Position numbers and translations under genes: made by a program | The notes under the pieces: generated by a model | Databases searched by the model: none | Told to the model about the DNA's origin: nothing | What the model saw: only the letters and a program-made list of their open reading frames with translations | In this document: piece after piece, positions 1 to 64,000 of the stretch | Layout: each line of letters starts with the position of its first letter | How positions within the stretch are numbered: position 1 is the stretch's first letter | Origin: Candidatus Levyibacteriota bacterium | GTDB lineage: Bacteria; Patescibacteriota; Microgenomatia; Levybacterales; UBA12049 | Length of the DNA: 64,000 nt | Assembly: GCA_027459745.1 (NCBI GenBank) | Contig: DAIDHL010000003.1 | Coordinates: forward strand, 1,125 to 65,124 | Reading direction: 5' to 3'

Positions 1-471
1 TTTACTGAATTAGCTCAATGTTCTTCTATAGATACCTATTTTGATAATATCGTACACAAGAAAAGTCCATTTAATCCAGGGACTGTTGCGAGTAGTGTGA
101 GAATTTTTAATATGAATGAAGATCCTAAATCTGACAATGTAGCATCTGATATGACAGTTGATTATAAACCAGAAATTGAAAAGGATTTATGGTTGTGGGA
201 TGTAAAAAAGAATGATAGGGGAACACTGGTTACTGTTGGCCTTGACTGGAATCTAGCAGTTATCACAGGTTCTGGAAAATCAGTTGAGGAAGCAGTAAGC
301 CGGATGTATAGAAATATTGACGGACTGAGTTTTGTTGGAGCTTATTATCGACCCAAGGATGATTATGTCTCACTTGATTATCAAACCTCTATTATAAACA
401 GGTTAAATTATGGGGTTGAAAGAGGACTTTATCAGCTTCCATTTACTGTTATAGTAGGAGAAATCAAATAA
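1..471 (+). CDS. Hypothetical protein, C-terminal fragment; the reading frame is open from position 1, so the gene starts upstream of the window
   Basis: Frame 1 is open from nt 1 to the stop at 471. No recognisable motif, so no family call. Confidence 0.4.
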   Translation, partial: FTELAQCSSIDTYFDNIVHKKSPFNPGTVASSVRIFNMNEDPKSDNVASDMTVDYKPEIEKDLWLWDVKKNDRGTLVTVGLDWNLAVITGSGKSVEEAVSRMYRNIDGLSFVGAYYRPKDDYVSLDYQTSIINRLNYGVERGLYQLPFTVIVGEIK

Positions 472-591
472 CCCCAAACCCTTTCTTTATTCATCTATCT
501 ATTTCTCATAGATTGTTAAAATACCTTTTACGTTTATCAATCTTCAGGTGATCTACATCACATAATATTTAATCTGATGATATTAGGATAA

Positions 592-2040
592 TTGTATATA
601 CATATGAATAATAAAATATCCACTTGGGGAGGAGTAGAATTGTTAAAACTTATCTGGCTGGAAAATATTCCCTCTTATGCCAATAAAATCTATTACTCAC
701 TAGGTTTTCTCTCAATGATCTGCATGGTTCTGTTAGTTATTTCAGGAATAATTTTAGTTTTTGAAGGAGCTAATTGGTGGCTAACTAATCCGCTTGGTAT
801 ATTTGTGCGAAGTGTTCATTTATGGTCAGTTCAGGCTTTTGTAGTTTTTGTCATTTTTCACGGTCTGATCGTACTAATTACTGGAGGATATCGAAACCCG
901 CGCAGATTTGTCTGGGTAATAGGATCTTTAATGTTTTTTTTAGCCTTAATTGAAGCAGAATTTGGTTATGTCCTACGTGATGACTTTTCTTCACAATGGA
1001 GAAGCCTTCAGGGAGCAGATTTGTATAACGGAAGTGGACTTGGGATATTTATTAACAATTTAAATTATGCCCAGATCTATGGAATTCACATAGTCATCAT
1101 CCCCTTACTTATTTTATTTCTTTTATCTTTGCATTACGCTTTAGTAAGACTAAGAGGTATTGCTATACCATACAAAAAATCTGTTGGATACAAAATTGTG
1201 AAAGCAAATCATTTGTTACTCTTTTCACGGGGTATCGCTTTAGTCTTATTAATCTTTTTGTTAGCAAAAATCTTCCCTTCACCTATGTTAGCACCGGTTA
1301 CTATTAAACAAATTGCGTTACAAGATCCAAAACTTATGGCTGCAACACTCCTAGATGAGCTGATCTCCAATTCAGGTACTGCGACATATCTTGATAATAT
1401 CGATCCGTATCAGTTTGATACTAAAAAAATATATGTTGAACAACCATATTTACTTTGGCTAGGTACTCAGACTGATAAACTTGATATGCTGTATTTTTTT
1501 AATACAGAAAATAATCAAACCCAGGCTTTAAATATAAAGCTGGCAGAAAAATATTTTTCCGCGAATAAACCACTTAATACCATACCCGATACTCTTAATC
1601 CAGTAATTCCCCTAATAAGTACACTTGTTTTAATGGGTCAAAGCGGATTGTATGAATCAGTTTTAAATAATACCTCACTTACTCCAAACAATCCAACCTA
1701 TACATTACGATTTTTATCTGACACTGGAGTATTAGAAGATAAAGCCACTAATCTTGATATTACAACACCCCAATATGGAATGCTTCGCGAGGAAAAGGGA
1801 GTTATCCCTCCAGGCGCCTGGTGGCTGGCCCCATTGGGTTTTATGGATAATACCTTTTTACAAACTGATAACAATCAGGATCAACATGGGGCATATATTC
1901 TAGGCACCTTGATGCTACTGTTTATGGCATTTCCATATATTCCTGTTTTAAACCAGCTGCCTGATAAATTGGGTCTGGCTAAATTTATATGGAAAGATAA
2001 AAATACAGATTCAAAAGAAGATAGAGCAGCTAAAACATAA
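592..2040 (+). CDS. Cytochrome b N-terminal-domain (di-heme) membrane protein with a ~280-aa non-cytochrome C-terminal extension
   Basis: The N-terminal ~190 aa align to cytochrome b helices A-D. Two His pairs, each spaced ~13-14 residues apart, are present (SVHLW...FHGL and GIHIV...SLHYA). The stretch FLALIEAEFGYVLRDDFSSQWRS resembles the cytochrome b segment MATAFMGYVLPWGQMSFWG. Confidence 0.55.
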   Translation: MYIHMNNKISTWGGVELLKLIWLENIPSYANKIYYSLGFLSMICMVLLVISGIILVFEGANWWLTNPLGIFVRSVHLWSVQAFVVFVIFHGLIVLITGGYRNPRRFVWVIGSLMFFLALIEAEFGYVLRDDFSSQWRSLQGADLYNGSGLGIFINNLNYAQIYGIHIVIIPLLILFLLSLHYALVRLRGIAIPYKKSVGYKIVKANHLLLFSRGIALVLLIFLLAKIFPSPMLAPVTIKQIALQDPKLMAATLLDELISNSGTATYLDNIDPYQFDTKKIYVEQPYLLWLGTQTDKLDMLYFFNTENNQTQALNIKLAEKYFSANKPLNTIPDTLNPVIPLISTLVLMGQSGLYESVLNNTSLTPNNPTYTLRFLSDTGVLEDKATNLDITTPQYGMLREEKGVIPPGAWWLAPLGFMDNTFLQTDNNQDQHGAYILGTLMLLFMAFPYIPVLNQLPDKLGLAKFIWKDKNTDSKEDRAAKT

Positions 2041-2046
2041 TAACTA

Positions 2047-2769
2047 TTAACGACTGAGGTGAATGTGAACAAAACTCTCAGCATATTCCACGTTTATTTC
2101 TTTACCGATACGTCGTGCTCTTTCTTCCATAGTAGACCTGAATCCTTTGACATCATCGATTTGACTTTTATGCTCCATCAAAGCTTTAATCTTTAGATCA
2201 AAAGTGTATGTAATGTCTACTACATGATTTGCTCTTTTGCTGTTAAAACTAGTCAAAAGAACGTCATGAACGACATGAGATTTCAAACCCTGCTCCCATA
2301 AATCAGGGAAAGTTCTCGCGTTGCGGGCAAATGGAAAAACACTATCGAGTGCAGCATGTCCGGCCGCACGATGGTCAGGATGATTTATAAAGCCGATTTC
2401 TTCGTTATACAAAACGTCTGGGTCAGTACTAATAACCACCGCAGGTTTTAAAGTACGAATATAACGCACTATCAAATGCCGCACTTCTGAAGAGTTAACC
2501 AGTTCACCGTCCGTGAACCCACCAAAGTAAACGTGTTGAACTCCTAGAACTTTAGCCGCATTTTTTTGCTCTTCTTCCCTCATTGTGACTAACTTCTCAT
2601 CACTAATCGATAAATCTTCAGATCCTTTACTACCATCAGTCAAAATTAAATAGTACACTTTTGCACCTTGTTGAACAAATGCAGCAATTGAGCCGGCACA
2701 ACCAAAATCGATATCATCTGCATGAGCTACAACAGCCAAAATTGTTCTGTCCTTAACTTCTAAGATCAT
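2047..2769 (-). CDS. PIG-L/LmbE family N-acetylglucosaminyl deacetylase
   Basis: AHADDIDFGCAG (an AHPDDE-like zinc motif) and His/Asp-rich core typical of LmbE-like deacetylases. Confidence 0.7.
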   Translation of the reverse strand: MILEVKDRTILAVVAHADDIDFGCAGSIAAFVQQGAKVYYLILTDGSKGSEDLSISDEKLVTMREEEQKNAAKVLGVQHVYFGGFTDGELVNSSEVRHLIVRYIRTLKPAVVISTDPDVLYNEEIGFINHPDHRAAGHAALDSVFPFARNARTFPDLWEQGLKSHVVHDVLLTSFNSKRANHVVDITYTFDLKIKALMEHKSQIDDVKGFRSTMEERARRIGKEINVEYAESFVHIHLSR

Positions 2770-2876
2770 CCTCTAAATATAGCAAACAAGCTTAAGAATT
2801 TTGTAAGAATTACCTCGTTGAGTGTGATTTAGCTCACTGTTGTAGTCCGATTAATATGTTAGAGTGATTTCAGAGT

Positions 2877-2924
2877 GCGCTCCCCTTCAATCGCCCTCTT
2901 TCCAATTGACTTCCAGGGGAGCGC
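2877..2924. other. GC-rich stem-loop (10-bp perfect stem GCGCTCCCCT/AGGGGAGCGC, 28-nt loop) in a divergent intergenic region
   Basis: Perfect inverted repeat read directly from the sequence; it is an isolated GC island in AT-rich DNA between the PIG-L and Fic genes. Confidence 0.4.
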
Positions 2925-3106
2925 GCCTATTTCAATTTCTCCGCTTTCTAATTTTTTTTCTCTTGTATATACTTAATTTAGTAACAATATTATTATATAT
3001 TTACCAATGTATTGACTATTATCTTTACATTTATTCCATTTATCTTGTTTACAATTGTATTTACATATAACTTGACAAATAGCACTATCTTAACTATAAT
3101 CTAAAT

Positions 3107-4159
3107 ATGTTCCAGCCTAAATTCAGCCTGACTTTTCCAATGCTTAATACCCTAAGCACCATTGAGCGGTTATATGGACATTTACTAGGAGAAAAGCTCA
3201 TACCCTCACTGGCGCTAAGGTTAAACCAGGAAAATCAGGTTTTAGCTACCCATTACTCCACCAGTATTGAGGGTAATCCGCTTTCCCCTCAGGACGTGAC
3301 AAATGTAGTACTGGGGGATAAGATACCAACCACTAAATCAGAAAAAGAAGTTAAAAACTATTTTCATACCCTTAATCATTTATTCGTATTAGCCAAAGAA
3401 GATCCTCATATCACAACTGATTTAACTTTAACCATACATAAACAACTTATGGAAGGATTGCTTGATCATGGAGTGGGGGAGTTTCGTGATGGATCGGTTT
3501 TTGTAGGACATAAAGACGGAGTCGAATACGTTGTGAAACATAATCCCCCTTTTCATACAAGCAAGGAAATTAGTCACGCGTTAGAAGAAATTTATGAGTG
3601 GGCTAATAAGAAAGACGAGCTACATCCTCTACTCAAAGCTGGTATTTTGCATCATCAATTTGCCTATATCCATCCTTTTTTTGATGGTAACGGACGTAGT
3701 GCCCGCTTATTAACAACCTTTTATCTTCTTATACAACACTATGAGGTAGTTAAATACTTTATTCTGGATGATTATTATGATATTGACCGTCATCTGTATT
3801 CGGACACTTTACATACGGCAGATAAGGGGGATGAGACAAAGTGGTTGGAATATTTCTTAGAGGGAATTGCTAACTCATTGCAAGGCGCAATATCACGTAT
3901 TGATGAATTGAATAAAGTCAACTTGGAAGAAATAACCGGGGAGAAAAGAGTTTTAGTTTCTCAACGTGAGGAAGAGGCTCTACAAATAGTGATTGATAAA
4001 AAAGCAGTTAAATCCTCAGACCTAGAACAAGCTTTTGATGTTACCCGTCAACAAGCTCACGCATTACTTTCTTCGTTGGTTAAAAAAGGGTTGTTAACCA
4101 AATACGGAAAAACTAAAACAAGTTATTACCGATTACAAGGCAGTCCTGAGGTGAAATAA
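3107..4159 (+). CDS. Fic family protein (class II, auto-inhibited) with C-terminal wHTH-like region
   Basis: Fic motif HPFFDGNGRSARLL. The N-terminal inhibitory motif STSIEGN matches (S/T)xxIE(G/N). Confidence 0.8.
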   Translation: MFQPKFSLTFPMLNTLSTIERLYGHLLGEKLIPSLALRLNQENQVLATHYSTSIEGNPLSPQDVTNVVLGDKIPTTKSEKEVKNYFHTLNHLFVLAKEDPHITTDLTLTIHKQLMEGLLDHGVGEFRDGSVFVGHKDGVEYVVKHNPPFHTSKEISHALEEIYEWANKKDELHPLLKAGILHHQFAYIHPFFDGNGRSARLLTTFYLLIQHYEVVKYFILDDYYDIDRHLYSDTLHTADKGDETKWLEYFLEGIANSLQGAISRIDELNKVNLEEITGEKRVLVSQREEEALQIVIDKKAVKSSDLEQAFDVTRQQAHALLSSLVKKGLLTKYGKTKTSYYRLQGSPEVK

Positions 4160-4163
4160 TTTA

Positions 4164-5714
4164 TTACATTTCAATTGGCTCATTATGACGAGCATGAATA
4201 TCAGCTGCATGCTGTCTATAATCAGCTACAAATAATGCAGAAATTCCACCCGCAAAGGTAATGATAGATGCCCAGAAAAACACTACAGTATAGGCCGATA
4301 CGTTAGCTTGCACTTCCATTAAACTCGCTACAGTTTGTAAGGTGGTTGGAACTGTTGTATTGATCTGGGAGAAATGCATAATATTATACATCTGTGAATA
4401 GACGCTATTTGTCAAAATAGTCGCAAAGATTGCTGTACCAAAAGCTGCAGAAATATTACGTGCTAGGGCTAAAACTGAAGATGCGACACCAACTTCTTCA
4501 ATGGGAACAGTACTAGTAGCGGCTTGGGTCAAAGTAGGCAAGCCGGCACCTAAACCTGCTGCTAATAAAAATAAAAGTCCTGCTATATGCCAGAAACTCC
4601 AACGGATATCCAAGCCAGTAAATTGATACATCACAAATGCAGCCCAAAACATACCAACAGCAGTTAAGTATTTACCAGGCATTACCTGTGATAATCTTGC
4701 ACCCATTTGGGCTGAGATCATCATACCAAAAGCCATTGGTATAAAAACATAACCCGATTTGGTCACTGAATATCCTAAATAAGTCTGAACGAAAAGTGGA
4801 ATAAGAAAAATTCCACCAATCATACCCATGAATGAAATAAAAGAGGTGATAATAGCAGCGGTAAATGAGGGAATTTTAAAAAACTTTAGATCAACCACGG
4901 GTTCTTTTTGTCTTCTTTCATACCAGATAAATAAGTACCCAGATACTGCAGTAACAATGTAGCTCAAAACGCTGGCTTCGCTGCCCCAACCCCAGGTCTG
5001 GCCCTGATCCAGCACCAAAACCATAGTACCCAAACAAATACCTAATAATATAGACCCCTCATAGTCAAAATGATGTAGACCTTTAAATTCCTTGACAGTT
5101 TCTTTTATAAAGCGCATCGCCATAAAAGTACCCAGGGCGCCTAAGGGGACATTGACATAAAAAACAGACCGCCAGCCAAAAGTATCGATCAAAGGACCAC
5201 CTAATAATGGACCAAAAATAATAGCGGCAGCAAAAATGGCAGACCACATGCCCATGGCCATAGCGCGTTGCTTGGGTTGGGGGAAATTATACGCAATGAT
5301 TGATAGTGCAATAGGGTAGTCGATTGAAACTGTTATTGCCTGTAAAACGCGGAAGAAAATAATGGCAGGAAAATTCCAAGCCAGACCAGCAAGCATAGAA
5401 GTCAAAGTAAAACCGATAATACCTGCAAGATATAGTTTTTTACGCCCAATCATGTCACCCAGCTTACCAAATACTGGTACAAAAACTGCGTTAGCGATTA
5501 TATATGCTGTGGAAATCCAGCTAGCTTGTGAAATAGTGATACCAAAATCAGAGATAATTTTGGGCAACGCTAAATTCACAATACTACCATCCAGGCGACC
5601 CAAAAAACTAGAGATCATGACCGTTGCCAAAATCATCCATTGAAGAGAAGTAAAACCTTGTTTGGCTTCTTCTTTGACGGGAACTTGAGTTGTAGGTATT
5701 TTTTTCTTAGCCAT
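4164..5714 (-). CDS. MFS transporter, DHA2 (EmrB/QacA-like, 14 TMS) drug efflux
   Basis: ~14 hydrophobic segments, N-terminal MFS signature around GKLGDMIGRKK, 516 aa. Confidence 0.8.
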   Translation of the reverse strand: MAKKKIPTTQVPVKEEAKQGFTSLQWMILATVMISSFLGRLDGSIVNLALPKIISDFGITISQASWISTAYIIANAVFVPVFGKLGDMIGRKKLYLAGIIGFTLTSMLAGLAWNFPAIIFFRVLQAITVSIDYPIALSIIAYNFPQPKQRAMAMGMWSAIFAAAIIFGPLLGGPLIDTFGWRSVFYVNVPLGALGTFMAMRFIKETVKEFKGLHHFDYEGSILLGICLGTMVLVLDQGQTWGWGSEASVLSYIVTAVSGYLFIWYERRQKEPVVDLKFFKIPSFTAAIITSFISFMGMIGGIFLIPLFVQTYLGYSVTKSGYVFIPMAFGMMISAQMGARLSQVMPGKYLTAVGMFWAAFVMYQFTGLDIRWSFWHIAGLLFLLAAGLGAGLPTLTQAATSTVPIEEVGVASSVLALARNISAAFGTAIFATILTNSVYSQMYNIMHFSQINTTVPTTLQTVASLMEVQANVSAYTVVFFWASIITFAGGISALFVADYRQHAADIHARHNEPIEM

Positions 5715-5797
5715 AGGGAATTTAAGATAAAAGGGGAAGGACTAAAGTTTAAGGGATATTCTTCCTTAAACCCATCTACTTACACCTTATACCTGTC

Positions 5798-6436
5798 TTA
5801 ATGTGTATTTGTAAAGACAGTCAGCTTGGCCGACATTCCATTCTTGATGGCCGTATATGCGGCAGCGTTGAAGCGAGCGTAAACAACAAACTGTTGTGTA
5901 GGACGCTCTGTTGAGATAGAGAACGCTAGCTGAGTTTGTTTAGCTGTTGGAGAAACTTCATCAACATAACCCCAGAAAGTTTTCCCTGGCAACGCATCCA
6001 CTGTGAAAGAAACAACCTGCCCGACTCGAACATCGCTTAATCCTTTATTTTCATCAATAGTACCAGCAACTCTTAGTTCAGAGGGTTGTATCATCTCAAT
6101 AACTGGGTCGGCAGCTGATACGGTACTACCAATCTGGGTATTTGCCATGACTATCTCACCATCAGTCTGAGCTGTTAGAGTCTGAGTTGAAGTAACTGCA
6201 AGTTGATCGCCTTTCTTAACATATTCACCTTCATACACATCAGTCTCTAGTAATTGGGATGGTTGATCAGGGGCAATACTAATTATTGGAGCCTGTATTA
6301 ATGAATTGTCTATAAAGACACGATTGCCAAGAAGTTCATATGCTAACCAACCTCCGACGACAAGAATGACAGCCAGGATAATAAATAGTATTCTTCTGAC
6401 TTTTTTATCTTTTAATTTAGAAAATAGTTTATTCAT
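5798..6436 (-). CDS. HlyD-family membrane fusion protein (short form, no long coiled-coil hairpin)
   Basis: N-terminal TM followed by lipoyl and beta-barrel type segments. It sits directly upstream of the MFS pump in the same operon. Confidence 0.5.
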   Translation of the reverse strand: MNKLFSKLKDKKVRRILFIILAVILVVGGWLAYELLGNRVFIDNSLIQAPIISIAPDQPSQLLETDVYEGEYVKKGDQLAVTSTQTLTAQTDGEIVMANTQIGSTVSAADPVIEMIQPSELRVAGTIDENKGLSDVRVGQVVSFTVDALPGKTFWGYVDEVSPTAKQTQLAFSISTERPTQQFVVYARFNAAAYTAIKNGMSAKLTVFTNTH

Positions 6437-6459
6437 AATATTTCTCCTGAATTTTAGTC

Positions 6460-7572
6460 TTATAATAATTGATATTTTTTACTGGCAATCTGCGCAGGGT
6501 TAATAATCAATTGATCATTACTGTTTAAGCCGTGCAGAATTTCTGTCATAGACCCATGTTGTTTACCAATTACAACTTTTTTTAATACTGTCTGACCACT
6601 TTCTTCTACCCAGACATATTGATTACCCAAGATTGTCCAAGTTGGAACTAACATAACATCACTACTTTCAGAACTAGTAATAGTCGCTACTCCTGTTTGA
6701 TCCATTTTGGCAAGGTTAGGCAAATTATTAACAGTGATATCTACTTGATAAACCGCTTGGCCATTAGACAATGTTTGCTTGTTGGGATAAATTTTGCTCA
6801 CAATTCCTGAAAGAGGGTATGACAAACCTGTAATTTGAATTGAAGCTGGAGATCCAACTGCCACAAAATCAATATCAGTCTCGTTTACATTTGCTCGAAA
6901 TATCAAGGAAGATAAATCTGCGACGGTAAAACCAGTAGCTGGAGTGACATTTTGACCAGCAACATTGACATCTTCATGTGTTATCACACCTGATATGGGT
7001 GTAGTCAGCGTTGACATTTGAAGGGCATAGTTAGCCAGCTGAACTTGGATTACAGAATTGTTAAGATTACTCTGATTTTCATCAACAATTCTTTTAGCTA
7101 CGTCATTTAGATAATTGGTGGCTGAGTTATCCGTATTATATGTGGCTATACCACCACCATAAAAATTATCCTGTCCGGCTGTAGTTCTTTGCGTGACACC
7201 TTTATCAGCATTTTGTTGTGCTTGATCAAATTGATCACGAGTACTTTTATAGTTATTCAAAGCTTGTTGTAGTTGCTGCTGTAATTGATAGGTGTCAAGT
7301 TGGGCAATAGTCTGCCCGGCTGAGACTTTATCTCCTTGCTGGAAGGGAACAGAGACTAATTTACCACCTGTTTGAAAATGCAGAGTAGCTTGGGTTTGTG
7401 CTGTTACTGCACCATTAGCTACTATTTGGGAAGAAACGTTTTTAATAGCCACACTATCAATCTTAGGAGTAGTCATGGCTGCTGTTTGTTGTACCAACGC
7501 CAGCGCTCCTGCTCCACAAAGGATACCAAATACTGCAATTATAATGAGTAATATTGTTTTTTTATTTTTCAT
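6460..7572 (-). CDS. HlyD/EmrA-like periplasmic adaptor (membrane fusion protein) with coiled-coil
   Basis: N-terminal TM, Q-rich coiled coil (QLQQQLQQALNNYKSTRDQFDQAQ) and a C-terminal barrel. Operon context with MarR and the MFS pump. Confidence 0.65.
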   Translation of the reverse strand: MKNKKTILLIIIAVFGILCGAGALALVQQTAAMTTPKIDSVAIKNVSSQIVANGAVTAQTQATLHFQTGGKLVSVPFQQGDKVSAGQTIAQLDTYQLQQQLQQALNNYKSTRDQFDQAQQNADKGVTQRTTAGQDNFYGGGIATYNTDNSATNYLNDVAKRIVDENQSNLNNSVIQVQLANYALQMSTLTTPISGVITHEDVNVAGQNVTPATGFTVADLSSLIFRANVNETDIDFVAVGSPASIQITGLSYPLSGIVSKIYPNKQTLSNGQAVYQVDITVNNLPNLAKMDQTGVATITSSESSDVMLVPTWTILGNQYVWVEESGQTVLKKVVIGKQHGSMTEILHGLNSNDQLIINPAQIASKKYQLL

Positions 7573-7996
7573 ACTCTTTTTCCAATTTAGCCACTAATGT
7601 TTCCATTATGGTGGTAAAATCTTTTCTTTGTTTATCTGATAATAAGCTTAGCATTTCTGACATTTTTTTGCGACGTTTTTCTATCGCTTCCACAACCAAA
7701 TGTTCACCGTCTTTAGTTAATGTTATATATACTAAACGACGATCCTTTTTATCATTTTGACGCTTAACTAGTTTTGATGCAACTAGTTTATCAATCATAC
7801 TGGTAGCTGTGGGAGTTTCAATTTGTAGATAGTCCGCCAAATTCTTCATATGTGTCTCTTTATTCTGAGATAAGTAAAAAAGTACATGCATTTGATGCAT
7901 AGTCAAATCACAAGAGAGCTTTTCATAGCTCAAACGATGCTTCATCAAGCGGAAAAGTCTAAAAAATAGTTCATCTACTGTATTATTAGTATTCAT
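7562..7996 (-). CDS. MarR family transcriptional regulator
   Basis: 144 aa with a winged-HTH core (LTMHQMHVLFYLSQNKETHMKNLADYLQIETPTATSMIDKLVASKLVKRQNDKKDRR). It is the first gene of the efflux operon. Confidence 0.8.
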   Translation of the reverse strand: MNTNNTVDELFFRLFRLMKHRLSYEKLSCDLTMHQMHVLFYLSQNKETHMKNLADYLQIETPTATSMIDKLVASKLVKRQNDKKDRRLVYITLTKDGEHLVVEAIEKRRKKMSEMLSLLSDKQRKDFTTIMETLVAKLEKEYEK

Positions 7997-8014
7997 AATA
8001 GTTAGATTATCTAA

Positions 8015-8038
8015 TGATTAGATTATATAATCTAATCA
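8015..8038. promoter_or_regulatory. 24-bp perfect palindrome TGATTAGATTATATAATCTAATCA overlapping a second 15-bp palindrome (8009..8023); candidate MarR operator
   Basis: The palindrome was checked base by base. It lies immediately upstream of the marR start (7996) in the divergent region with the metalloprotease gene. TTAGATTAT direct repeats at 8002 and 8018. Confidence 0.5.
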
Positions 8039-8141
8039 GTGGTCTGTCAAGTGCTAGACCTAATTAATTTTCATTACCTAAGTTCCCAATTCTGTATTCG
8101 CTCTTCTTGCCTGGTGTTCAAAATTCAGATAGAATTAGCCT

Positions 8142-9068
8142 ATGAAGTGGCTAATTTCTCTCATAATAATTGTAGTTGTTGTAGTAGCCTTATTAATACC
8201 GGGGAGTAGAGATTACTTAAATAATCTAACCTCAGTTTCTCCCTGTGATTCGCCACTAACATATAAAATAGGCAGTATTGACTCACGTTTCGGCCTTTCC
8301 AATACAGAAGTAAGTAACGACATCGATGAGGCGACATCTTTATGGTCCAATGCCGAAGGTAAAAATCTCTTTGAAGAAAGCCCCAAATCTCAAATGACGG
8401 TTAACTTTATCTACGATCAAAGACAACAACTCGATACCCAAATTCAAAATTTACAGTCACAACTTAACAGTAAAAATCAGAACCTTCAACAACAAATAAG
8501 TGCCTATTATCAGCAATCTGCCCAACTAAAACAGCAAATTGCCCAACTCAATGCACAAATCCAATCTTGGAATGATAAAGGAGGCGCTCCAGCAAGTGTT
8601 TATGATCAACTGATCCAGCAACAGAAAAATTTGCAAAATGAGGCTAATCAACTTAATCAAACAGCCAAGCAGCTTAATCTTTCTACCAATGATTACAATT
8701 CCCAAGTTCATAATCTTAATCAGGATGTAAATCAATTTAATGCAACTTTGAGTATAAAACCAGAAGAGGGACTTTACGATCCAAATAACGATACTATTAC
8801 TATCTACTTTGCTTCCAATCACGATGAGCTTATACATACTTTAACTCACGAATTTGGACATTATCTTGGTATGGGTCATGTCCAGGATCCCAATGCCATT
8901 ATGTATGCTTACTCAACATCAAATCTTAAAATTACACAGGATGACATAAATGAATTACACTATGTTTGTAGAAAGCAGGATGTATTTGTTCTGTGGCTTT
9001 ATGATTTTAGAGTATATTTACATCAAACTATTCAAAATCTGCAAAATCAAACTTCCACTACCAATTAA
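8142..9068 (+). CDS. Membrane-anchored zinc metalloprotease (metzincin/matrixin-like) with Q-rich coiled coil
   Basis: HEFGHYLGMGH matches HExxHxxGxxH. N-terminal TM and a Q/N-rich coiled-coil linker. Confidence 0.7.
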   Translation: MKWLISLIIIVVVVVALLIPGSRDYLNNLTSVSPCDSPLTYKIGSIDSRFGLSNTEVSNDIDEATSLWSNAEGKNLFEESPKSQMTVNFIYDQRQQLDTQIQNLQSQLNSKNQNLQQQISAYYQQSAQLKQQIAQLNAQIQSWNDKGGAPASVYDQLIQQQKNLQNEANQLNQTAKQLNLSTNDYNSQVHNLNQDVNQFNATLSIKPEEGLYDPNNDTITIYFASNHDELIHTLTHEFGHYLGMGHVQDPNAIMYAYSTSNLKITQDDINELHYVCRKQDVFVLWLYDFRVYLHQTIQNLQNQTSTTN

Positions 9069-9203
9069 GAATTAATTTTATATTAAAATGATGAATTTAG
9101 TTCTAAATAATTCTTCTCATCTAGGTCTTTTAGTTTTTACTCAAATTAATAAGTGAATTGGCCGCCTGTGCATCAGTATACAGATGTCAGTACGGCCAAA
9201 CTC

Positions 9204-9734
9204 CTAATTCCACAACCATCTTGTATGACTTTTATCACCGCTGGAACAGAATATGCCATGATATGGTTTACCACCTTTGGTGGTACCTTTCTTTTCTGAT
9301 GCTTGAGCACCACAGACTTCACATGTCACTCTTTCTACTTCTGGTGTGATGTCAATTTTAGGAGAATTTGCACGGAACATCTCGTCCGCTGAAGCTATTC
9401 CTTCAATGACCCCATATCCAGCAAATCCCAAAGCTCGACCAACTGCAGAGGTCTCTGCTACCTCATAAGGATTCTCTTTTTCAATTACTCGCGAAGAATC
9501 AAGATTTACTGAACTGATGCCAGTAAAAACTTTACCTCTTATCGTAACTTTGGCTTTAATGACCACTGGATTGTGCGAGAGAACTTCGGTTTCTACACTT
9601 TCCAAAGCTTTTTCCTCATGACCTAATTCAATTCTTTTGGCCACTGTCATATAATCTTTCCCATGTATTTGTACAATTCCACTGTTATTCATACTCTTCA
9701 CCTCCTCTCTGTCCCAAACTATCTCTCTTACCAT
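9204..9734 (-). CDS. Hypothetical protein with C-terminal zinc-ribbon-like Cys cluster
   Basis: Strong SD (GGAGGTGA) upstream. C-terminal CEVCG...CSSGDKSH cluster. No family recognised. Confidence 0.4.
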   Translation of the reverse strand: MVREIVWDREEVKSMNNSGIVQIHGKDYMTVAKRIELGHEEKALESVETEVLSHNPVVIKAKVTIRGKVFTGISSVNLDSSRVIEKENPYEVAETSAVGRALGFAGYGVIEGIASADEMFRANSPKIDITPEVERVTCEVCGAQASEKKGTTKGGKPYHGIFCSSGDKSHTRWLWN

Positions 9735-10186
9735 GTGAGGATTTAAACCTCTTAAGCAAACTAGAATAGTTTGGATCGTCTTCTGTCAAATAAAATCAAT
9801 GCAATTATCGAGATATGAAGCTTGCTTATGGGGAAGAGTAGTTATTTCCAGACCCAATCTACTTATTCTTATCGCAAGAAAAATGTAGTTATACCTTCCC
9901 AATCTGATAGCAAAACTTGCGATATTCGTTAAATTCTTTCCTAAGATATCACTAATTATTTACTATTGCAAGCAGATCATTATAACTATACTATACGGAC
10001 TCCATCAGGCACTTAATTATAATTTTCATATTACATATCGTAGCACTATATTTTTATATAAAAGACTATTTTGTATTAATTACTGTAACTAAAACAAAAA
10101 TTTATCATATTTTGCTAAACTTAATAAACATTTACAACTCTCACACACAAACCCTAATATTTAACCCATATAATCTGCAACGTATT

Positions 10187-10600
10187 ATGGCTGAAAGAAT
10201 TAAACGAAGTATGGGAATATTAACTTTATCCCAAGGTCAAAAATTAAAATACTACGAAGGATATTTTGGCGCAGATCCCAGAACCATTGATTTTAAAATA
10301 CGAATAGATCCACAATATAAAAGAAAATTAACAGCAGAAGTACTGATGGCGCTAAGACATGCGAAAAAGGGAAACTACATTCTTCGTGAACCTTGGATTA
10401 AGAGTGAGAATGATAATTTTAAAGATAATTCAGAATTACATATGGTATTTTATCCCAGAAACTCCGAATATGGGCAAAAAGTACTGGCTAATCGTAGTAG
10501 AAATAATTCAAGTAATTCTGCTCTACTTTATGGAGAAAAACTTTTTTCAAAAGAGGATATAGGTACTTCAGATGAGGCTGATTTGGTCTTCAGAAGATAG
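10187..10600 (+). CDS. Hypothetical protein
   Basis: ORF preceded by TATAAT about 12 nt upstream of the ATG (leaderless-like). No motif recognised. Confidence 0.35.
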   Translation: MAERIKRSMGILTLSQGQKLKYYEGYFGADPRTIDFKIRIDPQYKRKLTAEVLMALRHAKKGNYILREPWIKSENDNFKDNSELHMVFYPRNSEYGQKVLANRSRNNSSNSALLYGEKLFSKEDIGTSDEADLVFRR

Positions 10601-10783
10601 TTATTTTCTTAAATTTCGTAGAATTTTTCAAAATATTCCAAGTCGAGAAAAATGTTTATTTTTGGATCTTTTCTCAATCGAACCTTTGAAAGAGTAACTA
10701 ACAAATTAAGCAAAATCAGGTTGGTTTTGTGTCAAAGATAATATTTTTAATCTAAAATCTATGAATTTACTGTACCAATATTC

Positions 10784-11377
10784 TTAAGGTGTGAGTGATA
10801 CTGTGGTTGAGATAGATTTTCCTTGCTCCATTGGAGCTGATACAACGATTGATTTACTGACTCCACTGCTAATTAACTCAACGTCATAACCTGTTTGATA
10901 ATGATATTGACAGGTATTTAGAGGCTGACCATTATAAATTTCTGGATCAACCGGAAATAGAGTTAAATACTTGGGTAATAAAATACTACATAAGTCCAGC
11001 CCACCAGTCTGAATTTGTTGATTAGAATTTGTTATCTGAGGAGGTAGCTGATGATTAGTATCATAATAAGCTTTAATTGCCTGAGCAATGGTATTCACAT
11101 CTGCTTGTCGCTGTTGAGTACTGGCAGTACTTGAAATGGAATTTTCTTGATTTTGTGTTTGAGAACTTTTGACTACTTTATTAAACAGAAAGCTTCCCAG
11201 CCATATCAGCAAAGCAAAAATTAATAAGACAACTAAGATAATCCCCACTACCTTAGCAGTTTTTTTGCCTACATTATTTATATTAATCCCTTCCGATTTA
11301 TTGACTACCGAAACATTGGGGCTTTGTGTTTGTTGTGTGGGTTCAGCAGTAGGCAAGGGAGGCAGTTGATCGTCCAT
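10784..11377 (-). CDS. Membrane-anchored protein with pilin/GspG-like domain (no class III signal)
   Basis: Single TM, then RQADVNTIAQAIKAYYDTNHQLP, which resembles the pseudopilin core. Confidence 0.45.
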   Translation of the reverse strand: MDDQLPPLPTAEPTQQTQSPNVSVVNKSEGININNVGKKTAKVVGIILVVLLIFALLIWLGSFLFNKVVKSSQTQNQENSISSTASTQQRQADVNTIAQAIKAYYDTNHQLPPQITNSNQQIQTGGLDLCSILLPKYLTLFPVDPEIYNGQPLNTCQYHYQTGYDVELISSGVSKSIVVSAPMEQGKSISTTVSLTP

Positions 11378-11507
11378 ACATCTATGCTAAAGAGGTAAAC
11401 AATAAATGTCAAATAAAATTTATTATTAGTTGATTACTAATAACATTTAGACTTAACTTTTTCTATTAAAAAATGCCTGAACAAATTGAGATAAAAAAAA
11501 TATCGGG

Positions 11508-11580
11508 TGCCGAGACTCAGAGTCGAACTGAGATAGCGTGTTCTTCAGACACGTGCCTTGACCACCTTGGCTACCTCGGC
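11508..11580 (-). tRNA. tRNA-Phe (anticodon GAA), 73 nt, no encoded CCA
   Basis: Manual fold gives acceptor GCCGAGG/TCTCGGC, anticodon stem CGTGT/ACACG with loop CTGAAGA, and T arm CTCAG-TTCGACT-CTGAG. The D stem is only 3 bp. Confidence 0.7.
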
Positions 11581-11698
11581 ATTAAGTATTACAATAACAA
11601 AGTCTATTTTACCATTCATACCGCCTCTGTTCAAGCTAATAAATTAAAAAATTAAGCAAAATATAATTAAGGAGTGATATAATCTCATCTATTATCCT

Positions 11699-12637
11699 AT
11701 GATACTGACAGAATTGCGAGAAAGATCCCGAAGGATAAAATCACCCACAGAAGCAACCCCTCTTCAATTAAGTGCCTCCAAAGCAAAAACATATTTTGCC
11801 CAGGAAAAATTCTTAAACCAAAGTGCAGAAAAATTAGCTGGACTACGAAGATCATACAGCTCGGAATTTACCCAAGAATCTTTCTACCAAGGTTTAAAAG
11901 ATGCTTTGAATGGCAGCTTACCTACTGCTGAATGGGGAGAGCAAGGAGAAGTCATTTTCAGCTTCCTGGCAGCAAATAAGCAAGAAATGCAAGCTCGTGA
12001 AAACAATATCCATAAGAGTGCATATAAAATCAGTGGACCAGAGGCTTATTTCCTAACCAATAAAGTGATTTGGAAAATGCAGCACTCTGATGACTCCGAA
12101 AAGGTTAAGTTATTGGCCTTAAATGGGGGAGAGGACATTAATGTATTTGAGGAAACAAAAAAACTAAATACATCTTTTAAATTGAGTGCAATTGCGAGTC
12201 TGTCTTCACTAGTTTTAAACGCCGTCACAGGTATTGCAGGAGCATTCGGATCTATGGCCAGGGCAGAACCTAAAGAGATGGCCTTATATTTGTCGACAAG
12301 TTATGGTCTTAATTTGTTCTCCAATGTCATTTTGGCCAAATCACATAATGACTTACTAAATCAACCAGATATCGGTACTTGCTCAAATGTTTTTGCTAAA
12401 ATTTTTCACTCAATAAAGAAAGCCAGCTCACCCACGGACATCAAGGGTCTACAAAACGAAGTTATCAAGGGTACATTATATTCCAATATATTTACGGAAA
12501 CATTACCCCTACTGCTGGGAGCATTATCTCCAGCAGCTATATTTACTTCCAATCTAACTCAAACAGGATATAACTTCACATTAACTGGAATCAATAAGTT
12601 ATGGCTACATAAAAGTAGAACGAATCATTACAAATAA
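11699..12637 (+). CDS. Hypothetical protein
   Basis: 312-aa ORF with no recognisable motif. Confidence 0.4.
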   Translation: MILTELRERSRRIKSPTEATPLQLSASKAKTYFAQEKFLNQSAEKLAGLRRSYSSEFTQESFYQGLKDALNGSLPTAEWGEQGEVIFSFLAANKQEMQARENNIHKSAYKISGPEAYFLTNKVIWKMQHSDDSEKVKLLALNGGEDINVFEETKKLNTSFKLSAIASLSSLVLNAVTGIAGAFGSMARAEPKEMALYLSTSYGLNLFSNVILAKSHNDLLNQPDIGTCSNVFAKIFHSIKKASSPTDIKGLQNEVIKGTLYSNIFTETLPLLLGALSPAAIFTSNLTQTGYNFTLTGINKLWLHKSRTNHYK

Positions 12638-12664
12638 CCTTATAAATTTAACATACGACCATAA

Positions 12665-15028
12665 ATGTTGTATTATAAATATGAGATGTATGTTGGTTTA
12701 ACTTCTTCCGAAGTAGAAAAACTTCTAAAAGCAAACGGATTTAACGAAATACCAGAAAAGCATGTCAGCATTATTACGAAAGTATTAAAAAATATATTTT
12801 CTCCTATTGGCATAATGCTGATTTTAGCCTCGACACTGTCTTTTTTTCTTAACAAAACTTTTGACGGCTATTTTATTTTGATATTACTAGCCATCAATAT
12901 CGTCATCACACTTTGGCAGGAAAATAAAGCCGACAATGCAATAAAAAAACTAAATGAGAATCTGCAACAAAAGATTAAAACTTTTCGAGATAATAAATGG
13001 TCATATATTCAGTCTAGAGAACTAGTACCTGGAGATATTATTCAATTAGCATCAGGAGAAATAATACCTTCAGATGGCGTAACAATCGAAGCACAGCATG
13101 TTAGTGTAAATGAATCTGCACTAACTGGAGAATCATTACCAAAAGATAAAAAAGAGAATGATAAAGTATTTTCCGGATCATTTATCGCCAATGGAATTAT
13201 AGTTATTAAAGTAACAGCTACTGGAGCTAAAACAAATTTTGGCAAAACTATTTTTTCAGTTGAGAAAGTTAAGAAAAAAAGCTTATTAGAAAAGGATATA
13301 ATCAACATTTCCAAATTCTTGACGATATTAAGTCTATTAGCGGTTGTAATACTATCTATTATTTTCATATTTAAAAGAACCTCTATTCTCGAACTATTAA
13401 CCTTGGACTTAAGCTTAATTATCGCTGGGGTACCAATAAGTCTACCCACAGTTATGACTTTAATTATTGAGTTTGGGGTTTTGAATTTAGCTCAAAAAAA
13501 CGTGATTGTCAGAAGGCTGTCAGCTCTTGAAGATTTAGCCAATGTAAATTTTTTACTTACAGATAAAACCGGCACTTTGACACAAAATAAGATAACGGTT
13601 CAAGATATCTATGCATATGATGGTTTTACGCATAATGATGTTCTGACATTTGCTTCAATTATTGCTAGATTCGAAAGTGATAATCCCATAGACCAAGCAA
13701 TATTGGAAAGATATCACAATCTAAAACTCACAACACCCATTATTCAAAAAACAGATTTTATACCCGCCGACTCAAAACGTAAACGAAGTACCCTTTTCTC
13801 GAAACAAGAAGGGCATGATTTGGTATTTTGTTTAGGAGCTCCACAGGTAGTGGCAAGTTTTTGTAGATTAGATGCTAACACGTCTGAGAAATTTAACAGA
13901 GAAGTTCAAACTCTTGCTAATAATGGATATCGCACTTTAGCATTAGCTAAAGGTCAAGGGACAACCGAAGAAAATCTGCAATTAGTAGGCTTAATTGCAC
14001 TCTCTGATACACTCAGAGATGATGCGAAATCTGTGGTAAACTTCCTGAAAAAGAACGGCATTGGTGTGGCAATGGTGACCGGAGATAATAGAGCAATTGC
14101 CTCCCAAATAGCCAAAGAACTTGATCTGTCGGAAAATGGCATAATTACCAAAGAATATCTTACTAAAAATAAATGGGGGAATTTAAACGCGAAATTCTTT
14201 CAAAATACATCAGCGTTCGCAGAAATATTACCTGAGGATAAATTCCATCTGGTACAAAAAGCTAAAGAGTTTTTTACCGTTGCGTCAAATGGTGATGGAG
14301 TAAATGATTTACCAGCAGTGAAGGCAGCAAACGTAGGAATAGCGGTAAAAAATGCTGTAACAGCATTAAAATCTACAGCTGATATTGTTTTATTATCCAA
14401 TGGAATAAGCGTTATCAAAGATGCAATTATTGAAAGTCGCAAAATTTTTGAGAGAATCTACACTTATTCTCTCTATAGGATTTCTGAAAGTCTAAGATTA
14501 ATCCTAACAATTGCAATCCTTGGGATAATATTCGGTGCTTATCCTATGACAGCATTGCAAATAATACTATTAGCATTACTTAACGACATTCCGATCATTT
14601 CCCTTGCTTCAGATAGAGTCCAAATTACATTAAGTCCAGCTAAAATTAATATTAAACTTCGCTATCTTCTCAGCTCAACCTATGGCTTCATTGGAGTAGT
14701 TGAAAGTTTGATATTATTTTTAGTGATGAATAATCTCCTACATTTACCATGGTCGGTGATACAAACTATGTATTTTCTAAAACTTACAGTATCGGGACAT
14801 ATGTTAATATATGTGGCCCATACTAAAGAAAGATGGTGGAAATTTTTACCCAGCAAGCAGGTAATTTGGGCCACTTCATTGACCCAGCTATTTGCGACTA
14901 TATTAACTTTCATAGGCTTTTTGATGCCAAGTAAATTAATGTTATGGGAAATTGCGTTGGTTTGGGGATGGGCGTTTATCTGGACCCAATTTAATGAAAT
15001 CGCCAAGGCCATTATTCTAAAAAAATAG
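12665..15028 (+). CDS. Cation-transporting P-type ATPase (P3/Mg2+-H+ like)
   Basis: DKTGTLT phosphorylation motif, TGDN, GDGVNDLPA, and 10 TM segments. Confidence 0.85.
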   Translation: MLYYKYEMYVGLTSSEVEKLLKANGFNEIPEKHVSIITKVLKNIFSPIGIMLILASTLSFFLNKTFDGYFILILLAINIVITLWQENKADNAIKKLNENLQQKIKTFRDNKWSYIQSRELVPGDIIQLASGEIIPSDGVTIEAQHVSVNESALTGESLPKDKKENDKVFSGSFIANGIIVIKVTATGAKTNFGKTIFSVEKVKKKSLLEKDIINISKFLTILSLLAVVILSIIFIFKRTSILELLTLDLSLIIAGVPISLPTVMTLIIEFGVLNLAQKNVIVRRLSALEDLANVNFLLTDKTGTLTQNKITVQDIYAYDGFTHNDVLTFASIIARFESDNPIDQAILERYHNLKLTTPIIQKTDFIPADSKRKRSTLFSKQEGHDLVFCLGAPQVVASFCRLDANTSEKFNREVQTLANNGYRTLALAKGQGTTEENLQLVGLIALSDTLRDDAKSVVNFLKKNGIGVAMVTGDNRAIASQIAKELDLSENGIITKEYLTKNKWGNLNAKFFQNTSAFAEILPEDKFHLVQKAKEFFTVASNGDGVNDLPAVKAANVGIAVKNAVTALKSTADIVLLSNGISVIKDAIIESRKIFERIYTYSLYRISESLRLILTIAILGIIFGAYPMTALQIILLALLNDIPIISLASDRVQITLSPAKINIKLRYLLSSTYGFIGVVESLILFLVMNNLLHLPWSVIQTMYFLKLTVSGHMLIYVAHTKERWWKFLPSKQVIWATSLTQLFATILTFIGFLMPSKLMLWEIALVWGWAFIWTQFNEIAKAIILKK

Positions 15029-15066
15029 TATAAAATTGAATAATAATCAGTAATACCTGATTTTTT

Positions 15067-16251
15067 TTATTCCTTGTGAGTCAGATCCGCTATCATTAAG
15101 ATAAGCGTAGCCATTAAAGCTGCAGCAAATGCATAAAAATAGGAGTAAAACTGGCTAAAAGAAAATAGTAATCCCATGATAAGATTGGATAAAAATTGCC
15201 CTATACTCCTTGAAACAGATAACCAACCCATACCTGAGGATAGATTAGTAGAACGAACCAGCTGGGATGTAGCTGTTGGCTCATAGGTTTCCACTGCACC
15301 CATTCCTAGCCCTAATCCAGCGATAAAAATATAGAATGCAAATGTCGTATAGTGAAATAGTATACTTAAGCCAATCAGAAGTGATGCTAAGGCTGAGGGA
15401 ACATAACCCAACGACCAAAGCGCACGAATTGGTGTCAAATTTTGCGCTCCTAGCACATATCCGCTTATCGCTGATACACCCAGATAAATGCCATAAGTTA
15501 GAATTCCTAGAACATAATTGTAGTTATGTGACAAGGCAGCTGTCAAAATCGGGAAACCGAGATTATAGAAGCTAAAACCATAGAATGTAGCAGAAACTAA
15601 TAGTGCGATAAACAAGACATTATTCCGTTTCTCTTTTTGAACTGAAGCTTTAACCTTCTCTTTTGCAACAGTAATATAGTTTTTATTTCGCTTAACTAGA
15701 ATTAATAATAGAGTTGAGATTAACAATGGAATAGCAGAAAGTAAAATTATTAAACTAATTGAAAAATGGAAAACGATGACTAAAAGTAGTGCTATCGCAA
15801 TAGATATCATTCCTCCTCCTATATCCAAAGCATGTAACAAACCAAAAACATTCGAACGGTAATTTGGATCAGAAACGTTAACCAGTAAAGCCCGACGAGC
15901 TGGAGAACGAAAATATCTAGCCCACCAACCCAGAATAAATAAAATACCACTTAACCACAAAATATGAGTAAGCGCACTTAAAGACATAAGAGGAATAAAA
16001 ATATTGCCCATGATAGCAATGGTTTTTTTATCGATCCTATCTCCTAGCTTTCCTCCCAAATAAGCGAAAAATGAACCTATGCCAAAACTAAGCGCAGTAA
16101 TGATGCCATACACAAATACTGGTTGATGAAGTTGAATCACCAGAAAAAGAGGAAATAAGGCTGTAACACCTTGATATCCCATATCCGCAAAAAAAGCGGA
16201 GAAACAAATCAACAGTATATCTTTAGTAATAAATGTTTTTTTCATATCCAT
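15067..16251 (-). CDS. MFS transporter
   Basis: 12 hydrophobic segments; GGKLGDRIDKK loop motif between TM2 and TM3. Confidence 0.7.
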   Translation of the reverse strand: MDMKKTFITKDILLICFSAFFADMGYQGVTALFPLFLVIQLHQPVFVYGIITALSFGIGSFFAYLGGKLGDRIDKKTIAIMGNIFIPLMSLSALTHILWLSGILFILGWWARYFRSPARRALLVNVSDPNYRSNVFGLLHALDIGGGMISIAIALLLVIVFHFSISLIILLSAIPLLISTLLLILVKRNKNYITVAKEKVKASVQKEKRNNVLFIALLVSATFYGFSFYNLGFPILTAALSHNYNYVLGILTYGIYLGVSAISGYVLGAQNLTPIRALWSLGYVPSALASLLIGLSILFHYTTFAFYIFIAGLGLGMGAVETYEPTATSQLVRSTNLSSGMGWLSVSRSIGQFLSNLIMGLLFSFSQFYSYFYAFAAALMATLILMIADLTHKE

Positions 16252-16390
16252 AAATAGACGATTTCTCTAGTATATCAATAAATTTTATAGTAAAGTATGA
16301 TTTTTGAATGAATTTATTAATAAAATCCTCAAAAAATATCATATTTTGTTATACCTCAATGTTACCCTCGCTTTCTGATATAATTTCTTA

Positions 16391-17368
16391 ATGGATCTGG
16401 ATAGAAACATAATAAACCAGAATAGAGAGAAAGTTGCAAATTTACTCAAAATTTATGGGGAGGATACCTTATCATATTTTCACCTTCAGGAAGATAGGAA
16501 CTATTTCTTTTCCCCATCAGGTAAATCATTTTTGTCATTTAAAACTTTAAATGGAGTAGCTATAGTTGCATCTGATCCAGTAGGTGAAGTATCTGAGTTT
16601 AGTACATTAATTTCTTCGTTTTTAGCTTATACAAGGAGTTGGAAAATAAAGCCTTGTTTTATTAGTTTAAGCTCCAATTACCTTAAAATATTACAAACAC
16701 ACGGTTTCAAAACCTCTAAAATCGGTGAGGAAGCAATTATTAATTTAGATACATTTGAGCTACAGTCATTAAAGAAAAAAGTAAGACGGGCAGTTAAACA
16801 TATTGAGTCATTAGATATAGAAATATTCTTTTATTCTCCTAAAAACCTTCCTAACTTTATAAAATTACAGATTGAAGACATATCGAACAATTGGCTCAAA
16901 AAAAACGGCCGTAAAGAAAGAGGATTTTCGATGACGCTAAGAAGGTTGCCCAATGAATTTGATACAGATTGTGTGTTTGCCGTAGCAGTTAATGATGCCA
17001 AAGTTGAAGGATATCTTTGTTTTGTACCAGTATATAAATACTCTATGCTATCTTTAGATCATGCTAGAAGAAAAGATAATGCACCAAATGGACTTAATGA
17101 ATTTTTGATCATTAAATCTGCCGAATATTTTAAATCTAAAGGTATAAAAAAGATAAGTCTTAATTTTGCAATCTTTTCAAATATTTTAGCAGAGAAGTCT
17201 ATTCTCTTAGCCAATCTTAATAGTATTCTAGAAAGATTATATAAAAGTCACACCCTCAGAACTTTTAACGAAAAATTTGCTCCTACTTGGGAAACAAGAT
17301 ACGTAGCATTCGCGAGTCTAAGACATATGCCACTTTATTTATTAGCTATTTTGCGGGCAGAAAGATAA
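16391..17368 (+). CDS. DUF2156 / MprF C-terminal-like aminoacyl-phosphatidylglycerol synthase domain protein (stand-alone)
   Basis: Resemblance to the lysyl-PG synthase catalytic domain; the domain is soluble, with no TM region. Confidence 0.55.
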   Translation: MDLDRNIINQNREKVANLLKIYGEDTLSYFHLQEDRNYFFSPSGKSFLSFKTLNGVAIVASDPVGEVSEFSTLISSFLAYTRSWKIKPCFISLSSNYLKILQTHGFKTSKIGEEAIINLDTFELQSLKKKVRRAVKHIESLDIEIFFYSPKNLPNFIKLQIEDISNNWLKKNGRKERGFSMTLRRLPNEFDTDCVFAVAVNDAKVEGYLCFVPVYKYSMLSLDHARRKDNAPNGLNEFLIIKSAEYFKSKGIKKISLNFAIFSNILAEKSILLANLNSILERLYKSHTLRTFNEKFAPTWETRYVAFASLRHMPLYLLAILRAER

Positions 17369-17414
17369 ACAAACCAAAAACCAAGAAGTATACTACTCAA
17401 TAAGTCCAGATATG

Positions 17415-17487
17415 TGGACGATAAGGGACTCGAACCCCTGACATCTTCAGTGTAAATGAAGCGCTCTACCAACTGAGCTAATCGTCC
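17415..17487 (-). tRNA. tRNA-Val (anticodon TAC), no encoded CCA
   Basis: Manual fold gives acceptor GGACGAT/ATCGTCC, D arm GCTC-AGTTGGTA-GAGC, anticodon loop TTTACAC, and T loop TTCGAGT. Confidence 0.8.
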
Positions 17488-17536
17488 GCTCTTATGAATT
17501 ATAGATTATTTACCACGCACGATCAAGAAGTCGAAA

Positions 17537-18667
17537 CTACTGGTAGTAAATTGTCTGAGGATAAAAGGCTGACCAGGAATACCAATAAGCTGATTCATAT
17601 GCAGGAGTAGATAAATGAGCACCTTGCATCGACCCACTGATAGCCAAGCCGGTTAAATCCCAGGTGGAGCCAGTTTGCTTATCGTGGAGATACTGTCCAT
17701 CAAAACTAAAACTCAAATCTCTACCATTTAAATAACTACGAAACATTCTCTGATCACCAAAAAAAGGATCATTAACAATGATTAAATGCCAACCGGCTAC
17801 ATCATCAGCAATCAAACCATGTTTGACAACTTCATCAGAGGGATAGAATTTGGCTACATTATGAATAAAAACTCCATAACCAAATCGACCAGGTGCAAAA
17901 CGTGAATCAGGCTTTTGCTGCATCATCGATGTCAAACCAATATTCACCCGGACATCCTGGTTATTCTCACCCTCATTTTGCCGATATACTCCCACATCCT
18001 CTACGGGTTTGAGCACCTTTAAATTACTGAGATTTTTAATTTTGTTCCAGGTAGTATTCTCTACCACCATGACCTGATGTAAACGTTGACCTTTTAATTT
18101 TCCTGCGAAAGATACACCTGTCAACTCATTCCAGTAGGAATTAGTCAATTTGTCATACATTACCTGATTGCCGTACATCAAAGGTCCTAGTGACTGAAAA
18201 GAATCCACTTGTCCCTGCAATTTTCGCTCATAGGCTAGGGGGGTATTAGATAAAATACAATAAGTGATAGCAACTGGCTGTCCATTAATCACCTGATTCA
18301 CTACTTCATGAAATCTCACTATCATTTGGGGATAGACAAAAATAGTCTGCTTAGTACGAATAAAATAAACTAAATCTGTGGACTTAAGGAACTTATCAGC
18401 CTGTTCCGGCAAAACAAATTCAGGATTTGAAATATCCATGAACATTTCTTTATCGATACTTCCCCAAAGCTGGCTCAAAGGCCTTATTTCGCTTGAGGAT
18501 GAGATAAACTGTGGCTCATTTTCCAAACTGATTAACTTATATTCTTGATATAAAACATAAATACCGGTAAGAACCAGTACCAGAGCAAAAAGGAAGACAA
18601 AGCTCCAAATATAATTAAAACGAAGCTTAACCGATTTAATTCGCTTCTTTTTTTGGCTATTCATCAA
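17537..18667 (-). CDS. DUF3179 family protein (N-terminal TM)
   Basis: Repeated motif of the form YxD..TGS.W....G.A..G...G..L that is typical of DUF3179. Confidence 0.5.
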   Translation of the reverse strand: MMNSQKKKRIKSVKLRFNYIWSFVFLFALVLVLTGIYVLYQEYKLISLENEPQFISSSSEIRPLSQLWGSIDKEMFMDISNPEFVLPEQADKFLKSTDLVYFIRTKQTIFVYPQMIVRFHEVVNQVINGQPVAITYCILSNTPLAYERKLQGQVDSFQSLGPLMYGNQVMYDKLTNSYWNELTGVSFAGKLKGQRLHQVMVVENTTWNKIKNLSNLKVLKPVEDVGVYRQNEGENNQDVRVNIGLTSMMQQKPDSRFAPGRFGYGVFIHNVAKFYPSDEVVKHGLIADDVAGWHLIIVNDPFFGDQRMFRSYLNGRDLSFSFDGQYLHDKQTGSTWDLTGLAISGSMQGAHLSTPAYESAYWYSWSAFYPQTIYYQ

Positions 18668-18882
18668 TTAATATTGTAATCGTCTTTTAGTCGAAGAAGT
18701 GTGATCTAGATTACAGTTAAATAAAACAATAAATTCTTTTTCTTTCAGGCTAATTCCGGGTTGTTAGAGACTTCATATTATATGAGTTCTGAAAATTTGC
18801 AATTACAATGCATTTAAAACACCCGATCAAGAAATAACCCTAGATTCACCTCACGTTATTCTTCTAACCTTGACAAAATAGT

Positions 18883-19029
18883 TGAAATGGGCATCATGCA
18901 AAGTCCTGTGCTGGCTGTGAATGGCAAACCTGTAATGGTTGGATTTACACCCGATAAAGAAACAGTGAAGGCAAAATTACTGGAAGCGATACATATTAGC
19001 CATAGGAATAATATTCACCGGATATCTAT
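18883..19029 (+). pseudogene. Glutaredoxin-like C-terminal fragment (remnant of a thioredoxin-fold gene)
   Basis: It translates to MGIMQSPVLAVNGKPVMVGFTPDKETVKAKLLEAIH. This resembles the C-terminal glutaredoxin-like domain of the 21147..21773 protein, but there is no CxxC-bearing N-terminal part. Confidence 0.3.
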
Positions 19030-19154
19030 TTAATATGATATTAAACTGACCACTTTTAAACTCTATTAAATTTGCTTGAAAGAAAATAGACCCCTTGTCT
19101 GTATTACTAGTAGATACCAACTATTACACATAAATTGAAAGGAGGTGAATACAT

Positions 19155-19526
19155 ATGAACAAAACATCTATACTTCTTGGATTGTCTGCTCTCGTTATCG
19201 GAGGAGCAGCATTTATTCCACAAAGCGTACTTGCCTATAGAGGTGACCCAACTGTTAAAGGTCCCAACTATACCCAAGAACGACATACAGCGATGGAAAA
19301 AGCATTTGAGAATAAAGATTACAATGCCTGGAAAACGCTTATGGCAGGACGAGGTAGAGTATCTCAAGTTATTAATGAGCAAAACTTTGCCCAATTTTCC
19401 CAAGCCCACGTTTTAATGGAGCAAGGCAAAACTGCTGAGGCAAATAAAATACTTGCACAACTCGGACTAGGTCTGCACGATGGGAGCGGAATGAATCAGG
19501 TGGGTTATGGAAGAATGAACCATTAA
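19155..19526 (+). CDS. Small secreted protein (signal peptide), hypothetical
   Basis: Strong SD AAAGGAGGTGA upstream. Signal-peptide-like N-terminus ILLGLSALVIGGAAF. Confidence 0.5.
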   Translation: MNKTSILLGLSALVIGGAAFIPQSVLAYRGDPTVKGPNYTQERHTAMEKAFENKDYNAWKTLMAGRGRVSQVINEQNFAQFSQAHVLMEQGKTAEANKILAQLGLGLHDGSGMNQVGYGRMNH

Positions 19527-19643
19527 CCTTTTTTATATACATAAGCTGATACCTCACTTATATACCATGAGTGGGGTTTCAGCAGTTTATAATGTATGCA
19601 TATATGTACCATCATGCAACCATATATACTAAATTAAATAGTT

Positions 19644-20186
19644 ATGAACGATATATCCAACTTGTCAGACGAAGAAGTGATCGCCATAGTCAGAAGTCAA
19701 GACAAGGAAGCATATGCTGAAATTATCAGACGATATCAGGCAAAACTTATACGGTATGCTCATTACATACTTGGAGATGAACAAATGGGAGCAGATGCAG
19801 TACAGGAAGGATTTATCAAAGCCTATATCAATCTCCAGGGATTTGATACAAAAAAGAAATTTTCCAGTTGGATCTATCGCATCGTCCATAATGAAGCGAT
19901 GAACGTACTGAGCAAACATAAGAAACAACGACCCATGGATAATCAGGTTGAGTTGGCTAGCGGAGTCAATTTAGAGGATGAATTTATTAAAAACGAACTC
20001 GTTAATCATGCACATCAGTGTCTTGAGCAAATGCCGATCATTTATAAAGAGCCGTTGTCACTTTTTTATTTAGAAGAAAAATCATATGAAGAGATTAGCG
20101 ATATATTACGAATACCTATAGGTACGGTTGGCACACGAATCAACCGAGCTCGGGGAATCATGAAAAAACTATGTCAAAAACACTAA
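19644..20186 (+). CDS. RNA polymerase sigma factor, ECF (sigma-70 family group 4)
   Basis: Region 2 (AYAEIIRRYQAKLIRYAHYIL...FSSWIYRIVHNEAMN) and region 4 HTH (SYEEISDILRIPIGTVGTRINRAR). Confidence 0.8.
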   Translation: MNDISNLSDEEVIAIVRSQDKEAYAEIIRRYQAKLIRYAHYILGDEQMGADAVQEGFIKAYINLQGFDTKKKFSSWIYRIVHNEAMNVLSKHKKQRPMDNQVELASGVNLEDEFIKNELVNHAHQCLEQMPIIYKEPLSLFYLEEKSYEEISDILRIPIGTVGTRINRARGIMKKLCQKH

Positions 20187-20701
20187 AAACATCAACTGAT
20201 TTGGAAAAGATTATCATGGCTAAAGTAAAATCTAATGAGATTGCCATGAAACCAAAGTGGTATTTTGTTGTAGGGTCACTAATCGCAATTGCTGGACTGG
20301 TAGGTTTGAGCATCTTAGCGGTTTTCTTAACCAACTTAACATTTTTTTTACTCTTCAGACACGGACCAATGGTGCAGTGGAGATTGCAACAATTAGTAAC
20401 TAGTTTTCCCTTGTGGATTCCGATTCTTGCGGTGTTGGGTATCGTAATGGGAATATGGATACTGCGAAAATACGAATTCTCTTACAAGAAAAACTTTGGG
20501 CTTATTATTATTGGGTTTATCTTCTCAGTGATCATTGCAGCTATCGTTATTGACCAACTCGGTTTAAATGATATTTGGTCTCATCAAGGCCCAATGAGAC
20601 AGTTCTATCAACAAGTTGAAGGCAAAAATCCAACTTTGCAACGAGGAGCAGGACAGGGGAAAGGACAATTACAAAATAGGTTTTACCAACAAGGTCAATA
20701 A
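20171..20701 (+). CDS. Membrane protein, putative anti-sigma factor partner
   Basis: Overlaps the sigma gene by 16 nt. Multiple TM segments. Confidence 0.45.
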   Translation: MSKTLKTSTDLEKIIMAKVKSNEIAMKPKWYFVVGSLIAIAGLVGLSILAVFLTNLTFFLLFRHGPMVQWRLQQLVTSFPLWIPILAVLGIVMGIWILRKYEFSYKKNFGLIIIGFIFSVIIAAIVIDQLGLNDIWSHQGPMRQFYQQVEGKNPTLQRGAGQGKGQLQNRFYQQGQ

Positions 20702-20739
20702 TTTCAAATTACGTAACCGCCCAGGAGTTTCCAAAGAAA

Positions 20740-20829
20740 ACGTCATTGCGAGCAAAGTCTCGCTGAGCGGGACGTAGCGAAGCAATCTACTGCAAAAGAT
20801 CGCCACGCCTTTCGGACTCGCGATGACGT
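20740..20829. repeat. Palindromic MITE/REP-like element (terminal inverted repeats ACGTCATTGCGAGC / ACTCGCGATGACGT)
   Basis: Its termini share the GTCAT(T/C)(G/C)CGAGC motif and an ACGTAG box with the two elements flanking pheS. Confidence 0.4.
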
Positions 20830-20857
20830 GGTTTTACCAAATTGACCCCTTGACAAC

Positions 20858-20877
20858 ATATTAGCATATGCTAATAT
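20858..20877. promoter_or_regulatory. 20-bp perfect palindrome ATATTAGCATATGCTAATAT overlapping the arsR promoter; candidate ArsR/SmtB operator
   Basis: Perfect dyad 7 nt upstream of the arsR ATG. TTGACC and TTGACA hexamers lie at 20842-20855. Confidence 0.5.
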
Positions 20878-20883
20878 ATCTTT

Positions 20884-21150
20884 ATGACATACGATATTTA
20901 TTCAGCATTAGGAAATCAAATCAGAGCCAAACTAATTCTCTGTTTGGCCAAACAATCGAAAAATGTGACCGAGATGATCAATACTTGCGGTCTTTCTCAG
21001 TCGGCTGTATCACAACATTTAAGCAAATTAAAACAGTCAGGTATTGTCGAAGCGAAGAAAGAAGGCAAAGAAGTAATATACACGTTAAAGTACAAAAAAG
21101 CCGCAGACATCAGTAACTTATTATTATCACTAGAACAAGAAGTATTATGA
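20884..21150 (+). CDS. ArsR/SmtB family transcriptional regulator
   Basis: 88 aa with an HTH (SQSAVSQHLSKLKQSGIV). Confidence 0.75.
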   Translation: MTYDIYSALGNQIRAKLILCLAKQSKNVTEMINTCGLSQSAVSQHLSKLKQSGIVEAKKEGKEVIYTLKYKKAADISNLLLSLEQEVL

Positions 21151-21773
21151 ATTTAGCTTATTTTAGAAAAAGTACATTTGATCAACATAAAACAGTTTAT
21201 AACGTAAAAAAGGAAGCAAAGAAACTTGGTTTATCCATTATGGGAACTACCGAGTTGCCAAACAATAAAGGAACTATCCTTCAAGTATGTAATCCTTTAT
21301 GGATAGGCAATCTTATAGCAACAGATATGAACTTAATTGGACTTTTACCTTGCACTATTGCTGTTATTTCGAAAAAAGATGACGTGTTAGTCGGTGTTGG
21401 CAGCCCTGCAATATTAGGTAATATTTCACAAAGTCCGGCAATTTTACAACTTGCCATCCAAGTTGAAAAAAAATTAAAAGAACTTATTCATACATCAGCT
21501 GGAGTTGGCCCATTAAAACCGTCAGGCATCACACTTTACTCAACCACAACTTGTCCTTACTGCAAAATGGAAGCAGCCTGGCTTGATCAACGAAAAATCA
21601 AATATGAAGAAATTCATGTTGACCTAGATCAAAAAGCCGCTGAGGAGATGGTCCAAAAAACCGGTCAAATGGGTGTACCCGTTACTGCAATACAATACGC
21701 TGGCGGAGAAGAAGAATATATCGTGGGATTTGATAGACCACAATTAGCACAAATCTTGGGGGTATCACAATGA
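21147..21773 (+). CDS. DUF302 domain fused to a glutaredoxin-like (CPYC) domain
   Basis: N-terminal DUF302-like region. C-terminal part reads TTTCPYCKMEAAWLDQRKIKYEEIHVD...GVPVT...IVGFD. It overlaps arsR by 4 nt. Confidence 0.55.
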   Translation: MNLAYFRKSTFDQHKTVYNVKKEAKKLGLSIMGTTELPNNKGTILQVCNPLWIGNLIATDMNLIGLLPCTIAVISKKDDVLVGVGSPAILGNISQSPAILQLAIQVEKKLKELIHTSAGVGPLKPSGITLYSTTTCPYCKMEAAWLDQRKIKYEEIHVDLDQKAAEEMVQKTGQMGVPVTAIQYAGGEEEYIVGFDRPQLAQILGVSQ

Positions 21774-22003
21774 GTTTTGTTTGTCCTTTAATGAAACGCA
21801 ATGAAGGAACACTTGACCGCATATTACGTATTGGTGTAGGGTTCATGGCTCTATCACTCGGTTTTGCATTCTTTACTGGCATTGCTCAAATCATAGCTTA
21901 TGCCGTTGCCATTGTAGCGCTTGCTACCGGCACGGTCGGCTTTTGTGGTTTGTATGCAATTTTAGGTATTTCCACACGTCATAGTAAACAAGAAAATAAA
22001 TAA
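21770..22003 (+). CDS. DUF2892 (YgaP-like) small membrane protein
   Basis: DRILRIGVGFMALSLG...GFCGLYAILGI pattern. Overlaps the upstream gene by 4 nt. Confidence 0.5.
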   Translation: MSFVCPLMKRNEGTLDRILRIGVGFMALSLGFAFFTGIAQIIAYAVAIVALATGTVGFCGLYAILGISTRHSKQENK

Positions 22004-22004
22004 T

Positions 22005-22331
22005 ATGTTTCCGAATTTACCAAACATTTCAGCCGAAAAAGTTAAAATGGCCATTGATGCCAAAACGGATGTCCTTTTGCTTGATGTCCGAACGACCAGT
22101 GAATATGCACGAGGTAAAATTGCAGGGGCAATTAATGTACCAGTTGATGAAGTTGCAAATAAAATTGCATCCGTGCTTCCAGATAAAACGAAAACTATTT
22201 ATGTGTATTGTTTAAGTGGTTCACGAAGTGTCTTTGCAGTAGATGCAATGTTAAAACTTGGGTACAAAAATGTTTTTAATATGACAAGCGGACTTCTGGC
22301 CTGGCGCGTTAAAGGTTATACTACACAATAG
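22005..22331 (+). CDS. Single-domain rhodanese (sulfurtransferase)
   Basis: LLDVRTTSEYARGKIAGAINVP... and the active-site loop YCLSGSRS (CxxGxR). Confidence 0.8.
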   Translation: MFPNLPNISAEKVKMAIDAKTDVLLLDVRTTSEYARGKIAGAINVPVDEVANKIASVLPDKTKTIYVYCLSGSRSVFAVDAMLKLGYKNVFNMTSGLLAWRVKGYTTQ

Positions 22332-22428
22332 TTGCCTTTAAATTTCTTTAACCCAATAAAGAAAGAAAAATATTCTATATAAGATTGCTAGATTCAGTCG
22401 TAGAACGAGCATACTAAATAATGTATAA

Positions 22429-22695
22429 TCAATAACTAGTCATGCCACAACACAGAGCTGTTTTTAATGCTGCAATAAGTCTTCTTATAATAAAATGCAA
22501 TAAAAATTTTTCTCTCCTTAATGCTAATTCTTTACGATAATATGCTTCGTAGTAGATAAGTTCTAAAGGTCTGCGGTTTCTTGTTGATACTACTTCACCA
22601 TCTTGATGCTGCGATAATCTTTGCTTTAAATTAGAAGAATAACCTGTATATAGTTTCTTATCAAGATGACTACGTAGGATATATACGAAGTACAT
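22429..22695 (-). CDS. GIY-YIG nuclease family protein (small, UPF0213-like)
   Basis: YFVYILRS...KLYTGYSSNLKQRLSQH matches the GIY-YIG core. Confidence 0.6.
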   Translation of the reverse strand: MYFVYILRSHLDKKLYTGYSSNLKQRLSQHQDGEVVSTRNRRPLELIYYEAYYRKELALRREKFLLHFIIRRLIAALKTALCCGMTSY

Positions 22696-22856
22696 AGCGT
22701 TATCTTGTCATATTATTCGCTTCCTTTGACTCATTCATTTCGTCAAAGAGTGCTCCAATATGACCAATATTCGTTTACACGTACAGACTACTCAGTGCTT
22801 GCAACGAAGAAGTGCACCTTAGCGAACTGAAAGAAGCCAAGGTAAACGACTATTGG

Positions 22857-22937
22857 TGCGGATGAGAGGACTTGAACCTCCACGCCTTACGGCACAGCCA
22901 CCTCAAGACTGCGTGTATACCATTTCACCACATCCGC
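22857..22937 (-). tRNA. tRNA-Leu (anticodon GAG), type II with long variable arm
   Basis: Acceptor GCGGATG/CATCCGC, anticodon stem-loop CAGTC-TTGAGGT-GGCTG, variable arm TGCCGTAAGGCGT, T loop TTCAAGT. Confidence 0.8.
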
Positions 22938-23094
22938 GTTTAACGAATAACTAACTCTAAACTAAAGCTATGGCTATTATACGAAAAAAAACTATCAAAA
23001 GGAATATTCGAGAATATTGGGGAATTTATATGTTTTTATCTTCTAATTTTTCATTCCCATTAACCTACTTGAGCAATTTGCTATACTTTAGCTA

Positions 23095-24855
23095 ATGAAT
23101 AAAGAGTTTAAAGAGATCCTGGTAGGCATAAAACGTGCAGTTCAGTTACTGGATAAACGTGAAAAAAATAGTCTTTATCTGGCCACCGTGATTATGCTTA
23201 TGATAGGTATTCTTACTAATCTCCCTGCGGTAATTCTGGGAAAATTAGTTGATACACTTACCAATACAAAATCAATTCAGTTTAGTCAAGTAACGCCTTT
23301 CGTTATTCTAATTATTGCCATAATTATTTTCAGAGAAGCGCTCAATGTAATCAGAAAATACTTAATCGAGAATATCGCGACGCAAATTGATAAAGAACAG
23401 ACAATTAATCTCATAAGCAGGCTCCTCAAAACAGATATTAAAGACTTTTTACAACACCAACAGATAGGATCATTACATGGAAGAATTTTTCGCTCGATGC
23501 AGGGACTTATCTGGATTATTAAACTTACTTTCAATGACTTTGCACCTATCTTCTTTAGCGCGATTGCCGCAATTGTGATCGCTTTATATCAGAAACCTCT
23601 TATCGCCACCATCATGGTGTTGGTCATCCCTAGCGGACTATACCTTATAGTCAAACAGGTATCTTCACAAAAAGGTATCAGAGTTGCGCTATTACGCGGG
23701 AAAGAAAAAGTTGATGGCAAGGTAGTAGAAATGCTGTCTGGAATAGAAACTATTCGAGTTTTAGATACAGTAGATTATGAAATGCAAAAAGTTGAGACAA
23801 TTGCAGAGAATCAAAGAAGAATTGAAATAAAGCACCATATTTATATGGCCTTATTTGATGCAGCAAAATATTTAAATGAAGGTTTTTTCTACATAGTTGT
23901 AGTTGTGCTATCAATTTATCTTGCATCTATAGGCATTATCACCAAAGGTGACATTCTAGTTTATTCAATTTTATTCTTAAGTATTACGAGTCCTCTACGT
24001 GAAATACATCGTATTCTGGATCAAACTCATGAAAATTCCATTCGTGTAAATGACCTCTACGCCTTACTTCATGAACCACTTGACATAGCTTACCAAACAG
24101 AAAGTACTAAGCATTTAAAAGAAATTTCATCAATTGTAAAAACAAAAGATCTGTCCTTCTCTTATGGGAACAATACCTGTGGCCTGCTGGATAAAATAAA
24201 CATTAACTTTGAGAAGGGACAACGAATTGGTATCGCAGGAGCATCCGGCTGCGGAAAAACTACTTTTATTCATATTCTACTCAAGCTTATACATGGATAT
24301 CAGGGTGAAGTTTGGTTGTTGGGAGAAAACTTAACTGAGATAGGAAGAAAACAGATTGCTGAAAAAGTTGCATACGTACCTCAGAGTCCTTTTATTTTCT
24401 CTGGTACGATTAGAGAGAATTTAACATACGGCATCGAAAGAAAATTAACTGACGAAGAAATTATTTATGCTGCCAAACAAGCTCATATTTACGATGAAAT
24501 TGTAAATAACCTCGATGGTCTCTCCGGCAAAGTCAGTGAGGCGGGAGGCAATTTGAGTGGGGGACAACGCCAGAGACTGGCTATTGCTAGAGTAATGCTT
24601 TCTCAAGCCGATTTGTTAATTTTTGATGAAGCCACTTCAGCTTTGGATAATACCAATGAAGCAATTATCCAACAAAATATTGAAAAGGAATTCAAAGGAA
24701 AAACTATTATAACTATTGCGCACAGACTAACCACTTTAAAAAATTCGGATAATATATTGGTTTTTGACAAAGGAAAAATTGTTCAAGAAGGAACTTTTAA
24801 AACACTTTCACAAACAAAAGGTCTATTCCAAGACTTCTTAGAACAGAAAACTTAG
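23095..24855 (+). CDS. ABC transporter, fused permease/ATP-binding exporter (type I exporter)
   Basis: 6 TM, Walker A GASGCGKTT, signature LSGGQRQRLAIARV, Walker B LLIFDEATSALD. Confidence 0.85.
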   Translation: MNKEFKEILVGIKRAVQLLDKREKNSLYLATVIMLMIGILTNLPAVILGKLVDTLTNTKSIQFSQVTPFVILIIAIIIFREALNVIRKYLIENIATQIDKEQTINLISRLLKTDIKDFLQHQQIGSLHGRIFRSMQGLIWIIKLTFNDFAPIFFSAIAAIVIALYQKPLIATIMVLVIPSGLYLIVKQVSSQKGIRVALLRGKEKVDGKVVEMLSGIETIRVLDTVDYEMQKVETIAENQRRIEIKHHIYMALFDAAKYLNEGFFYIVVVVLSIYLASIGIITKGDILVYSILFLSITSPLREIHRILDQTHENSIRVNDLYALLHEPLDIAYQTESTKHLKEISSIVKTKDLSFSYGNNTCGLLDKININFEKGQRIGIAGASGCGKTTFIHILLKLIHGYQGEVWLLGENLTEIGRKQIAEKVAYVPQSPFIFSGTIRENLTYGIERKLTDEEIIYAAKQAHIYDEIVNNLDGLSGKVSEAGGNLSGGQRQRLAIARVMLSQADLLIFDEATSALDNTNEAIIQQNIEKEFKGKTIITIAHRLTTLKNSDNILVFDKGKIVQEGTFKTLSQTKGLFQDFLEQKT

Positions 24856-24968
24856 AGCGTAAGATAAGGTTTAATCTCACCTTTATTTATCTCAAAAGTT
24901 TTAACAATACCATTGTAATCACATTTTTTATAAGAATTTAATATTACATTCCTATTCTGACAAGGCAT

Positions 24969-24997
24969 TTGACACATTTAGCGTCTTATAGTATAAT
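24969..24997 (+). promoter_or_regulatory. Consensus sigma-70 promoter TTGACA-17-TATAAT, 6 nt before the ATG (leaderless transcript)
   Basis: TTGACA at 24969-74 and TATAAT at 24992-97; the start codon is at 25004. Confidence 0.5.
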
Positions 24998-25003
24998 TTT
25001 CGA

Positions 25004-25972
25004 ATGACTGAAGTAAATTTTCAAATGCAACTATCTCCGGCAGATCTACAATGGCAAGCGTTACACAAGGTTGCAGATATTGTAGGAATTACAACTGAAC
25101 AATTTAAAAGGCAATATCCTCCTCAACGCCTTAGAAATCTTCATCGGGCCTCTCATACACCAAATGATCAGACACTAGGAGATTACACCGCTATCATTCC
25201 TACTTCAGCAACCGCTCGTGAAAAAGCTGAAAAAAACCAAACCCTAGGCCAACGACTGGATGGAGTAGTACCTGATGCTTATGGGCAATTTGCATCTTTT
25301 GGTATCCATTTTCCTACAATATTAGATGCAGTAGCCAACTATAGTAAAATCATACCTGAACAAAAGGATAACCCTGATGTACTCGTTGCCGGAGCCTTGA
25401 CGGCTGACACAGTATCTGAAGCTTATGCGATAGCTCAACATTGTTATCCTAAATTAAATTTTAACGTTGTAGACAAAAGTGGCATAATGACTAAAGAACG
25501 CGCTAATTTAGTCGGCAAATTCCATGAAGGAGACTTATTAGACCTGCCATTTGAGGCTAGTTCTTATGATATCGTTATGGGAGATTTTATTTTATCCCAA
25601 TTAAGATCAGCAAATCGCTCTGTTTCTCTGCAGCAAAGAATCTATAGATTCTTTATTAATATCTCAAGAATTTTACGACCTGGTGGAGCTATAATTCTAA
25701 CTGAGGAGGCTATTCCATTAGAAATAATTGAATCTTTTTTAAACGAAGATCGAAGTATAGGAGCAGATATATATCGCGAATTAGTACATCTTTATCATCA
25801 AAAAATTAAAGATTTAATTCAGCCTTTTGGTTTAAGACTATTTATTGGAAAAGGTAAGTCAATACGAAGACAACACTTAGCAGACGTAATGGTAGGAAAT
25901 TCTTGGAATATTCCAAAAGATCGAATAAAAACTGAAGACCAACAAATTGGTTTACTGGCAATCAAGGGCTAA
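25004..25972 (+). CDS. Class I SAM-dependent methyltransferase-fold protein (degenerate Gly loop)
   Basis: VLVAGALTADT (motif I-like), VVDKS, GDLLDLPFEASSYDIVMG (motif II-like), LRPGGAIIL (motif III). Confidence 0.45.
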   Translation: MTEVNFQMQLSPADLQWQALHKVADIVGITTEQFKRQYPPQRLRNLHRASHTPNDQTLGDYTAIIPTSATAREKAEKNQTLGQRLDGVVPDAYGQFASFGIHFPTILDAVANYSKIIPEQKDNPDVLVAGALTADTVSEAYAIAQHCYPKLNFNVVDKSGIMTKERANLVGKFHEGDLLDLPFEASSYDIVMGDFILSQLRSANRSVSLQQRIYRFFINISRILRPGGAIILTEEAIPLEIIESFLNEDRSIGADIYRELVHLYHQKIKDLIQPFGLRLFIGKGKSIRRQHLADVMVGNSWNIPKDRIKTEDQQIGLLAIKG

Positions 25973-26013
25973 TTCATTACTATAGAAAAAGAACTAAAAC
26001 CTAACTTCTCTAG

Positions 26014-26094
26014 TGCGGATGAGAGGACTTGAACCTCCATGCCTTACGGCACAGCGTCCTGAACACTGCGTGTATACCATTTCACCACATCCGC
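26014..26094 (-). tRNA. tRNA-Leu (anticodon CAG), type II
   Basis: Near-identical backbone to tRNA-Leu(GAG); anticodon loop TTCAGGA. Confidence 0.8.
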
Positions 26095-26211
26095 CTGTTG
26101 TCTACTGTCATCAATTATACCATCGTATTCAGTCGAATGAAACCTGATTCATGCCTGTCAACTTGACAACAGTTGCTCCAGTTCTACATAATGAAAGATA
26201 GCGCATACATG

Positions 26212-26790
26212 AATAAACTGTCCCTGGTTTTCAGCTATTTCATCATTACCCCCGCTATCATTTTTTTGGCGCTGATTTTTACTCTCTTTATTGACTATCA
26301 ACATGGCCCCAAAGCTACCACCTTTCCCGTGACACCCCAATCTACCGCTTATGCAGCTCTGCCAGCTACCGACAATTCGGATAATATTCAAACCAGCATT
26401 GCTACTGCCGACGGCAGGGTAGAAATTATTCGAGAATTCCTGGCTCAATATAACTCGCCACTTGAGCCTTATGCAAGCGACATAGTTGCCGCCTCTGATG
26501 CCTATAAAATAGACTACCGCTTAATTCCAGCTATAGCCATGCAAGAATCTCATCTTTGTAAGATTATTCCCGTCGACTCCTACAATTGCTACGGCTATGG
26601 CATCTACACTGGGCATGTGACTAGATTTCCAGATTATCCAACTGGCATCTGGCAGGTAGCCAAGACCCTTGGCACTAAATATAAAGACGATGGCTTGACT
26701 ACACCTACAGAAATTATGACTCATTGGACACCTTCAAGTAACGGTAGCTGGGCTCACGGTGTACAAACATTCATGGACAAGCTGCAATAG
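26212..26790 (+). CDS. Secreted/membrane-anchored protein with lysozyme-like (Rpf/transglycosylase-like) motif; paralog 1
   Basis: AMQESHLC...NCYGYGIY resembles the Rpf/SLT pattern (C/Q)ES...N.YGG. It is a paralog of the 27047 gene. Promoter TTGACA(26163)-18-CATAAT. Confidence 0.4.
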   Translation, partial: NKLSLVFSYFIITPAIIFLALIFTLFIDYQHGPKATTFPVTPQSTAYAALPATDNSDNIQTSIATADGRVEIIREFLAQYNSPLEPYASDIVAASDAYKIDYRLIPAIAMQESHLCKIIPVDSYNCYGYGIYTGHVTRFPDYPTGIWQVAKTLGTKYKDDGLTTPTEIMTHWTPSSNGSWAHGVQTFMDKLQ

Positions 26791-26953
26791 TAGAGAGGTG
26801 AGGATAAGATAAGCATAAAATCCTCAGTTTTCTTGTTTTTTAACCACATTTTAAGCCCACAAACACCAGCATTAAAAACTTCTAATACGCCACGCATGTT
26901 TATGGGATGAGTAATATTAGCCTTAAATTAACCCTTTACCTATAGTAAAACCC

Positions 26954-26982
26954 TTGACAAACCTATAGTGACATGATAATAT
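26954..26982 (+). promoter_or_regulatory. Sigma-70 promoter TTGACA-17-(TGn)TAATAT
   Basis: TTGACA at 26954-59 and an extended -10 TGATAATAT ending at 26982, followed by a hairpin GGGACTT..AAGTCCC in the 5'UTR. Confidence 0.45.
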
Positions 26983-27046
26983 CCCCCATAGTAGGGAAGG
27001 GCTGGGACTTCCAAGTCCCGGCTCGCCCTAACTTTGCTTCCCAATT

Positions 27047-27607
27047 ATGAGAAACAAGGTAAGTGTGTTTCTCATCGCAACCTTCCTCCTGGCGATGAGA
27101 TTCCCTCTAGAAGCATTCGCTTCAAATGACGCATCAGGCTCTTCTGCAACCCTCGCAATCGCAACTGTTTCAGCACAACAGGTTGTGGATTATCGTGGTC
27201 AAGCCCTAAAAAGCTATCTTGAGCTTAAAAACTCTCCTTTAGCCAGTGAGGCTGATTACATCATTCAGGAAGCTGACAAATATAATTTGGACTGGAAATT
27301 AGTCCCTTCTATTGCTGGTTTGGAATCAAGCTATTGTTTGGCAATCCCGATAAACTCATACAATTGCTACGGTTATGGCATCTATGGAAACAACGTGCGC
27401 TACTTCAATTCTTGGGAAGATGGTATTGCCACAGTTTCCGCTGCCTTAAAAACCAACTATATAGATAAAGGCGCCATAACGGTAGCTCAGATCGGCAGTA
27501 TATATGCTGCCTCACCTACCTGGGCAGTAAGAGTGGAAGCCAATATGAAAAATCTTCAGGACTACTCAACGACGTTTGAGACAGAATCCCTTCCAATTTC
27601 CCTCTAA
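27047..27607 (+). CDS. Secreted protein with lysozyme-like (Rpf/transglycosylase-like) motif; paralog 2
   Basis: AGLESSYC...NCYGYGIY. Signal peptide MRNKVSVFLIATFLLAM. Confidence 0.4.
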   Translation: MRNKVSVFLIATFLLAMRFPLEAFASNDASGSSATLAIATVSAQQVVDYRGQALKSYLELKNSPLASEADYIIQEADKYNLDWKLVPSIAGLESSYCLAIPINSYNCYGYGIYGNNVRYFNSWEDGIATVSAALKTNYIDKGAITVAQIGSIYAASPTWAVRVEANMKNLQDYSTTFETESLPISL

Positions 27608-27647
27608 TCATAGTATAATTCACCTATAAATAAGTGCGGCAGGCCAA

Positions 27648-27728
27648 GCGGACGTGGTGGAATGGTAGACACGCAAGGTTTAGGACCTTGTGCCGTAAGG
27701 CGTGGGGGTTCAACTCCCTTCGTCCGCA
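27648..27728 (+). tRNA. tRNA-Leu (anticodon TAG), type II
   Basis: Acceptor GCGGACG/CGTCCGC, anticodon stem-loop CAAGG-TTTAGGA-CCTTG, variable arm TGCCGTAAGGCGT. Confidence 0.8.
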
Positions 27729-27763
27729 CAAAACTTAAAAAGTAAACGCGTTTATATATATTT

Positions 27764-28612
27764 ATGGCTAATACAAAGACAGAAAAGAAATCAATTATTA
27801 AAAGAGAGGACAATGGTAATATAGTTCTAACAGTAGAAATCCCCTGGGAGACTGTCCAGAAGGCCCAGGATGCTGTAGTAGAGGGTTTGGTAAAGCATGC
27901 CAATATCCAAGGCTTTCGACCTGGCAAAGCACCTAAAAAGGTGGTATTAGAGCACACAGACTCTCAGAAGCTGCAAGAAGAAACTTTAAGAGAACTTTTA
28001 CCAGCTGCATATAGTGAAGCTATACGTGAACACGAGGTGCGTCCTATGTCCAATCCCCAAATCCATGTGGATAAACTAGAACATGGTAAAGCATGGATCT
28101 TTACAGCCACTACTTGTGAAATGCCTGAAGTTAAATTGGGCGACTATAAAGACAAAGTTAAAAGTCTAACTGCTAAAAGCAAAATAGCCGTGCCTGGTAA
28201 AGAGCAAAAAGAACCATCTTTTGATGAAATGATGGAAATAGTCACACAGACAGCAGAAGTCAAAATACCACAAATGCTAGTCGAACAAGAAGTAGATCGT
28301 TTTTTGGCTCAAACTTTGGATGAAATTAAGCGTTTGGGATTAACCTTAGAGCAATATCTATCTTCTACCAAAAAGACGCCTGAGCTGCTTAAACAGGAAT
28401 ATACAGCTAAGGCTACAAACGATATAAAGGTGGAATTGGTGCTACAAAAGATTTCGGAAGATGAGAACATCACGGTAGATGACAAAGAAATCGAAGAGGC
28501 AGTTAACAAGGCTAAATCCCCAGAAGAAAAGGCTTATTTGGAGCAAAATCGCTATATGCTAGCGAGTATCCTAAGACAACAAAAGACGCTTGATTTTTTG
28601 AAGAATCTATGA
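27764..28612 (+). CDS. tig: Trigger factor, short form lacking a PPIase domain
   Basis: N-terminal ribosome-binding domain with the GFRPGKAP signature. At 282 aa it is consistent with a minimal trigger factor. Confidence 0.65.
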   Translation: MANTKTEKKSIIKREDNGNIVLTVEIPWETVQKAQDAVVEGLVKHANIQGFRPGKAPKKVVLEHTDSQKLQEETLRELLPAAYSEAIREHEVRPMSNPQIHVDKLEHGKAWIFTATTCEMPEVKLGDYKDKVKSLTAKSKIAVPGKEQKEPSFDEMMEIVTQTAEVKIPQMLVEQEVDRFLAQTLDEIKRLGLTLEQYLSSTKKTPELLKQEYTAKATNDIKVELVLQKISEDENITVDDKEIEEAVNKAKSPEEKAYLEQNRYMLASILRQQKTLDFLKNL

Positions 28613-28628
28613 TACTCTCGGCCTTATC

Positions 28629-29312
28629 ATGGCTTCCAAGAAGAACAAACATCAAGTAAAGAATCCTCTGGAATTGGAAGAAAGCTCTTCTGATTCGATA
28701 TTACGCGGTTTAAGTGAAGAAACTAAACAATGGAGTAAGGGTTTTCTAGAACAGATTATAGGCTCAGAGGAAATTACTTCTCATCCCAAATCGGGTGATT
28801 TACAACCAGGTCAAGAATTGCACCTTGGCAAGAGTAAAGCTACCATCAAACAAGAAAATTCATGGACTGACTTTTTGTTTGGCAATGGCGGCGAACAATC
28901 AGCCAAAGAAGCAAAACATAAGAAAGAAGCTGCTCCTGGGATGGATTATCATCGCGAAATTGCGACTGTAGAGTCACGCATGCATGCCAAAGAAAAAGGA
29001 GAGCTCAAGCAAGCTATTCAGGAAATCCAGATGGAACTACAAAAGTTAGTTGCATCATCCAGTATGCTGCAAGTTGAATTTAGCCAAGTCAGTATGTCAC
29101 AAGCACCTAAAGACCCGGGTAAATACCACGTTAATTTCTTCCAGTGGGTATTGACTGTTATTAGACAGGCTCGCATGAAAGTAGAAGATGCTGGCGCATG
29201 GCAGGCAGCTATCAAAGGTAAAAAGAAAAACGGATTCTGGCAAAGAGCCAAAAACGAAGGTACAACTTTCTTATTGCATCATGACCGCAATGTGGCCACA
29301 CAGGCTGGATAA
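28629..29312 (+). CDS. Hypothetical protein
   Basis: 227-aa ORF with no recognisable motif. Confidence 0.4.
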   Translation: MASKKNKHQVKNPLELEESSSDSILRGLSEETKQWSKGFLEQIIGSEEITSHPKSGDLQPGQELHLGKSKATIKQENSWTDFLFGNGGEQSAKEAKHKKEAAPGMDYHREIATVESRMHAKEKGELKQAIQEIQMELQKLVASSSMLQVEFSQVSMSQAPKDPGKYHVNFFQWVLTVIRQARMKVEDAGAWQAAIKGKKKNGFWQRAKNEGTTFLLHHDRNVATQAG

Positions 29313-29326
29313 AATTAATTTAGTTC

Positions 29327-29356
29327 TTGCATTTTCAAATAAAATACGACTATAAT
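29327..29356 (+). promoter_or_regulatory. Promoter TTGCAT-18-TATAAT driving the ilv leader (leaderless)
   Basis: TATAAT at 29351-56 lies 6 nt before the leader ATG at 29363. Confidence 0.45.
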
Positions 29357-29362
29357 AATCAC

Positions 29363-29410
29363 ATGATAAGAAATCAAAACGTTATTATTGCTCTCATTAT
29401 TACCCGTTAA
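29363..29410 (+). CDS. ilv leader peptide MIRNQNVIIALIITR (15 aa; Ile/Val/Leu-rich)
   Basis: The run of cognate codons is GTT ATT ATT GCT CTC ATT ATT, and the stop sits 31 nt before an intrinsic terminator. Confidence 0.55.
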   Translation: MIRNQNVIIALIITR

Positions 29411-29441
29411 CGCGGTGTATTTGTGTTGAGCAAAACAAGTA

Positions 29442-29463
29442 CCCCGCCAAGCGGGGTTTTTTT
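29442..29463 (+). terminator. Attenuator terminator CCCCGC-CAA-GCGGGG + T7
   Basis: Perfect 6-bp GC stem followed by seven T residues, 12 nt upstream of the ilvB ATG. Confidence 0.6.
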
Positions 29464-29474
29464 ATGACAAAAAT

Positions 29475-31166
29475 ATGAAAAGCAAAAATATAAGCGGAGC
29501 CAAAGCAGTAATGGAATCTTTAATAGCCGAGCAGGTTGATACGATCTTTGGTTATCCAGGGGGAGCGATCATGCCAATTTATGATGCTTTATATGATTAT
29601 AAAGATCAGATCAAACATATTTTGGTCAGACATGAACAAGGTGCTGCCCATGCAGCTGAAGGATATGCCAGAACTAGTGGCAAAACAGGCGTATGCTTTG
29701 CCACATCTGGACCTGGAGCAACTAATCTCATTACCGGAATTGCCGACGCCATGCTCGATTCAGTTCCACTCGTGTGTATAACTGGTCAAGTTGCATCTCA
29801 TCTGGTAGGCACTGATGCGTTTCAGGAAGTTGACGTCATTGGTATAACCTCTTCTATAACCAAATGGAACTACCAAATTACCAAAAGGGAAGAAATTGAC
29901 TCGATCATCCACCAGGCCTTTAACATAGCTCAAAGCGGAAGGCCTGGACCGGTAGTAATCGACGTTACTAAAGATGCGCAGCTTAATTTGTTCTCCTATC
30001 AGGAAAAAAGGACAAAAAAATTTAATCACTCTAAAAAACGATTAAATAAAAGCACTTTGGACTCAATTGCGAGATTGATAAATCAAGCAGAGCGACCATT
30101 AATTCTGGCGGGTCATGGAATTTTAATTGCTAACGCGGAAACTGAACTAAAAAAATTTGTCGAAAAAACAGATATCCCTGTTGCTTGTACTTTACATGGT
30201 TTAACATCTATACCAGTTGATCATCCGAATTATGTGGGTATGCTGGGTATGCACGGCAATTATGCGCCCAATGTCTTAACCAATCAGGCAGATGTGATTA
30301 TAGCTATTGGCATGCGCTTTGATGATAGAGTCACTAGTGATACCCAAACTTACGCCAAACAAGCCAAAATTATACATATAGACATCGATGCCAGCGAATT
30401 TGATAAAAATGTAAAAACTAAACTAACTCTCCAAGCAGATGCTAAAGAGGCTCTAACAAACTTATTTCCGCTGATAAATAAAGCACAACACAGTGCTTGG
30501 TTGGAAAAATTTCGTCAACTTTATGACCAAGAGCACCTACAAGTTATAACTTCTGATATCAATCGACCGGATACCCAAACTGTCTCCATGGCTGAGGTTA
30601 TTCACCAACTGTCAGAAATTACCCAAGGTAATGCTATTATTGTGGCTGACGTGGGGCAGCATCAAATGGTCACTGCTAGATATTTTAAGCATACATACCC
30701 TAATCACTACTTAACATCAGGCGGTGCTGGCACAATGGGTTTTGCTTTACCGGCAGCAATAGGCGCGAAAGTAGCCAATCCTGACAAAGAAGTTATTGCA
30801 GTCATCGGAGATGGAAGTTTTCAAATGACACTACAGGAATTGGGAACGATTATGCAAGAAAATATTCCGGTAAAAATTATTATTCTTAACAATCATTACC
30901 TGGGTATGGTACGTCAGTGGCAGGAGTTATTCTTCACCAAACGTTATTCTTTTGTAAATATTGACAGTCCCGATTTCGTTGCTCTGGCGAAATCATATGG
31001 CATCATGGGCAATACAGTAATACACAAGTCTGATCTGAAAAAGTCACTGCAACTTCTATGGAAAAGTAAACAAGCTTATTTGCTAGAGGTAAAAGTGGTC
31101 AAAGAAACCAATGTTTTTCCTATGATACCAACAGGAGCAGCTGTCGATGAAATGCGTCTTGAATAA
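29475..31166 (+). CDS. ilvB: Acetolactate synthase large subunit (TPP enzyme)
   Basis: 563 aa with a TPP-binding fold. GDGSFQMTLQELGT near the C-terminus matches the GDG(x)24-27N region. Confidence 0.85.
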   Translation: MKSKNISGAKAVMESLIAEQVDTIFGYPGGAIMPIYDALYDYKDQIKHILVRHEQGAAHAAEGYARTSGKTGVCFATSGPGATNLITGIADAMLDSVPLVCITGQVASHLVGTDAFQEVDVIGITSSITKWNYQITKREEIDSIIHQAFNIAQSGRPGPVVIDVTKDAQLNLFSYQEKRTKKFNHSKKRLNKSTLDSIARLINQAERPLILAGHGILIANAETELKKFVEKTDIPVACTLHGLTSIPVDHPNYVGMLGMHGNYAPNVLTNQADVIIAIGMRFDDRVTSDTQTYAKQAKIIHIDIDASEFDKNVKTKLTLQADAKEALTNLFPLINKAQHSAWLEKFRQLYDQEHLQVITSDINRPDTQTVSMAEVIHQLSEITQGNAIIVADVGQHQMVTARYFKHTYPNHYLTSGGAGTMGFALPAAIGAKVANPDKEVIAVIGDGSFQMTLQELGTIMQENIPVKIIILNNHYLGMVRQWQELFFTKRYSFVNIDSPDFVALAKSYGIMGNTVIHKSDLKKSLQLLWKSKQAYLLEVKVVKETNVFPMIPTGAAVDEMRLE

Positions 31167-31169
31167 TCT

Positions 31170-31409
31170 ATGGAGAAAAAAATATTTACTATTACTATTG
31201 TTTCCCAAAATACACCTGGCGTTTTATACCGCATAGCGGGTATGTTTTTACGACGAAAAATTAATATCGAGTCATTGCATGTTAAAGCAACCTCACTTAA
31301 AACAAAAGCTAAATTTATTATAAAAGTCACTTCAAAGTTGGATATCGTAAAGGTTATGTGCAAACAAATGGAGAAAATCGTGGAAGTAGAGGAGGTTGTT
31401 TTGAAATGA
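31170..31409 (+). CDS. ilvN: Acetolactate synthase small subunit, minimal ACT-domain form
   Basis: IVSQNTPGVLYRIAGMFLRRKINIESLHV is an ACT domain. The ATGA overlap with ilvA suggests translational coupling. Confidence 0.65.
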   Translation: MEKKIFTITIVSQNTPGVLYRIAGMFLRRKINIESLHVKATSLKTKAKFIIKVTSKLDIVKVMCKQMEKIVEVEEVVLK

Positions 31410-32650
31410 CAATAACTATTCAACAAATCGACCAGGCAGCGAAAACTTTGGAGAAAGTTGTACAGCAAACACCATTACTGTATTCGAAACGTTTGTCTAA
31501 GCAGTATAAAGCCAATATCTACCTCAAGCGTGAAGACTTACAGGAGGTGCGCTCGTTTAAAATTCGCGGTGCATATAATAAGATCGCATCATTAACTGCT
31601 GATGAGAAGAGACGAGGAGTTGTTTGTGCCAGTGCAGGAAATCATGCGCAAGGTGTGGCTCTGGGATGTTTTCTGCAGAAAATAAAAGGGGTTATTTTTA
31701 TGCCCCGCGTTACGCCAAATCAAAAAATTGAAAAAGTAAAACAATTTGGCCAGAAGTATGTGGAGGTCAAATTGGTAGGCCAGACTTTTGATGATGCAAG
31801 TGCAGAATCGAAAATTTACACCCAACAGAATAATATGGTATACGTTCATCCTTTCGATGATCCTCTGGTTATTGCCGGACAGGGAACTGTAGGTAAAGAA
31901 ATTTTCGAACAATCCGCAGGTAATGTAGACATAGTTATTTCTCCTATCGGTGGGGGTGGTTTGACCTCGGGGATTTCCAGCTATCTAAAACAGAAAAATT
32001 CAAAAATAACAATCATCGGAACCGAACCCCAGGGGGCAGCCGGCATGCACTCTTCAGTAAGTAATGGCTCAGTGACATCATTGGAAACAATTGATACTTT
32101 TGTGGATGGCGCAGCAGTAAAAACTGTCGGGAATATGACTTTTGCCATATGCCAAAAATACGTTTCTAAAATCGTGACTATTCCTGAAGGTATGGACTGT
32201 ACGACCATGATAGAACTTTATCAAAAAGACGGCATCATCGCTGAACCCGCAGGAGCGTTAAGTATCTCGACTTTAGAAAAAATTAAAGATGAAATAAGAG
32301 GAAAAACTGTGGTTTGTGTGCTAAGTGGGGGAAACAATGATTTACTGCGCTATCCAGAAATTTTAGAACGAAGTCTGATCTATCTAGGCAGGAAGCATTA
32401 TTTCATCATCGAATTTGCCCAAAAGCCAGGTCAGTTACGTCAATTTGTAGACCAGGCGCTTGGCCCTACTGATGATATTGTGAGGTTTGAATATATTAAA
32501 AAAACAAACAAGGAAAAAGGTCCAGCTCTAGTGGGAGTAGAGTTACAAAACGCTAAAGATTACAATTCATTACTCAAACGTATGGATAAGATTGGTTTAC
32601 AATATAGAATTTTACAACAGGATGATTTACTGTATCAATATTTGGTATAA
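31406..32650 (+). CDS. ilvA: Threonine ammonia-lyase (biosynthetic-type, one C-terminal regulatory domain)
   Basis: PLP motif FKIRGAYNK. GNHAQGVA. A Gly-rich GGGG loop. SD GGAGG 10 nt upstream of the ATG at 31406. Confidence 0.8.
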   Translation: MTITIQQIDQAAKTLEKVVQQTPLLYSKRLSKQYKANIYLKREDLQEVRSFKIRGAYNKIASLTADEKRRGVVCASAGNHAQGVALGCFLQKIKGVIFMPRVTPNQKIEKVKQFGQKYVEVKLVGQTFDDASAESKIYTQQNNMVYVHPFDDPLVIAGQGTVGKEIFEQSAGNVDIVISPIGGGGLTSGISSYLKQKNSKITIIGTEPQGAAGMHSSVSNGSVTSLETIDTFVDGAAVKTVGNMTFAICQKYVSKIVTIPEGMDCTTMIELYQKDGIIAEPAGALSISTLEKIKDEIRGKTVVCVLSGGNNDLLRYPEILERSLIYLGRKHYFIIEFAQKPGQLRQFVDQALGPTDDIVRFEYIKKTNKEKGPALVGVELQNAKDYNSLLKRMDKIGLQYRILQQDDLLYQYLV

Positions 32651-32657
32651 ATAAGAT

Positions 32658-33038
32658 ATGCAACAGATTCAAACCAAGAAAGCACCTCAAGCCATTGGCC
32701 CTTACTCACAAGCTATCATGTTGGAAAATGGAACCATATATTGCTCAGGACAAATAGGGTTGAACCCACAAACCGGAGAATTAGCTTCGGGAATAGAGGC
32801 ACAAACCAAACAAATTATGCAAAATATTCAAGCTCTACTGGAAGAGTTAGGTTATTCACTGGAAAATATCTGCAAAACCACTATCTTCTTGACTGATATG
32901 AACGACTTTACAAAAGTGAATGAAATTTATGGCTCATTTTTCTCTACACACAAACCTGCCCGGTCAACCGTAGGGGTGGCTCAGTTACCAAAACATGCAT
33001 TAGTAGAAATCGAAGTGATTGCCTATAATAAAATTTGA
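32658..33038 (+). CDS. ridA: RidA (YjgF/TdcF) enamine/imine deaminase
   Basis: 126 aa. It begins APQAIGPYSQA and ends ARSTVGVAQLPKHALVEIEVIA. Confidence 0.75.
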   Translation: MQQIQTKKAPQAIGPYSQAIMLENGTIYCSGQIGLNPQTGELASGIEAQTKQIMQNIQALLEELGYSLENICKTTIFLTDMNDFTKVNEIYGSFFSTHKPARSTVGVAQLPKHALVEIEVIAYNKI

Positions 33039-33064
33039 CAGTATGGTATATATTTTTGTAAAAT
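33035..33064 (+). promoter_or_regulatory. Promoter TTGACA-18-TAAAAT driving second leader peptide (leaderless)
   Basis: TTGACA at 33035-40. The -10 element ends 7 nt before the leader ATG at 33072. Confidence 0.4.
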
Positions 33065-33071
33065 ACAAAAT

Positions 33072-33122
33072 ATGATAAATAGAACTCAAGTTGTTGTTGC
33101 TCTCCTTCTTATCCGTTCTTAG
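33072..33122 (+). CDS. Branched-chain-type leader peptide MINRTQVVVALLLIRS (16 aa)
   Basis: Codon run GTT GTT GTT GCT CTC CTT CTT ATC. The stop TAG overlaps a GCGGG element. Confidence 0.5.
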   Translation: MINRTQVVVALLLIRS

Positions 33123-33160
33123 CGGGTTAGATTTGGTGCAATAAACACACAAAATCATAT

Positions 33161-33181
33161 CCCGCGAAAGCGGGTTTTTTT
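33161..33181 (+). terminator. Attenuator terminator CCCGC-GAAA-GCGGG + T7
   Basis: GNRA-type loop. An upstream GCGGG copy at 33122-26 could form an antiterminator with CCCGC. Confidence 0.55.
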
Positions 33182-33826
33182 ATGGTAAATTTAGCAGAGA
33201 TAGAACCATCAATAAGATCATTTTCTACACCTTCAATAACTGAAGGAGGATTAGTAGTACCTCAAGCATTACCTATTCATGCTAGAGATAGATCGTTCTC
33301 AGATTTACGCAGAGTCCGATTTATAGACGCTGTAGATGAGGATCGTGGATACCCAATCTTAAAATACCTACCTCATTCTTCACAGCCAGTAATGTTTGGG
33401 ATACCACGAGGAGATCAACCAATCTATGGTGGAATATTGCGTAACATGGATCGTCATAATGTTGCATTATATGCACTAAACAAACAAATGGGTGGAGCAG
33501 AAAGAATAAGAACATATCTACGAGGATATTATGAAGTTAATAGACAAAAAAATGACCATTCGCGTCACATGGTTATCTTTGAAATGCATCCAGATGAGAA
33601 AGGCAAATTTGATCCAAAGGACTTACAGCCGGAAGAGTGGGGTTTTTTTGACCCTAACCAATATTTAACACAACAAAATATTCAAAGTATTATGTCTGCT
33701 GCAGCTGCTGATACATTAAGAGTTCAATATAGTAGAATATCTACGACAGCGTTTGAACAAAAAGCTCTTCAAGCCGAAAGAGCAGCTCGCAAGAAACATT
33801 CTTATTATGATCATCAAAGTGACTAA
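33182..33826 (+). CDS. Hypothetical protein (start uncertain; the ATG immediately follows the terminator T-run)
   Basis: 214-aa ORF with no recognisable motif. Confidence 0.4.
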   Translation: MVNLAEIEPSIRSFSTPSITEGGLVVPQALPIHARDRSFSDLRRVRFIDAVDEDRGYPILKYLPHSSQPVMFGIPRGDQPIYGGILRNMDRHNVALYALNKQMGGAERIRTYLRGYYEVNRQKNDHSRHMVIFEMHPDEKGKFDPKDLQPEEWGFFDPNQYLTQQNIQSIMSAAAADTLRVQYSRISTTAFEQKALQAERAARKKHSYYDHQSD

Positions 33827-34075
33827 AGATCTGTGCAGGAATTTTAGTTTTGTATTATAATCTGCCCATGGAAAGAAGACCTTTCTCAGTTTATATACAC
33901 TCCACTCCCAAGACGGAAGTGTTGAGTAGCAGTTTGGAATATGCTGATAAGCAACCAGATCCTCATTCATCTATCAGTATTTTTGTCAAAGAAAGAAGAT
34001 TAAATAGCCAACCAAGAGGACTCCGAGCAGCTGTACTTAGAAGAAGATTAAAAACACAAAATAAAAAGTAGAGTG

Positions 34076-34149
34076 TGGGCCCTACAGGGCTCGAACCTGT
34101 GACCTTTACAATGTCAATGTAACGCTCTAGCCAACTGAGCTAAGAGCCC
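34076..34149 (-). tRNA. tRNA-Val (anticodon GAC)
   Basis: Acceptor GGGCTCT/AGGGCCC, D arm GCTC-AGTTGGCTA-GAGC, anticodon stem-loop TTACA-TTGACAT-TGTAA, T loop TTCGAGC. Confidence 0.8.
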
Positions 34150-34194
34150 AAACTGACTCCAATTATAGCATAAAATTTCTCACACTCAGTAGAA

Positions 34195-35400
34195 CTATTT
34201 ATTTACAAATAAAATAGCATTGGGAATATTGCGGCCAGGTCCTAATTTATAACCTCCATACCAAAGAGCAGTAGATCCACCTTCGTCTAAATTAAGTGCA
34301 TTATTCATACCCATCGCTTTCATTACATTCGCACTATCTTGCATCGTCGCGCCTAAGACATCGCCGATATAAATGGTACTACCAATATTTGCGATAAAAC
34401 CCCGTGTACCAACGCTATTATACTTTCCATCCCCGCTGCCTCCATAGACAATTTGATTATTTAGAACTAACAACGGCTGCATCGCCAAGACCATATCTGG
34501 ACTAGTATCACGACCCCATTGCTCAGAAGCGGATACAAAACGCACATTAGTTCCGGAAATAATTACAGCAGGGACTATGCTATATACATTATTAGCAGAG
34601 TTGAAATAAGTTTTATTTTTATTCATTAATAAAGTATCAAATGATCCTGTTTTACCTGCACAGCTGGGATAATCTGCTGGACAAAAAAATGTACCATTTA
34701 TGCCCGCCCATGCACCGTTACGCGAAACATAATCTGACAGAGGTAGTACAGGACAATTATTACCACAATCAGAGCCAGAAGCAGTATCGACAATTATGCG
34801 GGTCGAATTTAAATCAGCAGCAATAATATCGACTAAAAAAATTCCATTGCTAGTGCTAACATACTGCTGATTAAAACCATTCTTGGGAGGTATGTTTGAT
34901 GTGGTCGCATTGGCAGGTGCTAAACTACCTCCTGGTGTGCTCATTGCTGCAATCGTGTCTTGTGCTTGGGTAATTTGTGATTTTAAGACGCTTAAACTTG
35001 CCGATGCTGATGCGTAGTTCATTTCTCCCAAATCACTCACAGTCGTAACATACAGTGGAATCAATTTATCAATTTTTTGATTTTGATCCTGTAGATCCAG
35101 CATATCTTGATAAGCACTGATTGAAGATTTATAAGTTGATTGAATATTTTTTTCTAGATTCTCTAACGCTTGATTACGTTTATATTGATCCTGGTTTTTT
35201 AATGCTAAATAATTTTTATCAAGTATAGCTAAATTAATTGACAAAGCTGAAGTCTGTTGTTGTTGAGAAACTAAAGAATCATCAGTAAAAAAAATATAGA
35301 TCAAAAGAGCAATACATGATAATAACAGAATTACAATTATTATCCCTTCTTCGACCGGCAACCAAGTGATAAATTTTTTATAAATCCTTTTTATGTACAT
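34195..35400 (-). CDS. Phosphodiester glycosidase family protein (DUF2233/NAGPA-like), membrane-anchored with coiled coil
   Basis: C-terminal NALNLDEGGSTALWYGG resembles the NAGPA-domain signature. N-terminal TM and a Q-rich coiled coil. Confidence 0.5.
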   Translation of the reverse strand: MYIKRIYKKFITWLPVEEGIIIVILLLSCIALLIYIFFTDDSLVSQQQQTSALSINLAILDKNYLALKNQDQYKRNQALENLEKNIQSTYKSSISAYQDMLDLQDQNQKIDKLIPLYVTTVSDLGEMNYASASASLSVLKSQITQAQDTIAAMSTPGGSLAPANATTSNIPPKNGFNQQYVSTSNGIFLVDIIAADLNSTRIIVDTASGSDCGNNCPVLPLSDYVSRNGAWAGINGTFFCPADYPSCAGKTGSFDTLLMNKNKTYFNSANNVYSIVPAVIISGTNVRFVSASEQWGRDTSPDMVLAMQPLLVLNNQIVYGGSGDGKYNSVGTRGFIANIGSTIYIGDVLGATMQDSANVMKAMGMNNALNLDEGGSTALWYGGYKLGPGRNIPNAILFVNK

Positions 35401-35461
35401 AAAATAATGTTAGCATGAAGACTCTTGCAATTAAAAGCTTTATTATCTAAAATTTTATCTC

Positions 35462-35863
35462 ATGTCCAAAGCGTTTGTTGATAATCTAATCCACAATATG
35501 AAACTCGCCGGAGTTATAACCAAAGTCACACCTTGGTCAGTTGAGGGATTCGGAGATAAAGCTCTCAATGTCCGATATCTGGGAATTAAACTCCCCGAAG
35601 ACTGGCAGGAAATTTTTTCCGATAAAAATAATTTGTTATTAAAATTTGTGATTGATCGCTCAACTGCGGTGGTTGAATTTTATCTGGCCAACAAACCACC
35701 CTTTGTAAAAATAATTACACGTGATTTTAATGACGGCGATAAATGGGAGAATGTCTTGGGTGAAGTGAAGAATAGATTAAAACGTGACAAAGCAGATTTT
35801 CAAAATCACAATGAACAAGTAGGAAATATTTATAGCCGAATAAATGCTGCGCTCAAGAAGTAA
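35462..35863 (+). CDS. Hypothetical protein
   Basis: 133-aa ORF. Confidence 0.4.
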   Translation: MSKAFVDNLIHNMKLAGVITKVTPWSVEGFGDKALNVRYLGIKLPEDWQEIFSDKNNLLLKFVIDRSTAVVEFYLANKPPFVKIITRDFNDGDKWENVLGEVKNRLKRDKADFQNHNEQVGNIYSRINAALKK

Positions 35864-35888
35864 GAATTATATTTAGTTTTAAATAGAC

Positions 35889-36185
35889 TTAGTCACTATT
35901 TACCACACCTACGTAATCAATTTTTGGGAAGCGCATCCTAATTTCTTTCCAAAAATTTTCAGATAGACTCTGTGAGAATTTACCATATTTACCTGACTCA
36001 GTTTTGGAGCATAGCATATTTTCCCAGCGTTGAATGATACGCACGGCTTTTTGTCCAATTTGATTAAATTCTTCTTGAAATACCTGTGGTTCATCGACGT
36101 ATTTAGCGTGAATCAGCGAGAAGGATTCAAATAATTCCTTGTTCGCCTCAAGCATGTCCAAAACTTGTTGTTTGTACTTAACCAT
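35889..36185 (-). CDS. Hypothetical protein
   Basis: 98-aa ORF. Confidence 0.35.
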   Translation of the reverse strand: MVKYKQQVLDMLEANKELFESFSLIHAKYVDEPQVFQEEFNQIGQKAVRIIQRWENMLCSKTESGKYGKFSQSLSENFWKEIRMRFPKIDYVGVVNSD

Positions 36186-36249
36186 AAAGATCTATGCTAA
36201 TAAAATAAACACTTTTCGTCAAGATATATTTGGTGTTATACTATTTTCC

Positions 36250-36840
36250 ATGACTCACGAACAGGCATATATACTACTGACTAAATATTTAAAAAACAAG
36301 AATCTAATCAAGCATTGCCGATCTTGTGAAGTCGCCATGCAAGCTTTGTGCAAACACTTACACCCCGATGCAACAGAAGAAGAAATACAAACCTGGGGCA
36401 TCACTGGACTATTACATGATGTTGATTATGAGATAGCCCAAGAAAAAAATATGTTGGATAAACACGGCTTGTTAATTTTTGATAAAACCCTCATCGGTAT
36501 TGAAGAGACTACTTTTCCTGAGAGAATTAAACATGCTATTCAAGCCCACAATTATGAGCATACGCAAGTTATGCCAGCCAGTGATTTAGATTGGGGAATA
36601 GCCTGTATAGATCAGCTAACTGGCCTAATCATTGCTGCTGCTTTGGTACGACCTGATAAACAACTAAGTTCGGTAGACACAACAACCGTTTTAAAAAGAT
36701 TTAAAGAAAAAAGTTTTGCCAAAGGTGCGAGTAGAGAGTCTATCCAAAATTGTGAAGAAAAACTCGGCATTCCACTTGATCAGTTTATTACTATTACTCT
36801 GCAAGCCATGCAGGAAATCCACCAAGAATTAGGTTTATAA
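36250..36840 (+). CDS. HD-domain phosphohydrolase family protein
   Basis: H...HD pattern (CKHLH ... GLLHDVDYE). TGTTATACT extended -10 lies 7 nt before the ATG at 36250 (leaderless). Confidence 0.5.
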   Translation: MTHEQAYILLTKYLKNKNLIKHCRSCEVAMQALCKHLHPDATEEEIQTWGITGLLHDVDYEIAQEKNMLDKHGLLIFDKTLIGIEETTFPERIKHAIQAHNYEHTQVMPASDLDWGIACIDQLTGLIIAAALVRPDKQLSSVDTTTVLKRFKEKSFAKGASRESIQNCEEKLGIPLDQFITITLQAMQEIHQELGL

Positions 36841-36955
36841 GCTCCAAAGTTTAAATTATATATCTCAGAAAACTTGGAAAACTCAGTTAATCAGTCTGAT
36901 AACCTTACTGGGCTGATTCTCTGAGTGTCCTGAAAATTGTGATTAATTTGAGGAT

Positions 36956-37447
36956 CTATGGTCTTACAATGTGCCAGACGCCACCGACGCCATCACCATT
37001 TATATCACCAGGTTTTTTATCCTGAATATAGTAGTACAAAGGCATACCTTTCCAAGCAAATTGTTTGGAACCATCACTGCGTGTAATCACGGAGATGTTG
37101 GCAGGAAAAGTCTTCTGCGCGGTCGCGCCCGATGTATAAATCGGCCAGACAGCCAAACATTGTCCTGCACAATTACTTACACCATTATTATCCTTACTAT
37201 AGGTATAAAGTGTATTCCCAGCAAAATCAGTCAAATATTGTCCTTTGGTTTTGTCTGTTTTAATCAAATAAATGTTGTCCGAAGGAACCATGGCAGTAGT
37301 TGTTTTATTTGAAGTCACCGTAGTATTCATCATAACCGGAGTGGGCTGGGACATACCCAACATAGCTTTAAGCTGATGTCTCTCGAAATAACCACCAATT
37401 GCAGCTAATACAATTATTACTATTACTATCCACAACCATGTTTTCAT
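36956..37447 (-). CDS. Secreted lipoprotein-like protein with COG4315 (PF03640) repeats
   Basis: Two copies of the pattern Y..D..G.TLY.Y..D...S.C.G.C...WP and G.PLYYY..D..PGD..GDGV..VWH.V. Confidence 0.5.
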   Translation of the reverse strand: MKTWLWIVIVIIVLAAIGGYFERHQLKAMLGMSQPTPVMMNTTVTSNKTTTAMVPSDNIYLIKTDKTKGQYLTDFAGNTLYTYSKDNNGVSNCAGQCLAVWPIYTSGATAQKTFPANISVITRSDGSKQFAWKGMPLYYYIQDKKPGDINGDGVGGVWHIVRP

Positions 37448-37504
37448 ATACTAATGTGAGAATAATCACTTTTTAATTCGTTGTCAATATCTAAATAACA
37501 AATA

Positions 37505-38023
37505 CTAAAATTTCCTACTATCATAGGCCCAGTGCAATAGGGCTTGTCTTTGAACAGGACGGCACAAGAGATCCTCTGGACGGCAATTTTTATTTATTTG
37601 TGCAATATGTCGTCGCATATTCTTCCATCTTTTAACTTGCCTAAGATCTTCACTTGGGATACGTCTACCCATGTAATAGCGACAATACCACTGAAACCAA
37701 CCCCTAGGATCATCCCTATAAATCCATCCCTTATTTTGCCAAATCTTTAGTGGCTGACTGGCATTTACTTTAAAATAATTCAATTGTGCATCATGAAACT
37801 CGTGATTTAACTTAGCGTATTCAAACCAATCAGAAGGAAATTCTGTAAGACAATCTGTCATGTATTTACCACCAAAGACACCCATTCGTAGCATCTCTTT
37901 AGGAGTAAGATCAGGTTTAAATTCAGAAGCAAAGTTTTTACCAACTGGCTCAATCAGAAAGTAGGTATAGTTTTTCTGCATTAAGTCATTTACCACTACT
38001 TTTCTCATCGATTCATCACCCAC
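37505..38023 (-). CDS. Hypothetical protein
   Basis: 172-aa Trp/Arg-rich ORF (RGWFQWYCRYYMGRR). No family assigned. Confidence 0.4.
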   Translation of the reverse strand: MGDESMRKVVVNDLMQKNYTYFLIEPVGKNFASEFKPDLTPKEMLRMGVFGGKYMTDCLTEFPSDWFEYAKLNHEFHDAQLNYFKVNASQPLKIWQNKGWIYRDDPRGWFQWYCRYYMGRRIPSEDLRQVKRWKNMRRHIAQINKNCRPEDLLCRPVQRQALLHWAYDSRKF

Positions 38024-38499
38024 ACACTATAGTTTAAATAACCAGCAAACGTCACCCATAACAAGTACGGTATTAAGATATAACCCGCAGCTTTTGAAAT
38101 TCTAGCAAATATTAACATGCACGCCAAGATAGTCATCCATAAAACACCCATTTCCCATAAAGCAAAAAATGGCTGTTGCCAACCAAAAAAAATCACCGAC
38201 CAAAAGAAATTTAACACTAATTGCAGAACGAACATTTGTATACCCAGTAATTTGGTCACTGCTAACCTGCCCTGATTTTTTTTATTCCACACCAAAAATA
38301 GTGCAATTCCCATTAGAAAATATAACGTTGTCCACACGGGTCCAAATACCCACGCTGGGGGATTTAAACTGGCTTTATGTAATCCTGCATACCAAGTAGG
38401 GATAGCTGTAAGTGTAAACGGGATGCTTAACAATCCAACTGACTCACAAATAACAATAGCACCAAGTACTTTGCTTATAAACTTGAAATTTAACTTCAT
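38005..38499 (-). CDS. TspO/MBR (tryptophan-rich sensory protein) family
   Basis: NPPAWVFGPVWTTLYFLMGIALFLVW, with 5 TM segments. Confidence 0.7.
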   Translation of the reverse strand: MKLNFKFISKVLGAIVICESVGLLSIPFTLTAIPTWYAGLHKASLNPPAWVFGPVWTTLYFLMGIALFLVWNKKNQGRLAVTKLLGIQMFVLQLVLNFFWSVIFFGWQQPFFALWEMGVLWMTILACMLIFARISKAAGYILIPYLLWVTFAGYLNYSVWVMNR

Positions 38500-38582
38500 T
38501 ATTTTCAGTATGTATCAGTACATTAAGTATGTCAATAAATAATAAAACAGATTAAGAGAGCGACTTTTTAAGTTTACAAAAC

Positions 38583-38650
38583 AATATCTGGCAACATTTG
38601 GCAATATCTGGTAATATTCGGTAATATCTGGCAATCTTTCGACAATTTCA
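38583..38650. repeat. Tandem array of ~6 degenerate 10-11-bp units (consensus ATATCTGGCA) in the promoter region of the second Fic gene
   Basis: The units read aatatctggca / acatttggca / atatctggta / atattcggta / atatctggca / atctttcgaca, i.e. helical phasing at about 10.5 bp. Confidence 0.5.
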
Positions 38651-38672
38651 GGACTATAGTTTAAATAATAAT

Positions 38673-39671
38673 ATGGATATACCTCCACTATTTCAAATCA
38701 CCAACAACATGTTAACCACTATTGCCCAAATAGAAGGATTGCGATCCTCATTGGAGATTACTCGAGTTCCTGATCTTATATTATCCCATTTACGTTCTGA
38801 AAGTTTGCTCAAAAGTTCTGTTTTTTCAGCTCAGATCGAAGGCAATACATTATCCGTTCAAGATATTCAAAATAGAGAATCAGAAAAAAATGAAACTGAT
38901 TACCAGCATCAAGAAGTTGAAAATATTATTAATGCTTTATCACTAATGCGAGAAAATGAACTTCCGCAAATTATTGATTTGGACTTCATATTAACATTAC
39001 ATAAACAAGTCATGCATAACTTGGTACATTCATCTCAAGCCGGAAAATTAAGACGGGAACCTAGTGCTATTTTTGATCAATCAGGCAATGTCGTTTATAT
39101 GACACCTCCTCCTTCACAATTAGAACCGCTGCTTTCAGATCTACTGCGTTTGATTAATCAATCTGATAATATCTTTCCTCTGATTAAAATTGCGCTTGTG
39201 CATCTCTGTTTTGAAAAAATTCATCCTTTCTTAGATGGCAATGGTAGGGTAGGTAGATTGATTATTCAAGCTTTGCTCGCCAAACATAATTATCATTTTC
39301 AGTGGTTACTTTCCATTGAAGAAGGCTTACAAGAGAAAAAACAAACCTATTATGTTTTGCTTGATAGAAATGATGCCAGTGAATTTATCGAATTCTTTTT
39401 GTCTGTGATTTTAGATGAAGCGGAAAAGTTAAAAGCTAATTTAAGTAATATTAACAATCCACAACCGCAAGATTTTCTTTTACCTCGGAGGAAAGAGATT
39501 TTAAATATTATTACAGAGCAAAATATAGTGTCTTTTGATCAATTACACCGTAGATTTTTAAAAATTCCTGATCGTACTCTGCGTTATGATCTACAACAGT
39601 TAGAAAAGGCTGGCTTTATACAAAAAGTCGGCACGACCAGAGGAGCAATGTATCAAGTTATCAAACATTAA
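38673..39671 (+). CDS. Fic family protein (class II) with C-terminal wHTH
   Basis: HPFLDGNGRVGRLI Fic motif. The N-terminal inhibitory motif is SAQIEGN. Confidence 0.8.
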   Translation: MDIPPLFQITNNMLTTIAQIEGLRSSLEITRVPDLILSHLRSESLLKSSVFSAQIEGNTLSVQDIQNRESEKNETDYQHQEVENIINALSLMRENELPQIIDLDFILTLHKQVMHNLVHSSQAGKLRREPSAIFDQSGNVVYMTPPPSQLEPLLSDLLRLINQSDNIFPLIKIALVHLCFEKIHPFLDGNGRVGRLIIQALLAKHNYHFQWLLSIEEGLQEKKQTYYVLLDRNDASEFIEFFLSVILDEAEKLKANLSNINNPQPQDFLLPRRKEILNIITEQNIVSFDQLHRRFLKIPDRTLRYDLQQLEKAGFIQKVGTTRGAMYQVIKH

Positions 39672-39740
39672 GTATTATTTGACAAAGCTATTATGTTTTG
39701 TTAGCATAAACCAACTATGTGCAAACTACTTAATATTTTT

Positions 39741-39767
39741 ATGACCGGTACAACTACCTCTGTTTAG
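39741..39767 (+). CDS. Thr-rich leader peptide MTGTTTSV (8 aa)
   Basis: ATG ACC GGT ACA ACT ACC TCT GTT TAG. The stop overlaps GCGGGG (39767-72). A TTGACA hexamer lies at 39678. Confidence 0.45.
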   Translation: MTGTTTSV

Positions 39768-39794
39768 CGGGGTTGTATTGATGTGCAATAGATA

Positions 39795-39816
39795 CCCCGC
39801 AAAGCGGGGTTTTTTT
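39795..39816 (+). terminator. Attenuator terminator CCCCGC-AAA-GCGGGG + T7
   Basis: Perfect 6-bp stem and a T7 run. The upstream GCGGGG copy supports an antiterminator alternative. Confidence 0.55.
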
Positions 39817-39847
39817 ATGGTTTGATACCTAAAGAAAGGAGGAAAAA

Positions 39848-40087
39848 ATGGCAAAAGAAATAAAACTTGATGATTTTCATTTTGTCTCACCAGATGTGAG
39901 AGGACAGATTGTACCTGATTTTTATGAAAGACTAATTATCAGACAACCTGATCCACGTTTCAATCTTGATAGCCAAAATTATTTTGGAGCTCAAAGAAAA
40001 GATAAATTACCCAAAGCTTGTTTGGCAAAAGATAGGGCAAGAATCGATTCTATAAGAGCTCAACTAAAAATAGTTGCTAGACAATAA
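39848..40087 (+). CDS. Hypothetical small protein (strong SD)
   Basis: AAAGGAGGAAAAAATG. 79 aa. Confidence 0.45.
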   Translation: MAKEIKLDDFHFVSPDVRGQIVPDFYERLIIRQPDPRFNLDSQNYFGAQRKDKLPKACLAKDRARIDSIRAQLKIVARQ

Positions 40088-40166
40088 TGATGAAAGCAGT
40101 AGAATGGTGGACGCTAGCTACCATTGTCTGCTTTATAAAAGCTCGAGTTTTTGCTATATTACAAAC

Positions 40167-41924
40167 ATGAACACATCAGATAATTTACAAAATCTACGTC
40201 ACACCAGTGCACATCTATTAGCTGCTGCTGTGCAAAAGCTTTATCCCGATGCTAAAAGAGCGATTGGTCCAGCCATTGAATCTGGTTTTTATTACGATTT
40301 TGAGTTTAATAAACCACTTACGGAAGAAGATTTACCCAAAATTGAGGAAGAGATGAAAACGATTCTCAAGACTTGGACAAAAACTGACCATCGAGAAGTA
40401 ACAAACAATGAAGCAATGAAACAATTTAACAATGAGCCTTATAAACTTGAACTAATTGAGGAATTTGCTAAAGAAGGAAAAACATTAACGATCTATAAAA
40501 ATGGCGAGTACGAAGACTTATGCAAAGGCGGCCATGCAGAGAATCCTGCCAAAGAAATTGGCGCTTTCAAACTTTTATCTCTGGCCGGCGCCTATTGGCG
40601 AGGCAGTGAAAAAAATAAAATGTTGACCAGAATTTATGGTACAGCTTTTTCTACTCAAGCTCAACTTGATGAATATTTATTGATGCAAGAAGAAGCCAAA
40701 AAAAGAGATCACAAAAAACTTGCTTCACAACTTGAACTATTCTTCTTTGATGATACTGCTCCTGGTATGGCTTATTGGTTACCCAAAGGGCTAACTCTAT
40801 ATAACACCTTGTATTCTTTTGCTCGAGAAATGTATAGAAAATATGGCTATCAGGAAGTTGCAACTCCTCAGCTCAATAAAAAAGAATTGTATGAAACTTC
40901 TGGTCATTGGGCACATTATCGAGATGATATGTTTTTATCACCCATGAGTTATTTGAGAGATGAATCAGACAATCCCATGGAGGGCAGCGAAGTATTTGGT
41001 GTAAAACCTATGAACTGTCCCAATCACATGCGTATATTTGCACATAAAACACGTTCATATCATGATTTGCCTTTGCGCTTAGCAGAAACGACGAGCCTAC
41101 ATAGATTTGAACTCTCTGGCACATTAAATGGTTTGTTTAGAATCAGACAATTTCGCCAGGATGATGCCCACATCTTTATTTATCCTGAGCAGGCTAAACA
41201 AGAATTTGAGAGTTTACTAAAAATGATTGAAGAAATGTATTCGCCATTTAATTTAACTTACCGCTTCAGATTTGGTACCAGACCAGACAGTCATTTGGGA
41301 GAAGCTTCTGACTGGGATATTGCAGAGGATGTATTACGAAAAGTTCTGAACGCGTCAGGTAAAGAATATTTTGAATTAGCGGGAGAAGGAGCATTTTATG
41401 GCCCTAAAGTCGATATTTTAATGAAAGATTCACTAGGTCGTGAATGGCAGACAGGCACAATTCAGTTGGATATTCAACAACCCAAACGCTTTGGGCTGCA
41501 CTATATAGACAGTGAAGGAAGTGAAAAAATGCCATTTGTCTTTCACAGAGCTATAGTAGGATCATTTGAACGCTTCTTAGGTATCTTAATTGAACACTTC
41601 GCCGGAGTGTTTCCATTATGGATGGCACCTATCCAAGTTGCGCTTCTTCCGATAGCAGATAGGCACGTCGAATACGCGCAGAAAGTCAAGAAGCAGCTTG
41701 AGCAACATGATATCCGAGTAGAAGTATCCGATAATGCTGATACCCTCCAGGCCAAGATACGCAACGCTACTTTACAAAAAGTACCACTTATGGGTATAAT
41801 AGGGGATAAGGAAATAGCTGCAGAAGCTATTTCTGTCCGTTCAAGAGCCGGAGAAAACTTGGGTAGCCAAGCAATCAACGACTTTTTGCAGAAAGTTAAA
41901 CAAGACATTGATAAAAAGATTTAA
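40167..41924 (+). CDS. thrS: Threonine--tRNA ligase lacking the N1 (TGS) domain
   Basis: The editing-domain HxxxH motif (HTSAHLLAAA) is near the N-terminus. Class II core and anticodon-binding domain follow. Start chosen at MNTSDN. Confidence 0.85.
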   Translation: MNTSDNLQNLRHTSAHLLAAAVQKLYPDAKRAIGPAIESGFYYDFEFNKPLTEEDLPKIEEEMKTILKTWTKTDHREVTNNEAMKQFNNEPYKLELIEEFAKEGKTLTIYKNGEYEDLCKGGHAENPAKEIGAFKLLSLAGAYWRGSEKNKMLTRIYGTAFSTQAQLDEYLLMQEEAKKRDHKKLASQLELFFFDDTAPGMAYWLPKGLTLYNTLYSFAREMYRKYGYQEVATPQLNKKELYETSGHWAHYRDDMFLSPMSYLRDESDNPMEGSEVFGVKPMNCPNHMRIFAHKTRSYHDLPLRLAETTSLHRFELSGTLNGLFRIRQFRQDDAHIFIYPEQAKQEFESLLKMIEEMYSPFNLTYRFRFGTRPDSHLGEASDWDIAEDVLRKVLNASGKEYFELAGEGAFYGPKVDILMKDSLGREWQTGTIQLDIQQPKRFGLHYIDSEGSEKMPFVFHRAIVGSFERFLGILIEHFAGVFPLWMAPIQVALLPIADRHVEYAQKVKKQLEQHDIRVEVSDNADTLQAKIRNATLQKVPLMGIIGDKEIAAEAISVRSRAGENLGSQAINDFLQKVKQDIDKKI

Positions 41925-42498
41925 TCGAAATCAAGATCAAAGAAAGCAATACCATATCAATGACCGCATTTATTCGGTAACATTGAGGGTACTTGATGCC
42001 GAAGGTAAACAGATCGGTATCATGGGGAAACATGAAGCACTGAGACTGGCAGCAGAACAAAATGTTGATGTAGTCGAAATTGTACCTAATGCAAATCCGC
42101 CCGTAGCCAAACTGATTGATTTCCAGAAATTTTTGTATCAAGAACAGAAAAAGAAGCAAGAGGAAAAACGCAAAGCTAAGACAACTGAGACAAAAGAAGT
42201 AAGATTGGGACCTTTTATGTCTGATAATGACTTACAAGTCATGATGAGACGAGCAAGAGAGTTCCTAAATAACGGTGATAAAGTAAGAATGGTTTTGAGA
42301 TTTCGCGGCCGTCAGATTACTCATCCAGAATTTGGATACAAGATGATGAGTAAAATGATTGAAGGCTTAGATGACATTTCAAAAGTAGACCGTGAACCTC
42401 ACTTAGAGGGTCACCAAATGGTTGGATTATTATCTGTAGAAAGGAATAAAAAAAATGAAAAAGAAGAAAATAAGCAAAGCAGCGGCCAGACGGTTTAA
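41908..42498 (+). CDS. infC: Translation initiation factor IF-3 (non-ATG start likely)
   Basis: YSVTLRVLDAEGKQIGIM...EIVPNANPPVAKLIDFQKF. The frame begins with TTG and overlaps the thrS end. Confidence 0.8.
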   Translation: MIKRFNRNQDQRKQYHINDRIYSVTLRVLDAEGKQIGIMGKHEALRLAAEQNVDVVEIVPNANPPVAKLIDFQKFLYQEQKKKQEEKRKAKTTETKEVRLGPFMSDNDLQVMMRRAREFLNNGDKVRMVLRFRGRQITHPEFGYKMMSKMIEGLDDISKVDREPHLEGHQMVGLLSVERNKKNEKEENKQSSGQTV

Positions 42499-42652
42499 AA
42501 TTACCAAAACAGGTAAGGTCATGTTTGCCCACCAATATGGCAGTCACAAAAAGTTAACTAAATCTAAACGTAGAATTCGTCGCCAAAAAGAACCAGCCCA
42601 GTTGCACGGAAGATTTGCATTTAAGATTAAAAAGATTTTAGGAGCAGCATAA
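42455..42652 (+). CDS. rpmI: 50S ribosomal protein L35
   Basis: MKKKKISKAAARRFKITKTGKV. 65 aa. Confidence 0.75.
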   Translation: MKKKKISKAAARRFKITKTGKVMFAHQYGSHKKLTKSKRRIRRQKEPAQLHGRFAFKIKKILGAA

Positions 42653-42653
42653 T

Positions 42654-43004
42654 ATGGCAAGAGTAAAACGCGGGATGGTCTCCCGAAGAAAACATAATAA
42701 ATTACTTAAATTAGCTAAAGGCTATACGGGTACTAAGGGTCGTTTGGTCAGAACAGCAAAGCAAGCTGTTTTGCATGCAGGAGCTTATGCCTTCCATGGC
42801 CGCAAACTTCGCAAAAGAGATTTCCGTTCATTATGGATCACTCGCATCAGTGGTGCAGTCAAACAACAAGGTCTTTCTTATAGTGTTTTTATGAATAAGT
42901 TACAAAAGTCTAATATCGTTCTTGACCGCAAGATTTTGAGTGATTTGGTCGTCAATGATCCAGCTGCCTTCAAACATATAGTTGACACAGTTAAAGCAAA
43001 ATAA
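42654..43004 (+). CDS. rplT: 50S ribosomal protein L20
   Basis: MARVKRGMVSRRKHNKLLKLAKGYTG... is a canonical L20. Confidence 0.9.
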   Translation: MARVKRGMVSRRKHNKLLKLAKGYTGTKGRLVRTAKQAVLHAGAYAFHGRKLRKRDFRSLWITRISGAVKQQGLSYSVFMNKLQKSNIVLDRKILSDLVVNDPAAFKHIVDTVKAK

Positions 43005-43010
43005 TATTAT
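42982..43010 (+). promoter_or_regulatory. Promoter TTGACA-17-TATTAT inside the rplT 3' end, driving a leaderless pheM-like leader
   Basis: The -10 ends at 43010; the leader ATG is at 43017. Confidence 0.45.
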
Positions 43011-43016
43011 AAATGC

Positions 43017-43088
43017 ATGAACTCACGTATTAACAATTCTTTTTGGTTTTACTTTACTTCCCCAACCGGGAGGCTTGTTAGTGCTTAA
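43017..43088 (+). CDS. Aromatic/Phe-rich leader peptide MNSRINNSFWFYFTSPTGRLVSA (pheM-like)
   Basis: FWFYF codon run. It contains GGGAGG (43068-73), which matches the terminator 3' half. Its position after rplT is the same as E. coli pheM. Confidence 0.5.
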   Translation: MNSRINNSFWFYFTSPTGRLVSA

Positions 43089-43117
43089 GCACTAACATTG
43101 GAGTAATCCAACTTAGA

Positions 43118-43140
43118 CCTCCCGAAAGGGAGGTTTTTTT
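43118..43140 (+). terminator. Attenuator terminator CCTCCC-GAAA-GGGAGG + T7
   Basis: Perfect 6-bp stem, GNRA loop and seven T residues. Confidence 0.55.
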
Positions 43141-43191
43141 GTACTTATTTTTCAAAACATATTAACAAATATGAGAAAGGAGGTGAAATAC

Positions 43192-43473
43192 ATGTCAGTT
43201 GAAATAAACTCGAGTAAAGGATTAGATGTTGTACGCAAAATTGCAGCAAAAAGAAGGAGTGGCTTTATTATTAGTAATGATTCACTATCTCAAGCAGAAG
43301 TTACATTAGGCCAACGACATTCAAATGCAAACAGAAGAACTCGTTATGATGCTAGTTTACTACAACAAGCATCTGAACACGTTCCAGCTAGTTTGATGAC
43401 CGATGTTGTTAACAATGGATTAGCCATTTTGGTTGATTATACTGGAAATCTCTCGTTAAGAAGAGAACAGTAG
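43192..43473 (+). CDS. Hypothetical small protein (very strong SD AAAGGAGGTGA)
   Basis: 93-aa ORF. Confidence 0.45.
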   Translation: MSVEINSSKGLDVVRKIAAKRRSGFIISNDSLSQAEVTLGQRHSNANRRTRYDASLLQQASEHVPASLMTDVVNNGLAILVDYTGNLSLRREQ

Positions 43474-43506
43474 AGAGAAATAAATAAGAAAGGAGGTGAG
43501 AATATT

Positions 43507-43923
43507 ATGTCACCAGAAATAAAAAAAGATGGAATTATAATTGCGAATGTTCCTGACAAAACAGGAACCTACGTAACTATAAACGGAATCAGCTTATATG
43601 TGAACACCGATCAAATCGATGCTCATAATAACAAACAACAAATCGCTCTTGATTGTGCTGAAATAGGGGGTAAACGCGTTATTGGCTTAACTCAAGAGGG
43701 TAAAGGGAAAAGTTCTGATCTTAAACGAGGAGATGGTAAACTACCGGAGATTGATGTGGTTTTAAACGACCGGCCAATTCGTGTGTCATATACTAGAGTT
43801 CAGCATGAAAGATATAGACCGCATGGATGGGGACTTTGGGGAGAACCGAGCCGAACTATAAAAACAGTACGAAAAGAGACTTACCGTAATCCAAATTGGC
43901 GAAATGGATACAGGGGTAGGTAA
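43507..43923 (+). CDS. Hypothetical protein (very strong SD AAAGGAGGTGA)
   Basis: 138-aa ORF. Confidence 0.45.
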   Translation: MSPEIKKDGIIIANVPDKTGTYVTINGISLYVNTDQIDAHNNKQQIALDCAEIGGKRVIGLTQEGKGKSSDLKRGDGKLPEIDVVLNDRPIRVSYTRVQHERYRPHGWGLWGEPSRTIKTVRKETYRNPNWRNGYRGR

Positions 43924-44011
43924 AACTGTTATACTGGGGTTAATTAATAGCGCACCCCAGCCTAAACAGTGAAAAATGTGTTAAATTATGTTACTCTTTT
44001 AGCTGAAACGT

Positions 44012-45160
44012 ATGTATTTTAAAACCGCCAAACGCTTAGAATTATTTTCAGAATATGTCTTTGCTAAAATTGGCAGGGAAGTGGCCAAAATCGAGAAAGA
44101 GGCTGGTAAAAAGGTACTCAATTTCGGCATTGGTTCTCCTGACGTGCCGACCAGTGAAATTTATTTAGACAAATTGGAAGAATATTTGCATGATGGCAAA
44201 ATGCATTTGTATCCGGGTTTTCGTGCATGTAAGGAATTGTCTGAAGCCTTAATCAGTTGGTATCAACAAAGATTTAATGTTGATTTAAATTCAGATGAAT
44301 TATTGCCATTGTTGGGCGCTAAAGAAGGAATCGCCCATTTGCCTTTGGCTTTATTAAATGAAGGAGATGAGATATTAATTCCCAATCCAGGTTATCCAGC
44401 CTACACCGATCCGGCCTTAATGATCGGGGCTAAACCGATTTATTATGATTTAACGGATAACGAAACAAATCCGATTGATTTAACATCCCTATCAAAATTA
44501 ATAACACCTAAAACTAAATGTATGTGGGTAAATTTTCCGTCTAACCCGACTGGAAAAATAATAACTCTATCAGCTTTGGAGGAATTAGTAGAGTTTGCTA
44601 AAAAGCACAATTTAATAATTCTTTATGACAATGCTTATGCCGAAATTACCTTTGATGGGAATAAAGCACCCAGTATTTTACAAATTAAAGGAGCCAAAGA
44701 CATTGCCATTGAGATAGGTTCATTTTCTAAAACGTATTCGTTCGCTGGTTTACGTATGGGTTGGATTGTGGGGAATAAACAAATTGTCGATGCTCTGGCC
44801 AAAGTAAAATCACAAGTTGATTCAGGCATGTGGTTACCTTTACAAAAACTTGGTGCTTATGCACTGACTAATCCTGATCTGGTTTGGCAGAAACAAATGT
44901 TAGAAAGTTATCAACTCAGAAGAGATATTATAGCTAAAAAGCTTAAAACACTTGGTCTGATATTTGAATTACCACGCGGAGCTTTATATATTTGGGCCAA
45001 AATTCCGGATACATATAAAAATTCAGAAGAATATTCCATGCACATTCTACACGAGAAAAAAATTCTTTTGACACCAGGTACCGCCTTCGGTTCCAATGGA
45101 GAACGCTTTGTCAGAGTAAGTTATTGTGTAAATATAGAGGGGATAGAGAGGTATTTTTAA
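44012..45160 (+). CDS. Class I/II PLP-dependent aminotransferase (LL-DAP/aromatic aminotransferase-like)
   Basis: NPGYPAYTDPA... and the PLP-lysine motif SFSKTYSFAGLRMGW. Confidence 0.75.
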   Translation: MYFKTAKRLELFSEYVFAKIGREVAKIEKEAGKKVLNFGIGSPDVPTSEIYLDKLEEYLHDGKMHLYPGFRACKELSEALISWYQQRFNVDLNSDELLPLLGAKEGIAHLPLALLNEGDEILIPNPGYPAYTDPALMIGAKPIYYDLTDNETNPIDLTSLSKLITPKTKCMWVNFPSNPTGKIITLSALEELVEFAKKHNLIILYDNAYAEITFDGNKAPSILQIKGAKDIAIEIGSFSKTYSFAGLRMGWIVGNKQIVDALAKVKSQVDSGMWLPLQKLGAYALTNPDLVWQKQMLESYQLRRDIIAKKLKTLGLIFELPRGALYIWAKIPDTYKNSEEYSMHILHEKKILLTPGTAFGSNGERFVRVSYCVNIEGIERYF

Positions 45161-45166
45161 TAGTTA

Positions 45167-45283
45167 TTGTCATCCCGAGCGAACGTAGTGAGTCGAGGGA
45201 TCTCTCGTGGATGCGAGAAACTTCACACATAAAATGTGAGATTCCTCCACTCCTTCACTTTGCTCAGTAGGTCGGAATGACAA
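45167..45283. repeat. 117-bp imperfect-palindromic MITE/REP-like element (copy A) between the aminotransferase and pheS
   Basis: Termini TTGTCATCCCGAGCGAAC...GTCGGAATGACAA. The core carries two small hairpins (TCTCG-TGGATG-CGAGA and TCACA-TAAAA-TGTGA). Confidence 0.5.
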
Positions 45284-45338
45284 TTTATCAAAATTAAAAA
45301 TTGGAAATTATTCAATATAGTATTATAATTAACACATT

Positions 45339-46373
45339 ATGGAAGAGGAATTATTGAGAATTAAAAACAACGCCATTTCACTCATCCTGGAAGCTAAAAG
45401 CAAACAAGAATTAAATGAAATCAAACTTCAATTTGTCGGACGTAGTGGTGAACTAACTAAAATATTTAAAGAAATAACCAAACTCTCTCCAGATAAGAAA
45501 GCTGAAGTAGGTAAAAAAATCAACGAAACCAAACAAATTGTCGAAAATTTAATCAACCAAACCGAGGCCAAACTTGGTGAAAAAGCCAGACAGCGAGTCG
45601 CCCATAATATTGACGTTACTGATCCGGCCGTCCTTCCTCCACTTGGACATTTACATCCAGTCACTCAGGTCATCGAAGAGATAACCAACATTTTCGAGCG
45701 TATCGGTTTTACCCGTGAACGTTATCCTGAAATTGATTTTGATTGGTTTGCATTTGAAGCACTAAATTTTCCCCAAGATCATCCAGCAAGAGATGACTGG
45801 GAAACGTTTTTTATAAGACAACAACCTGATCCCAAACATGGACCGGTTGTATTAATACCGCATACTTCAAACGGACAAATCCGAGAAATGTTAAATAAAG
45901 AACTACCTATCAAAATGTTAAATATTGCCAAGACTTATCGACGACAATCTGATGTTTCACACGCTGCGATGTTCCATCAGTTTGAAACTCTAGTCGTAGG
46001 CAAGAATATCTCCATAGTCCATTTAAAAGGTACTTTGGATTATTTTGTAAAATCATATTTCGGTGCCGATAGAAAAACTAGAATTAGACCATATCATTTT
46101 CAATTTACCGAACCTTCATTTGAAGTTGATATTTCTTGTGGAGTGTGTGATGGAAAGGGCTGTAAACTTTGCAAAGCTGGTTGGCTCGAATTGGGTGGGG
46201 CAGGGATGGTCCATCCAAATGTTCTAAAAGCATGTAATATCGATCCCAACGAATATTCAGGTTTTGCCTCAGGATTTGGTGTGGAACGAGTTCTAATGAT
46301 GCGTGAGGGTTTGCAGATAGATGATCTACGAACGTTGTATGGAAATAAGCTAGAGTTTCTAGAACAGTTTTAA
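45339..46373 (+). CDS. pheS: Phenylalanine--tRNA ligase alpha subunit
   Basis: Class II core motifs (FQFTEPSFEVD, GAGMVHPNVL). Confidence 0.9.
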   Translation: MEEELLRIKNNAISLILEAKSKQELNEIKLQFVGRSGELTKIFKEITKLSPDKKAEVGKKINETKQIVENLINQTEAKLGEKARQRVAHNIDVTDPAVLPPLGHLHPVTQVIEEITNIFERIGFTRERYPEIDFDWFAFEALNFPQDHPARDDWETFFIRQQPDPKHGPVVLIPHTSNGQIREMLNKELPIKMLNIAKTYRRQSDVSHAAMFHQFETLVVGKNISIVHLKGTLDYFVKSYFGADRKTRIRPYHFQFTEPSFEVDISCGVCDGKGCKLCKAGWLELGGAGMVHPNVLKACNIDPNEYSGFASGFGVERVLMMREGLQIDDLRTLYGNKLEFLEQF

Positions 46374-46377
46374 CGCA

Positions 46378-46494
46378 TTGTGATCCCGACCGACTGAGCA
46401 AAGTGAAGGAGTGGAGGAATCTCTCGCGAATGCGAGAAAAATTGCACATAAAGTGCGAAATCCCTCGGCTCACTCCGTTCGCTCGAGATGACAG
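46378..46494. repeat. 117-bp MITE/REP-like element (copy B) between pheS and pheT
   Basis: Its arms are about 90% identical to the opposite arms of copy A. The core is in the same orientation, with compensatory hairpin changes. Confidence 0.5.
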
Positions 46495-46511
46495 ATCAAC
46501 AAATAAAACAT

Positions 46512-48503
46512 ATGAACATAAAAATACTTGATTCTTGGTTAAGAGAATATTTACAAACAGATGCTACTGCATACGAAGTGGCCAAGCAGATCTCGCTGAC
46601 AAGTGTCTCAATTGAAAGAGTAGAGAAGCACAAAGATGACTTTATTTACGATATTGAAGTAACGACCAATCGTCCCGACTTGGCTAGCGTTAACGGCTTG
46701 GCACGAGAAGCGGGAACTGTATTACCACAGAATGGGATAAGAGCCATTTATAAACCCCTTGTCCTTATGCACGAAGAGAAACAATCTAGTACAAACAATG
46801 AGATTGCTTCGTCGTCTTTAACTCCTGTCCATGACTTATTAAAAATTGAACTTGCTATCAAAGCCGTCAACCGTGTATGTGCGGTTGTAATGGACGTAAA
46901 AATTGACAAATCGCCTGAGCAAGTTATTGAAAGACTCGAGACTAGTGGGATTCGAAGTTTAAATAACTTGATAGATATTACCAACTATGTCATGCGGGTA
47001 ACCGGACAACCAACGCATGTGTTTGACTACGACCGCTTAGGGGGAACAGAACTAACTATTCGAGAAGCCAAAACCGGAGAAGAAATCACCACACTTGATA
47101 ATAAAACATACACACTTAATGGGGGAGAAGTAATAGCAGAAAACGAAAAGGGCGAAATAGTTGATTTATTAGCTATCATGGGTCTAAAAAACAGTGTAGT
47201 GACCGAACAAACCAAGCGTATCGTTTTCTTTGTCAATAATATTGACTCAAACAAAATTAGAAAAGCTTCCATGAATCTAGGTATCCGAACTGAAGCAGCT
47301 CAATTAAATGAAAAACATTTAGATCCCAACCTTTGTGAAGTAGCACTACAATATGGAATTCAACTTTATCAAGAATTAGCCGAGGGTAAAGTTGTCAGTC
47401 CTATCATAGACCTTTATCCGCATGCATCTGAAGAAAAACAGGTCGTCGTCAGTTTGGCTAAGATAAACAGCGTAATCGGCATCGACATATCCGCAGAAAA
47501 ATCGATTGATATTTTGACTAAATTAGGTTTCCAGGTCCAGCAAGAAGAAGACAACTTATATGTAACTGTGCCTACTATTCGCGCTTATGATGTTACTCTT
47601 CCCGAAGATATTATCGAAGAAATCGCTCGTGTCTATGGCTATCACAATTTACCAGTAGAGCTTCCTTCACTAAATACACAACAAGCTATACAACAGGAAA
47701 AAAATCCTTTTTACTGGGAACAAAGAATCAAAAATACCTTAAAATATTGGGGATTTACCGAAACTTACACCTATTCCATGATACCCGAGAACCTCTATGA
47801 AGGTCCTCTGAATGAAGCGGTTACCATTTCCAACCCCCTCAATGAAGAGTTCGTTTATATGCGCAATACCTTGATACCAAGCTTATTGCGTGTAGTTAGT
47901 GAGAACAAAAGTTATGAACAAGTCAAGATTTTTGAGATTGCCAACGTTTATCAGAAAAGACAAAATAAATTGCCGGAAGAAATCAGAATGCTAGCGGGAG
48001 TAATTAAGCAAAAACAAATCTCATTTTTTGTAGTTAAAGGTTACTTACAACAGCTATTTAATGATCTGGGAGTTAATAATTATGAGTTTAAACCGTCAGA
48101 TCAAGGCGGAGATGGCACAAAAATCTATGTTGCGGAAAAATATCTTGGAGATATAGAAATTTTAGATGAAAATTTAATTGACTTCGAACTTAATTTTGAA
48201 TTGTTAATAGCCCATGCCTCCCTGAGAAAAACCTATATTCCTGCCAGTAAATTCCCTCCTGTCCTTGAAGATATTTCTTTGGTGATCCCGGCAGATATTT
48301 TGACTCAGGAGGTTATAGATTTAATTAAAAAACAAAGTTCTTTAATCGTTAATGTTGAATTAATAGACCGCTATGAAAATAACCGAACTTTCCATGTTAT
48401 ATATAGGGATAATGAAAAGAATTTAACACAAGATGAAATAAAGACTCTGCATGAAAAAATCCTTTCTTCCCTCAAAAAGAAATGGCAAATTAAGGAAGAG
48501 TAA
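46512..48503 (+). CDS. pheT: Phenylalanine--tRNA ligase beta subunit (short form)
   Basis: MNIKILDSWLREYL is a canonical PheT N-terminus, and the C-terminal ferredoxin-fold domain is present. Start placed after the repeat. Confidence 0.85.
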   Translation: MNIKILDSWLREYLQTDATAYEVAKQISLTSVSIERVEKHKDDFIYDIEVTTNRPDLASVNGLAREAGTVLPQNGIRAIYKPLVLMHEEKQSSTNNEIASSSLTPVHDLLKIELAIKAVNRVCAVVMDVKIDKSPEQVIERLETSGIRSLNNLIDITNYVMRVTGQPTHVFDYDRLGGTELTIREAKTGEEITTLDNKTYTLNGGEVIAENEKGEIVDLLAIMGLKNSVVTEQTKRIVFFVNNIDSNKIRKASMNLGIRTEAAQLNEKHLDPNLCEVALQYGIQLYQELAEGKVVSPIIDLYPHASEEKQVVVSLAKINSVIGIDISAEKSIDILTKLGFQVQQEEDNLYVTVPTIRAYDVTLPEDIIEEIARVYGYHNLPVELPSLNTQQAIQQEKNPFYWEQRIKNTLKYWGFTETYTYSMIPENLYEGPLNEAVTISNPLNEEFVYMRNTLIPSLLRVVSENKSYEQVKIFEIANVYQKRQNKLPEEIRMLAGVIKQKQISFFVVKGYLQQLFNDLGVNNYEFKPSDQGGDGTKIYVAEKYLGDIEILDENLIDFELNFELLIAHASLRKTYIPASKFPPVLEDISLVIPADILTQEVIDLIKKQSSLIVNVELIDRYENNRTFHVIYRDNEKNLTQDEIKTLHEKILSSLKKKWQIKEE

Positions 48504-48605
48504 ATGTTAGAAAAAGATATTTGTATTCTGGAGCCTGACTGCTACTAAACAACTAGTTAACCGTTAAAGTCATTAACTTCTTAACCCCTTTCTACTGACT
48601 ACTAA

Positions 48606-51149
48606 CTAGTGTGGAGTTGGCGTTGGAGTATCTGTCGGTTGAGGAGTAGGAGTAGCTCCATTAGGTGTAGGCGTAGGAGTTCCGGGTGCGGAGGTAATCT
48701 GATTTGCATTTTGACTAGCAGGAGCCCAAGTAGTAGTATCAGCCGTAGAATTGACTAAATCTGCTGGCGGATTCCACAATTGATCGGTTTTATGATTTTG
48801 CTGTATCCATGCATTTATGCCATCCTGCCAGCGATTCTTACCATCGGTAGAAATTGGGTCAGATTCTTTGAAAACTACATAATCTTTTCCATCTTTAGAT
48901 TCATAAACAGGCGATTGAGCTTTAGGTTCAGTCCCTTTTATAAAGTATTCAACTCTGGTGGGTTGGCCTGGATGAGGTAACCCTCCAGCAAATGCATCAA
49001 TGGTCATTGCAATAACGTCATCTGGCTTTTGTGGAGGTTCATCAGCTTTACCTTTAAGAATTTGTGACATAATATCATTCCAAATTGGAGCAGCACCGGT
49101 AATACCGGAAGCAATGGCTTGATTCATAGGAGAATCGTCATTGTTGCCTACCCATACACCTACAACATAAGACGGTGTATAACCCATGGTCCAATTATCA
49201 CGCTTATCGTCAGTGGTACCTGTCTTGACTGAGACTGTTTTGCCAGGAACAACTAATTTTGAATACGCACCAAATTCCATAATTCTTGCGTTATTATCAA
49301 GCAAAATATGAGAAATCAAGAAACTAACATCAGCGGGGAGTACACGCTGACCACTGTTAGTTTGATGCTGATATAAAACATTGCCTTTATCATCAGTTAC
49401 TTTCTCAATAGCATATGGGTCAATCTTCACCCCAGCATTCGCAAATACTCCATAAGCAGTCACTTCTTGTAACAAGGTAGTCTCACGACCCCCTAGGACT
49501 AGAGAATAACCTACACTATTTAAATTGGCTGTCGTTGGCTGCCAATTGGTAATGCCCATATTGTAGGCTTGCTGCATCACTGGCTGAATACCGACTCTGG
49601 CCAACATCTTTACAGCCGGCACATTTATGGAGTTACCAAGAGCAAAACGAAGCTGAATTGGGCCACGATACTTACCATCATAATTAACAGGAATATAATC
49701 AGGCTCAGAATCATCTTGTTTGAAATTAGTAGCCACGTCCATTACAGTAGTAGCAGGGGTGTACCCATGTTCAAAGGCAACTGAGTACATAATTGGCTTT
49801 AACGATGATCCAGGTTGACGATAGGCTAAAGCAGCGTTGAAATTACCGTCGTTTGCACTATCAAAATAATCCTTACTCCCATCCATAGCTAGAATCGCCC
49901 CAGTTTTAGGATCAGTTACAATCGCTGCCCCATTAGTCACATGATAGCCATTCAATTTATCTAATTCAGTTGAGATATCACTTTCAACTTCTTTCTCAAC
50001 GTTGTAGTCCAGGGTGGTAGTAACCTGTAATCCTCCCGTCTCTACAGCCTGTTCTCCAAACTGATTAGCCAACAATTGCTTTACATACATCACAAAATGA
50101 GGTGCTTTAATTCCTCCTTCATGCTGAGTAAATTGATAACTAGCAATCTCTTTCTCACCAGCTGTCATCTGACTTTGCGTAATATACCCATCATCATACA
50201 TTTGGGTTAAAACAGCATTAGTACGGTCAATATAATATTTATTGCCGCTAAATGGGGAATAGACAGACGGACTTTGCGGCAAACCTGAAATGAACGCACT
50301 CTGGGCAATATCCAGATCTTTAGCATCTTTACCAAAATATTGCTGTGCAGCTGCTTCTACACCTATAGCTGTACCTCCATAAGGAATATTGTTTAAGTAC
50401 ATTTCCAATATCTGGTCTTTAGTGTACATCTGATTGACCTGAATAGACAAAATAAGCTCTTTAATCTTACGTGTCAAAGTCCTTTGATTGTTTAATAAAA
50501 CATTTTTAACTAACTGTTGGGTAATAGTGGAAGCACCGCCTAAACCATCTCCTTTGACATAGTGATATAACGCACGCACATAACCAATAGGAGAAAAGCC
50601 AGAGTTGTTATAAAAATTCTTATCTTCTATGGCAATCGTTCCCTCTCTAATGTATTTAGAAATTTCTGGTAAACTTACATATGTACGATTCTCATTTTGA
50701 TATACCGAATAAAGCAAAGTACCATTGCGGTCATAAATACGAGTTGCGTCTCCATATTTTGCATTTACCAATGTGCCGGGCGAAGGTAAATCACGGCTAA
50801 AATACCAGAAAGTAAGAGGCACAACAATAATCATCAGTAATAGTCCAATAAAAATCAGTCTGACTACTACACTCCAAAAATTTAAATTGGAAAATGAAAG
50901 AAAACCTGGAATGTGGAATAAAGGTTTGACCCGTCGATGCCGGCGGGGAGCAAAATCGACCATATTTAGTGTATTATACCATTTGGAAAATTTTCCTGCT
51001 GAAAAACCGTGACTATTTATCGACCTTCTGAACCTGTTTTTCAGCCAGTCCTTAATTTCCCTTCCTTTCCACCTGATAAACTTCATAACATACAAAACAC
51101 CTTTTTCTCTAGGTTGATTAAATTCAATATGTTTTATTTCATTTTCCAT
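48606..51149 (-). CDS. Penicillin-binding protein 1A (bifunctional GT51 transglycosylase/transpeptidase) with Pro/Thr-rich C-terminal tail
   Basis: GT51 motif EDKNFYNNSGFSPIG. Transpeptidase motifs SSLKP and KTGTT. Tail TPTPTPNGATPTPQPTDTPTPTPH. Confidence 0.85.
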   Translation of the reverse strand: MENEIKHIEFNQPREKGVLYVMKFIRWKGREIKDWLKNRFRRSINSHGFSAGKFSKWYNTLNMVDFAPRRHRRVKPLFHIPGFLSFSNLNFWSVVVRLIFIGLLLMIIVVPLTFWYFSRDLPSPGTLVNAKYGDATRIYDRNGTLLYSVYQNENRTYVSLPEISKYIREGTIAIEDKNFYNNSGFSPIGYVRALYHYVKGDGLGGASTITQQLVKNVLLNNQRTLTRKIKELILSIQVNQMYTKDQILEMYLNNIPYGGTAIGVEAAAQQYFGKDAKDLDIAQSAFISGLPQSPSVYSPFSGNKYYIDRTNAVLTQMYDDGYITQSQMTAGEKEIASYQFTQHEGGIKAPHFVMYVKQLLANQFGEQAVETGGLQVTTTLDYNVEKEVESDISTELDKLNGYHVTNGAAIVTDPKTGAILAMDGSKDYFDSANDGNFNAALAYRQPGSSLKPIMYSVAFEHGYTPATTVMDVATNFKQDDSEPDYIPVNYDGKYRGPIQLRFALGNSINVPAVKMLARVGIQPVMQQAYNMGITNWQPTTANLNSVGYSLVLGGRETTLLQEVTAYGVFANAGVKIDPYAIEKVTDDKGNVLYQHQTNSGQRVLPADVSFLISHILLDNNARIMEFGAYSKLVVPGKTVSVKTGTTDDKRDNWTMGYTPSYVVGVWVGNNDDSPMNQAIASGITGAAPIWNDIMSQILKGKADEPPQKPDDVIAMTIDAFAGGLPHPGQPTRVEYFIKGTEPKAQSPVYESKDGKDYVVFKESDPISTDGKNRWQDGINAWIQQNHKTDQLWNPPADLVNSTADTTTWAPASQNANQITSAPGTPTPTPNGATPTPQPTDTPTPTPH

Positions 51150-51252
51150 ATTTATACATTGCTTTATTTTTTGTTTATTTAATTATTGTGGTTTATTTCC
51201 CTTATCTCACTCTACTCTTTACCCTTCATCATAATTATTATATACTCAGCAT

Positions 51253-52458
51253 ATGGAAATTATCGAAGACATATTAACTCGTGGTGTTGTTAATATTATA
51301 CCAAATAAAGATATTCTGGCACAAAAACTTACTAGCGGGGAAAAGATAAATATTTATCTTGGAATCGATCCTACCGCTACTCATATCCACCTTGGCCATG
51401 CCGTAGCACTACGCAAGCTAGAACAATTTGCCAAATTAGGACATCATGTAACTTTCCTTATAGGCGATTTTACTGCATTAATTGGAGACACTTCTGACAA
51501 AGACGGTGAGAGACCAATATTAACTAGCGAAGAAATTACCAACAATTTTAAGACATACCAACAACAAGCCGAAAAAGTGCTAGATTTTTCCAAAATTAAA
51601 GTTCGTCTTAATTCAGAGTGGTTAAAAAAATTGTCTTTTGAAGAGATAGTTAAACTTGCTCAAAATTTTTCTGCTAACGATTTTCTCTCACGTGAATTAA
51701 TTGCCAAACGTCTTAAAGAAGGAAAACGAATTGGCCTACATGAACTGCTATATCCAGTTATGCAAGGATATGACAGTTATTTCATGGACACTGACATTCA
51801 AATTGGTGGAGCAGATCAAACTTTTAACATGCAAGCAGGAAGAACGTTACAGAAAATTTTACGCAACAAAGAATCGTTCGTGATTTCTCTTGATTATTTA
51901 TTGGGGACAGATGGCCGAAAAATGAGTAAAAGCTGGAGTAATGCAATTTGGCTCGATGATACACCCGAAGATATCTATGCCAAAGTAATGGCCATCAACG
52001 ATGATTTAATTTCCCAATACTATCGTCTTGCCACAAGCATACCTTTAAAGGATATACAAGCTATTGAAAATGAGTTACAAAGTGGGGCTCACCCTATGAA
52101 TATGAAGAAAAATCTCGCCCGCCAAATTGTCTTGGAATTATATAATTTATCTATGGCTGAGCATGCTGAACAAGCATTTTCAAGTCGTGTACAGAAAAAA
52201 GAGACTCCAGACGAGATCCCCACTATTACTATGTCACGTAGTGAGTTACAAACTTTACCTGTTACCGAAGTTTTAATAAAATTAGATTTATCAACCAGCA
52301 TTTCTGAAGCTAAGAGATTGATTCAGCAGGGTGGAGTTAGAATTAATACACAAGTCGTTAATAACCCACATCAGACACTAGTAGATCCTACTACTGGAAA
52401 AGAAATTTTTATCCAAGTGGGTAAATTTACATTTCGCAAAATTATAATTATAGACTAG
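51253..52458 (+). CDS. tyrS: Tyrosine--tRNA ligase
   Basis: HIGH motif (HIHLGH), KMSKS, and a C-terminal S4-like domain. Confidence 0.9.
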   Translation: MEIIEDILTRGVVNIIPNKDILAQKLTSGEKINIYLGIDPTATHIHLGHAVALRKLEQFAKLGHHVTFLIGDFTALIGDTSDKDGERPILTSEEITNNFKTYQQQAEKVLDFSKIKVRLNSEWLKKLSFEEIVKLAQNFSANDFLSRELIAKRLKEGKRIGLHELLYPVMQGYDSYFMDTDIQIGGADQTFNMQAGRTLQKILRNKESFVISLDYLLGTDGRKMSKSWSNAIWLDDTPEDIYAKVMAINDDLISQYYRLATSIPLKDIQAIENELQSGAHPMNMKKNLARQIVLELYNLSMAEHAEQAFSSRVQKKETPDEIPTITMSRSELQTLPVTEVLIKLDLSTSISEAKRLIQQGGVRINTQVVNNPHQTLVDPTTGKEIFIQVGKFTFRKIIIID

Positions 52459-52707
52459 ATTATTAAATATTTTCCTGTCTTTACTATATTTTTGTGTTTT
52501 AGATTGTAAAATAAAATATGAACTTTGTCGAAAAACATAAAAAACTTTGGACCATTATCATCATAATAGCTTCTTTAGCATTAATTTTGATGTCATTTTT
52601 GCCATACATTTCACTCTTATAGCATCTATACTCGTATTTAAATCATATCAACCAATCTAATGAGAATTCTGGACAACCCAGAATGACTAGAGTAGAATCA
52701 CTACAGC

Positions 52708-54792
52708 ATGCAGCTTCAACAGTCTATTGTCACCGCCGGAGGAATATATAAACGGTACTCTGCACTTCTAGAAAAGTTAGGTATAAATACCTTTCAAGAC
52801 TTCCTTTATCACTTTCCTCATCGCTATGATGACTTTTCACAAATTAAAATGATTTCCGCCCTAATACCCGGAGAAACTATAACTGTAAAAGGAACTGTCT
52901 TAAGTATAAAAAATTCTTATACCAAGTCTCACAAGACCTTACAAAAAGCCGTAGTAACAGACGGTACCGGGACGTTGGAGGTAACATGGTTTAATCAACC
53001 TTATCTAACTAAATCCATAAAAACTAATACAGAAATTGTCTTAGCGGGACAAACTGAAAGGAGTGGTAGTAGAACAACCATGCTTTCACCTGAGTATGAA
53101 GTTTTAAGTTCTTCCAACACTGAGACTCTTCATACCGGACGACTGGTGCCAGTTTATCCGGAAACCAGAGGTATCTCATCTAAATGGCTACGTCGACAAA
53201 TTTTTAAATTACTGGAGCAATATAAATTCATCTTGTCAGATACTCTACCCTCTGAAATCAAACAACAATATAATTTCTTGCATCTAGCAGATGCACTAAA
53301 CCTCATTCATTTCCCTAATAATTATGAGGACGTAGAACAGGCTCGAAAAAGGCTTGCTTTTGATGAGCTATTTTATTTACAACTAAAAGCCTTACATCGT
53401 AAACAGATGTGGAAACAGCGAAAATTAACCTCACCGTTGAAAGTAGATGAATACAGAACCAAAATCAATACCTTAATAAATTCTCTTCCTTTTCCTCTCA
53501 CTAAAGCTCAAAGTAGGGAATTGAATAGTATTTTTTCCGACTTACAAAGTGATCAGCCCATGAATAGATTACTCCAGGGTGATGTGGGTAGCGGAAAAAC
53601 CATTGTGGCTGCTCTTTCTATTTACGTCGCTATATTAAATGGGAAACAGGGAGTTATCATGGCCCCAACCGAAATTCTAGCTGAACAACATCATAAATCT
53701 CTAACAGAACTTTTCTCACCTCTAGGAATTCAAGTCGATTTAATTACCGGCTCAACTAAAAGTATTAAGAATAAAGAACTAAGATTAAAGAATATAGAAG
53801 GGGAAAGTGCTAAATCATTAATCCTAAATCCTAAATCTAATATTCTCGTCGGTACCCATGCCTTGCTCTATGACAAAGCTGATTTCTCCAATGCTGGAGT
53901 GGTAGTAATCGATGAGCAACATCGTTTTGGCGTCGAACAACGTGCTTTGATGCGCGAAAAAGGCAATAATCCACATGTTTTAACTATGACTGCCACGCCA
54001 ATTCCTAGAACTATGGCCTTAACTGTCTATGCAGACTTAGATGTCTCATATCTGGATGAAATGCCCGTGGGTAGAAAGCCGATTAAGACCTGGCTTGTTC
54101 CTACCGAAAAAAGGAAAGGAGCTTATCAGTGGATTGAAAAACAAATAAAAGACACCAGATCCCAGGCCTTTATAATCTGTCCTTTCATTGAGGAATCAGA
54201 AAATATGCAATCGGTTAAGGCAGCCAGTGTAGAATTTACCAGATTAAAAACGGAAGTTTTCCCTAATTTAAAACTGGGTTTATTACATGGACGTATGAAA
54301 GCCAAAGAAAAAGACCAGGTATTGCGGGATTTTAAAGATAAAAAATTTGATATTTTAGTTGCGACACCGGTAGTAGAAGTGGGCATAGATATTCCCAATG
54401 CAACGATTATAGTCATCGAAGCCAGTGAAAGATTCGGCCTCAGCCAGTTACATCAACTTAGAGGCAGAGTGGGCAGGGGAGACAAACAATCTTATTGTTT
54501 GCTTTTTGCACAAGCCAAAAATGAACAAACCACCACTCGTTTAAAAGCCATGGAAATAACTCATTCGGGATCTAAATTAGCAGAACTTGATTTACAGCTT
54601 AGAGGTTCTGGGGATCTATATGGAACCAGACAAAGTGGATATAAAATGCTAAAAATTGCTTCTTTTTCCGATAAAGATCTACTCATGAAGGCTAGAACTG
54701 CTGCAAAAATGATCTATTCTAAGATTGAGAATTATCCACAACTTAGCGCACAACTGCTGGAGCTAAACGCACAGAAGATCTCCCAGGATTAA
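52708..54792 (+). CDS. recG: ATP-dependent DNA helicase RecG
   Basis: Wedge domain followed by an SF2 helicase: GDVGSGKT, DEQHRFG, QLRGRVGRG. Confidence 0.85.
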   Translation: MQLQQSIVTAGGIYKRYSALLEKLGINTFQDFLYHFPHRYDDFSQIKMISALIPGETITVKGTVLSIKNSYTKSHKTLQKAVVTDGTGTLEVTWFNQPYLTKSIKTNTEIVLAGQTERSGSRTTMLSPEYEVLSSSNTETLHTGRLVPVYPETRGISSKWLRRQIFKLLEQYKFILSDTLPSEIKQQYNFLHLADALNLIHFPNNYEDVEQARKRLAFDELFYLQLKALHRKQMWKQRKLTSPLKVDEYRTKINTLINSLPFPLTKAQSRELNSIFSDLQSDQPMNRLLQGDVGSGKTIVAALSIYVAILNGKQGVIMAPTEILAEQHHKSLTELFSPLGIQVDLITGSTKSIKNKELRLKNIEGESAKSLILNPKSNILVGTHALLYDKADFSNAGVVVIDEQHRFGVEQRALMREKGNNPHVLTMTATPIPRTMALTVYADLDVSYLDEMPVGRKPIKTWLVPTEKRKGAYQWIEKQIKDTRSQAFIICPFIEESENMQSVKAASVEFTRLKTEVFPNLKLGLLHGRMKAKEKDQVLRDFKDKKFDILVATPVVEVGIDIPNATIIVIEASERFGLSQLHQLRGRVGRGDKQSYCLLFAQAKNEQTTTRLKAMEITHSGSKLAELDLQLRGSGDLYGTRQSGYKMLKIASFSDKDLLMKARTAAKMIYSKIENYPQLSAQLLELNAQKISQD

Positions 54793-54809
54793 AGATCCAA
54801 ATTAATAAT

Positions 54810-55310
54810 CTAATCATAAATCACCTCCTTCAATCCGTTTGAACTGAGTATAAAATTAGTTAATTCTATACTTTTTTCTAAGGCAGGTTCAACAAAATTT
54901 CGCTCTTCCCAGGCTATATCTATAATAATATGAAATGTACCCAACGGCTCTTCTTTCCAGTTCCAATTTGTAACCCCCTTAAAAGTCGCATCAGAATAGC
55001 CCTTATTTAATTTTTCCATACATAAATACTCCAACAAAATATGCTCAAATAAATGTCCAATTTCTGTATTCTTGACTTCATCTACAAAAGAATTATTATT
55101 ATCATTAAAGCAAGTAGAAGAAAAAATTGAGGGCAGTAGTTTTTGTAATATGTCTGATGTGTGAGGCAAAGAAGAGGTGTGTAAAACCTTGGTAGACATG
55201 CTCATAATCAAATCTATGCTCTTCTCTGACGGCATTAAAGCCAAACTAAAATAAGGATTAAGGGAATTTATTTCCTGATATAATAAAGCTACATTTCTCA
55301 TTGATCTCAT
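54810..55310 (-). CDS. Hypothetical protein
   Basis: 166-aa ORF. Confidence 0.35.
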   Translation of the reverse strand: MRSMRNVALLYQEINSLNPYFSLALMPSEKSIDLIMSMSTKVLHTSSLPHTSDILQKLLPSIFSSTCFNDNNNSFVDEVKNTEIGHLFEHILLEYLCMEKLNKGYSDATFKGVTNWNWKEEPLGTFHIIIDIAWEERNFVEPALEKSIELTNFILSSNGLKEVIYD

Positions 55311-55433
55311 ACCTCTTACATTTGTCTTACTAAAAGCTTACATATTGTAAGCGAGGGCTGTCAAGCTGATCATCCTTTCCCACATAGGCACTAGTTGCAG
55401 AAAACGGCTAAATAAAGTAAAATATAAGCTAAT

Positions 55434-55640
55434 ATGTCACACGAACCAAAGAAACGTCATTCCAGACAACGTCAGGGTAAAAGGAGAGCTAGCATTAAAC
55501 TTGGCTTAGCTAAGTTTGCTATCTGTCCAAATTGCCAAGCTAAGCATGCTCCTCACATTGTTTGTCCAGAATGTGGATACTATAAAGGTAGTCAAGTAGT
55601 GGTTAAAAAATCTAAGACCTCTTTGACTCAAACTGCATGA
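55434..55640 (+). CDS. rpmF: 50S ribosomal protein L32
   Basis: Zinc-ribbon CPNC...CPEC with a basic N-terminus. Confidence 0.75.
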   Translation: MSHEPKKRHSRQRQGKRRASIKLGLAKFAICPNCQAKHAPHIVCPECGYYKGSQVVVKKSKTSLTQTA

Positions 55641-55996
55641 GAACAGCACTCGATCCTAGACATAAAAAACGCCAGGATCTACTAAAAGAACTATTTAAAA
55701 TCGATTTTCACCAACAAAAAATCAGTCCCGAAGCTCAGGAAATTATGAGTCATCAGTCTGATCTTGACGCTAATATTCAAGAAGCTGCCAAAGAATTTCC
55801 CATAGAAAAAATTAACAAGGTTGATTTGGCCATTTTACGCCTAGCAATTTATGAGCTTAATTTCGTGAAAAAGGAACCAACAAATGTTATTATAGATGAA
55901 GCTATTGAATTAGCCAAAGAATTTTCTGGCCCTACTAGTCCAGGCTTTATAAACGGTGTACTGGGCAATATTCTTAAAAAAGAGACCCATGAATAA
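55637..55996 (+). CDS. nusB: NusB-family transcription antitermination protein
   Basis: C-terminal VIIDEAIELAKEFSGPTSPGFINGVLGNI matches the NusB signature. Confidence 0.6.
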   Translation: MRTALDPRHKKRQDLLKELFKIDFHQQKISPEAQEIMSHQSDLDANIQEAAKEFPIEKINKVDLAILRLAIYELNFVKKEPTNVIIDEAIELAKEFSGPTSPGFINGVLGNILKKETHE

Positions 55997-56663
55997 TAAA
56001 CTTACTTATCCACCATATAAAAATCCCGAATTATTTGAACAAGCATTCACTCATCGTTCTTATCTAAATGAATCAAAGAAAAAGATTGAATCCAATGAAC
56101 GTTTAGAATTTTTGGGGGATAGTATATTATCTTTCGTAATTTCAGAGTATCTGTACAAAAACTACCCTGAGTATAATGAAGGTATATTAACTAATCTCAG
56201 ATCACTGGTTGTTAATACTAAAAGTTTAGCTCAACAAGCTAAAGAATTACAATTCGGCCAATTATTAAAGCTGTCACATGGGGAAGAAGAGTCAGGAGGA
56301 AGGGATAATGAATCACTGCTAGCCAATTGTTTTGAGGCATATATTGGCGGTTTATTCTTAGATCAGGACATTGAAGTGGTCAAAACCTTCATCGGAGAGC
56401 AATTATTCCCTAAAATTGCCTATTTTGTATCAAGAAGGGCTTTCAAAGACCCTAAAAGCCTTCTGCAAGAGCACGTTCAGGCCAAGAAGTATAATTCGCC
56501 AATTTATAAGGTATTACATGATGAAGGACCTCCTCACGCCAAGATTTTCACCATAGGTGTATTTGTAAACGAAGAATTACTGGCTGAAGGGACAGGGAAG
56601 TCCAAGCAAGAGGCAGAAGAAGCAGCAGCTAAAGCTGCTCTTGAGAAAATACAGGAAAAATGA
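55956..56663 (+). CDS. rnc: Ribonuclease III
   Basis: ERLEFLGDSILSFVISEYLY signature and a C-terminal dsRBD. Confidence 0.85.
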   Translation: MYWAIFLKKRPMNNKLTYPPYKNPELFEQAFTHRSYLNESKKKIESNERLEFLGDSILSFVISEYLYKNYPEYNEGILTNLRSLVVNTKSLAQQAKELQFGQLLKLSHGEEESGGRDNESLLANCFEAYIGGLFLDQDIEVVKTFIGEQLFPKIAYFVSRRAFKDPKSLLQEHVQAKKYNSPIYKVLHDEGPPHAKIFTIGVFVNEELLAEGTGKSKQEAEEAAAKAALEKIQEK

Positions 56664-56786
56664 TAAAATTGTCTTTGCTTGTTACAATAATAAACAAGTA
56701 AAGTTATCCTAAGCAACTGATTTATATGTAACAGTTAAAGGATATCGTTTTTTCTGAATTAAACCAGAATCAAAAAAATAAACATT

Positions 56787-57011
56787 ATGTCACTAGTTAT
56801 TAGATTATCAAGAACAGGCAAAAAAGGAGAAAGAAAATTCCGTATTGTCGTAAAAGAGAAGCGTAGCCGACGTGATGGCGATAATGTTGAAGTCCTGGGT
56901 TGGTACGAAAAAGGTAAAGAAAATCAAAAACAACTTAACGTAGAGCGATATGAATATTGGCTTAGCAAAGGTGCACAACCAAGTTTAACCGTTTCTCAAA
57001 TCGCTAAATAA
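56787..57011 (+). CDS. rpsP: 30S ribosomal protein S16
   Basis: MSLVIRLSRTGKKGERKFRIVV. Confidence 0.85.
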   Translation: MSLVIRLSRTGKKGERKFRIVVKEKRSRRDGDNVEVLGWYEKGKENQKQLNVERYEYWLSKGAQPSLTVSQIAK

Positions 57012-57013
57012 TC

Positions 57014-57250
57014 ATGAAAAATACACTCGAATTTGTTGTTACCGCCATCGTAGATAATCCTCAAGATGTAGTAATTGAAGAACAAGAGGCAGAAGGAATC
57101 GACAATTTAACCATACATGTGCATAAAGATGATATGGGTAAAATCATTGGTAAGGAAGGCAAAATAATCAGAGCTATCCGTAATATTATGAAAATAGTCG
57201 CTATGAAGAATAACCGCCGCATAAACGTAATTATTGCTGACAACAAATAG
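57014..57250 (+). CDS. KH-domain RNA-binding protein (YlqC-like)
   Basis: GKIIGKEGKIIRAIRNIM carries the GxxG KH motif. Confidence 0.65.
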   Translation: MKNTLEFVVTAIVDNPQDVVIEEQEAEGIDNLTIHVHKDDMGKIIGKEGKIIRAIRNIMKIVAMKNNRRINVIIADNK

Positions 57251-57313
57251 TTTATATCGAAGTCTCTAAATCCCTGACTTTATTCTGTTAATTTTCCTGT
57301 CTATACTAATTGT

Positions 57314-58009
57314 ATGCTTATTTCTATACTTACTCTTTTCCCAGAAATGTTCCTGGGTCCTTTTGATCATTCAATTATCAAACAGGCACAAATTAAAAAC
57401 CTTGTTAATATCGAGTTTGTAAACCTTCGTAAGTTTGGAGTTGGTAAACACCATCAAGTTGACGACACCCCTTATGGCGGAGGAATAGGTATGGTTATGA
57501 GAGTTGATGTGGTTAACTCCGCCATTCAAAGCACCATTCGACCTGATCTTACACAACGTAAAATAATTCTCACTAGCGCAAAAGGTAAGTTATACAAACA
57601 AGCAAAAGCCCGAGAATATTCAAAACTGGAGCACTTAATTATAATCTGTGGACACTATGAAGGAATTGATGAACGAATATTAAACTACATTGATGAAGAA
57701 GTTTCAATCGGAGAGTTCGTGTTAACCGGAGGAGAAATCCCGGCCATGTTGATTGCAGACAGCGTGACCAGATTATTAGACGGTGTGTTAAAAAAAGATG
57801 CCACAGAGCTAGAATCTTTTTCTTTGTGTGAAAAAGATTCGAATCAAATGCTGCTTGAGTATCCCCATTACACAAGACCTGCTATTTATGAAGGCCTTGA
57901 AGTACCTAAAATCCTCACGGAAGGTAATCACAAAAAAATTAAGAGCTGGAGAATGATACAGGCCAAGATAAATTCCTCAAAACACCACCCTGATAAAGAT
58001 ATTAATTAG
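57314..58009 (+). CDS. trmD: tRNA (guanine37-N1)-methyltransferase
   Basis: MLISILTLFPEMF..., SPOUT fold, GGGIGMVM. Confidence 0.85.
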   Translation: MLISILTLFPEMFLGPFDHSIIKQAQIKNLVNIEFVNLRKFGVGKHHQVDDTPYGGGIGMVMRVDVVNSAIQSTIRPDLTQRKIILTSAKGKLYKQAKAREYSKLEHLIIICGHYEGIDERILNYIDEEVSIGEFVLTGGEIPAMLIADSVTRLLDGVLKKDATELESFSLCEKDSNQMLLEYPHYTRPAIYEGLEVPKILTEGNHKKIKSWRMIQAKINSSKHHPDKDIN

Positions 58010-58724
58010 ATGGAAAAGTAGGCAAATTTCCCGTAGTAGTGGTATTTACTAAGGGAGACAAGTTACTGGTGTTCCAACTTGCTAATTGATTTAAAGTCGA
58101 TTGATCTGTAGGATTTAAAGACAAATTATAAGTGGTCAAATCTACAGTGTGTTGTTGATACGGCACATAATAAACTTGAAGGGCAATCGTTGCTTGGGCT
58201 TGGGAAATAGAAATACTTTCTACACTCATTAGGGGAAGACTATTTTTAATTTTTGTTAGAAAATTTACAATTCCGGAAGGACTACCGTCAATGTCGATAT
58301 CCAGAGTAAAGTCTTGTGTAGAAGACGATCCAGGCGTATTAGATTTAGAAGCATAATCACCGACTTTCACTGTAAAATCATTAAGTATGACATTAGATTG
58401 AATCGCCACTGATGAAATATCTTGAATCGCTCCCGAAAAATCTTTATCTACCGGCACAGCGTTATTGACTAAATTGAAGTTAGTCTGCAAGTCACTGTCG
58501 TTAAGTCCGCTAATATTGTTTATGTTATTCTGCAAGGTAGAGATTTGAGTCTTTAATTGAGTAACCTGTGCATCAATATTGAGAAAGTTTTGTATTTCAG
58601 GATAAATTACAAACATAATCAATAAAATACAAGCCACGATAATCGTGGAGTAAACGGTTGGCAAGTAGTACTTGGAATCTTTGAACAAGAATAAGTAATA
58701 TTTATAAGGATGTCTTAGTTTCAT
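58002..58724 (-). CDS. pilO: Type IV pilus assembly protein PilO-like
   Basis: Single TM and coiled coil, located downstream of pilN. Confidence 0.5.
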   Translation of the reverse strand: MKLRHPYKYYLFLFKDSKYYLPTVYSTIIVACILLIMFVIYPEIQNFLNIDAQVTQLKTQISTLQNNINNISGLNDSDLQTNFNLVNNAVPVDKDFSGAIQDISSVAIQSNVILNDFTVKVGDYASKSNTPGSSSTQDFTLDIDIDGSPSGIVNFLTKIKNSLPLMSVESISISQAQATIALQVYYVPYQQHTVDLTTYNLSLNPTDQSTLNQLASWNTSNLSPLVNTTTTGNLPTFPSN

Positions 58725-59257
58725 TGTATTTTGGCATCTATATTCAAACTATAATTACCATTAGTACCCGCATTAGATAATGAAGTAGTTTTAAAATTCG
58801 TTAAATGTACCACTGTAATATTCTTTAAATTAGCCTCAAAATCTTGTAATGACAAAAGAGAAGAACTCCCAGCCTGTATAATTATATTATTATCCTTAAT
58901 ACTTAAACTAATGATATTCACATCAGAGGTGGTTTGGGCATATATACTTTGAATTATCTTGTCATACACATTCCTCTGTGCGATAAATTTAGTTGCATTT
59001 CTAGTTCTATCAATGATAAATTGCATTTTGGCTATTTTATTAGATAGTCCCTGAGACGATGCAATCAAATTTTTTTCCGTATTTTGATACTGAGTTAGCG
59101 GAGAAAAAAAAGTAAGTAAAAAGAAAATTATAGATACTACCGGCACAATAAATACAAAAAAAAGAGCCAATATTCTTAGCCATTTAACACTTTTGGATAA
59201 ATTATCTTGCCTAACTAATTGTTTAGGGAGAAAATTAATTTCATTTTTCATAATCAA
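58721..59257 (-). CDS. pilN: Type IV pilus assembly protein PilN-like
   Basis: INFLP motif, TM, 178 aa; overlaps pilM. Confidence 0.55.
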   Translation of the reverse strand: MIMKNEINFLPKQLVRQDNLSKSVKWLRILALFFVFIVPVVSIIFFLLTFFSPLTQYQNTEKNLIASSQGLSNKIAKMQFIIDRTRNATKFIAQRNVYDKIIQSIYAQTTSDVNIISLSIKDNNIIIQAGSSSLLSLQDFEANLKNITVVHLTNFKTTSLSNAGTNGNYSLNIDAKIQ

Positions 59258-60272
59258 CCAATGCTAGTCCTACCGCAGTGGCATAATCTGTATCGGTGTC
59301 TAGAATCTGTTTAGGCACTTTTTCAATAGCATGCATCTTCCATGGATTGGCAATCACTGTTTCCATACCCAAATTTTTAACAAAAAATACATCTATACCC
59401 GATAATGAACTTAGCTGTCCTGAAAGAATAATTTGGCCTACCGTTGAAGCTTGTTTGTTTTTTTCCGAATAATATGCGAGTGCTTTCCTGACTTCCGTTA
59501 ATAGGGACTGTAGAATAGGCTGGATAACATTGGCAATCTTTTCACCAGTTTGTTGATTGGAGACACCATACACTTTTATATATTGATCAGCCTGCTCTTC
59601 AGCTAAATTAAATTGTGTCATCACCGCTCTTGAAATCGCCACACTACCCAAAGGAATGGAGTATATAAAACTAATAATTCCTTGTTCTACAACAACAATA
59701 CTGGTATTAAATCTCCCTACATTCATTATTAAAGTAGTTGGGGATTTAGAAGTCAGATTTATCCCTCTAATAACAGAAATTATTTCTGTTTCCAGTGTCT
59801 GAGGCTTCAAACCGGCCATTTCAAGCACATTACGATACTTTTTTACCATGGACGACTGAGCTCCTACTATTAACACTTCTAACATAGTATCTCCATTTAC
59901 TTCACGTTTCCTTAATTGTTGGTAAGAGAGATTAAGAGTGGCCAGTGGAGCAGGAATATTTTGCTCAGCTTCCCAATATATAGCATTACTTAAATCTTTA
60001 GTTGACATTTCAGGAATAAATACAACTTTACTATAGACTGCACTATCGGGTAGAGCAGCATTAACAATGCTAGTTGATATATTGGCATCTTTCACTAGCT
60101 GCCTTATAGTTTCTGCTATCTCTTCCAAATCAAAAGAAGATTCCGATAACATACCAGGACCTGGCATATCAACAGACATGCAGGATTTTAGAGACTGCCG
60201 GTTTTGGTCACCCTGCAGCATTACCACTTTAATTTTTTTTGTACCTATATCAATCCCAAATGAACTGGCCAT
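59241..60272 (-). CDS. pilM: Type IV pilus assembly ATPase-fold protein PilM
   Basis: Actin-like fold (FGIDIGTKKIKVV). Start placed at MASSFG. Confidence 0.75.
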   Translation of the reverse strand: MASSFGIDIGTKKIKVVMLQGDQNRQSLKSCMSVDMPGPGMLSESSFDLEEIAETIRQLVKDANISTSIVNAALPDSAVYSKVVFIPEMSTKDLSNAIYWEAEQNIPAPLATLNLSYQQLRKREVNGDTMLEVLIVGAQSSMVKKYRNVLEMAGLKPQTLETEIISVIRGINLTSKSPTTLIMNVGRFNTSIVVVEQGIISFIYSIPLGSVAISRAVMTQFNLAEEQADQYIKVYGVSNQQTGEKIANVIQPILQSLLTEVRKALAYYSEKNKQASTVGQIILSGQLSSLSGIDVFFVKNLGMETVIANPWKMHAIEKVPKQILDTDTDYATAVGLALVDYEK

Positions 60273-60285
60273 AGTAAATTCCTTA

Positions 60286-61260
60286 TTATCTTGAATATAA
60301 TGAGTAAACCATTGGTAGCTGAGGGAAGCCATGAAAGTAGCTAATTGTGCGTTGGGTATCCCCAGAGGTACCCGTTGAAATATATAAGTCTCCTTGCGAG
60401 GGTAAAGTAGATGTTGAATGACTTTCAACACCCATAATCGAAGAATTAAATAATGGGATAAACTCAATTAAATAAGTCTTATAAGTTGGGTTTGAACTAT
60501 CTGTAGTAGAAATCGTCACACTATAATTGAATTTCAAATTTTGATATTGAGTTATATAACTATCATTGAAGTAAGATTGACTGGCATCAGTTATACCAGT
60601 GGAGGTTGCCGGATTACCTGAAATTCTACTACAAGGATCAAACACATAGCGATGAGACAGAGCAGAAGTAATTTTATTCTTAGCATCTTTGGTATTACCC
60701 ATATAAGTTATTATCTCTAAAGCTGGTACTATTGCACCCGAACTGCAACTATAATTTGTGGGGTTACCACTTAAATCATTTAAAGGAGCCCAATAAACTG
60801 TCAAATTGCCCGAATAAGGAGTTTTAGTAAAATCAGGGGCATTATTAGTATGATCTACCAACCAAATATCTGCACCCTGATCAGCTACTACAGAATTACC
60901 ACCGCTTATAAGAAATTCAGGATTGATAGGACAACTAGATGAACAAGAACTACCACCGACGCTATATTTATTGACGTTTTGAATGTTACCTGATTGAAAA
61001 GTTTGAGAAGAAATACTCTTATTCTGATTAATAGCCAGCTGTACACCTGCCTCTGCCGCTGCTAAAGCCTGTTGGGAATTTTGTTGTGCCACTGCCGCCC
61101 TAGAATCTGTTATGCTGCGTGAGACGAAAGCTAAGCCAACAGATAAAGCTATAACTCCAACTAGAATTATCAACAAAGATATTTGTCCTTTTTCAGATAT
61201 AAAATTGATTCTTTTTCTCATCCGCAATTTTATCGTAGCAAGGGGACCACCATCTGTCAA
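60286..61260 (-). CDS. PilX-like pilus-associated protein (N-terminal hydrophobic anchor, no canonical prepilin motif)
   Basis: MRKRINFISEKGQISLLIILVGV. Position between the pseudopilins and pilM. Confidence 0.4.
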   Translation of the reverse strand: MTDGGPLATIKLRMRKRINFISEKGQISLLIILVGVIALSVGLAFVSRSITDSRAAVAQQNSQQALAAAEAGVQLAINQNKSISSQTFQSGNIQNVNKYSVGGSSCSSSCPINPEFLISGGNSVVADQGADIWLVDHTNNAPDFTKTPYSGNLTVYWAPLNDLSGNPTNYSCSSGAIVPALEIITYMGNTKDAKNKITSALSHRYVFDPCSRISGNPATSTGITDASQSYFNDSYITQYQNLKFNYSVTISTTDSSNPTYKTYLIEFIPLFNSSIMGVESHSTSTLPSQGDLYISTGTSGDTQRTISYFHGFPQLPMVYSLYSR

Positions 61261-61268
61261 TGGAAGTT

Positions 61269-61910
61269 TTAGTTGCGCATCAGCACATTAGTTTGAAAAG
61301 TCTGAGCGCTCTGTTGATTTTCAGTAGCTCCTGTACTATTGGCAGACCCTAATGTGAAAGAAATACCTATAACTGGTGGTTGATTAGCAGCTAATTGTGA
61401 GCAAGTAATCTTACAACTTTTTACACCAACAGCTGAACTTACCCAAGGCTGGATAGTTGGGGTAGCTGGGATCGGACTTGTGTCAAAAGTTAAAAAATTA
61501 GGAGTGGGAGGAGTACCAGAACATGATATGGCTGATACATTACCACTGGTATCTACATACTCTACCATAGCATATCCAGCCGTACTACTACACAAATTAC
61601 CAGATAGATCTCCATCGGAATATATACATCCCGCTACCTTCTGATTTCCAGATTGTTCGCGACAATCGCTGGAGGGATTAACAGACACCGCAATAAAGCT
61701 TTGCGCATTTCTAACGGAATTAGAAAATTGAGTGATGATATAGTCTCCTGTTTTTTGCACTTGAGCAGAGATAGATGATTTGTTATCTGCTCGGAGTACA
61801 ATACTTATGATGTTACCGGCAACTCCGCTTACCAACCCAATCAATACTAATACGATCAATAACTCAACTAAAGTAAATCCTCCCATGTAACTAATCTTTT
61901 TCATAGACAT
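61269..61910 (-). CDS. Prepilin-type N-terminal cleavage/methylation domain protein (pseudopilin)
   Basis: GGFTLVELLIVLVLIG class III signal. Confidence 0.65.
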   Translation of the reverse strand: MSMKKISYMGGFTLVELLIVLVLIGLVSGVAGNIISIVLRADNKSSISAQVQKTGDYIITQFSNSVRNAQSFIAVSVNPSSDCREQSGNQKVAGCIYSDGDLSGNLCSSTAGYAMVEYVDTSGNVSAISCSGTPPTPNFLTFDTSPIPATPTIQPWVSSAVGVKSCKITCSQLAANQPPVIGISFTLGSANSTGATENQQSAQTFQTNVLMRN

Positions 61911-61912
61911 CT

Positions 61913-62497
61913 TTAAAAGCCTGCAGTTGGCAAAGCATCAGTATTTGAAATACAGGTATCCAACTTAGTTAACCGACAGAAGTAACTTGAGGAGGAAGAA
62001 GAGGAAGAAGAACACTTATTATCATGCCAGCCAACAGTTACTTCGATCAAATAATTTGTATACGATGACCCTGAAAGACAGGGATTTCCTCCTGTCGTAA
62101 CATTAACTTGTCTTAGGTATAATTGACCTATTGAATCAACCAACAAATATGCAGAAGGAATAGAGTTGGAAGCACATTGTTGCAGGGGATTTATACTTCC
62201 ATTAGAGTCAGGGGTGGGAGTTGGGCCATGAGTACTTTCTGTTGTGGAGGTCGACCCCAAACAGAAGTTTGCCCCTTGAGTAACTAAATTATTTAAAAAA
62301 GTCGGGTTTTGTTGTGCTTGGGTTTTGATATATTCCATACCAGTCTGAGCAAATTGTAATGCTGTAGAACCATTTTGGTTATTGTTAATGTTTGTAAAAG
62401 TAGCCAGAATTATTGACGTTATCGCTACCAGTAAAAAAGAAGCCACTACAATAGCCAAAAGCATTTCAATTAAAGTTTGTCCTCCTTGATATTTCAT
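61913..62497 (-). CDS. Prepilin-type pseudopilin
   Basis: GGQTLIEMLLAIVV class III signal. Confidence 0.6.
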   Translation of the reverse strand: MKYQGGQTLIEMLLAIVVASFLLVAITSIILATFTNINNNQNGSTALQFAQTGMEYIKTQAQQNPTFLNNLVTQGANFCLGSTSTTESTHGPTPTPDSNGSINPLQQCASNSIPSAYLLVDSIGQLYLRQVNVTTGGNPCLSGSSYTNYLIEVTVGWHDNKCSSSSSSSSSYFCRLTKLDTCISNTDALPTAGF

Positions 62498-62500
62498 AGA

Positions 62501-63085
62501 CTAATTCATACTTATTACTCCAGCTGCTGAAACTGAAATTGTTTTTGTTAGCGGGGGAGTTTGGTTATTTTGTAAAGTTATAGTACCCGAAAGTGGGGTT
62601 TTATTTAAAAATGGGAAAAATATATGTGATGAAGAACCAGTAGTAAAGGAGATATTTTGTCCAGAAGGTAAAGATTTTACCCATTTAATATTATCTACTG
62701 GGTAATATTGATAACTGCCTCCACCATTAGGGCAGGTAAAAACAATATCTAAAGAGTATGTCGTATTACCAGAGGATCCGTTTGAAGCAGGTATCGAAAC
62801 TCCATATCCGACAAAATCGGCCGTTTGAGATAGACATCCAGCCGAATTAAGTTCTCTTTGAGCGGCAGGGTTTGTAGGATCAACATTGGATGCAGCATAA
62901 TTACGAGCTACACTTAGTGTTTCTTCTACATCCATAGCCGCCTGGTCAAAAGTCTGCGAGGAACGATAATTTTGAAACGCCGGCACTGCGATGCCAAAAA
63001 CCAGTCCTATAATTACTATGACAATCAAAAGTTCTATAAGCGTAAATCCGCGCATATTCATTGAAGCTTTAAGGGTTTTGTACAA
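62501..63085 (-). CDS. Prepilin-type pseudopilin
   Basis: RGFTLIELLIVIVIIG class III signal. Confidence 0.65.
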   Translation of the reverse strand: MYKTLKASMNMRGFTLIELLIVIVIIGLVFGIAVPAFQNYRSSQTFDQAAMDVEETLSVARNYAASNVDPTNPAAQRELNSAGCLSQTADFVGYGVSIPASNGSSGNTTYSLDIVFTCPNGGGSYQYYPVDNIKWVKSLPSGQNISFTTGSSSHIFFPFLNKTPLSGTITLQNNQTPPLTKTISVSAAGVISMN

Positions 63086-63677
63086 TATAATATCTACCTG
63101 ACGTACATTTTGGATTAGTGTTTACAATATTTGCACTAATATCAGGGAAATTTGTACTTAAATCAGTGCTACTGTACGTATTTATTCCAGTATCTGAAGA
63201 ATTTTCAAGACAAGCAATCAAACCATAACTGAGACAAGGTGTAGTGGAATTGTCGCAACTATAAGACGGAGAGTTGGATGAATTATATGAAAGGTAAAGA
63301 TACTCACCTCCATTAAATACAGAACTTGCAGATAAGCCAAGAGGGTCACAAGGAATAGCTTGTAAATAAGTAACCGTTCCACTACTGGTAGTGCCCTGAA
63401 AAGCATCACTTGTACAATTAGTCATAGAAGATGGGTAAAGACCTGTAGAGATGGGGTAGTAACCAAAATCATGCCTATATAGCTCAAGCGCGGATTGTAT
63501 GCTGGCGAAATTTGATTTACGCTGTGTATCACGGCCTCTCTGTATCTGAGCAACAGGGTTTATAGCTATAATTAACACTGAGGACAAGATTCCCAACATA
63601 GCTATAACTATAAGAAGCTCTACAAGCGTAAAACCCGACTGTAATTTATGTAGCATAATTCTACTATAGCATGCCAA
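63069..63677 (-). CDS. Type IV pilin / GspG-like prepilin (candidate major pilin)
   Basis: SGFTLVELLIVIAMLG, plus a GspG-like RDTQRKSNFASIQSALELY segment. Adjacent to pilD. Confidence 0.65.
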   Translation of the reverse strand: MACYSRIMLHKLQSGFTLVELLIVIAMLGILSSVLIIAINPVAQIQRGRDTQRKSNFASIQSALELYRHDFGYYPISTGLYPSSMTNCTSDAFQGTTSSGTVTYLQAIPCDPLGLSASSVFNGGEYLYLSYNSSNSPSYSCDNSTTPCLSYGLIACLENSSDTGINTYSSTDLSTNFPDISANIVNTNPKCTSGRYYIVQNP

Positions 63678-64000
63678 GCAAGTAATTCAAATGTGTGTAA
63701 TAAAAAATCAGATAAATGAAGTGCATTGGTAAACTAAGAGCTATGTAAGTCCCTAAAACGAGAAATGGACCGAAAGGAATGGCTGATCCTCTTAGTTGTT
63801 TCTTTTTAATGAATATGTATATTAAGCCTATTACTGCTCCCAAAACAAATGATATATATAATCCTATTATAATTCTGGGAAAACCAAGCAGGCTACCCAT
63901 AAAAAATGCAAACACTACATCGCCAAAACCCAGGCCCTTTCCCCGTGTTACAAGAAATAAAACCAGAAAAAATACTGCAGCCCCCAAAGCTGCAAATAAA
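63664..64000 (-). CDS. pilD: Prepilin peptidase (A24 family), C-terminal part; the gene continues beyond the window end
   Basis: GLGFGDVVFAFFMGSLLGF and multiple TM segments. The frame stays open to nt 64000. Confidence 0.6.
   Translation of the reverse strand, partial: LFAALGAAVFFLVLFLVTRGKGLGFGDVVFAFFMGSLLGFPRIIIGLYISFVLGAVIGLIYIFIKKKQLRGSAIPFGPFLVLGTYIALSLPMHFIYLIFYYTHLNYLLGML

Follow-up and report, generated by a model that had tools for sequence, protein, structure and literature searches.

The window, that is, the whole 64 kb stretch of DNA analysed here, belongs to the genome of an ultra-small bacterium of the Patescibacteria, with a base composition of 36% G+C, and harbours four short elements of 100–124 nt. 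Each comprises a sigma-70-type promoter abutting an ATG, an open reading frame (ORF) of 15–23 codons that includes a run for one amino-acid class, and a G/C hairpin followed by exactly seven T residues (T7). The leader ORFs are devoid of a Shine-Dalgarno sequence. A strict terminator scan on both strands of the entire window, requiring a perfect stem no shorter than 5, four or more G/C and a T run of T6 or longer, retrieved exactly four sites, which are the four loci, and a looser energy-based scan of the window detected no other terminator equally compact and strong. The initial annotation had described a four-part build consisting of promoter, leader ORF with a codon run, copy of the terminator 3' arm and hairpin with T7; this was borne out at all four loci when the sequence was read directly and re-derived by script. 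Some details required amendment. The gap of 6–7 nt between -10 box and ATG is found at loci 1, 2 and 4 (6, 7 and 6 nt), but measures 9 nt at locus 3; the copy of the terminator 3' arm sits at or after the leader stop codon at loci 1–3, but inside the ORF, 12 nt before the stop, at locus 4; and the stem of locus 4 is not pure G/C (CCTCCC/GGGAGG). A good -10 box lies 5–8 nt ahead of 12 or more long ORFs, thrS among them, which indicates that the genome uses leaderless starts frequently.

The first two elements flank the ilvB-ilvN-ilvA-ridA operon and display the following features:

29327–29356, + strand: promoter 1, TTGCAT (29327–29332), 18 nt spacer, TATAAT (29351–29356), 6 nt to ATG
29363–29410, + strand: leader ORF 1, MIRNQNVIIALIITR then stop, Ile/Val/Leu regulatory codons; ATG 29363, TAA 29408, then CGCGGTG
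29388–29433, + strand: attenuator 1, 1:2 (anti-antiterminator) hairpin, GCUCUC...ACCCGU with GCGG.GUA...GAGCAA
29412–29447, + strand: attenuator 1 antiterminator (2:3), GCGG.GUAUUUGU with ACAAGUAC.CCGC
29441–29463, + strand: attenuator 1 terminator, ACCCCGC-CAA-GCGGGGU and T7 (29457–29463); CCCCGC-CAA-GCGGGG at 29442–29456
29475–33038, + strand: operon that attenuator 1 would control, ilvB (29475–31166), ilvN (31170–31409), ilvA (ATG 31406 to 32650) and ridA (32658–33038), with NCBIfam hits
33035–33064, + strand: promoter 2, TTGACA (33035–33040), 18 nt spacer, TAAAAT (33059–33064), 7 nt to ATG
33072–33122, + strand: leader ORF 2, MINRTQVVVALLLIRS then stop, Val/Leu run; TAG overlaps GCGGG
33122–33165, + strand: attenuator 2 antiterminator, region 2 GCGGG... 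with the CCCGC arm
33161–33181, + strand: attenuator 2 terminator, CCCGC-GAAA-GCGGG (33161–33174) and T7 (33175–33181)
33182–33826, + strand: orf214, downstream of attenuator 2

The -35 box of promoter 2 overlaps the ridA stop codon, and the ATG of orf214 lies directly 3' of the attenuator 2 terminator. The orf214 product matches no Pfam or NCBIfam family and has one homologue only among 1.84 billion representative proteins; its AF2 model is unusable (pLDDT 35). Leaders of the ilv type recur in 3–4 relatives. L082, L083 and L084 all carry leader 1, each time before ilvB in an ilvB-ilvN-ilvA-ridA operon and with the same promoter geometry (6–7 nt gap), and its three counterparts, MLRNQNIIVALIITR, MLCKQTIIALIITR and MHLTISQSILVLIILR, preserve the branched-chain amino acid (BCAA) run through conservative substitutions and in-frame indels. 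Leader 2 is found in L082 and L083, and a Leu-run version in L084. In a more distant relative, L097, ilvB is preceded by a BCAA leader and leuA by a Leu leader, DLLLALN, and a Daviesbacteria MAG contains MLRKSLILLAVLISQV and a terminator before ilvE-ilvBN-ilvC.

The third element is Thr-rich and is located upstream of orf79 and thrS:

39679–39707, + strand: promoter 3, TTGACA (39679–39684), 17 nt spacer, TG-n-TAGCAT (TAGCAT 39702–39707), 9 nt to ATG
39717–39767, + strand: leader ORF 3, MCKLLNIFMTGTTTSV then stop; four Thr among codons 10–14; TAG overlaps GCGGGG
39767–39800, + strand: attenuator 3 antiterminator, GCGGGGUU... with ...ACCCCGC
39794–39816, + strand: attenuator 3 terminator, ACCCCGC-AAA-GCGGGGU (hairpin 39795–39809) and T7 (39810–39816)
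39848–40087, + strand: orf79 (79 aa), directly 3' of attenuator 3, with a strong Shine-Dalgarno sequence
40098–40166, + strand: orf79-thrS gap, a conserved hairpin, then UUUAUAAAA, then an extended -10 box TGcTATATT (40152–40160)

The extended -10 promoter of thrS is separated by 6 nt from the thrS ATG at 40167, and a comparable thrS promoter, with the leader absent, occurs in L085, L086 and L094. The orf79 product is an orphan, with no homologue beyond itself among 5.8 billion proteins. Attenuators 2 and 3 both precede genes of unassigned function, and hence cognate regulation cannot be argued for either. The expectation that related genomes carry these leaders holds for the ilv and aromatic types, but not for the Thr leader: it was not found in four relatives whose ThrS is ∼68–71% identical, and appears in one relative only, L001, as MSKLHIIVMTGSTSV with the run TGSTS, a degenerate terminator and a broken 50-aa orf79 counterpart.

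The fourth element starts within the 3' end of rplT and encodes an aromatic run:

42982–43010, + strand: promoter 4, TTGACA (42982–42987), 17 nt spacer, TATTAT (43005–43010), 6 nt to ATG
43017–43088, + strand: leader ORF 4, MNSRINNSFWFYFTSPTGRLVSA then stop, aromatic run FWFYF
43057–43073, + strand: attenuator 4, 1:2 hairpin, CUUCCCC-AACC-GGGAGG
43067–43124, + strand: attenuator 4 antiterminator, GGGAGGC with G.CCUCCC
43115–43140, + strand: attenuator 4 terminator, AGACCUCCC-GAAA-GGGAGGUUU and T7 (43134–43140); CCTCCC-GAAA-GGGAGG at 43118–43133
43192–45160, + strand: downstream genes, orf93 (43192–43473), orf138 (43507–43923) and an aminotransferase gene (44012–45160)

The GGGAGG copy inside the leader ORF lies at 43068–43073, and the antiterminator encloses two internal hairpins (43076–43097 and 43098–43110) whose structure is kept in relatives with unrelated sequences. 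Aromatic leaders are present in 11 further contigs, namely L001, L086, L085 (two copies) and eight metagenome contigs, each with a promoter-proximal in-frame ATG. The stretch (Y)FWFYF(T/Y)(S/F) is kept in L001, L086 and L088–L095, and is uninformative on conservation in the eight metagenome leaders, which were retrieved with a pattern fixing FWFYFTS. The leader stands directly before a DAHP synthase gene in L001, L088 and L093; in L001, genes for chorismate mutase, prephenate dehydrogenase/dehydratase and an aminotransferase come next, and then pheST. The aminotransferase in the window is orthologous (81% identity) to the gene that closes the aromatic biosynthesis cluster of L001, and an orf93 homologue lies 3' of the same leader in L094. 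The pheST genes, named initially as the distant target of this element, are linked to it only indirectly in the window. The nearest cognate gene is that of the aminotransferase, and a TATAAT box precedes the pheS ATG by 9 nt.

Folding was evaluated codon by codon, masking the ribosomal A site plus 12 nt, an assumed footprint, with region 4 not yet transcribed. Under this masking the mutually exclusive antiterminator and terminator emerge as alternatives at all four loci, as had been anticipated. The antiterminator stays intact as long as the A site has not moved beyond the last codon of the run (the last Ile codon at locus 1), with energies of -15.3, -15.7, -18.2 and -29.8 kcal/mol for loci 1–4; it collapses 1–2 codons past the run and is lost at the stop codon (-1.6, -2.4, -0.6 and -3.9 kcal/mol). 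The corresponding terminators have energies of -12.1, -9.7, -12.1 and -14.8 kcal/mol. Antiterminators as stable as those observed were reached by 0, 1, 2 and 0 of 1000 dinucleotide shuffles, respectively. Of 14 leaders examined in relatives, 13 preserve the boundary at the run end, as do all 11 aromatic leaders. The terminator arms co-vary (CCUCCC/GGGAGG, CCCCGC/GCGGGG, GCCCC/GGGGC, CCUCC/GGAGG), and region 2 alters to match. Before region 4 is transcribed, the ribosome-free optimum of attenuator 1 is the 1:2 hairpin (-17.5 kcal/mol). In the Thr and Phe leaders it is the antiterminator, which suggests a default state set by folding kinetics.

The anatomy, the alternative structures spaced to the exact codon, the conserved and co-varying counterparts in relatives and the cognate genes downstream indicate that all four loci are very probably classical transcription attenuators (trp/ilv/phe type) operated by a ribosome on a leader-peptide ORF. 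The initial proposal of attenuation from leaderless or nearly leaderless transcripts draws strong support from the folding and spacing results, from the shuffle controls and from the conservation in relatives. The switch would operate as follows. The sigma-70-type promoter of each leader would place the transcription start at, or within ∼3 nt of, the leader AUG; with this promoter geometry the leader ORF would be translated as a leaderless mRNA, the ribosome following close behind RNA polymerase. Scarcity of cognate charged tRNA would stall the ribosome in the Ile/Val/Leu, Val/Leu, Thr-rich or Phe/Trp/Tyr run, its footprint covering region 1 and leaving free region 2, the G-rich copy located at the stop codon or past it. 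This copy would then pair with region 3, the terminator's 5' arm; the terminator could not form, and polymerase would read into the downstream genes. When the amino acid is ample, the ribosome would proceed 1–2 codons further or to the stop codon and cover region 2, the 3:4 G/C hairpin with U7 would form and transcription would end. Untranslated transcripts of the two ilv-type leaders would make the 1:2 hairpin and terminate too, so that transcription running on from the upstream operon could be stopped by the same element as well.

The initial annotation envisaged one reusable module at all four loci, an idea that sequence comparison outside the terminator does not sustain beyond the two ilv leaders. 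These are clearly homologous (z=9.3), similarity between ilv leader 2 and the Thr leader is marginal (z=3.2), and no homology to the other leaders was detected for the Phe leader. The two ilv leaders are the only clear paralogues, and the Phe leader represents a separate lineage.

Other explanations deserve consideration. The hairpins with T7 could be ordinary terminators of the upstream units (tig/DUF5660, ilvBNA-ridA, the Fic gene and thrS-infC-rpmI-rplT), with an unrelated promoter of the next gene alongside and short ORFs arising by chance. Each hairpin is indeed positioned just 3' of a same-strand gene or operon, and untranslated ilv-type leaders, by folding into 1:2 hairpin and terminator, would also stop upstream read-through. 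However, at all four loci the promoter stands 5' of the terminator, which would make unregulated transcripts pointless; moreover, short ORFs and codon class are kept across genomes with in-frame indels, the antiterminator goes far beyond shuffle expectation and is lost codon-exactly at the run end, and downstream genes fit the codon class. This scenario is very improbable. A slightly smaller probability still is assigned to the short ORFs encoding small, hydrophobic, trans-acting peptides with a toxin-like or signalling role, the structures serving mRNA stability rather than attenuation. The ilv-type peptides are hydrophobic, and a leader peptide of Sinorhizobium, peTrpL, is reported to act in trans. 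On the other hand, the peptides measure no more than 14–25 amino acids and their N-terminal halves are essentially unconstrained among relatives, whereas codon class and RNA pairing partners are kept; a function in trans would leave the terminator/antiterminator geometry unexplained, and would not exclude attenuation.

The question is more evenly poised for attenuator 3. The claim of a Thr leader in front of thrS was not upheld, since the orphan orf79 is directly downstream and a hairpin and the thrS promoter intervene. Attenuator 3 looks like a weak candidate for a Thr sensor: it occurs in two genomes only, with the run TGSTS and a degenerate terminator in L001, and its target is an orphan. 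The chances are about even that it is instead a duplicated ilv-type element controlling the lineage-specific orf79. Its run may then have only weak specificity or be in decay, and expression of thrS would rely on the promoter of that gene itself. The own promoter and leaderless-type start of thrS, the comparable promoters in relatives that lack the Thr leader, the orphan status of orf79, the co-variation with L001 of the hairpin that, together with UUUAUAAAA, sets orf79 apart from the thrS promoter, the mismatched L001 terminator beside a broken orf79 and the marginal similarity to ilv leader 2 favour this possibility. Against it, attenuator 3 is intact in the window, with a perfect terminator and four Thr in five consecutive codons where stalling preserves the antiterminator; it is only 350 nt away from thrS, upstream and on the same strand; the poor U tract of the intervening hairpin could allow read-through into thrS; and a leaderless thrL-thrS has been proposed in Streptomyces (PMC8079986).

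Attenuation by leader peptide was not found described for the bacterial group of the host in a literature search. T-box riboswitches (Bacillus thrS, pheST, ilv-leu) share with the elements described here amino-acid-specific antitermination upstream of aminoacyl-tRNA synthetase or biosynthesis genes and competing terminator/antiterminator structures, but they sense uncharged tRNA directly, without a leader ORF. No T-box match was obtained in the window at the gathering score, nor at E≤10 within 29.3–43.2 kb.

Similar in organization are the leaderless attenuators of Actinobacteria, namely Streptomyces lividans ilvL, leuL, trpL, thrL-thrS and alaL and Corynebacterium glutamicum ilvBNC. Novelty with respect to this phylum is limited, as leaderless leader peptides were already proposed in S. 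lividans, including thrL-thrS, leuS, trpS and ilvBHC (PMC8079986). Actinobacterial leader peptides are very short, 12–29 amino acids (PMC8079986; PMC11857589). A leader translated from a leaderless transcript, here predicted from promoter geometry, and targets among biosynthetic operons and aminoacyl-tRNA synthetase genes are common to both; phylum and base composition differ, and the likeness described here is one of organization. All four elements have a canonical G/C hairpin with U7, whereas several Streptomyces cases are without a U tract (PMC8079986).

Enterobacterial attenuators (trpL, ilvL/ivbL, thrL, pheL-pheA, pheM-pheST) share the short ORF with a cognate codon run, the alternative 1:2/2:3/3:4 hairpins and the intrinsic terminator before the structural genes. 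They differ in that here the leader has no Shine-Dalgarno sequence, the promoter abuts the AUG and the elements are shorter. All four elements score below every Rfam gathering threshold; the Rfam Phe_leader model aligns end to end with the aromatic leaders of three genomes at 31–37 bits (gathering threshold 55), and the alignment reveals shared CUUCCCC/GGGAGG and CCUCCC/GGGAGG stems. A ribosome on a tiny leader gene setting where RNA polymerase stops is a textbook mechanism, and the E. coli cluster runs thrS-infC-rpmI-rplT-pheM-pheST. The aromatic leader, after rplT and ahead of pheST, occupies the place of pheM. Its run mixes Phe, Trp and Tyr, unlike enterobacterial phe leaders, and in relatives its target would not be pheA or pheST alone but DAHP synthase and the common aromatic pathway.

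Four loci of the window share a common layout that was matched, on reading the sequence, almost to the base by its description in the initial annotation. Each begins with a promoter made up of a TTGCAT or TTGACA -35 box, a spacer of 17–18 nt and a TAnnnT -10 box, the end of which lies 6, 7, 9 and 6 nt from the ATG of a leader ORF of 15–23 codons at loci 1, 2, 3 and 4, respectively. A G-rich copy of the terminator 3' arm (region 2) is found at the leader stop codon, the copy of locus 4 being located inside the ORF, 12 nt before the stop. At every locus a terminator separates the leader ORF from the structural genes; it consists of a G/C-rich hairpin of 5–6 bp with exactly seven T residues behind it.

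29327-29463, ilv leader 1, peptide MIRNQNVIIALIITR, ahead of ilvB-ilvN-ilvA-ridA
33035-33181, ilv leader 2, peptide MINRTQVVVALLLIRS, ahead of orf214
39679-39816, Thr-rich leader 3, peptide MCKLLNIFMTGTTTSV, ahead of orf79
42982-43140, aromatic leader 4, peptide MNSRINNSFWFYFTSPTGRLVSA, ahead of orf93-orf138-aminotransferase

When both strands of the 64 kb window were scanned strictly (perfect stem ≥5, ≥4 G/C, ≥T6), four matches were returned, all at these loci, and a looser energy-based scan disclosed no other compact strong terminator in the window. Thus, every canonical intrinsic terminator in the window sits behind a promoter-proximal mini-ORF. The sequence and structural features expected of a ribosome-mediated attenuator are present: a promoter-proximal short ORF with a plausible start, an intrinsic terminator and a predicted, mutually exclusive antiterminator with the right spacing. 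The regulatory codon run also matches the pathway at leaders 1 and 4: VIIALII precedes ilvBN-ilvA-ridA, and FWFYF precedes an aminotransferase in the window and DAHP synthase, chorismate mutase (CM) and prephenate dehydrogenase/dehydratase (PDH/PDT) in relatives. The targets of leaders 2 and 3 have no assigned function.

When folded freely, the RNAs of loci 1, 2 and 4 adopt the terminator together with an upstream 1:2 hairpin, in which the end of the leader ORF pairs with sequence after the stop codon. To mimic the ribosome, the 5' part of the RNA was masked up to 12 nt beyond the A-site codon, and to mimic a polymerase still short of the terminator 3' arm, that arm was removed before folding. 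As long as the A-site codon is not beyond the last codon of the run, region 2 pairs with the terminator 5' arm in an antiterminator of -15.3, -15.7, -18.2 and -29.8 kcal/mol at loci 1–4, the terminators alone amounting to -12.1, -9.7, -12.1 and -14.8 kcal/mol. This pairing collapses 1–2 codons beyond the run, the boundary being the last Ile, last Leu, fourth Thr and last Phe, and is gone once the ribosome occupies the stop codon, when -1.6, -2.4, -0.6 and -3.9 kcal/mol are left. Shuffling the spacer 1000 times reproduced the antiterminator 0, 1, 2 and 0 times. These models predict a stall-dependent switch of the kind known from the classical trp, ilv and phe attenuators. Both ilv leaders retain Ala-Leu mid-peptide (GCU CUC) because these codons pair with a downstream GAGC in the 1:2 hairpin. 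Loci 1, 2 and 4 very probably function as ribosome-mediated attenuators; every step of the mechanism that goes beyond sequence, structure and conservation is inferred.

Close homologues of IlvB are only three, with 78, 77 and 68% identity. All three contigs harbour ilvBN-ilvA-ridA with leader 1 ahead (MLRNQNIIVALIITR, MLCKQTIIALIITR and MHLTISQSILVLIILR), a -10 box 6–7 nt from the ATG and a terminator with its T tract after the leader. Two of them carry leader 2 behind ridA (MTNLNQVLVALLLIRF, MMTEYKVIVALLLIRS); the third exhibits instead a Leu-run leader with GGGAGG/CCUCCC stems. The more distant contig L097 has the tig-DUF5660-ilvB context in common with the window and an ilvBN-ilvC-leuA-ilvD operon, with leaders MNRLLSLTNVVVLLIEG ahead of ilvB and MKVTCFQTDLLLALN ahead of leuA, and in a Daviesbacteria MAG MLRKSLILLAVLISQV, a hairpin and T8 precede ilvE-ilvBN-ilvC. 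Across the leaders of relatives the -10 box lies 6–12 nt from the ATG. The neighbouring genes include DUF5660 in the window and DUF5659 and DUF5665 in relatives. The operon at the tig-DUF5660 locus differs in content:

29475-33038, window, ilvBN-ilvA-ridA, without ilvC, ilvD and leuA
4001-9689, L097, ilvBN-ilvC-leuA-ilvD

The aromatic leader is the most widespread of the four. Copies occur in the relatives' contigs L001 (MNSRIQNVFWFYFYFPTREAK) and L086 (MALRTNNYFWFYFTSQKGSSLVA), two are present in L085 (MFSRRFSFFFFTFA and MKQANLYYTFYFTPSVGGSSVV), and an exact-pattern metagenome scan added eight further contigs, all eight with promoter, in-frame ATG, internal hairpins and terminator. In the MAFFT alignment the sequences are out of register by 1 nt at the terminator and region 2, and folding was therefore performed sequence by sequence in place of column-wise covariation: 11 of 11 alignable leaders lose the antiterminator immediately past the last Phe. 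The terminator arms vary (CCUCCC, CCCCGC, GCCCC, CCUCC) and region 2 changes in step. DAHP synthase directly follows the leader in L001, L088 and L093, succeeded in L001 by chorismate mutase, prephenate dehydrogenase/dehydratase, aminotransferase and pheST. In the window orf93 and orf138 stand in place of the biosynthetic genes, and the orthologous aminotransferase is kept (81% identity); the genes for DAHP synthase, CM and PDH/PDT, found behind this leader in L001, have been lost from the window. A homologue of orf93 is located behind the aromatic leader of L094.

Other elements were observed in this region and in relatives. Past the small ORFs behind the aromatic leader lies a hairpin devoid of a T tract, CTGGGGTTAATTAATAGCGCACCCCAG; L086, despite a ThrS of only 70% identity, matches it exactly over the first 17 nt. 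MITE-like elements of ~117 nt, bounded by the terminal inverted repeats TTGTCATYCCGA / TCGGRATGACAA, are intergenic on either side of pheS, and similar ones occur in relatives. On L082, the contig of the closest relative, a LOOT RNA match (Rfam RF03000) that exceeds the gathering score with 78.7 bits is embedded in phage-like genes (terminase, resolvase); the window showed no counterpart.

43934-43962, window, hairpin CTGGGGTTAATTAATAGCGCACCCCAG
9228-9257, L086, counterpart of this hairpin
45167-45283, window, MITE-like element
46378-46494, window, MITE-like element
about 4240-4325, L084, similar MITE-like element
about 3900-3990, L097, similar MITE-like element
2760-2878, minus strand, L082, LOOT RNA match

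The proposal that all four leaders derive from one reusable module stands for leaders 1 and 2, which are clear paralogues outside the terminator (z=9.3, 0 of 500 shuffles) and whose runs differ at the first codon position (ATT to GTT or CTT). It does not extend to the whole set: the similarity of leader 3 to leader 2 is marginal (z=3.2) and the aromatic leader is unrelated. Leader 3 had also been placed in front of thrS. It is instead followed by a strong ribosome-binding site and orf79, and thrS lies behind its own promoter: a hairpin and UUUAUAAAA separate the two genes, after which comes the extended -10 promoter of thrS, 6 nt ahead of position 40167, where ThrS truly begins. This long hairpin, followed by UUUAUAAAA, shows compensatory changes (AAUGGU/ACCAUU in the window versus GAUAGC/GCUAU in L001) and could act as a weak terminator for orf79 or as an operator.

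40098-40133, window, hairpin between orf79 and thrS
about 1728-1770, L001, counterpart of this hairpin

The thrS operator of E. coli mimics the tRNA-Thr anticodon arm. An analogous role for the hairpin before thrS was considered and rejected, as its loop, ACGCUAG, has no NGU anticodon-like triplet in register. A leader 3-type element ahead of thrS is absent in L085, L086, L087 and L094, and the L001 counterpart of locus 3 displays the run TGSTS, a mismatched terminator and an interrupted counterpart of orf79. Scanning genome contigs with alignment-derived, universally conserved peptides brought up ThrS genes across all phyla, with 58% identity at best; the named ThrS homologues are from Saccharimonadales (67%) and Patescibacteria (66%), with one discordant 'Acidoferrales' entry (68%). 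Attenuator 3 of the window appears well formed in the folding models, and the balance leans towards locus 3 being an attenuator; that it is a Thr-specific regulator of thrS is unlikely.

The genes directly behind the attenuators are mostly lineage-specific small ORFs without mutual BLASTP similarity:

43192-43923, window
39848-40087, window
33182-33826, window
3068-4677, L085
8997-9215, L086
4053-4226, L084
5775-5969, L001

In most of them the ribosome-binding site is very strong (AAAGGAGGTGA) and the N-termini loosely resemble one another (M-x-x-E-I-K/N); orf214 has no Shine-Dalgarno sequence. The strong AAGGAGGTGA site was considered as a unique mark of attenuator-controlled ORFs and this was rejected, since the genes at 19155 and 9692 carry it too. 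No homologue of orf79 was found among 5.8 billion proteins. A metagenome scan gave no match to orf214, for which a faint FGase match in Pfam (E=0.04), one homologue by HMMER and an AlphaFold model of pLDDT 35 were obtained. A speculative scenario, to which we assign a slim chance, is that the attenuators, besides tuning the remaining biosynthetic genes, put lineage-specific small proteins (orf214, orf79, orf93, orf138 and unrelated counterparts in relatives) under starvation control, and that the cassette is portable, being duplicated and re-targeted by first-position codon changes such as those between leaders 1 and 2. If this were true of these host-dependent, ultra-small bacteria, the sensing of a scarce amino acid would be linked to a further response, perhaps one directed at the host cell.

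In the window a good -10 box lies 5–8 nt ahead of at least 12 long ORFs, in several cases together with a perfect TTGACA at 17 nt, for example:

3107, 8142, 16391, 20884, 23095, 25004, 40167 (thrS) and 51253, plus strand
2769, 11377, 35400 and 63656, minus strand

This frequency makes leaderless initiation plausible in this genome, where leaderless mRNAs appear to be common. For the leader ORFs, leaderless translation is reasonably inferred from promoter geometry, with 6–9 nt between the -10 box and the ATG, a distance that would place the transcription start at or near the A of the leader AUG. ilvB, orf214 and the aminotransferase show neither a Shine-Dalgarno sequence nor an adjacent promoter, and in three cases the start codon of the regulated gene, without Shine-Dalgarno, abuts the terminator U tract (UUUUUUUAUG):

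33175-33184, window, orf214
210-219, L083, ilvB
262-270, L084, ilvB

The evidence supports the central interpretation, namely that the elements belong to a long-known kind of regulator, in a bacterial group for which no published description was found: full-text literature searches returned none of leader-peptide attenuation in Saccharibacteria, Patescibacteria or the candidate phyla radiation. The label of low-GC reduced genome is right in spirit for this member of the Patescibacteria (CPR) with ~36% G+C. The group is generally held to depend largely on the host for amino acids. If confirmed, the attenuators would imply that reduced, largely uncultured bacteria use tight transcription–translation coupling and canonical intrinsic termination as a regulatory device, and that regulated branched-chain and aromatic amino-acid genes persist in some lineages, a notable point should the group be host-dependent for amino acids. 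They would also provide ready-made, sequence-defined sensors for Ile/Val/Leu and Phe/Tyr/Trp, amenable to testing in the few cultivable strains, and a functional handle on genes without assigned function, flagged as regulated by amino-acid starvation. The mechanism is textbook: the advance lies in taxonomic and regulatory scope, not in principle.

The novelty initially claimed needs correction with regard to Actinobacteria, as leaderless leader peptides have already been proposed in Streptomyces lividans upstream of ilvBHC, leuA, trpE, leuS, trpS, alaS and thrS (PMC8079986), and a leaderless ilvBNC leader transcript has been discussed for Corynebacterium glutamicum (PMC11857589). No Rfam family, including Thr_leader, Leu_leader, His_leader and Trp_leader, was detected at gathering score in the window; among these four models the sole sub-threshold match is Trp_leader at 33089-33183 (20.1 bits versus 41, E=3.9). 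T-boxes are likewise absent at gathering score in the window and at E<=10 within 29300-43200. The aromatic leaders match Phe_leader (RF01859), with which they have CUUCCCC/GGGAGG and CCUCCC/GGGAGG stems in common. All three matches span the full model and stay below its 55-bit gathering score, with 31.3 bits for the window (43028-43142), 37.1 for L001 and 33.7 for L085. In E. coli the order is thrS-infC-rpmI-rplT-pheM-pheST, and the aromatic leader holds the position of pheM. Full-length sub-threshold matches, common stems and pheM position together point to Phe_leader-like elements outside the family: the aromatic leaders probably work like Phe_leader and resemble it, yet score below its threshold for membership.

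Follow-up and report, generated by a model that had tools for sequence, protein, structure and literature searches.

The locus analysed here lies in a 64,000-nucleotide stretch of DNA (36.8% GC) from a Candidatus Levyibacteriota bacterium, the whole of which we call the window. The features of the ilv operon and its leaders described below are all on the + strand. Four genes follow one another as ilvB-ilvN-ilvA-ridA. They code for the large subunit of acetolactate synthase (ilvB, 563 aa, 29475..31166; TIGR00118, 718 bits), its small subunit (ilvN, 79 aa with a single ACT domain, 31170..31409; TIGR00119, 50.2 bits, below the cut-off of 56.9), threonine ammonia-lyase (ilvA, 414 aa, 31406..32650; NF006390, 608 bits) and a Rid-family enamine/imine deaminase (ridA, 126 aa, 32658..33038; TIGR00004, 173 bits). 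A first-pass annotation of this DNA had already proposed a compact operon of these four genes, and the NCBIfam matches agree with it, with IlvN below its cut-off. The acetolactate synthase small-subunit models match the ACT domain of IlvN only, with scores below their cut-offs, and the Pfam family ACT_AHAS_ss is annotated on IlvN orthologues in precomputed results. The ATGA overlap of ilvN and ilvA that had been described was found at 31406-31409, and the ilvA start is preceded by GAGGAGG. Genes for ilvC, ilvD and ilvE were not found among the annotated ORFs of the window, in which about a quarter of the ORFs of at least 150 aa, located mainly between 48.6 and 64 kb, carry no annotation. Upstream of the operon are a gene for a short trigger factor (282 aa) and then a DUF5660 gene ending at 29312. 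Both the terminator scan and the sequence itself were searched for a terminator between the end of this gene and the ilv leader, and none was found, so read-through transcripts from the upstream operon probably exist.

The region preceding ilvB contains, within a short distance, a putative promoter, a short ORF and a terminator. The promoter elements, read from the sequence, are a -35 hexamer TTGCAT (29327..29332) and a -10 hexamer TATAAT (29351..29356) with an 18-nt spacer. The six nucleotides aatcac separate the latter from an ATG at 29363, the distance that had been noted before. This TTGCAT-18-TATAAT arrangement was absent from the output of a consensus promoter scan, because TTGCAT matches the TTGACA consensus at 3 of 6 positions only. 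The ATG opens the leader ORF MIRNQNVIIALIITR* (29363..29410), whose 15 codons include five Ile, one Val and one Leu, the same composition as first reported; its regulatory stretch consists of codons 7-13 (V I I A L I I). Two other starts were considered and rejected: an in-frame upstream TTG at 29327, which equals the -35 hexamer, and an alternative TTG-initiated frame at 29388-29429, whose length, judged by eye, is not conserved in one of the relatives (L081, see below). Downstream of the leader ORF is an intrinsic terminator, ACCCCGC-CAA-GCGGGGU followed by U7 (29441..29463), with a 7-bp stem of which six pairs are G-C. Its perfect CCCCGC-CAA-GCGGGG core (29442-29456) and T7 (29457-29463) are as the first-pass annotation had them, one A-U pair extends the stem to 7 bp, and the hairpin was also recovered by the terminator scan; read on the minus strand, it has no T-run. 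The distance from the T-run to the ilvB ATG (29475) is 11 nt in the sequence and not the 12 nt given earlier. There is no room in this gap for a promoter of ilvB's own, and therefore every ilvB transcript has to cross the terminator. Right at the end of the U-tract starts a mini-ORF, ATG ACA AAA ATA TGA (MTKI*, 29464..29478), whose stop codon overlaps the ATG of ilvB (ATGA). The 112-nt leader is predicted to fold at -30.8 kcal/mol, versus -19.2 ± 3.4 kcal/mol for dinucleotide shuffles (z = -3.4), and none of 200 shuffles was as stable.

We then asked how far this element is shared by relatives. The IlvB of the window has no close relative among the GTDB species representatives, where the best 80 loci of the genome scan, mostly from Bacteroidota, are at most 61% identical; these were used as an outgroup. 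No record with exactly this IlvB sequence was found. Five loci with an orthologous leader were recovered via IlvB protein matches, the IlvB proteins being 65-78% identical to that of the window. Three of them have the gene order ilvB-ilvN-ilvA-ridA, like the window: L081 (IlvB 77%, leader MLRNQNIIVALIITR), L082 (78%, MLCKQTIIALIITR) and L083 (68%, MHLTISQSILVLIILR). The other two, L093 (65%, MSKNLLLIALVILTR) and L094 (65%, MNRNLLLLIVDLLIEER), are ilvB-ilvN-ilvC loci. All six loci, the window included, carry an ILV-rich ORF of 14-17 codons together with a promoter, a terminator and an antiterminator. The proposal of an ilv leader peptide with an attenuator, for which comparison with the ilv leaders of related genomes had been suggested as a check, is thus borne out by the recurrence of the same element in five relatives. 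The length of the leader ORF varies by whole codons, its substitutions are I/V/L swaps or synonymous (CTC to CTT; TAA to TAG), and the stop codon may be TAA, TAG or TGA. In the promoter, TTGC.. is kept at the same place at -35 (TTGCTT in L081, TTGCAA in L082 and L083) while the spacer sequence has diverged, and the -10 hexamer appears as TATAAT, CATAAT, TACAAT or TAAGAT. The leaders at the loci containing ilvA (window, L081, L082 and L083) are rich in Ile, and those at the ilvB-ilvN-ilvC loci (L093 and L094) in Leu; leader codons that seem to track operon content are the expectation for a codon-sensing device.

No antiterminator had been described in the first-pass annotation; folding of the leader RNA reveals one in the sequence. 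In the free RNA of the window, the minimum-free-energy (MFE) fold consists of a 1:2 hairpin plus the terminator. The 1:2 hairpin (29388..29433), predicted in both the MFE and the centroid fold, would serve as an anti-antiterminator and possibly as a pause hairpin; in it, leader codons 9-15 pair with the segment that follows the stop codon (UUGCUC/GAGCAA, CAU/GUG and UACCCGU/GCGG-GUA). The same hairpin is predicted as the MFE fold for L082 and for all three copies of a second leader discussed below. For L081 and L083 the MFE fold of the free RNA is the antiterminated one and not the 1:2 hairpin, so in these two the default-off state rests on the order of folding and not on thermodynamics. The antiterminator (29403..29455), obtained by constraint folding and evaluated with a shuffle control, pairs GCGG-UGUAUUUGU (29412-29424) with ACAAGUAC-CCGC (29435-29447), GCGGUGUA (29412-29419) being part of its 5' strand. 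In the full-length fold, pairing of CCCGUU (29403-29408) with AGCGGG (29450-29455) is added. The 5' strand begins 1 nt past the leader stop codon, where ribosome-mediated attenuation needs such a strand.

To model the effect of a ribosome on these pairings, we masked the RNA from 18 nt before the first base of the A-site codon to 12 nt after it; a co-transcriptional version of the model used a transcript truncated ahead of the terminator's 3' arm. In this co-transcriptional model, ACCCCGC, the 5' arm of the terminator, is paired with GCGGUGU before the 3' arm exists whenever the A site lies within codons 6-13 (N V I I A L I I). With the A site at codons 2-5 the 5' arm stays unpaired because the 1:2 hairpin holds its partner strand, and from codon 14 to the stop it is again unpaired because the ribosome covers that strand. 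The terminator is thus predicted to form when the leader is untranslated or when the ribosome stands on the last codons or the stop. When the whole transcript was folded to equilibrium, the terminator was abolished by stalls at codons 6-10 only; stalls at Ile12 and Ile13 abolished it in the co-transcriptional model only. Folding with the ribosome mask gave the same dependence on codon position in the orthologues and paralogues.

As a control, the unmasked RNA lying between ribosome and terminator 5' arm was shuffled 1000 times for each test. An equally good antiterminator was obtained in 3/1000 and 4/1000 shuffles for the window; in the other tests the number of matching shuffles was 0-13/1000 in eight of nine, and 55/1000 for L083. 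The clade attenuators differ in the 5' arm of their terminators (CCCCGC, CCCGCC or CCUCCC), and every one of them has the complement of its own arm at the leader stop codon or just ahead of it; a more distant Daviesbacteria locus with the arm UCUCCCU likewise has its matching complement near the leader stop. We regard this matching of arm and complement across attenuators as what may be called covariation at the level of design. RNAalifold, run on a MAFFT alignment of nine attenuators, found three invariant terminator pairs only, and the G-C helices hardly vary. Per-sequence constraint folding was used because RNAalifold covariation was uninformative.

We therefore propose, with a probability of roughly 0.85, that a ribosome-mediated (leader-peptide) transcription attenuator couples ilvB-ilvN-ilvA-ridA mainly to the supply of charged tRNA-Ile. 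From the sequence elements, their conservation and the alternative pairings found in silico, we infer a transcription start, a translated leader, a termination event and a response to isoleucine that would be connected as follows. Transcription would start at the leader ATG (29363), on its A or a neighbouring base, and the leader would probably be translated as a leaderless mRNA. With no ribosome on the leader, or with a ribosome on codons 2-5, the 1:2 hairpin would sequester the antiterminator strand and the terminator at 29441-29463 would form. A ribosome that reaches the last codons or the stop would cover the antiterminator strand, again allowing termination. When charged tRNA-Ile is scarce (and less so with Val- or Leu-tRNA), the ribosome would stall within codons 6-13, melt the 1:2 hairpin and leave GCGGUGUAUUUGU free to pair with the emerging 5' arm of the terminator, such that the polymerase could read into ilvB. 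At the level of sequence and predicted folding, the element has the defining features of the classical ilv, trp and his attenuators: a leader ORF with end-product codons lies upstream of ilvA, the Ile-committed step, and is kept in five relatives; a 7-bp stem plus U7 stands between this ORF and ilvB; and an antiterminator forms in silico with the A site at codons 6-13 and not from codon 14 to the stop.

With the -10 hexamer ending 6 nt before the leader ATG, the A of this codon is predicted to be +1, and a gap of 6 nt leaves no room for a Shine-Dalgarno (SD) sequence. In five of the six orthologues the corresponding gap measures 6, 6, 6, 7 and 6 nt, and it is 6-7 nt in all three paralogue copies, where the gap sequence itself is not conserved. 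The gap is 12 nt in L093, so strict leaderlessness is not universal. Further signs of this geometry are found elsewhere in the window: among 46 gene starts of our own choosing, 15 are preceded by a TAnnnT hexamer at a distance of 5-9 nt (6 being the commonest), compared with 8.9% of all ATG triplets, and the full-length genes at 3107 and 25004 have a perfect TTGACA-17-TATAAT ending 6 nt before the ATG. The median predicted pairing energy of the window gene starts with the anti-SD is +0.3 kcal/mol, so most of them lack an SD; strong SDs occur mainly at internal cistrons such as ilvA. A leaderless start of the leader ORF is plausible, and, given the promoter geometry and the weak SDs, leaderless initiation seems to be usual in this genome for genes that come first in an operon. 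The leaderless leader that the first-pass annotation had deduced from the 6-nt distance has gained in strength from the conserved gap, from the third or so of window starts with similar spacing and from an experimental precedent in Corynebacterium glutamicum described below, its start site being a predicted one.

It could also be that the attenuator is real and its leader is not leaderless, with transcripts beginning further upstream, for example by read-through from the trigger factor-DUF5660 operon, or a few nucleotides before the ATG, and with SD-independent internal initiation on the leader. We consider this rather unlikely. The lack of a terminator after the DUF5660 gene, the 12-nt gap of L093, the 3/6 match of the -35 hexamer and the scarcity of SDs at the genes of the window in any case are in its favour, but five of six orthologues and the paralogues have retained a 6-7 nt gap despite a spacer sequence that is not conserved, and the genes at 3107 and 25004 have the same geometry with perfect promoters. 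In read-through transcripts from upstream, the leader AUG would be internal and lack an SD, and such RNAs would be expected to remain untranslated, to fold the 1:2 hairpin and to terminate. If so, the attenuator would also insulate ilv from its upstream neighbours.

A second peculiarity of these elements concerns the start codon at the other end of the terminator. Of 12 clade attenuators, 11 have an ATG immediately behind the U-tract (+0). In L082, L083 and L093 this ATG is where ilvB itself starts. A mini-ORF of 2-4 codons begins with it in the window (MTKI*), L081 (MRKI*) and L094 (ML*) and ends in a stop codon that overlaps the ATG of ilvB. At those Bacteroidota and other genome-scan loci where a long ORF was found, the first one begins 6-85 nt downstream of the U-tract. 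The G-rich 3' arm of the terminator lies 6-8 nt before the post-U-tract ATG. For GCGGGG, the arm found before ilvB in the window, pairing with the standard anti-SD, which may not be that of the host, is predicted to yield -7.4 kcal/mol at a spacing of 7 nt. The arm reads GGGAGG in the leader of L094, the second leader of L083 and the aromatic leader of the window. The hairpin might thus mainly control translation, its stem occluding ribosome entry at the post-U-tract ATG until translation of the leader opens it. The +0 position of the ATG, compared with 6-85 nt at the genome-scan loci, and the ability of the GCGGGG or GGGAGG arm to pair with the anti-SD speak for such a role. A 6-7 bp G-C stem followed by U6-8 is, however, a canonical intrinsic terminator, control of transcription and control of translation do not exclude each other, and 17% of random ATGs reach -5 kcal/mol of anti-SD pairing, so we hold translation as the main target to be improbable. 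A U-tract acting as an S1-type enhancer is an alternative to the gating of ribosome entry.

We tentatively consider, as a possibility well short of the attenuation model in strength, that a 5'-AUG leaderless leader, a terminator and a start codon right after the U-tract form a single fused module in this lineage. If this were true, translation and antitermination would be limited to transcripts from the leader's own promoter, untranslated RNA reading through from upstream would end at the hairpin, the 3' arm (GCGGGG or GGGAGG) with the U-tract would be the ribosome entry site of the structural gene, and one RNA switch would gate both transcription and translation. Such a module would be native to the lineage, and duplication may have brought it to an ilvBN-ilvA-ridA block that was acquired horizontally.

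The remaining readings do away with ribosome sensing altogether. A plain terminator of the trigger factor-DUF5660 operon, accompanied by a short ORF that arose by chance in AT-rich DNA, is very unlikely and was rejected: the hairpin does lie about 130 nt past the upstream gene and Ile codons are common at 37% GC, but ilvB begins 11 nt after the U-tract with no promoter room, an antiterminator that beats 99.6% of shuffles abuts the leader stop codon, the ORF is in frame at six loci with ILV-preserving changes, and its codon content follows that of the operon. In other phyla, ilv and aminoacyl-tRNA synthetase genes are often under T-box control. When the leader families of Rfam (Leu_leader, Thr_leader, His_leader, Trp_leader, Phe_leader and others) were searched, none reached its gathering threshold, and the whole window gave only tRNAs at gathering thresholds; for the leader region, matches at E ≤10 were Trp_leader (16.8 vs a cut-off of 41), Phe_leader (16.9 vs 55) and Arrc14 (22 bits vs 99), all of them weak and driven by the terminator. 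A ligand-, tRNA- or protein-binding attenuator (T-box, riboswitch or TRAP-like) is therefore the least likely reading, and T-box and riboswitch were rejected, since no Rfam family matches at its gathering score, an element of about 100 nt, half of it coding, is too short for a T-box, and all such models leave the conserved in-frame ILV ORF unexplained.

The leader-peptide attenuator of ilvB has a paralogue at the other end of the operon. A Val/Leu attenuator after ridA (33035..33181; nhmmer 85 bits) consists of TTGACA-18-TAAAAT, a 7-nt gap, the ORF MINRTQVVVALLLIRS* and the terminator CCCGC-GAAA-GCGGG plus U7. The ridA stop codon is inside its -35 hexamer, and this second attenuator probably also ends the ilv operon transcript. 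It is kept in L081 and L082. Compared with the ilvB leader it has the same scaffold, with II replaced by VV and II by LL, and an origin by duplication fits because both leaders share the DNA core RTTGCTCTYMTTMTTAYCCGTT. A 214-aa ORF follows the second leader; no Pfam or NCBIfam match was found for it, a single homologue was recovered in a search of 5.8 billion sequences and likewise in one of 1.84 billion, and its AlphaFold2 model (pLDDT 35) was too poor for a fold search. Thr-type and aromatic-type leaders are also present nearby.

The wider context suggests where the scaffold belongs. For PheS of the window, the nearest sequences bear the names Patescibacteria group bacterium (79, 72 and 68%) and Candidatus Levybacteria (68%), and a few matches of similar score carry labels of other phyla. 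Together with the DUF5660 gene and the short trigger factor, this makes a CPR/Patescibacteria host probable. One related locus (L096, PheS 76%), on a contig of 751 kb, contains trigger factor, DUF5660, an ILV-type attenuator, a 62-aa ORF, a tRNA, a 75-aa ORF, thrS-infC-rpmI-rplT, a Phe-type leader and pheST; within the 21 kb retrieved we found no ilv genes. Because this locus has the attenuator without ilv, the ilvBN-ilvA-ridA block of the window looks like an insertion. Such an insertion also looks consistent with the Bacteroidota-like IlvB, about 60% identical to Bacteroidota proteins, and the lineage seems to possess the attenuator scaffold as a resident element.

Gene regulation in the Patescibacteria (CPR), which are mostly uncultured, appears to be little explored, and a literature search of incomplete coverage found no paper linking them to leader-peptide attenuation or to leaderless mRNAs. 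From our analysis, one lineage seems to employ the oldest RNA-based sensor of amino acids that is known, in an extremely compact and leaderless form, and to have attenuators at several of its operons: ilv, an orphan gene, probably the thrS operon and the aromatic/pheST operon. A metagenome scan with a pattern for the RNA alone (TTTGTNNNGAGCAAA...CCCGC...GCGGG) gave seven matches, close to the number expected by chance as estimated by hand, and no ilv leader was among them. The mechanism itself is that of the textbook, and the main finding opens no new question; what is unusual is the compactness (about 100 nt) and the apparent translation from the first base of the transcript. The paralogous pair flanking the ilv operon amounts to a natural codon-swap experiment (II to VV and II to LL on one scaffold), and the likeness of the promoters to the sigma-70 consensus means that experiments in E. 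coli or in cell-free systems may be feasible without a culture of the host.

Among known systems, the leaders of ilvBN (ivbL) and ilvGMEDA (ilvL) of E. coli follow a four-segment logic with regulatory ILV codons, in which a 1:2 hairpin, a 2:3 antiterminator and a 3:4 terminator compete and a terminating ribosome masks segment 2. In our folding models the window element shares this logic. The E. coli ilv leaders are led by an SD, code for peptides of 32 aa, have leader RNAs of well over 100 nt and lie tens of nucleotides upstream of the structural gene. ILV leader attenuators are of a widespread kind, since leader peptides of this composition with terminators are common before ilv operons in the Bacteroidota, Anaerolineae and other Patescibacteria loci that we retrieved. 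At many loci, short ORFs with I/V/L runs and a terminator, for example MFSNSTNIVNIISTIIIVVVIIIPVPNGGGVLL in Sediminibacterium, are found 2-3 kb upstream of ilvB. These leaders are longer, with long, homopolymer-like I/V runs and, as judged by eye, no TATAAT-type -10 at 6-7 nt, unlike that of the window, and their nhmmer similarity to the window element is marginal (E = 1e-4 to 0.02).

Leaderless polycysteine sORFs occur in mycobacteria (bioRxiv 10.1101/834739), and ilvB1NC of M. tuberculosis is described as giving a terminated transcript of about 120 nt (PMC13236596). Like the window leader, these sORFs are short ORFs with regulatory codons that control downstream operons; they belong to another phylum and have other sequences, and the polycysteine case was described as an effect on operonic expression and not as a canonical intrinsic terminator. 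The closest precedent is the ilvBNC leader of C. glutamicum. According to PMC11857589, citing Morbach 2000, its transcription starts 1 nt from the start codon of a 15-aa leader, which is translated without a ribosome-binding site, and switching between terminator and antiterminator depends on translation (PMC11857589), as we propose for the window. The C. glutamicum IlvL (MTIIRLVVVTARRLP) and the window leader are alike in having 15 codons, in being ILV-rich and in lying upstream of ilvB, and we noticed no sequence similarity between them. The two differ in that C. glutamicum is a high-GC actinobacterium with an ilvBNC operon, a Val-centred leader and a leader region of 292 nt, whereas the window has ilvBN-ilvA-ridA and a leader region of about 112 nt, and the start codon abutting the U-tract is a feature of the window.

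Directly 3' of ridA, the window carries a paralogous attenuator that, together with the ORF downstream of it, spans positions 33035-33826. Its promoter, TTGACA-18-TAAAAT, is followed after 7 nt by a leader ORF encoding MINRTQVVVALLLIRS (this and the other leader peptides are written up to the stop codon) and then by the terminator CCCGC-GAAA-GCGGG + U7. The scaffold is shared with the predicted attenuator upstream of ilvB, whereas the peptides differ by the exchanges II to VV and II to LL, from the ilvB leader to the second one. An ORF of 214 aa begins immediately 3' of the U-tract and is the putative gene under control of this second leader; it is an orphan with a single homologue among 1.84 billion representatives, a domain search returned no match for it, and its AlphaFold2 model has a pLDDT of 35. 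The -35 hexamer of the second leader contains the stop codon of ridA, and therefore the ilv transcript, too, probably stops at the terminator of this leader.

In the clade, a start codon adjoins the terminator U-tract with no spacer in 11 of the 12 attenuators compared, including those at 29457-29478 and 33175-33184 of the window and those of the relatives' loci L081-L083, L093, and L094. At three ilvB loci, the abutting ATG is the start of a mini-ORF 2-4 codons long (MTKI, MRKI, and ML, each up to its stop), the stop codon of which overlaps the ilvB ATG. At the Bacteroidota and other loci of the genome scan where a long ORF was found, the first one starts 6-85 nt downstream.

A Thr-type leader located at 39680-39850, upstream of a 79-aa ORF and thrS-infC-rpmI-rplT, was matched over its full length by an nhmmer profile of the ILV attenuators (E = 1e-6). 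It comprises the promoter TTGACA-17-TAGCAT, 9 nt to an ORF encoding MCKLLNIFMTGTTTSV, a predicted antiterminator strand, GCGGGGU, overlapping the leader stop codon, and the terminator ACCCCGC-AAA-GCGGGGU + U7. As the corresponding terminator in L097, the locus of a close relative, appears degenerate by eye, the function of the Thr-type leader in the window is uncertain.

The leaderless geometry, in which a -10 hexamer ends a few nucleotides before the ATG such that transcription is predicted to start at the initiation codon, extends to other genes. A TAnnnT hexamer ends 5-9 nt before the ATG at 15 of 46 gene starts selected in the window (e.g., 3107, 8142, 11377 on the minus strand, 16391, 25004, 35462, and 51253), most commonly with a gap of 6, compared with 8.9% of all ATG triplets. 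Most window gene starts lack a Shine-Dalgarno sequence, the median anti-SD energy being +0.3 kcal/mol. We found no report of this geometry in CPR bacteria in the literature searched.

Between DUF5660 and thrS, the related locus L096 lacks the ilvBN-ilvA-ridA block (window 29475-33038), as well as the window genes from that block through the Fic gene (38673-39671), and outside the clade IlvB is nearest to Bacteroidota proteins, at about 60% identity; together these observations suggest that the block was acquired horizontally. No ilv genes were present in the retrieved 21-kb L096 locus; an ILV-type attenuator (5860-6214; ORF MTVVNKFIIRLINHF; terminator CCCGC-GAAA-GCGGG + U8) occupies the same place, 3' of the DUF5660 gene and before a 62-aa ORF, so that the scaffold appears to predate the ilv insertion. 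Leader ORFs rich in ILV codons, with a terminator downstream, also precede ilv operons at many Bacteroidota loci, some Anaerolineae, and other Patescibacteria (L004, L010, L020, L025, L079, L084, and others); the Patescibacteria examples include an ilvE-ilvB-ilvN-ilvC-leuA-ilvD cluster of Candidatus Daviesbacteria with the leader ORF MINIVMLRKSLILLAVLISQV. None of ilvC, ilvD, and ilvE was among the annotated ORFs of the window.

The IlvN of the window (31170-31409) is only 79 aa long, as it is in L081, L083, and L093. In having one ACT domain and no C-terminal ALS_ss_C domain, the window protein is like the short-form small subunits of AHAS I and AHAS II in enterobacteria. Downstream of rplT, an aromatic leader at 42983-43140 has the promoter TTGACA-17-TATTAT, 6 nt to an ORF encoding MNSRINNSFWFYFTSPTGRLVSA, and the terminator ACCUCCC-GAAA-GGGAGGU + U7; it is followed by two small uncharacterised ORFs, the gene for a class I/II aminotransferase, and the pair pheS and pheT. 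In L097, the homologous leader reads ..VFWFYFYF.., and the genes downstream of it encode a DAHP-synthase-like protein, chorismate mutase, a PDH/PDT fusion, and an aminotransferase, with pheST next. In L096, pheST lies immediately 3' of the homologous leader, an arrangement like that of pheM in E. coli.

What the first reader, a model, noticed from the sequence alone, without database searches (positions are those of the whole stretch)
33035..33826. Second branched-chain-type attenuator (MINRTQVVVALLLIRS) controlling a gene of unknown function
The same module lies directly downstream of ridA, with three Val, three Leu and two Ile codons. The putative downstream CDS (214 aa, no recognisable domain) would start at the ATG immediately abutting the terminator T-run. 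The leader stop codon TAG overlaps the GCGGG antiterminator half. If real, this places an uncharacterised protein in the Ile/Leu/Val-responsive regulon; it might be a missing branched-chain amino-acid pathway or transport function.
Basis: inference. Interest (0 to 1): 0.65.

Follow-up and report, generated by a model that had tools for sequence, protein, structure and literature searches.

The report
Leucine-sensing attenuator driving an orphan gene
Just after the ridA gene of an uncultured Levyibacteriota-like (CPR) bacterium lies a real, conserved switch of a classical kind that senses leucine/valine shortage, but the 214-residue protein it controls is a lineage-restricted orphan, not a recognisable amino-acid pathway or transport component.

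Summary
At 33035-33181 there is a promoter, a 16-codon leader ORF (MINRTQVVVALLLIRS), a stop codon overlapping GCGGG, a CCCGC-GAAA-GCGGG terminator and a T7 run. The ATG that abuts the T-run opens a 214-aa ORF.

The module is not fortuitous. It is 85% identical in a sister genome whose synonymous sites are near saturation. Homologous modules follow ridA in three other genomes. All keep a CTY-coded Leu-Leu-Leu run, a TTGACA/TAnAAT promoter and a segment beside the stop codon that pairs with the terminator's 5' arm. Constrained folding gives the classical alternatives: stalling at Val/Leu codons gives an antiterminator, a ribosome at the stop gives the terminator.

The 214-aa ORF is a real gene (dN/dS about 0.12). 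It has one homologue among 15 billion proteins, no domain, no membrane segment and no usable structure model. Two other genomes carry unrelated orphan ORFs behind the same module.

So this is a new member of a known regulatory class, Leu-centred, driving a Leu-poor orphan. The "missing BCAA pathway or transport function" idea is unsupported.

The window also holds Ile-, Thr- and Phe-type modules of the same design.

The parts
33035..33064 (+). Sigma-70-type promoter of module 2: TTGACA, 18 nt, TAAAAT. The -35 box overlaps the ridA stop codon.
   Evidence: Best promoter match in 27000-36000 (11/12). TTGACA plus TAAAAT/TACAAT/TATAAT with a 17-18-nt spacer is kept in L001, L082 and L003, while the spacer sequence differs.
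33072..33122 (+). Leader ORF MINRTQVVVALLLIRS*. Regulatory codons are GTT GTT GTT (Val) and CTC CTT CTT (Leu). It starts 7 nt after the -10 box, so it is probably translated from a leaderless or nearly leaderless mRNA (inference).
   Evidence: Orthologous leaders: MTNLNQVLVALLLIRF* (L001), MRNRTLQSIIALLLIR* (L082), MQKVVSLTLNLLLNRSGYVVGGLHK* (L003). CTC and CTT are minor Leu codons here (5% and 16%, against TTA at 37%).
33089..33150 (+). Approximate extent, read from the dot-bracket fold, of the segment-1:2 hairpin. Leader codons (GUUGUUGUUGC, AUCCGUU) pair with AGCGGGU and UGCAAUAAAC downstream of the stop. This structure forms in free RNA.
   Evidence: MFE fold: 1:2 hairpin plus terminator, -28.8 to -30.8 kcal/mol, z = -3.1 against shuffles.
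33122..33165 (+). Antiterminator. GCGGG (33122-33126) plus UUAGAUU pair with AAUCAUA plus CCCGC (33161-33165), which is the terminator's 5' arm.
   Evidence: Constrained folding. With the ribosome placed at Val or Leu codons, the antiterminator replaces the terminator (-23.6 and -15.7 kcal/mol). With the ribosome at the stop codon, GCGGG is covered and the terminator forms. In L003 segments 2, 3 and 4 changed together to GTGGGAGG / CCTCCCAC / GGGAGG.
33161..33181 (+). Intrinsic terminator CCCGC GAAA GCGGG followed by T7.
   Evidence: Identical in L001 and L082.
33182..33826 (+). orf214: a soluble, Leu-poor, Arg-rich orphan protein of 214 aa whose start codon abuts the terminator T-run.
   Evidence: 79-80% identical ortholog P0002 in DAIDHK010000008.1, at the same position. 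pN 0.11 against pS 0.56. No other homologue. No family, PDB or usable fold. Leu 6.5% against 10.6% background. GC3 0.20 against 0.33-0.36 in the neighbouring trigger factor-to-ridA genes (0.27 for the NAGPA gene just downstream). No TM segment.
29327..29463 (+). Module 1, the paralogous Ile-centred attenuator of ilvBN-ilvA-ridA. It has promoter TTGCAT/TATAAT, leader MIRNQNVIIALIITR* (29363-29410) and terminator 29442-29456 plus T7. A 4-codon mini-ORF follows, whose TGA overlaps the ilvB ATG at 29475.

Best explanation
Module 2 is a ribosome-mediated (leader-peptide) transcription attenuator with its own promoter.

Proposed mechanism:
- Transcription starts a few bases before the leader AUG.
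- A ribosome translates the 16-codon leader.
- When Leu-tRNA (CUY codons, read by tRNA-Leu GAG) and Val-tRNA are charged, the ribosome reaches the UAG and covers the adjacent GCGGG. CCCGC-GAAA-GCGGG-U7 then forms and transcription stops.
- When Leu or Val is scarce, the ribosome stalls on GUU GUU GUU or CUC CUU CUU. This frees GCGGG-UUAGAUU to pair with the terminator's 5' arm, and polymerase reads through.
- The read-through RNA is translated from the AUG that directly follows the U-run, giving orf214.

The module also sits where ilvBN-ilvA-ridA transcripts end. It therefore doubles as that operon's terminator and as a second gate for read-through from upstream.

It is a paralogue of the ilvB leader module, recoded from Ile-Ile to Leu-Leu-Leu. 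It occupies the place where relatives with a complete ilv-leu cluster have Leu leaders in front of leuC or leuA.

orf214 is a lineage-specific soluble protein made under Leu/Val limitation. Its biochemical role is unknown. Its being a BCAA enzyme or carrier is unsupported and unlikely.

What is shown and what is inferred:
- Shown: the sequence anatomy, the conservation, the alternative pairings in silico, and purifying selection on orf214.
- Inferred: the transcription start, the response to tRNA charging, and expression of orf214.
For: - Anatomy at exact coordinates.
- Module 2 is 85% identical between the window and L001. Synonymous sites of flanking genes differ at 73-79% of sites.
- Homologous modules lie directly after ridA in L001, L082 and L003. 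Promoter boxes, the LLL run in CTY codons and the stop-adjacent complement of the terminator arm are all conserved.
- In L003, segments 2, 3 and 4 switched together from GCGGG/CCCGC/GCGGG to GGGAGG/CCTCCC/GGGAGG.
- Constrained folds give the antiterminator on stalling and the terminator with the ribosome at the stop.
- The free RNA folds better than shuffles, z = -3.1.
- Across 36 ILV-type modules from relatives, the region around the leader stop holds a perfect complement of the terminator's 5' arm. The median length is 6 nt against 3.55 nt in shuffles, and 21 of 36 are individually at 0.05 or below.
- Eight modules from four genomes align over their whole length.
- orf214: pN 0.11 against pS 0.56, and syntenic in L001.
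- Its Leu content is lower than in all 22 reference genes of the window. The unrelated ORFs behind the same module in L082 and L003 have 1 Leu in 81 and 1 in 57 residues.
- Leu leaders precede leuC or leuA in L005, L014, L037 and L042.
Against: - There are no expression data of any kind.
- In L001, the simple footprint model with the ribosome on the Leu codons still predicts the terminator. The antiterminator appears only for stalls at the V-L-V codons.
- In L003, the same simple model did not yield the antiterminator as the MFE structure.
- The core antiterminator in the window is only 5 perfect base pairs, reached by 6% of shuffles on its own.
- RNAalifold found almost no covariation among these few close sequences.
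- There is no Shine-Dalgarno sequence before either the leader AUG or the orf214 AUG.
- The gene behind the module is not conserved among the four genomes. The module's selected function may therefore not lie in that gene.
- orf214 has atypical codon composition (GC3 0.20), so it may be a recent arrival.
Confidence: 0.75

Rival explanations
1. The conserved product is the module itself. The short attenuated leader RNA, or the leader peptide, would act in trans, as described for the rnTrpL RNA and the peTrpL peptide of Sinorhizobium meliloti. Whatever ORF lies downstream would be an incidental passenger.
For: The module is conserved in four genomes, but the ORF behind it is not: orf214, orf81 and orf57 show no similarity to each other. 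Homology between the window and L082 stops at the ATG after the T-run. The module has its own promoter. Trans-acting attenuator RNAs and leader peptides are documented (PMC6614838 and PMC7298713, listed).
Against: orf214 is under purifying selection and has kept its start at the T-run ATG in both genomes. All three unrelated downstream ORFs are Leu-poor, as expected if they are made when Leu is scarce. No target complementarity was sought or found.
Confidence: 0.12
2. orf214 is an unrecognised enzyme or carrier of branched-chain amino-acid metabolism. It might, for example, compensate for the ilvC/ilvD/ilvE/leuABCD genes that are absent from this locus.
For: It is under a Leu/Val-sensing attenuator next to ilvBN-ilvA-ridA. 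The window, L001, L003 and L082 lack ilvC, ilvD, ilvE and leuABCD near the operon, whereas most relatives have them there. The conserved core is His-rich (HSSQP, DRH, DHSRH, EMHPDE), which could bind a metal. This last point is reading of the sequence only.
Against: It has no membrane segment (maximum hydropathy 0.74). It has no family, PDB or fold match. It is found in only two genomes. L082 and L003 have the same reduced operon and the same module but lack it. Its GC3 of 0.20 suggests a foreign or young gene. The rest of the genome could not be searched, so the pathway genes may simply lie elsewhere.
Confidence: 0.05
3. The element is just the terminator of the ilv operon, and the upstream small ORF is fortuitous.
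For: It does lie at the 3' end of ridA, and it must terminate ilv transcripts. On its own, the GCGGG/CCCGC antiterminator core is short.
Against: The leader ORF, its LLL run, the promoter boxes and the stop-adjacent antiterminator are kept in four genomes across saturated synonymous divergence. The chance of such a uORF is about 1e-3 per site. The module aligns end to end with the bona fide ilvB leader.
Confidence: 0.03

Closest known systems
Escherichia coli leu operon leader (leuL) and the ilvBN / ilvGMEDA leaders: classical ribosome-mediated attenuators. This comparison rests on established knowledge. Theory is in PMC1183508.
   Same: A short leader ORF with a run of Leu (or Ile/Val/Leu) codons that uses minor codons. 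An intrinsic terminator before the first structural gene. A mutually exclusive antiterminator whose 5' half sits at the leader stop. A 1:2 hairpin in the untranslated RNA.
   Different: There is no sequence or Rfam-level relationship. The leader AUG lies 7 nt from the -10 box with no SD, so it is probably leaderless. The structural gene's AUG abuts the U-run. The regulated gene is an orphan, not a biosynthetic enzyme. The host is a CPR (Levyibacteriota-like) bacterium.
Leu-rich attenuator peptide of the Staphylococcus aureus ilv-leu operon (PMC5794164) and the conserved uORF of Corynebacterium ilvBNC (PMC10272879; Actinobacteria survey PMC1262725)
   Same: These are leader-peptide control of BCAA genes outside the Proteobacteria. 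The signal is Leu-rich or ILV-rich.
   Different: Those leaders precede the biosynthetic operon. This one follows ridA at the operon's end, has its own promoter and drives an unrelated orphan. No homology was tested beyond Rfam.
Leu leaders in front of leuC or leuA in related Microgenomates genomes: L042 MNTHINSLLLNLG*, L005 MSSIFLNYLLLKSS*, L037 MNKYFALLNLALLTV*, L014 MHLLLN*
   Same: Same clade. Same position relative to ridA or ilvC within the ilv-leu cluster. An LLL core, a GC-rich terminator plus T-run, and often an ATG right after the T-run.
   Different: There the downstream genes are leuCDB or leuA. In the window's clade those genes are absent from the locus. In sequence, the window's module resembles its own ilvB leader more than it resembles these. 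Descent from them is therefore not established.
Sinorhizobium meliloti trpL attenuator giving rnTrpL / peTrpL (PMC6614838, PMC7298713)
   Same: An attenuator unit whose conservation need not depend on the gene downstream.
   Different: No trans target is known here. The amino acid and the phylum differ.

Membership tests
Ribosome-mediated (leader-peptide) transcription attenuators | Short translatable ORF with clustered codons for the sensed amino acid(s) | tested here: met
   16 codons, with 7 of 8 consecutive residues I/L/V (VVVALLLI). The LLL run is conserved in four genomes. About 1e-3 by chance.
Ribosome-mediated (leader-peptide) transcription attenuators | Intrinsic terminator between the leader ORF and the structural gene | tested here: met
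   CCCGC GAAA GCGGG plus T7 at 33161-33181.
Ribosome-mediated (leader-peptide) transcription attenuators | Antiterminator mutually exclusive with the terminator. Its 5' half is placed so that a ribosome at the leader stop blocks it and a ribosome stalled at the regulatory codons does not. | tested here: met
   GCGGG overlaps the TAG. Constrained folds switch as expected in the window. There is a concerted change of segments 2, 3 and 4 in L003. Family-wide enrichment of the complement next to the stop. Caveat: the simple model is borderline for L001 and L003.
Ribosome-mediated (leader-peptide) transcription attenuators | Promoter upstream of the leader | tested here: met
   TTGACA-18-TAAAAT, 11/12, conserved in four genomes. 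The transcription start itself was not observed.
Ribosome-mediated (leader-peptide) transcription attenuators | Read-through rises when the cognate tRNA is uncharged | not testable with these tools
   This needs transcript mapping or reporter assays under Leu/Val limitation.
Rfam leader families (Leu_leader, Thr_leader, Trp_leader RF00513, Phe_leader RF01859 and others) and T-box | Score at or above the family's gathering threshold | tested here: not met
   No hit at gathering threshold in the window apart from tRNAs. In the E-value search of 29000-43300, module 2 gives only Trp_leader at 20.1 bits (threshold 41, E = 4).
Any described protein family, for orf214 | Significant match to a Pfam, NCBIfam, PHROGs or PADLOC profile, to a PDB sequence, or a confident fold | tested here: not met
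   Searches found nothing. The best hits were FGase at E = 0.043 and DC-SIGNR at E = 0.15, which are noise. The AlphaFold2 model has mean pLDDT 35, so no fold search was run.
   The maximum 19-residue Kyte-Doolittle hydropathy is 0.74. No hydrophobic N-terminus.

The most novel reading that the evidence does not exclude
This Levyibacteriota-like clade would use one modular attenuator cassette: a leaderless uORF, a stop-adjacent antiterminator and a U7-AUG restart. The cassette would have been duplicated and recoded for Ile, Leu, Thr and Phe, and it would repeatedly capture fast-evolving orphan genes purged of the sensed amino acid. Under this reading, orf214 would be a new amino-acid-starvation effector of an episymbiont, for example one acting on nutrient acquisition from the host, rather than a housekeeping enzyme.
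Probability: 0.15. Interest if true: 0.7.

Novelty: new member of a known kind. Interest (0 to 1): 0.4.

Why it matters
Leader-peptide attenuation is textbook biology in Proteobacteria, Firmicutes and Actinobacteria. My library searches found no paper that discusses it for the Candidate Phyla Radiation. These are uncultured, reduced-genome organisms whose regulation is almost unknown.

Here the mechanism can be read directly from sequence, and it gives a free functional label to an otherwise opaque orphan gene: "made when Leu/Val runs short". It also gives similar labels to several small ORFs lying between Thr or Phe leaders and thrS or pheST.

The label is useful for interpreting metatranscriptomes of CPR bacteria and for choosing orphan proteins to study. 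It does not reveal a missing step of branched-chain amino-acid metabolism.

Tried and rejected
- **Homologue searches for orf214.** I ran the word-indexed search of 5.8 billion clusters, exhaustive HMMER over 1.84 billion representatives and a degenerate-pattern scan of JGI metagenome contigs. Only the sister-genome ortholog was found.
- **Family and structure libraries.** Pfam down to E = 10, NCBIfam, PHROGs, PADLOC and a PDB profile search gave nothing credible.
- **AlphaFold2 with the two-sequence alignment.** Mean pLDDT was 35. No fold search was run because the matches would be meaningless.
- **Exact look-up of P0001's contig.** It is not on record.
- **Similarity between the downstream ORFs.** I compared orf214 with the ORFs behind the same module in L082 (orf81) and L003 (orf57), and with window orf73. 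There was no similarity. orf81 is itself an orphan.
- **A possible remnant after the orf214 stop.** I suspected that the sequence there (GTGCAGG...TTATAAT) was a remnant of the hairpin and promoter that precede tRNA-Val in L082 and L003. MAFFT and blastn-short did not support this, so I dropped it.
- **A possible internal start.** The SD-like GAAGGAGG inside codons 21-23 of orf214 could have marked the true start. I rejected this because no start codon follows it in the window (TTA, GTA), although L001 has TTG and GTG there.
- **RNAalifold on eight modules.** It gave almost no covariation. The sequences are too few and too close, and loops of 3 and 4 nt misalign.
- **Regulation of tRNA-Val(GAC) by the module.** I considered this because the tRNA gene is downstream on the same strand in L082 and L003. 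I rejected it as a general explanation because in the window the tRNA gene is on the opposite strand.
Full report
**1. What is in the sequence**

The region 27.6-34.2 kb reads, all on the + strand except the last item:
- tRNA-Leu(tag);
- trigger factor;
- a DUF5660 protein;
- module 1;
- ilvB-type acetolactate synthase large subunit (29475-31166);
- ACT small subunit (31170-31409);
- ilvA (about 31409-32650);
- ridA (32658-33038);
- module 2;
- a 214-aa ORF (33182-33826);
- tRNA-Val(gac) on the minus strand (34075-34149).

The parts of module 2 were verified by exact string search:
- -35 box TTGACA, 33035-33040. The ridA stop TGA at 33036-33038 lies inside it.
- -10 box TAAAAT, 33059-33064.
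- Leader ATG at 33072.
- Leader MINRTQVVVALLLIRS, ending in TAG at 33120-33122.
- GCGGG, 33122-33126.
- Terminator CCCGC GAAA GCGGG, 33161-33174.
- T7, 33175-33181.
- ATG at 33182.

The promoter is the best sigma-70 match in 9 kb (11/12). The only adjustment is that the leader spans 33072-33122.

**2. Is it more than chance?**

A small ATG ORF with at least 7 of 8 consecutive I/L/V residues, suitably placed, occurs in about 0.1% of random 130-mers. A strict scan for perfect GC-rich hairpins followed by a T-run found only four such terminators in the whole window. All four are on the + strand, and each is preceded by a short ORF rich in one kind of amino acid.

The stronger argument is comparative.

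The only homologue of the 214-aa protein (P0002, 79-80% identity) lies on contig DAIDHK010000008.1. This is a MAG labelled Candidatus Levyibacteriota, and the gene order is the same. There the module reads TTGACA-18-TAAAAT, then leader MTNLNQVLVALLLIRF*, TAG-CGGG, the identical terminator, and T7-ATG.

The 147-nt module is 85% identical between the two genomes. Synonymous sites of trigger factor, DUF5660 and ridA differ at 73-79% of sites, which is essentially saturated. The non-coding module is therefore under strong purifying selection.

**3. More distant copies**

I anchored scans on ilvA. This found two further genomes with the same reduced operon (trigger factor, DUF5660, module 1, ilvBN, ilvA, ridA) and a module right after ridA.

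- L082 (JGI contig Ga0207667_10003851, ilvA 74%): TTGACA-17-TACAAT, leader MRNRTLQSIIALLLIR*, TAA-CGCGGGTA, TACCCGC GAAA GCGGG, T7-ATG.
- L003 (CAZAIV010000121.1, ilvA 77%): TTGACA-18-TATAAT, leader MQKVVSLTLNLLLNRSGYVVGGLHK*, terminator CCTCCC ACAC GGGAGG, T7-ATG.

The features invariant in all four are:
- the promoter boxes;
- a -10 box only 7-9 nt before the leader ATG;
- a Leu-Leu-Leu run written in CTY codons;
- a segment beside or within the end of the leader ORF that can pair with the terminator's 5' arm.

In L003 the terminator arms changed to CCTCCC/GGGAGG. The upstream partner changed with them, to GTGGGAGG. This is a concerted three-segment change of the kind the attenuator model requires.

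Val and Ile codons are not invariant (VVV, VLV, SII, LTL). In contrast, the ilvB leaders of the same four genomes keep Ile-Ile after the Leu...ALIITR...ALIITR...ALIILR...VLIILR. Module 2 is thus the Leu-centred paralogue and module 1 the Ile-centred one.

CTC and CTT make up 5% and 16% of Leu codons in this window's genes, against 37% for TTA. A tRNA-Leu(gag) gene lies at 22854-22937.

**4. Mechanism in silico**

The free RNA folds into two structures (-28.8 to -30.8 kcal/mol, z = -3.1). One is a hairpin between the regulatory codons and the segment after the stop (1:2). The other is the terminator (3:4).

I then blocked everything up to 12 nt beyond an A-site placed at different codons.
- At the Val codons, a two-tier antiterminator forms (-23.6 kcal/mol) and abolishes the terminator.
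- At the Leu codons, the GCGGG-UUAGAUU / AAUCAUA-CCCGC antiterminator forms (-15.7 kcal/mol).
- At the stop codon, GCGGG is covered and the terminator returns.

This is the classical logic. There are caveats. For L001 the Leu-codon stall is borderline and the terminator is still the MFE structure. For L003 the simple model does not return the antiterminator as MFE, although an 8-bp GUGGGAGG/CCUCCCAC pairing is available.

I also tested 36 ILV-type modules from the fetched loci. The 37 nt around the leader stop contain a perfect complement of the terminator's 5' arm with median length 6 nt, against 3.55 nt in shuffles. Of the 36, 21 are individually at 0.05 or below. Placement of the antiterminator half beside the stop codon is therefore a family trait.

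Eight modules align over their full length: modules 1 and 2 from the window, L001 and L082, module 1 from L003, and the window's Thr leader. This points to one cassette that has been duplicated and recoded. RNAalifold adds almost no covariation on so few close sequences.

Rfam has no family that reaches threshold. Module 2 gives only Trp_leader at 20 bits, E = 4.

**5. The 214-aa ORF**

It is a real gene. Against the L001 ortholog, pN is 0.11 and pS is 0.56, so dN/dS is about 0.12. Residues 40-120 are almost invariant, and the N-terminal roughly 35 residues are variable.

The ATG at 33182 is the only canonical start upstream of the conserved part. In L082 and L003 the ilvB coding sequence itself begins at the ATG that abuts the T-run. 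In module 1 of the window and of L001, that ATG opens a four-codon mini-ORF whose TGA overlaps the ilvB ATG. A start right after the U-tract is therefore normal usage in this clade.

Otherwise the protein is opaque:
- It has one homologue among about 15 billion proteins, and none in JGI contigs.
- It has no Pfam, NCBIfam, PHROGs, PADLOC or PDB match.
- The AlphaFold2 model has pLDDT 35.
- It has no hydrophobic segment.
- It is Arg-, Pro-, Asp-, His- and Tyr-rich.
- Its ILV content is 17.8% against 25.5% background.
- Its Leu content is 6.5% against 10.6%. This is lower than in all 22 reference genes and has P = 0.03.
- Its GC3 is 0.20, against 0.33-0.36 in the neighbouring trigger factor-to-ridA genes (0.27 for the NAGPA gene just downstream), which hints at a foreign or young gene.

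In L001/L002 the next gene is an integrase/transposase-like ORF at the contig end. This identification is weak.

**6. The gene behind the module is not conserved**

In L082 the T7-ATG opens MERR*, and an SD-led 81-aa ORF follows. In L003 it opens a 20-codon ORF followed by an SD-led 57-aa ORF. In both, tRNA-Val(GAC) comes next on the same strand.

orf214, orf81 and orf57 show no similarity to one another. orf81 is itself an orphan. DNA homology between the window and L082 stops at the ATG after the T-run and resumes at the inverted tRNA-Val and the NAGPA gene.

All three ORFs are Leu-poor: 14 of 214, 1 of 81 and 1 of 57 residues. This fits translation under Leu shortage. It argues that the coupling to the attenuator is functional rather than accidental. 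It also argues against any of them being a conserved pathway component.

**7. Origin**

Most related Microgenomates-type genomes carry a full ilv-leu supercluster. These are labelled Roizmanbacteria, Levyibacteriota or Patescibacteria, and many are labelled "uncultured Gammaproteobacteria". An example is L037: trigger factor, DUF5660, leader, ilvB, ilvN, ilvC, ilvA, ilvD, ridA, ilvE, Leu leader, permease, leuA, leuC, leuD, leuB.

Leu leaders precede leuC or leuA in L005, L014, L037 and L042. In L042 the Leu leader sits directly between ridA and leuC.

The window (64 kb), L001, L003 and L082 have none of ilvC, ilvD, ilvE or leuABCD at the locus. Two origins are compatible with this:
- Module 2 is the surviving leu-operon leader after loss or relocation of leuCDB.
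- Module 2 is a duplicate of module 1, recoded to Leu.

The window, L001 and L082 copies resemble module 1 closely in sequence. L003's copy looks more like the LLLN-type leu leaders. I cannot decide between the two origins.

**8. Verdict**

The attenuator is real, and the class is well known: the E. coli leu, ilvBN and ilvGMEDA leaders, the S. aureus Leu-rich attenuator peptide (PMC5794164), and the Corynebacterium ilvBNC uORF (PMC10272879). This one is a new member of that class in a CPR lineage. My library searches found no such description for that lineage.

Its target is an orphan protein that can now be labelled "induced by Leu/Val limitation". The hypothesis that it supplies a missing BCAA pathway or transport step is not supported.

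The main rival is that the module's own RNA or peptide is the selected product, and that the downstream ORFs are passengers. It cannot be excluded without expression data.

Noticed in passing
window 39679-39816, then 39848-40087 and 40074-41924: A Thr-type module of the same design. It has promoter TTGACA at 39679 and leader MCKLLNIFMTGTTTSV* (39717-39767; the inner ATG gives MTGTTTSV*). The stop TAG overlaps CGGGG, and the terminator CCCCGC AAA GCGGGG (39795-39809) is followed by T7 and ATG. Downstream lie an SD-led 79-aa orphan ORF containing no Thr at all (P = 0.006), then thrS, infC and rplT. A leader-peptide attenuator in front of thrS is unusual.
   Followed up: partly
window 43017-43140, then 43171-43473, 43507-43923, 44012-45160, 45339-46373, 46488-48503: A Phe-type leader MNSRINNSFWFYFTSPTGRLVSA* plus terminator CCTCCC GAAA GGGAGG, right after rplT. 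It gives a sub-threshold Rfam Phe_leader hit (31.3 bits, E = 0.067). This echoes E. coli thrS-infC-rpmI-rplT-pheM-pheST. It is followed by two orphan ORFs (100 and 138 aa) with 1 and 0 Phe, an aminotransferase, pheS and pheT. L020 has a Phe leader, then a 121-aa Phe-free ORF that by eye shares a short motif with orf100 (tblastn at E <= 0.01 found no hit), then pheS and pheT.
   Followed up: partly
window 33182-33826, 39848-40087, 43171-43923; L082 8821-9066; L003 4053-4226; L020 15341-15706: The first ORF after each attenuator is an orphan depleted in the sensed amino acid. The Leu modules have 6.5%, 1.2% and 1.8% Leu against 10.6% background. The Thr module has 0% Thr. The Phe modules have 1%, 0% and 0% Phe. 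This may reflect selection for translatability during starvation, or a role in keeping read-through transcripts covered by ribosomes.
   Followed up: partly
window 29464-29478; 33175-33184; 39810-39824; L082 5063-5075 and 8794-8812; L003 262-273 and 3982-4055: The T-run of these terminators is very often followed directly by ATG. That ATG either starts the structural gene (orf214; ilvB in L082 and L003) or opens a mini-ORF that ends at or overlaps the real start (MTKI* and MRKI* overlap the ilvB ATG as ATGA; also MV*, MERR* and a 20-codon ORF). No Shine-Dalgarno precedes it. This suggests U-tract-dependent initiation and re-initiation.
   Followed up: partly
window 33059-33074, 29351-29365, 39702-39719; the same in L001, L003, L082: The leader ATG lies only 6-9 nt downstream of the -10 hexamer in every module examined, and there is no SD. 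The leader peptides are probably translated from leaderless or near-leaderless transcripts.
   Followed up: no
window 29475-33038, compared with L004-L042, L083-L142: The ilv operon here is reduced to ilvB, ilvN, ilvA and ridA. ilvC, ilvD, ilvE and leuABCD are absent from the 64-kb window and from the syntenic loci L001, L003 and L082. Most relatives have them interleaved in one supercluster. Whether the pathway is completed elsewhere in the genome could not be checked.
   Followed up: partly
window 27764-28612: The trigger factor is only 282 aa. It has the N-terminal and C-terminal domains but no PPIase domain between them. It is followed in several relatives by a DUF5660 protein.
   Followed up: no
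window 33182-33826: Synonymous divergence of orf214 from its L001 ortholog is lower than in neighbouring genes (pS 0.56 against 0.73-0.79). It falls to 0.31-0.35 in the last 55 codons. GC3 is 0.20. The cause is unexplained. It could be extra constraint on the mRNA or a different history of the gene.
   Followed up: no
window 34075-34149, compared with L082 about 9155-9229 and L003 about 4445-4520: tRNA-Val(GAC) lies downstream of module 2 in all three lineages, but it is inverted in the window. In L082 and L003 it is preceded by a conserved hairpin (CCTGCACGAGGAC...CGTGCAGG) and a TTATAAT box. The window's 33850-34071 ORF (73 aa) has no homologue and may not be a gene.
   Followed up: partly
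L003, L007-L020, L037, L042 and others (record titles): Many MAGs whose records are titled 'uncultured Gammaproteobacteria bacterium' carry CPR-type synteny (trigger factor, DUF5660, ilv leader). Their ilvA proteins are among the window's closest relatives, alongside those of records labelled Roizmanbacteria/Levyibacteriota. The labels look wrong.
   Followed up: no
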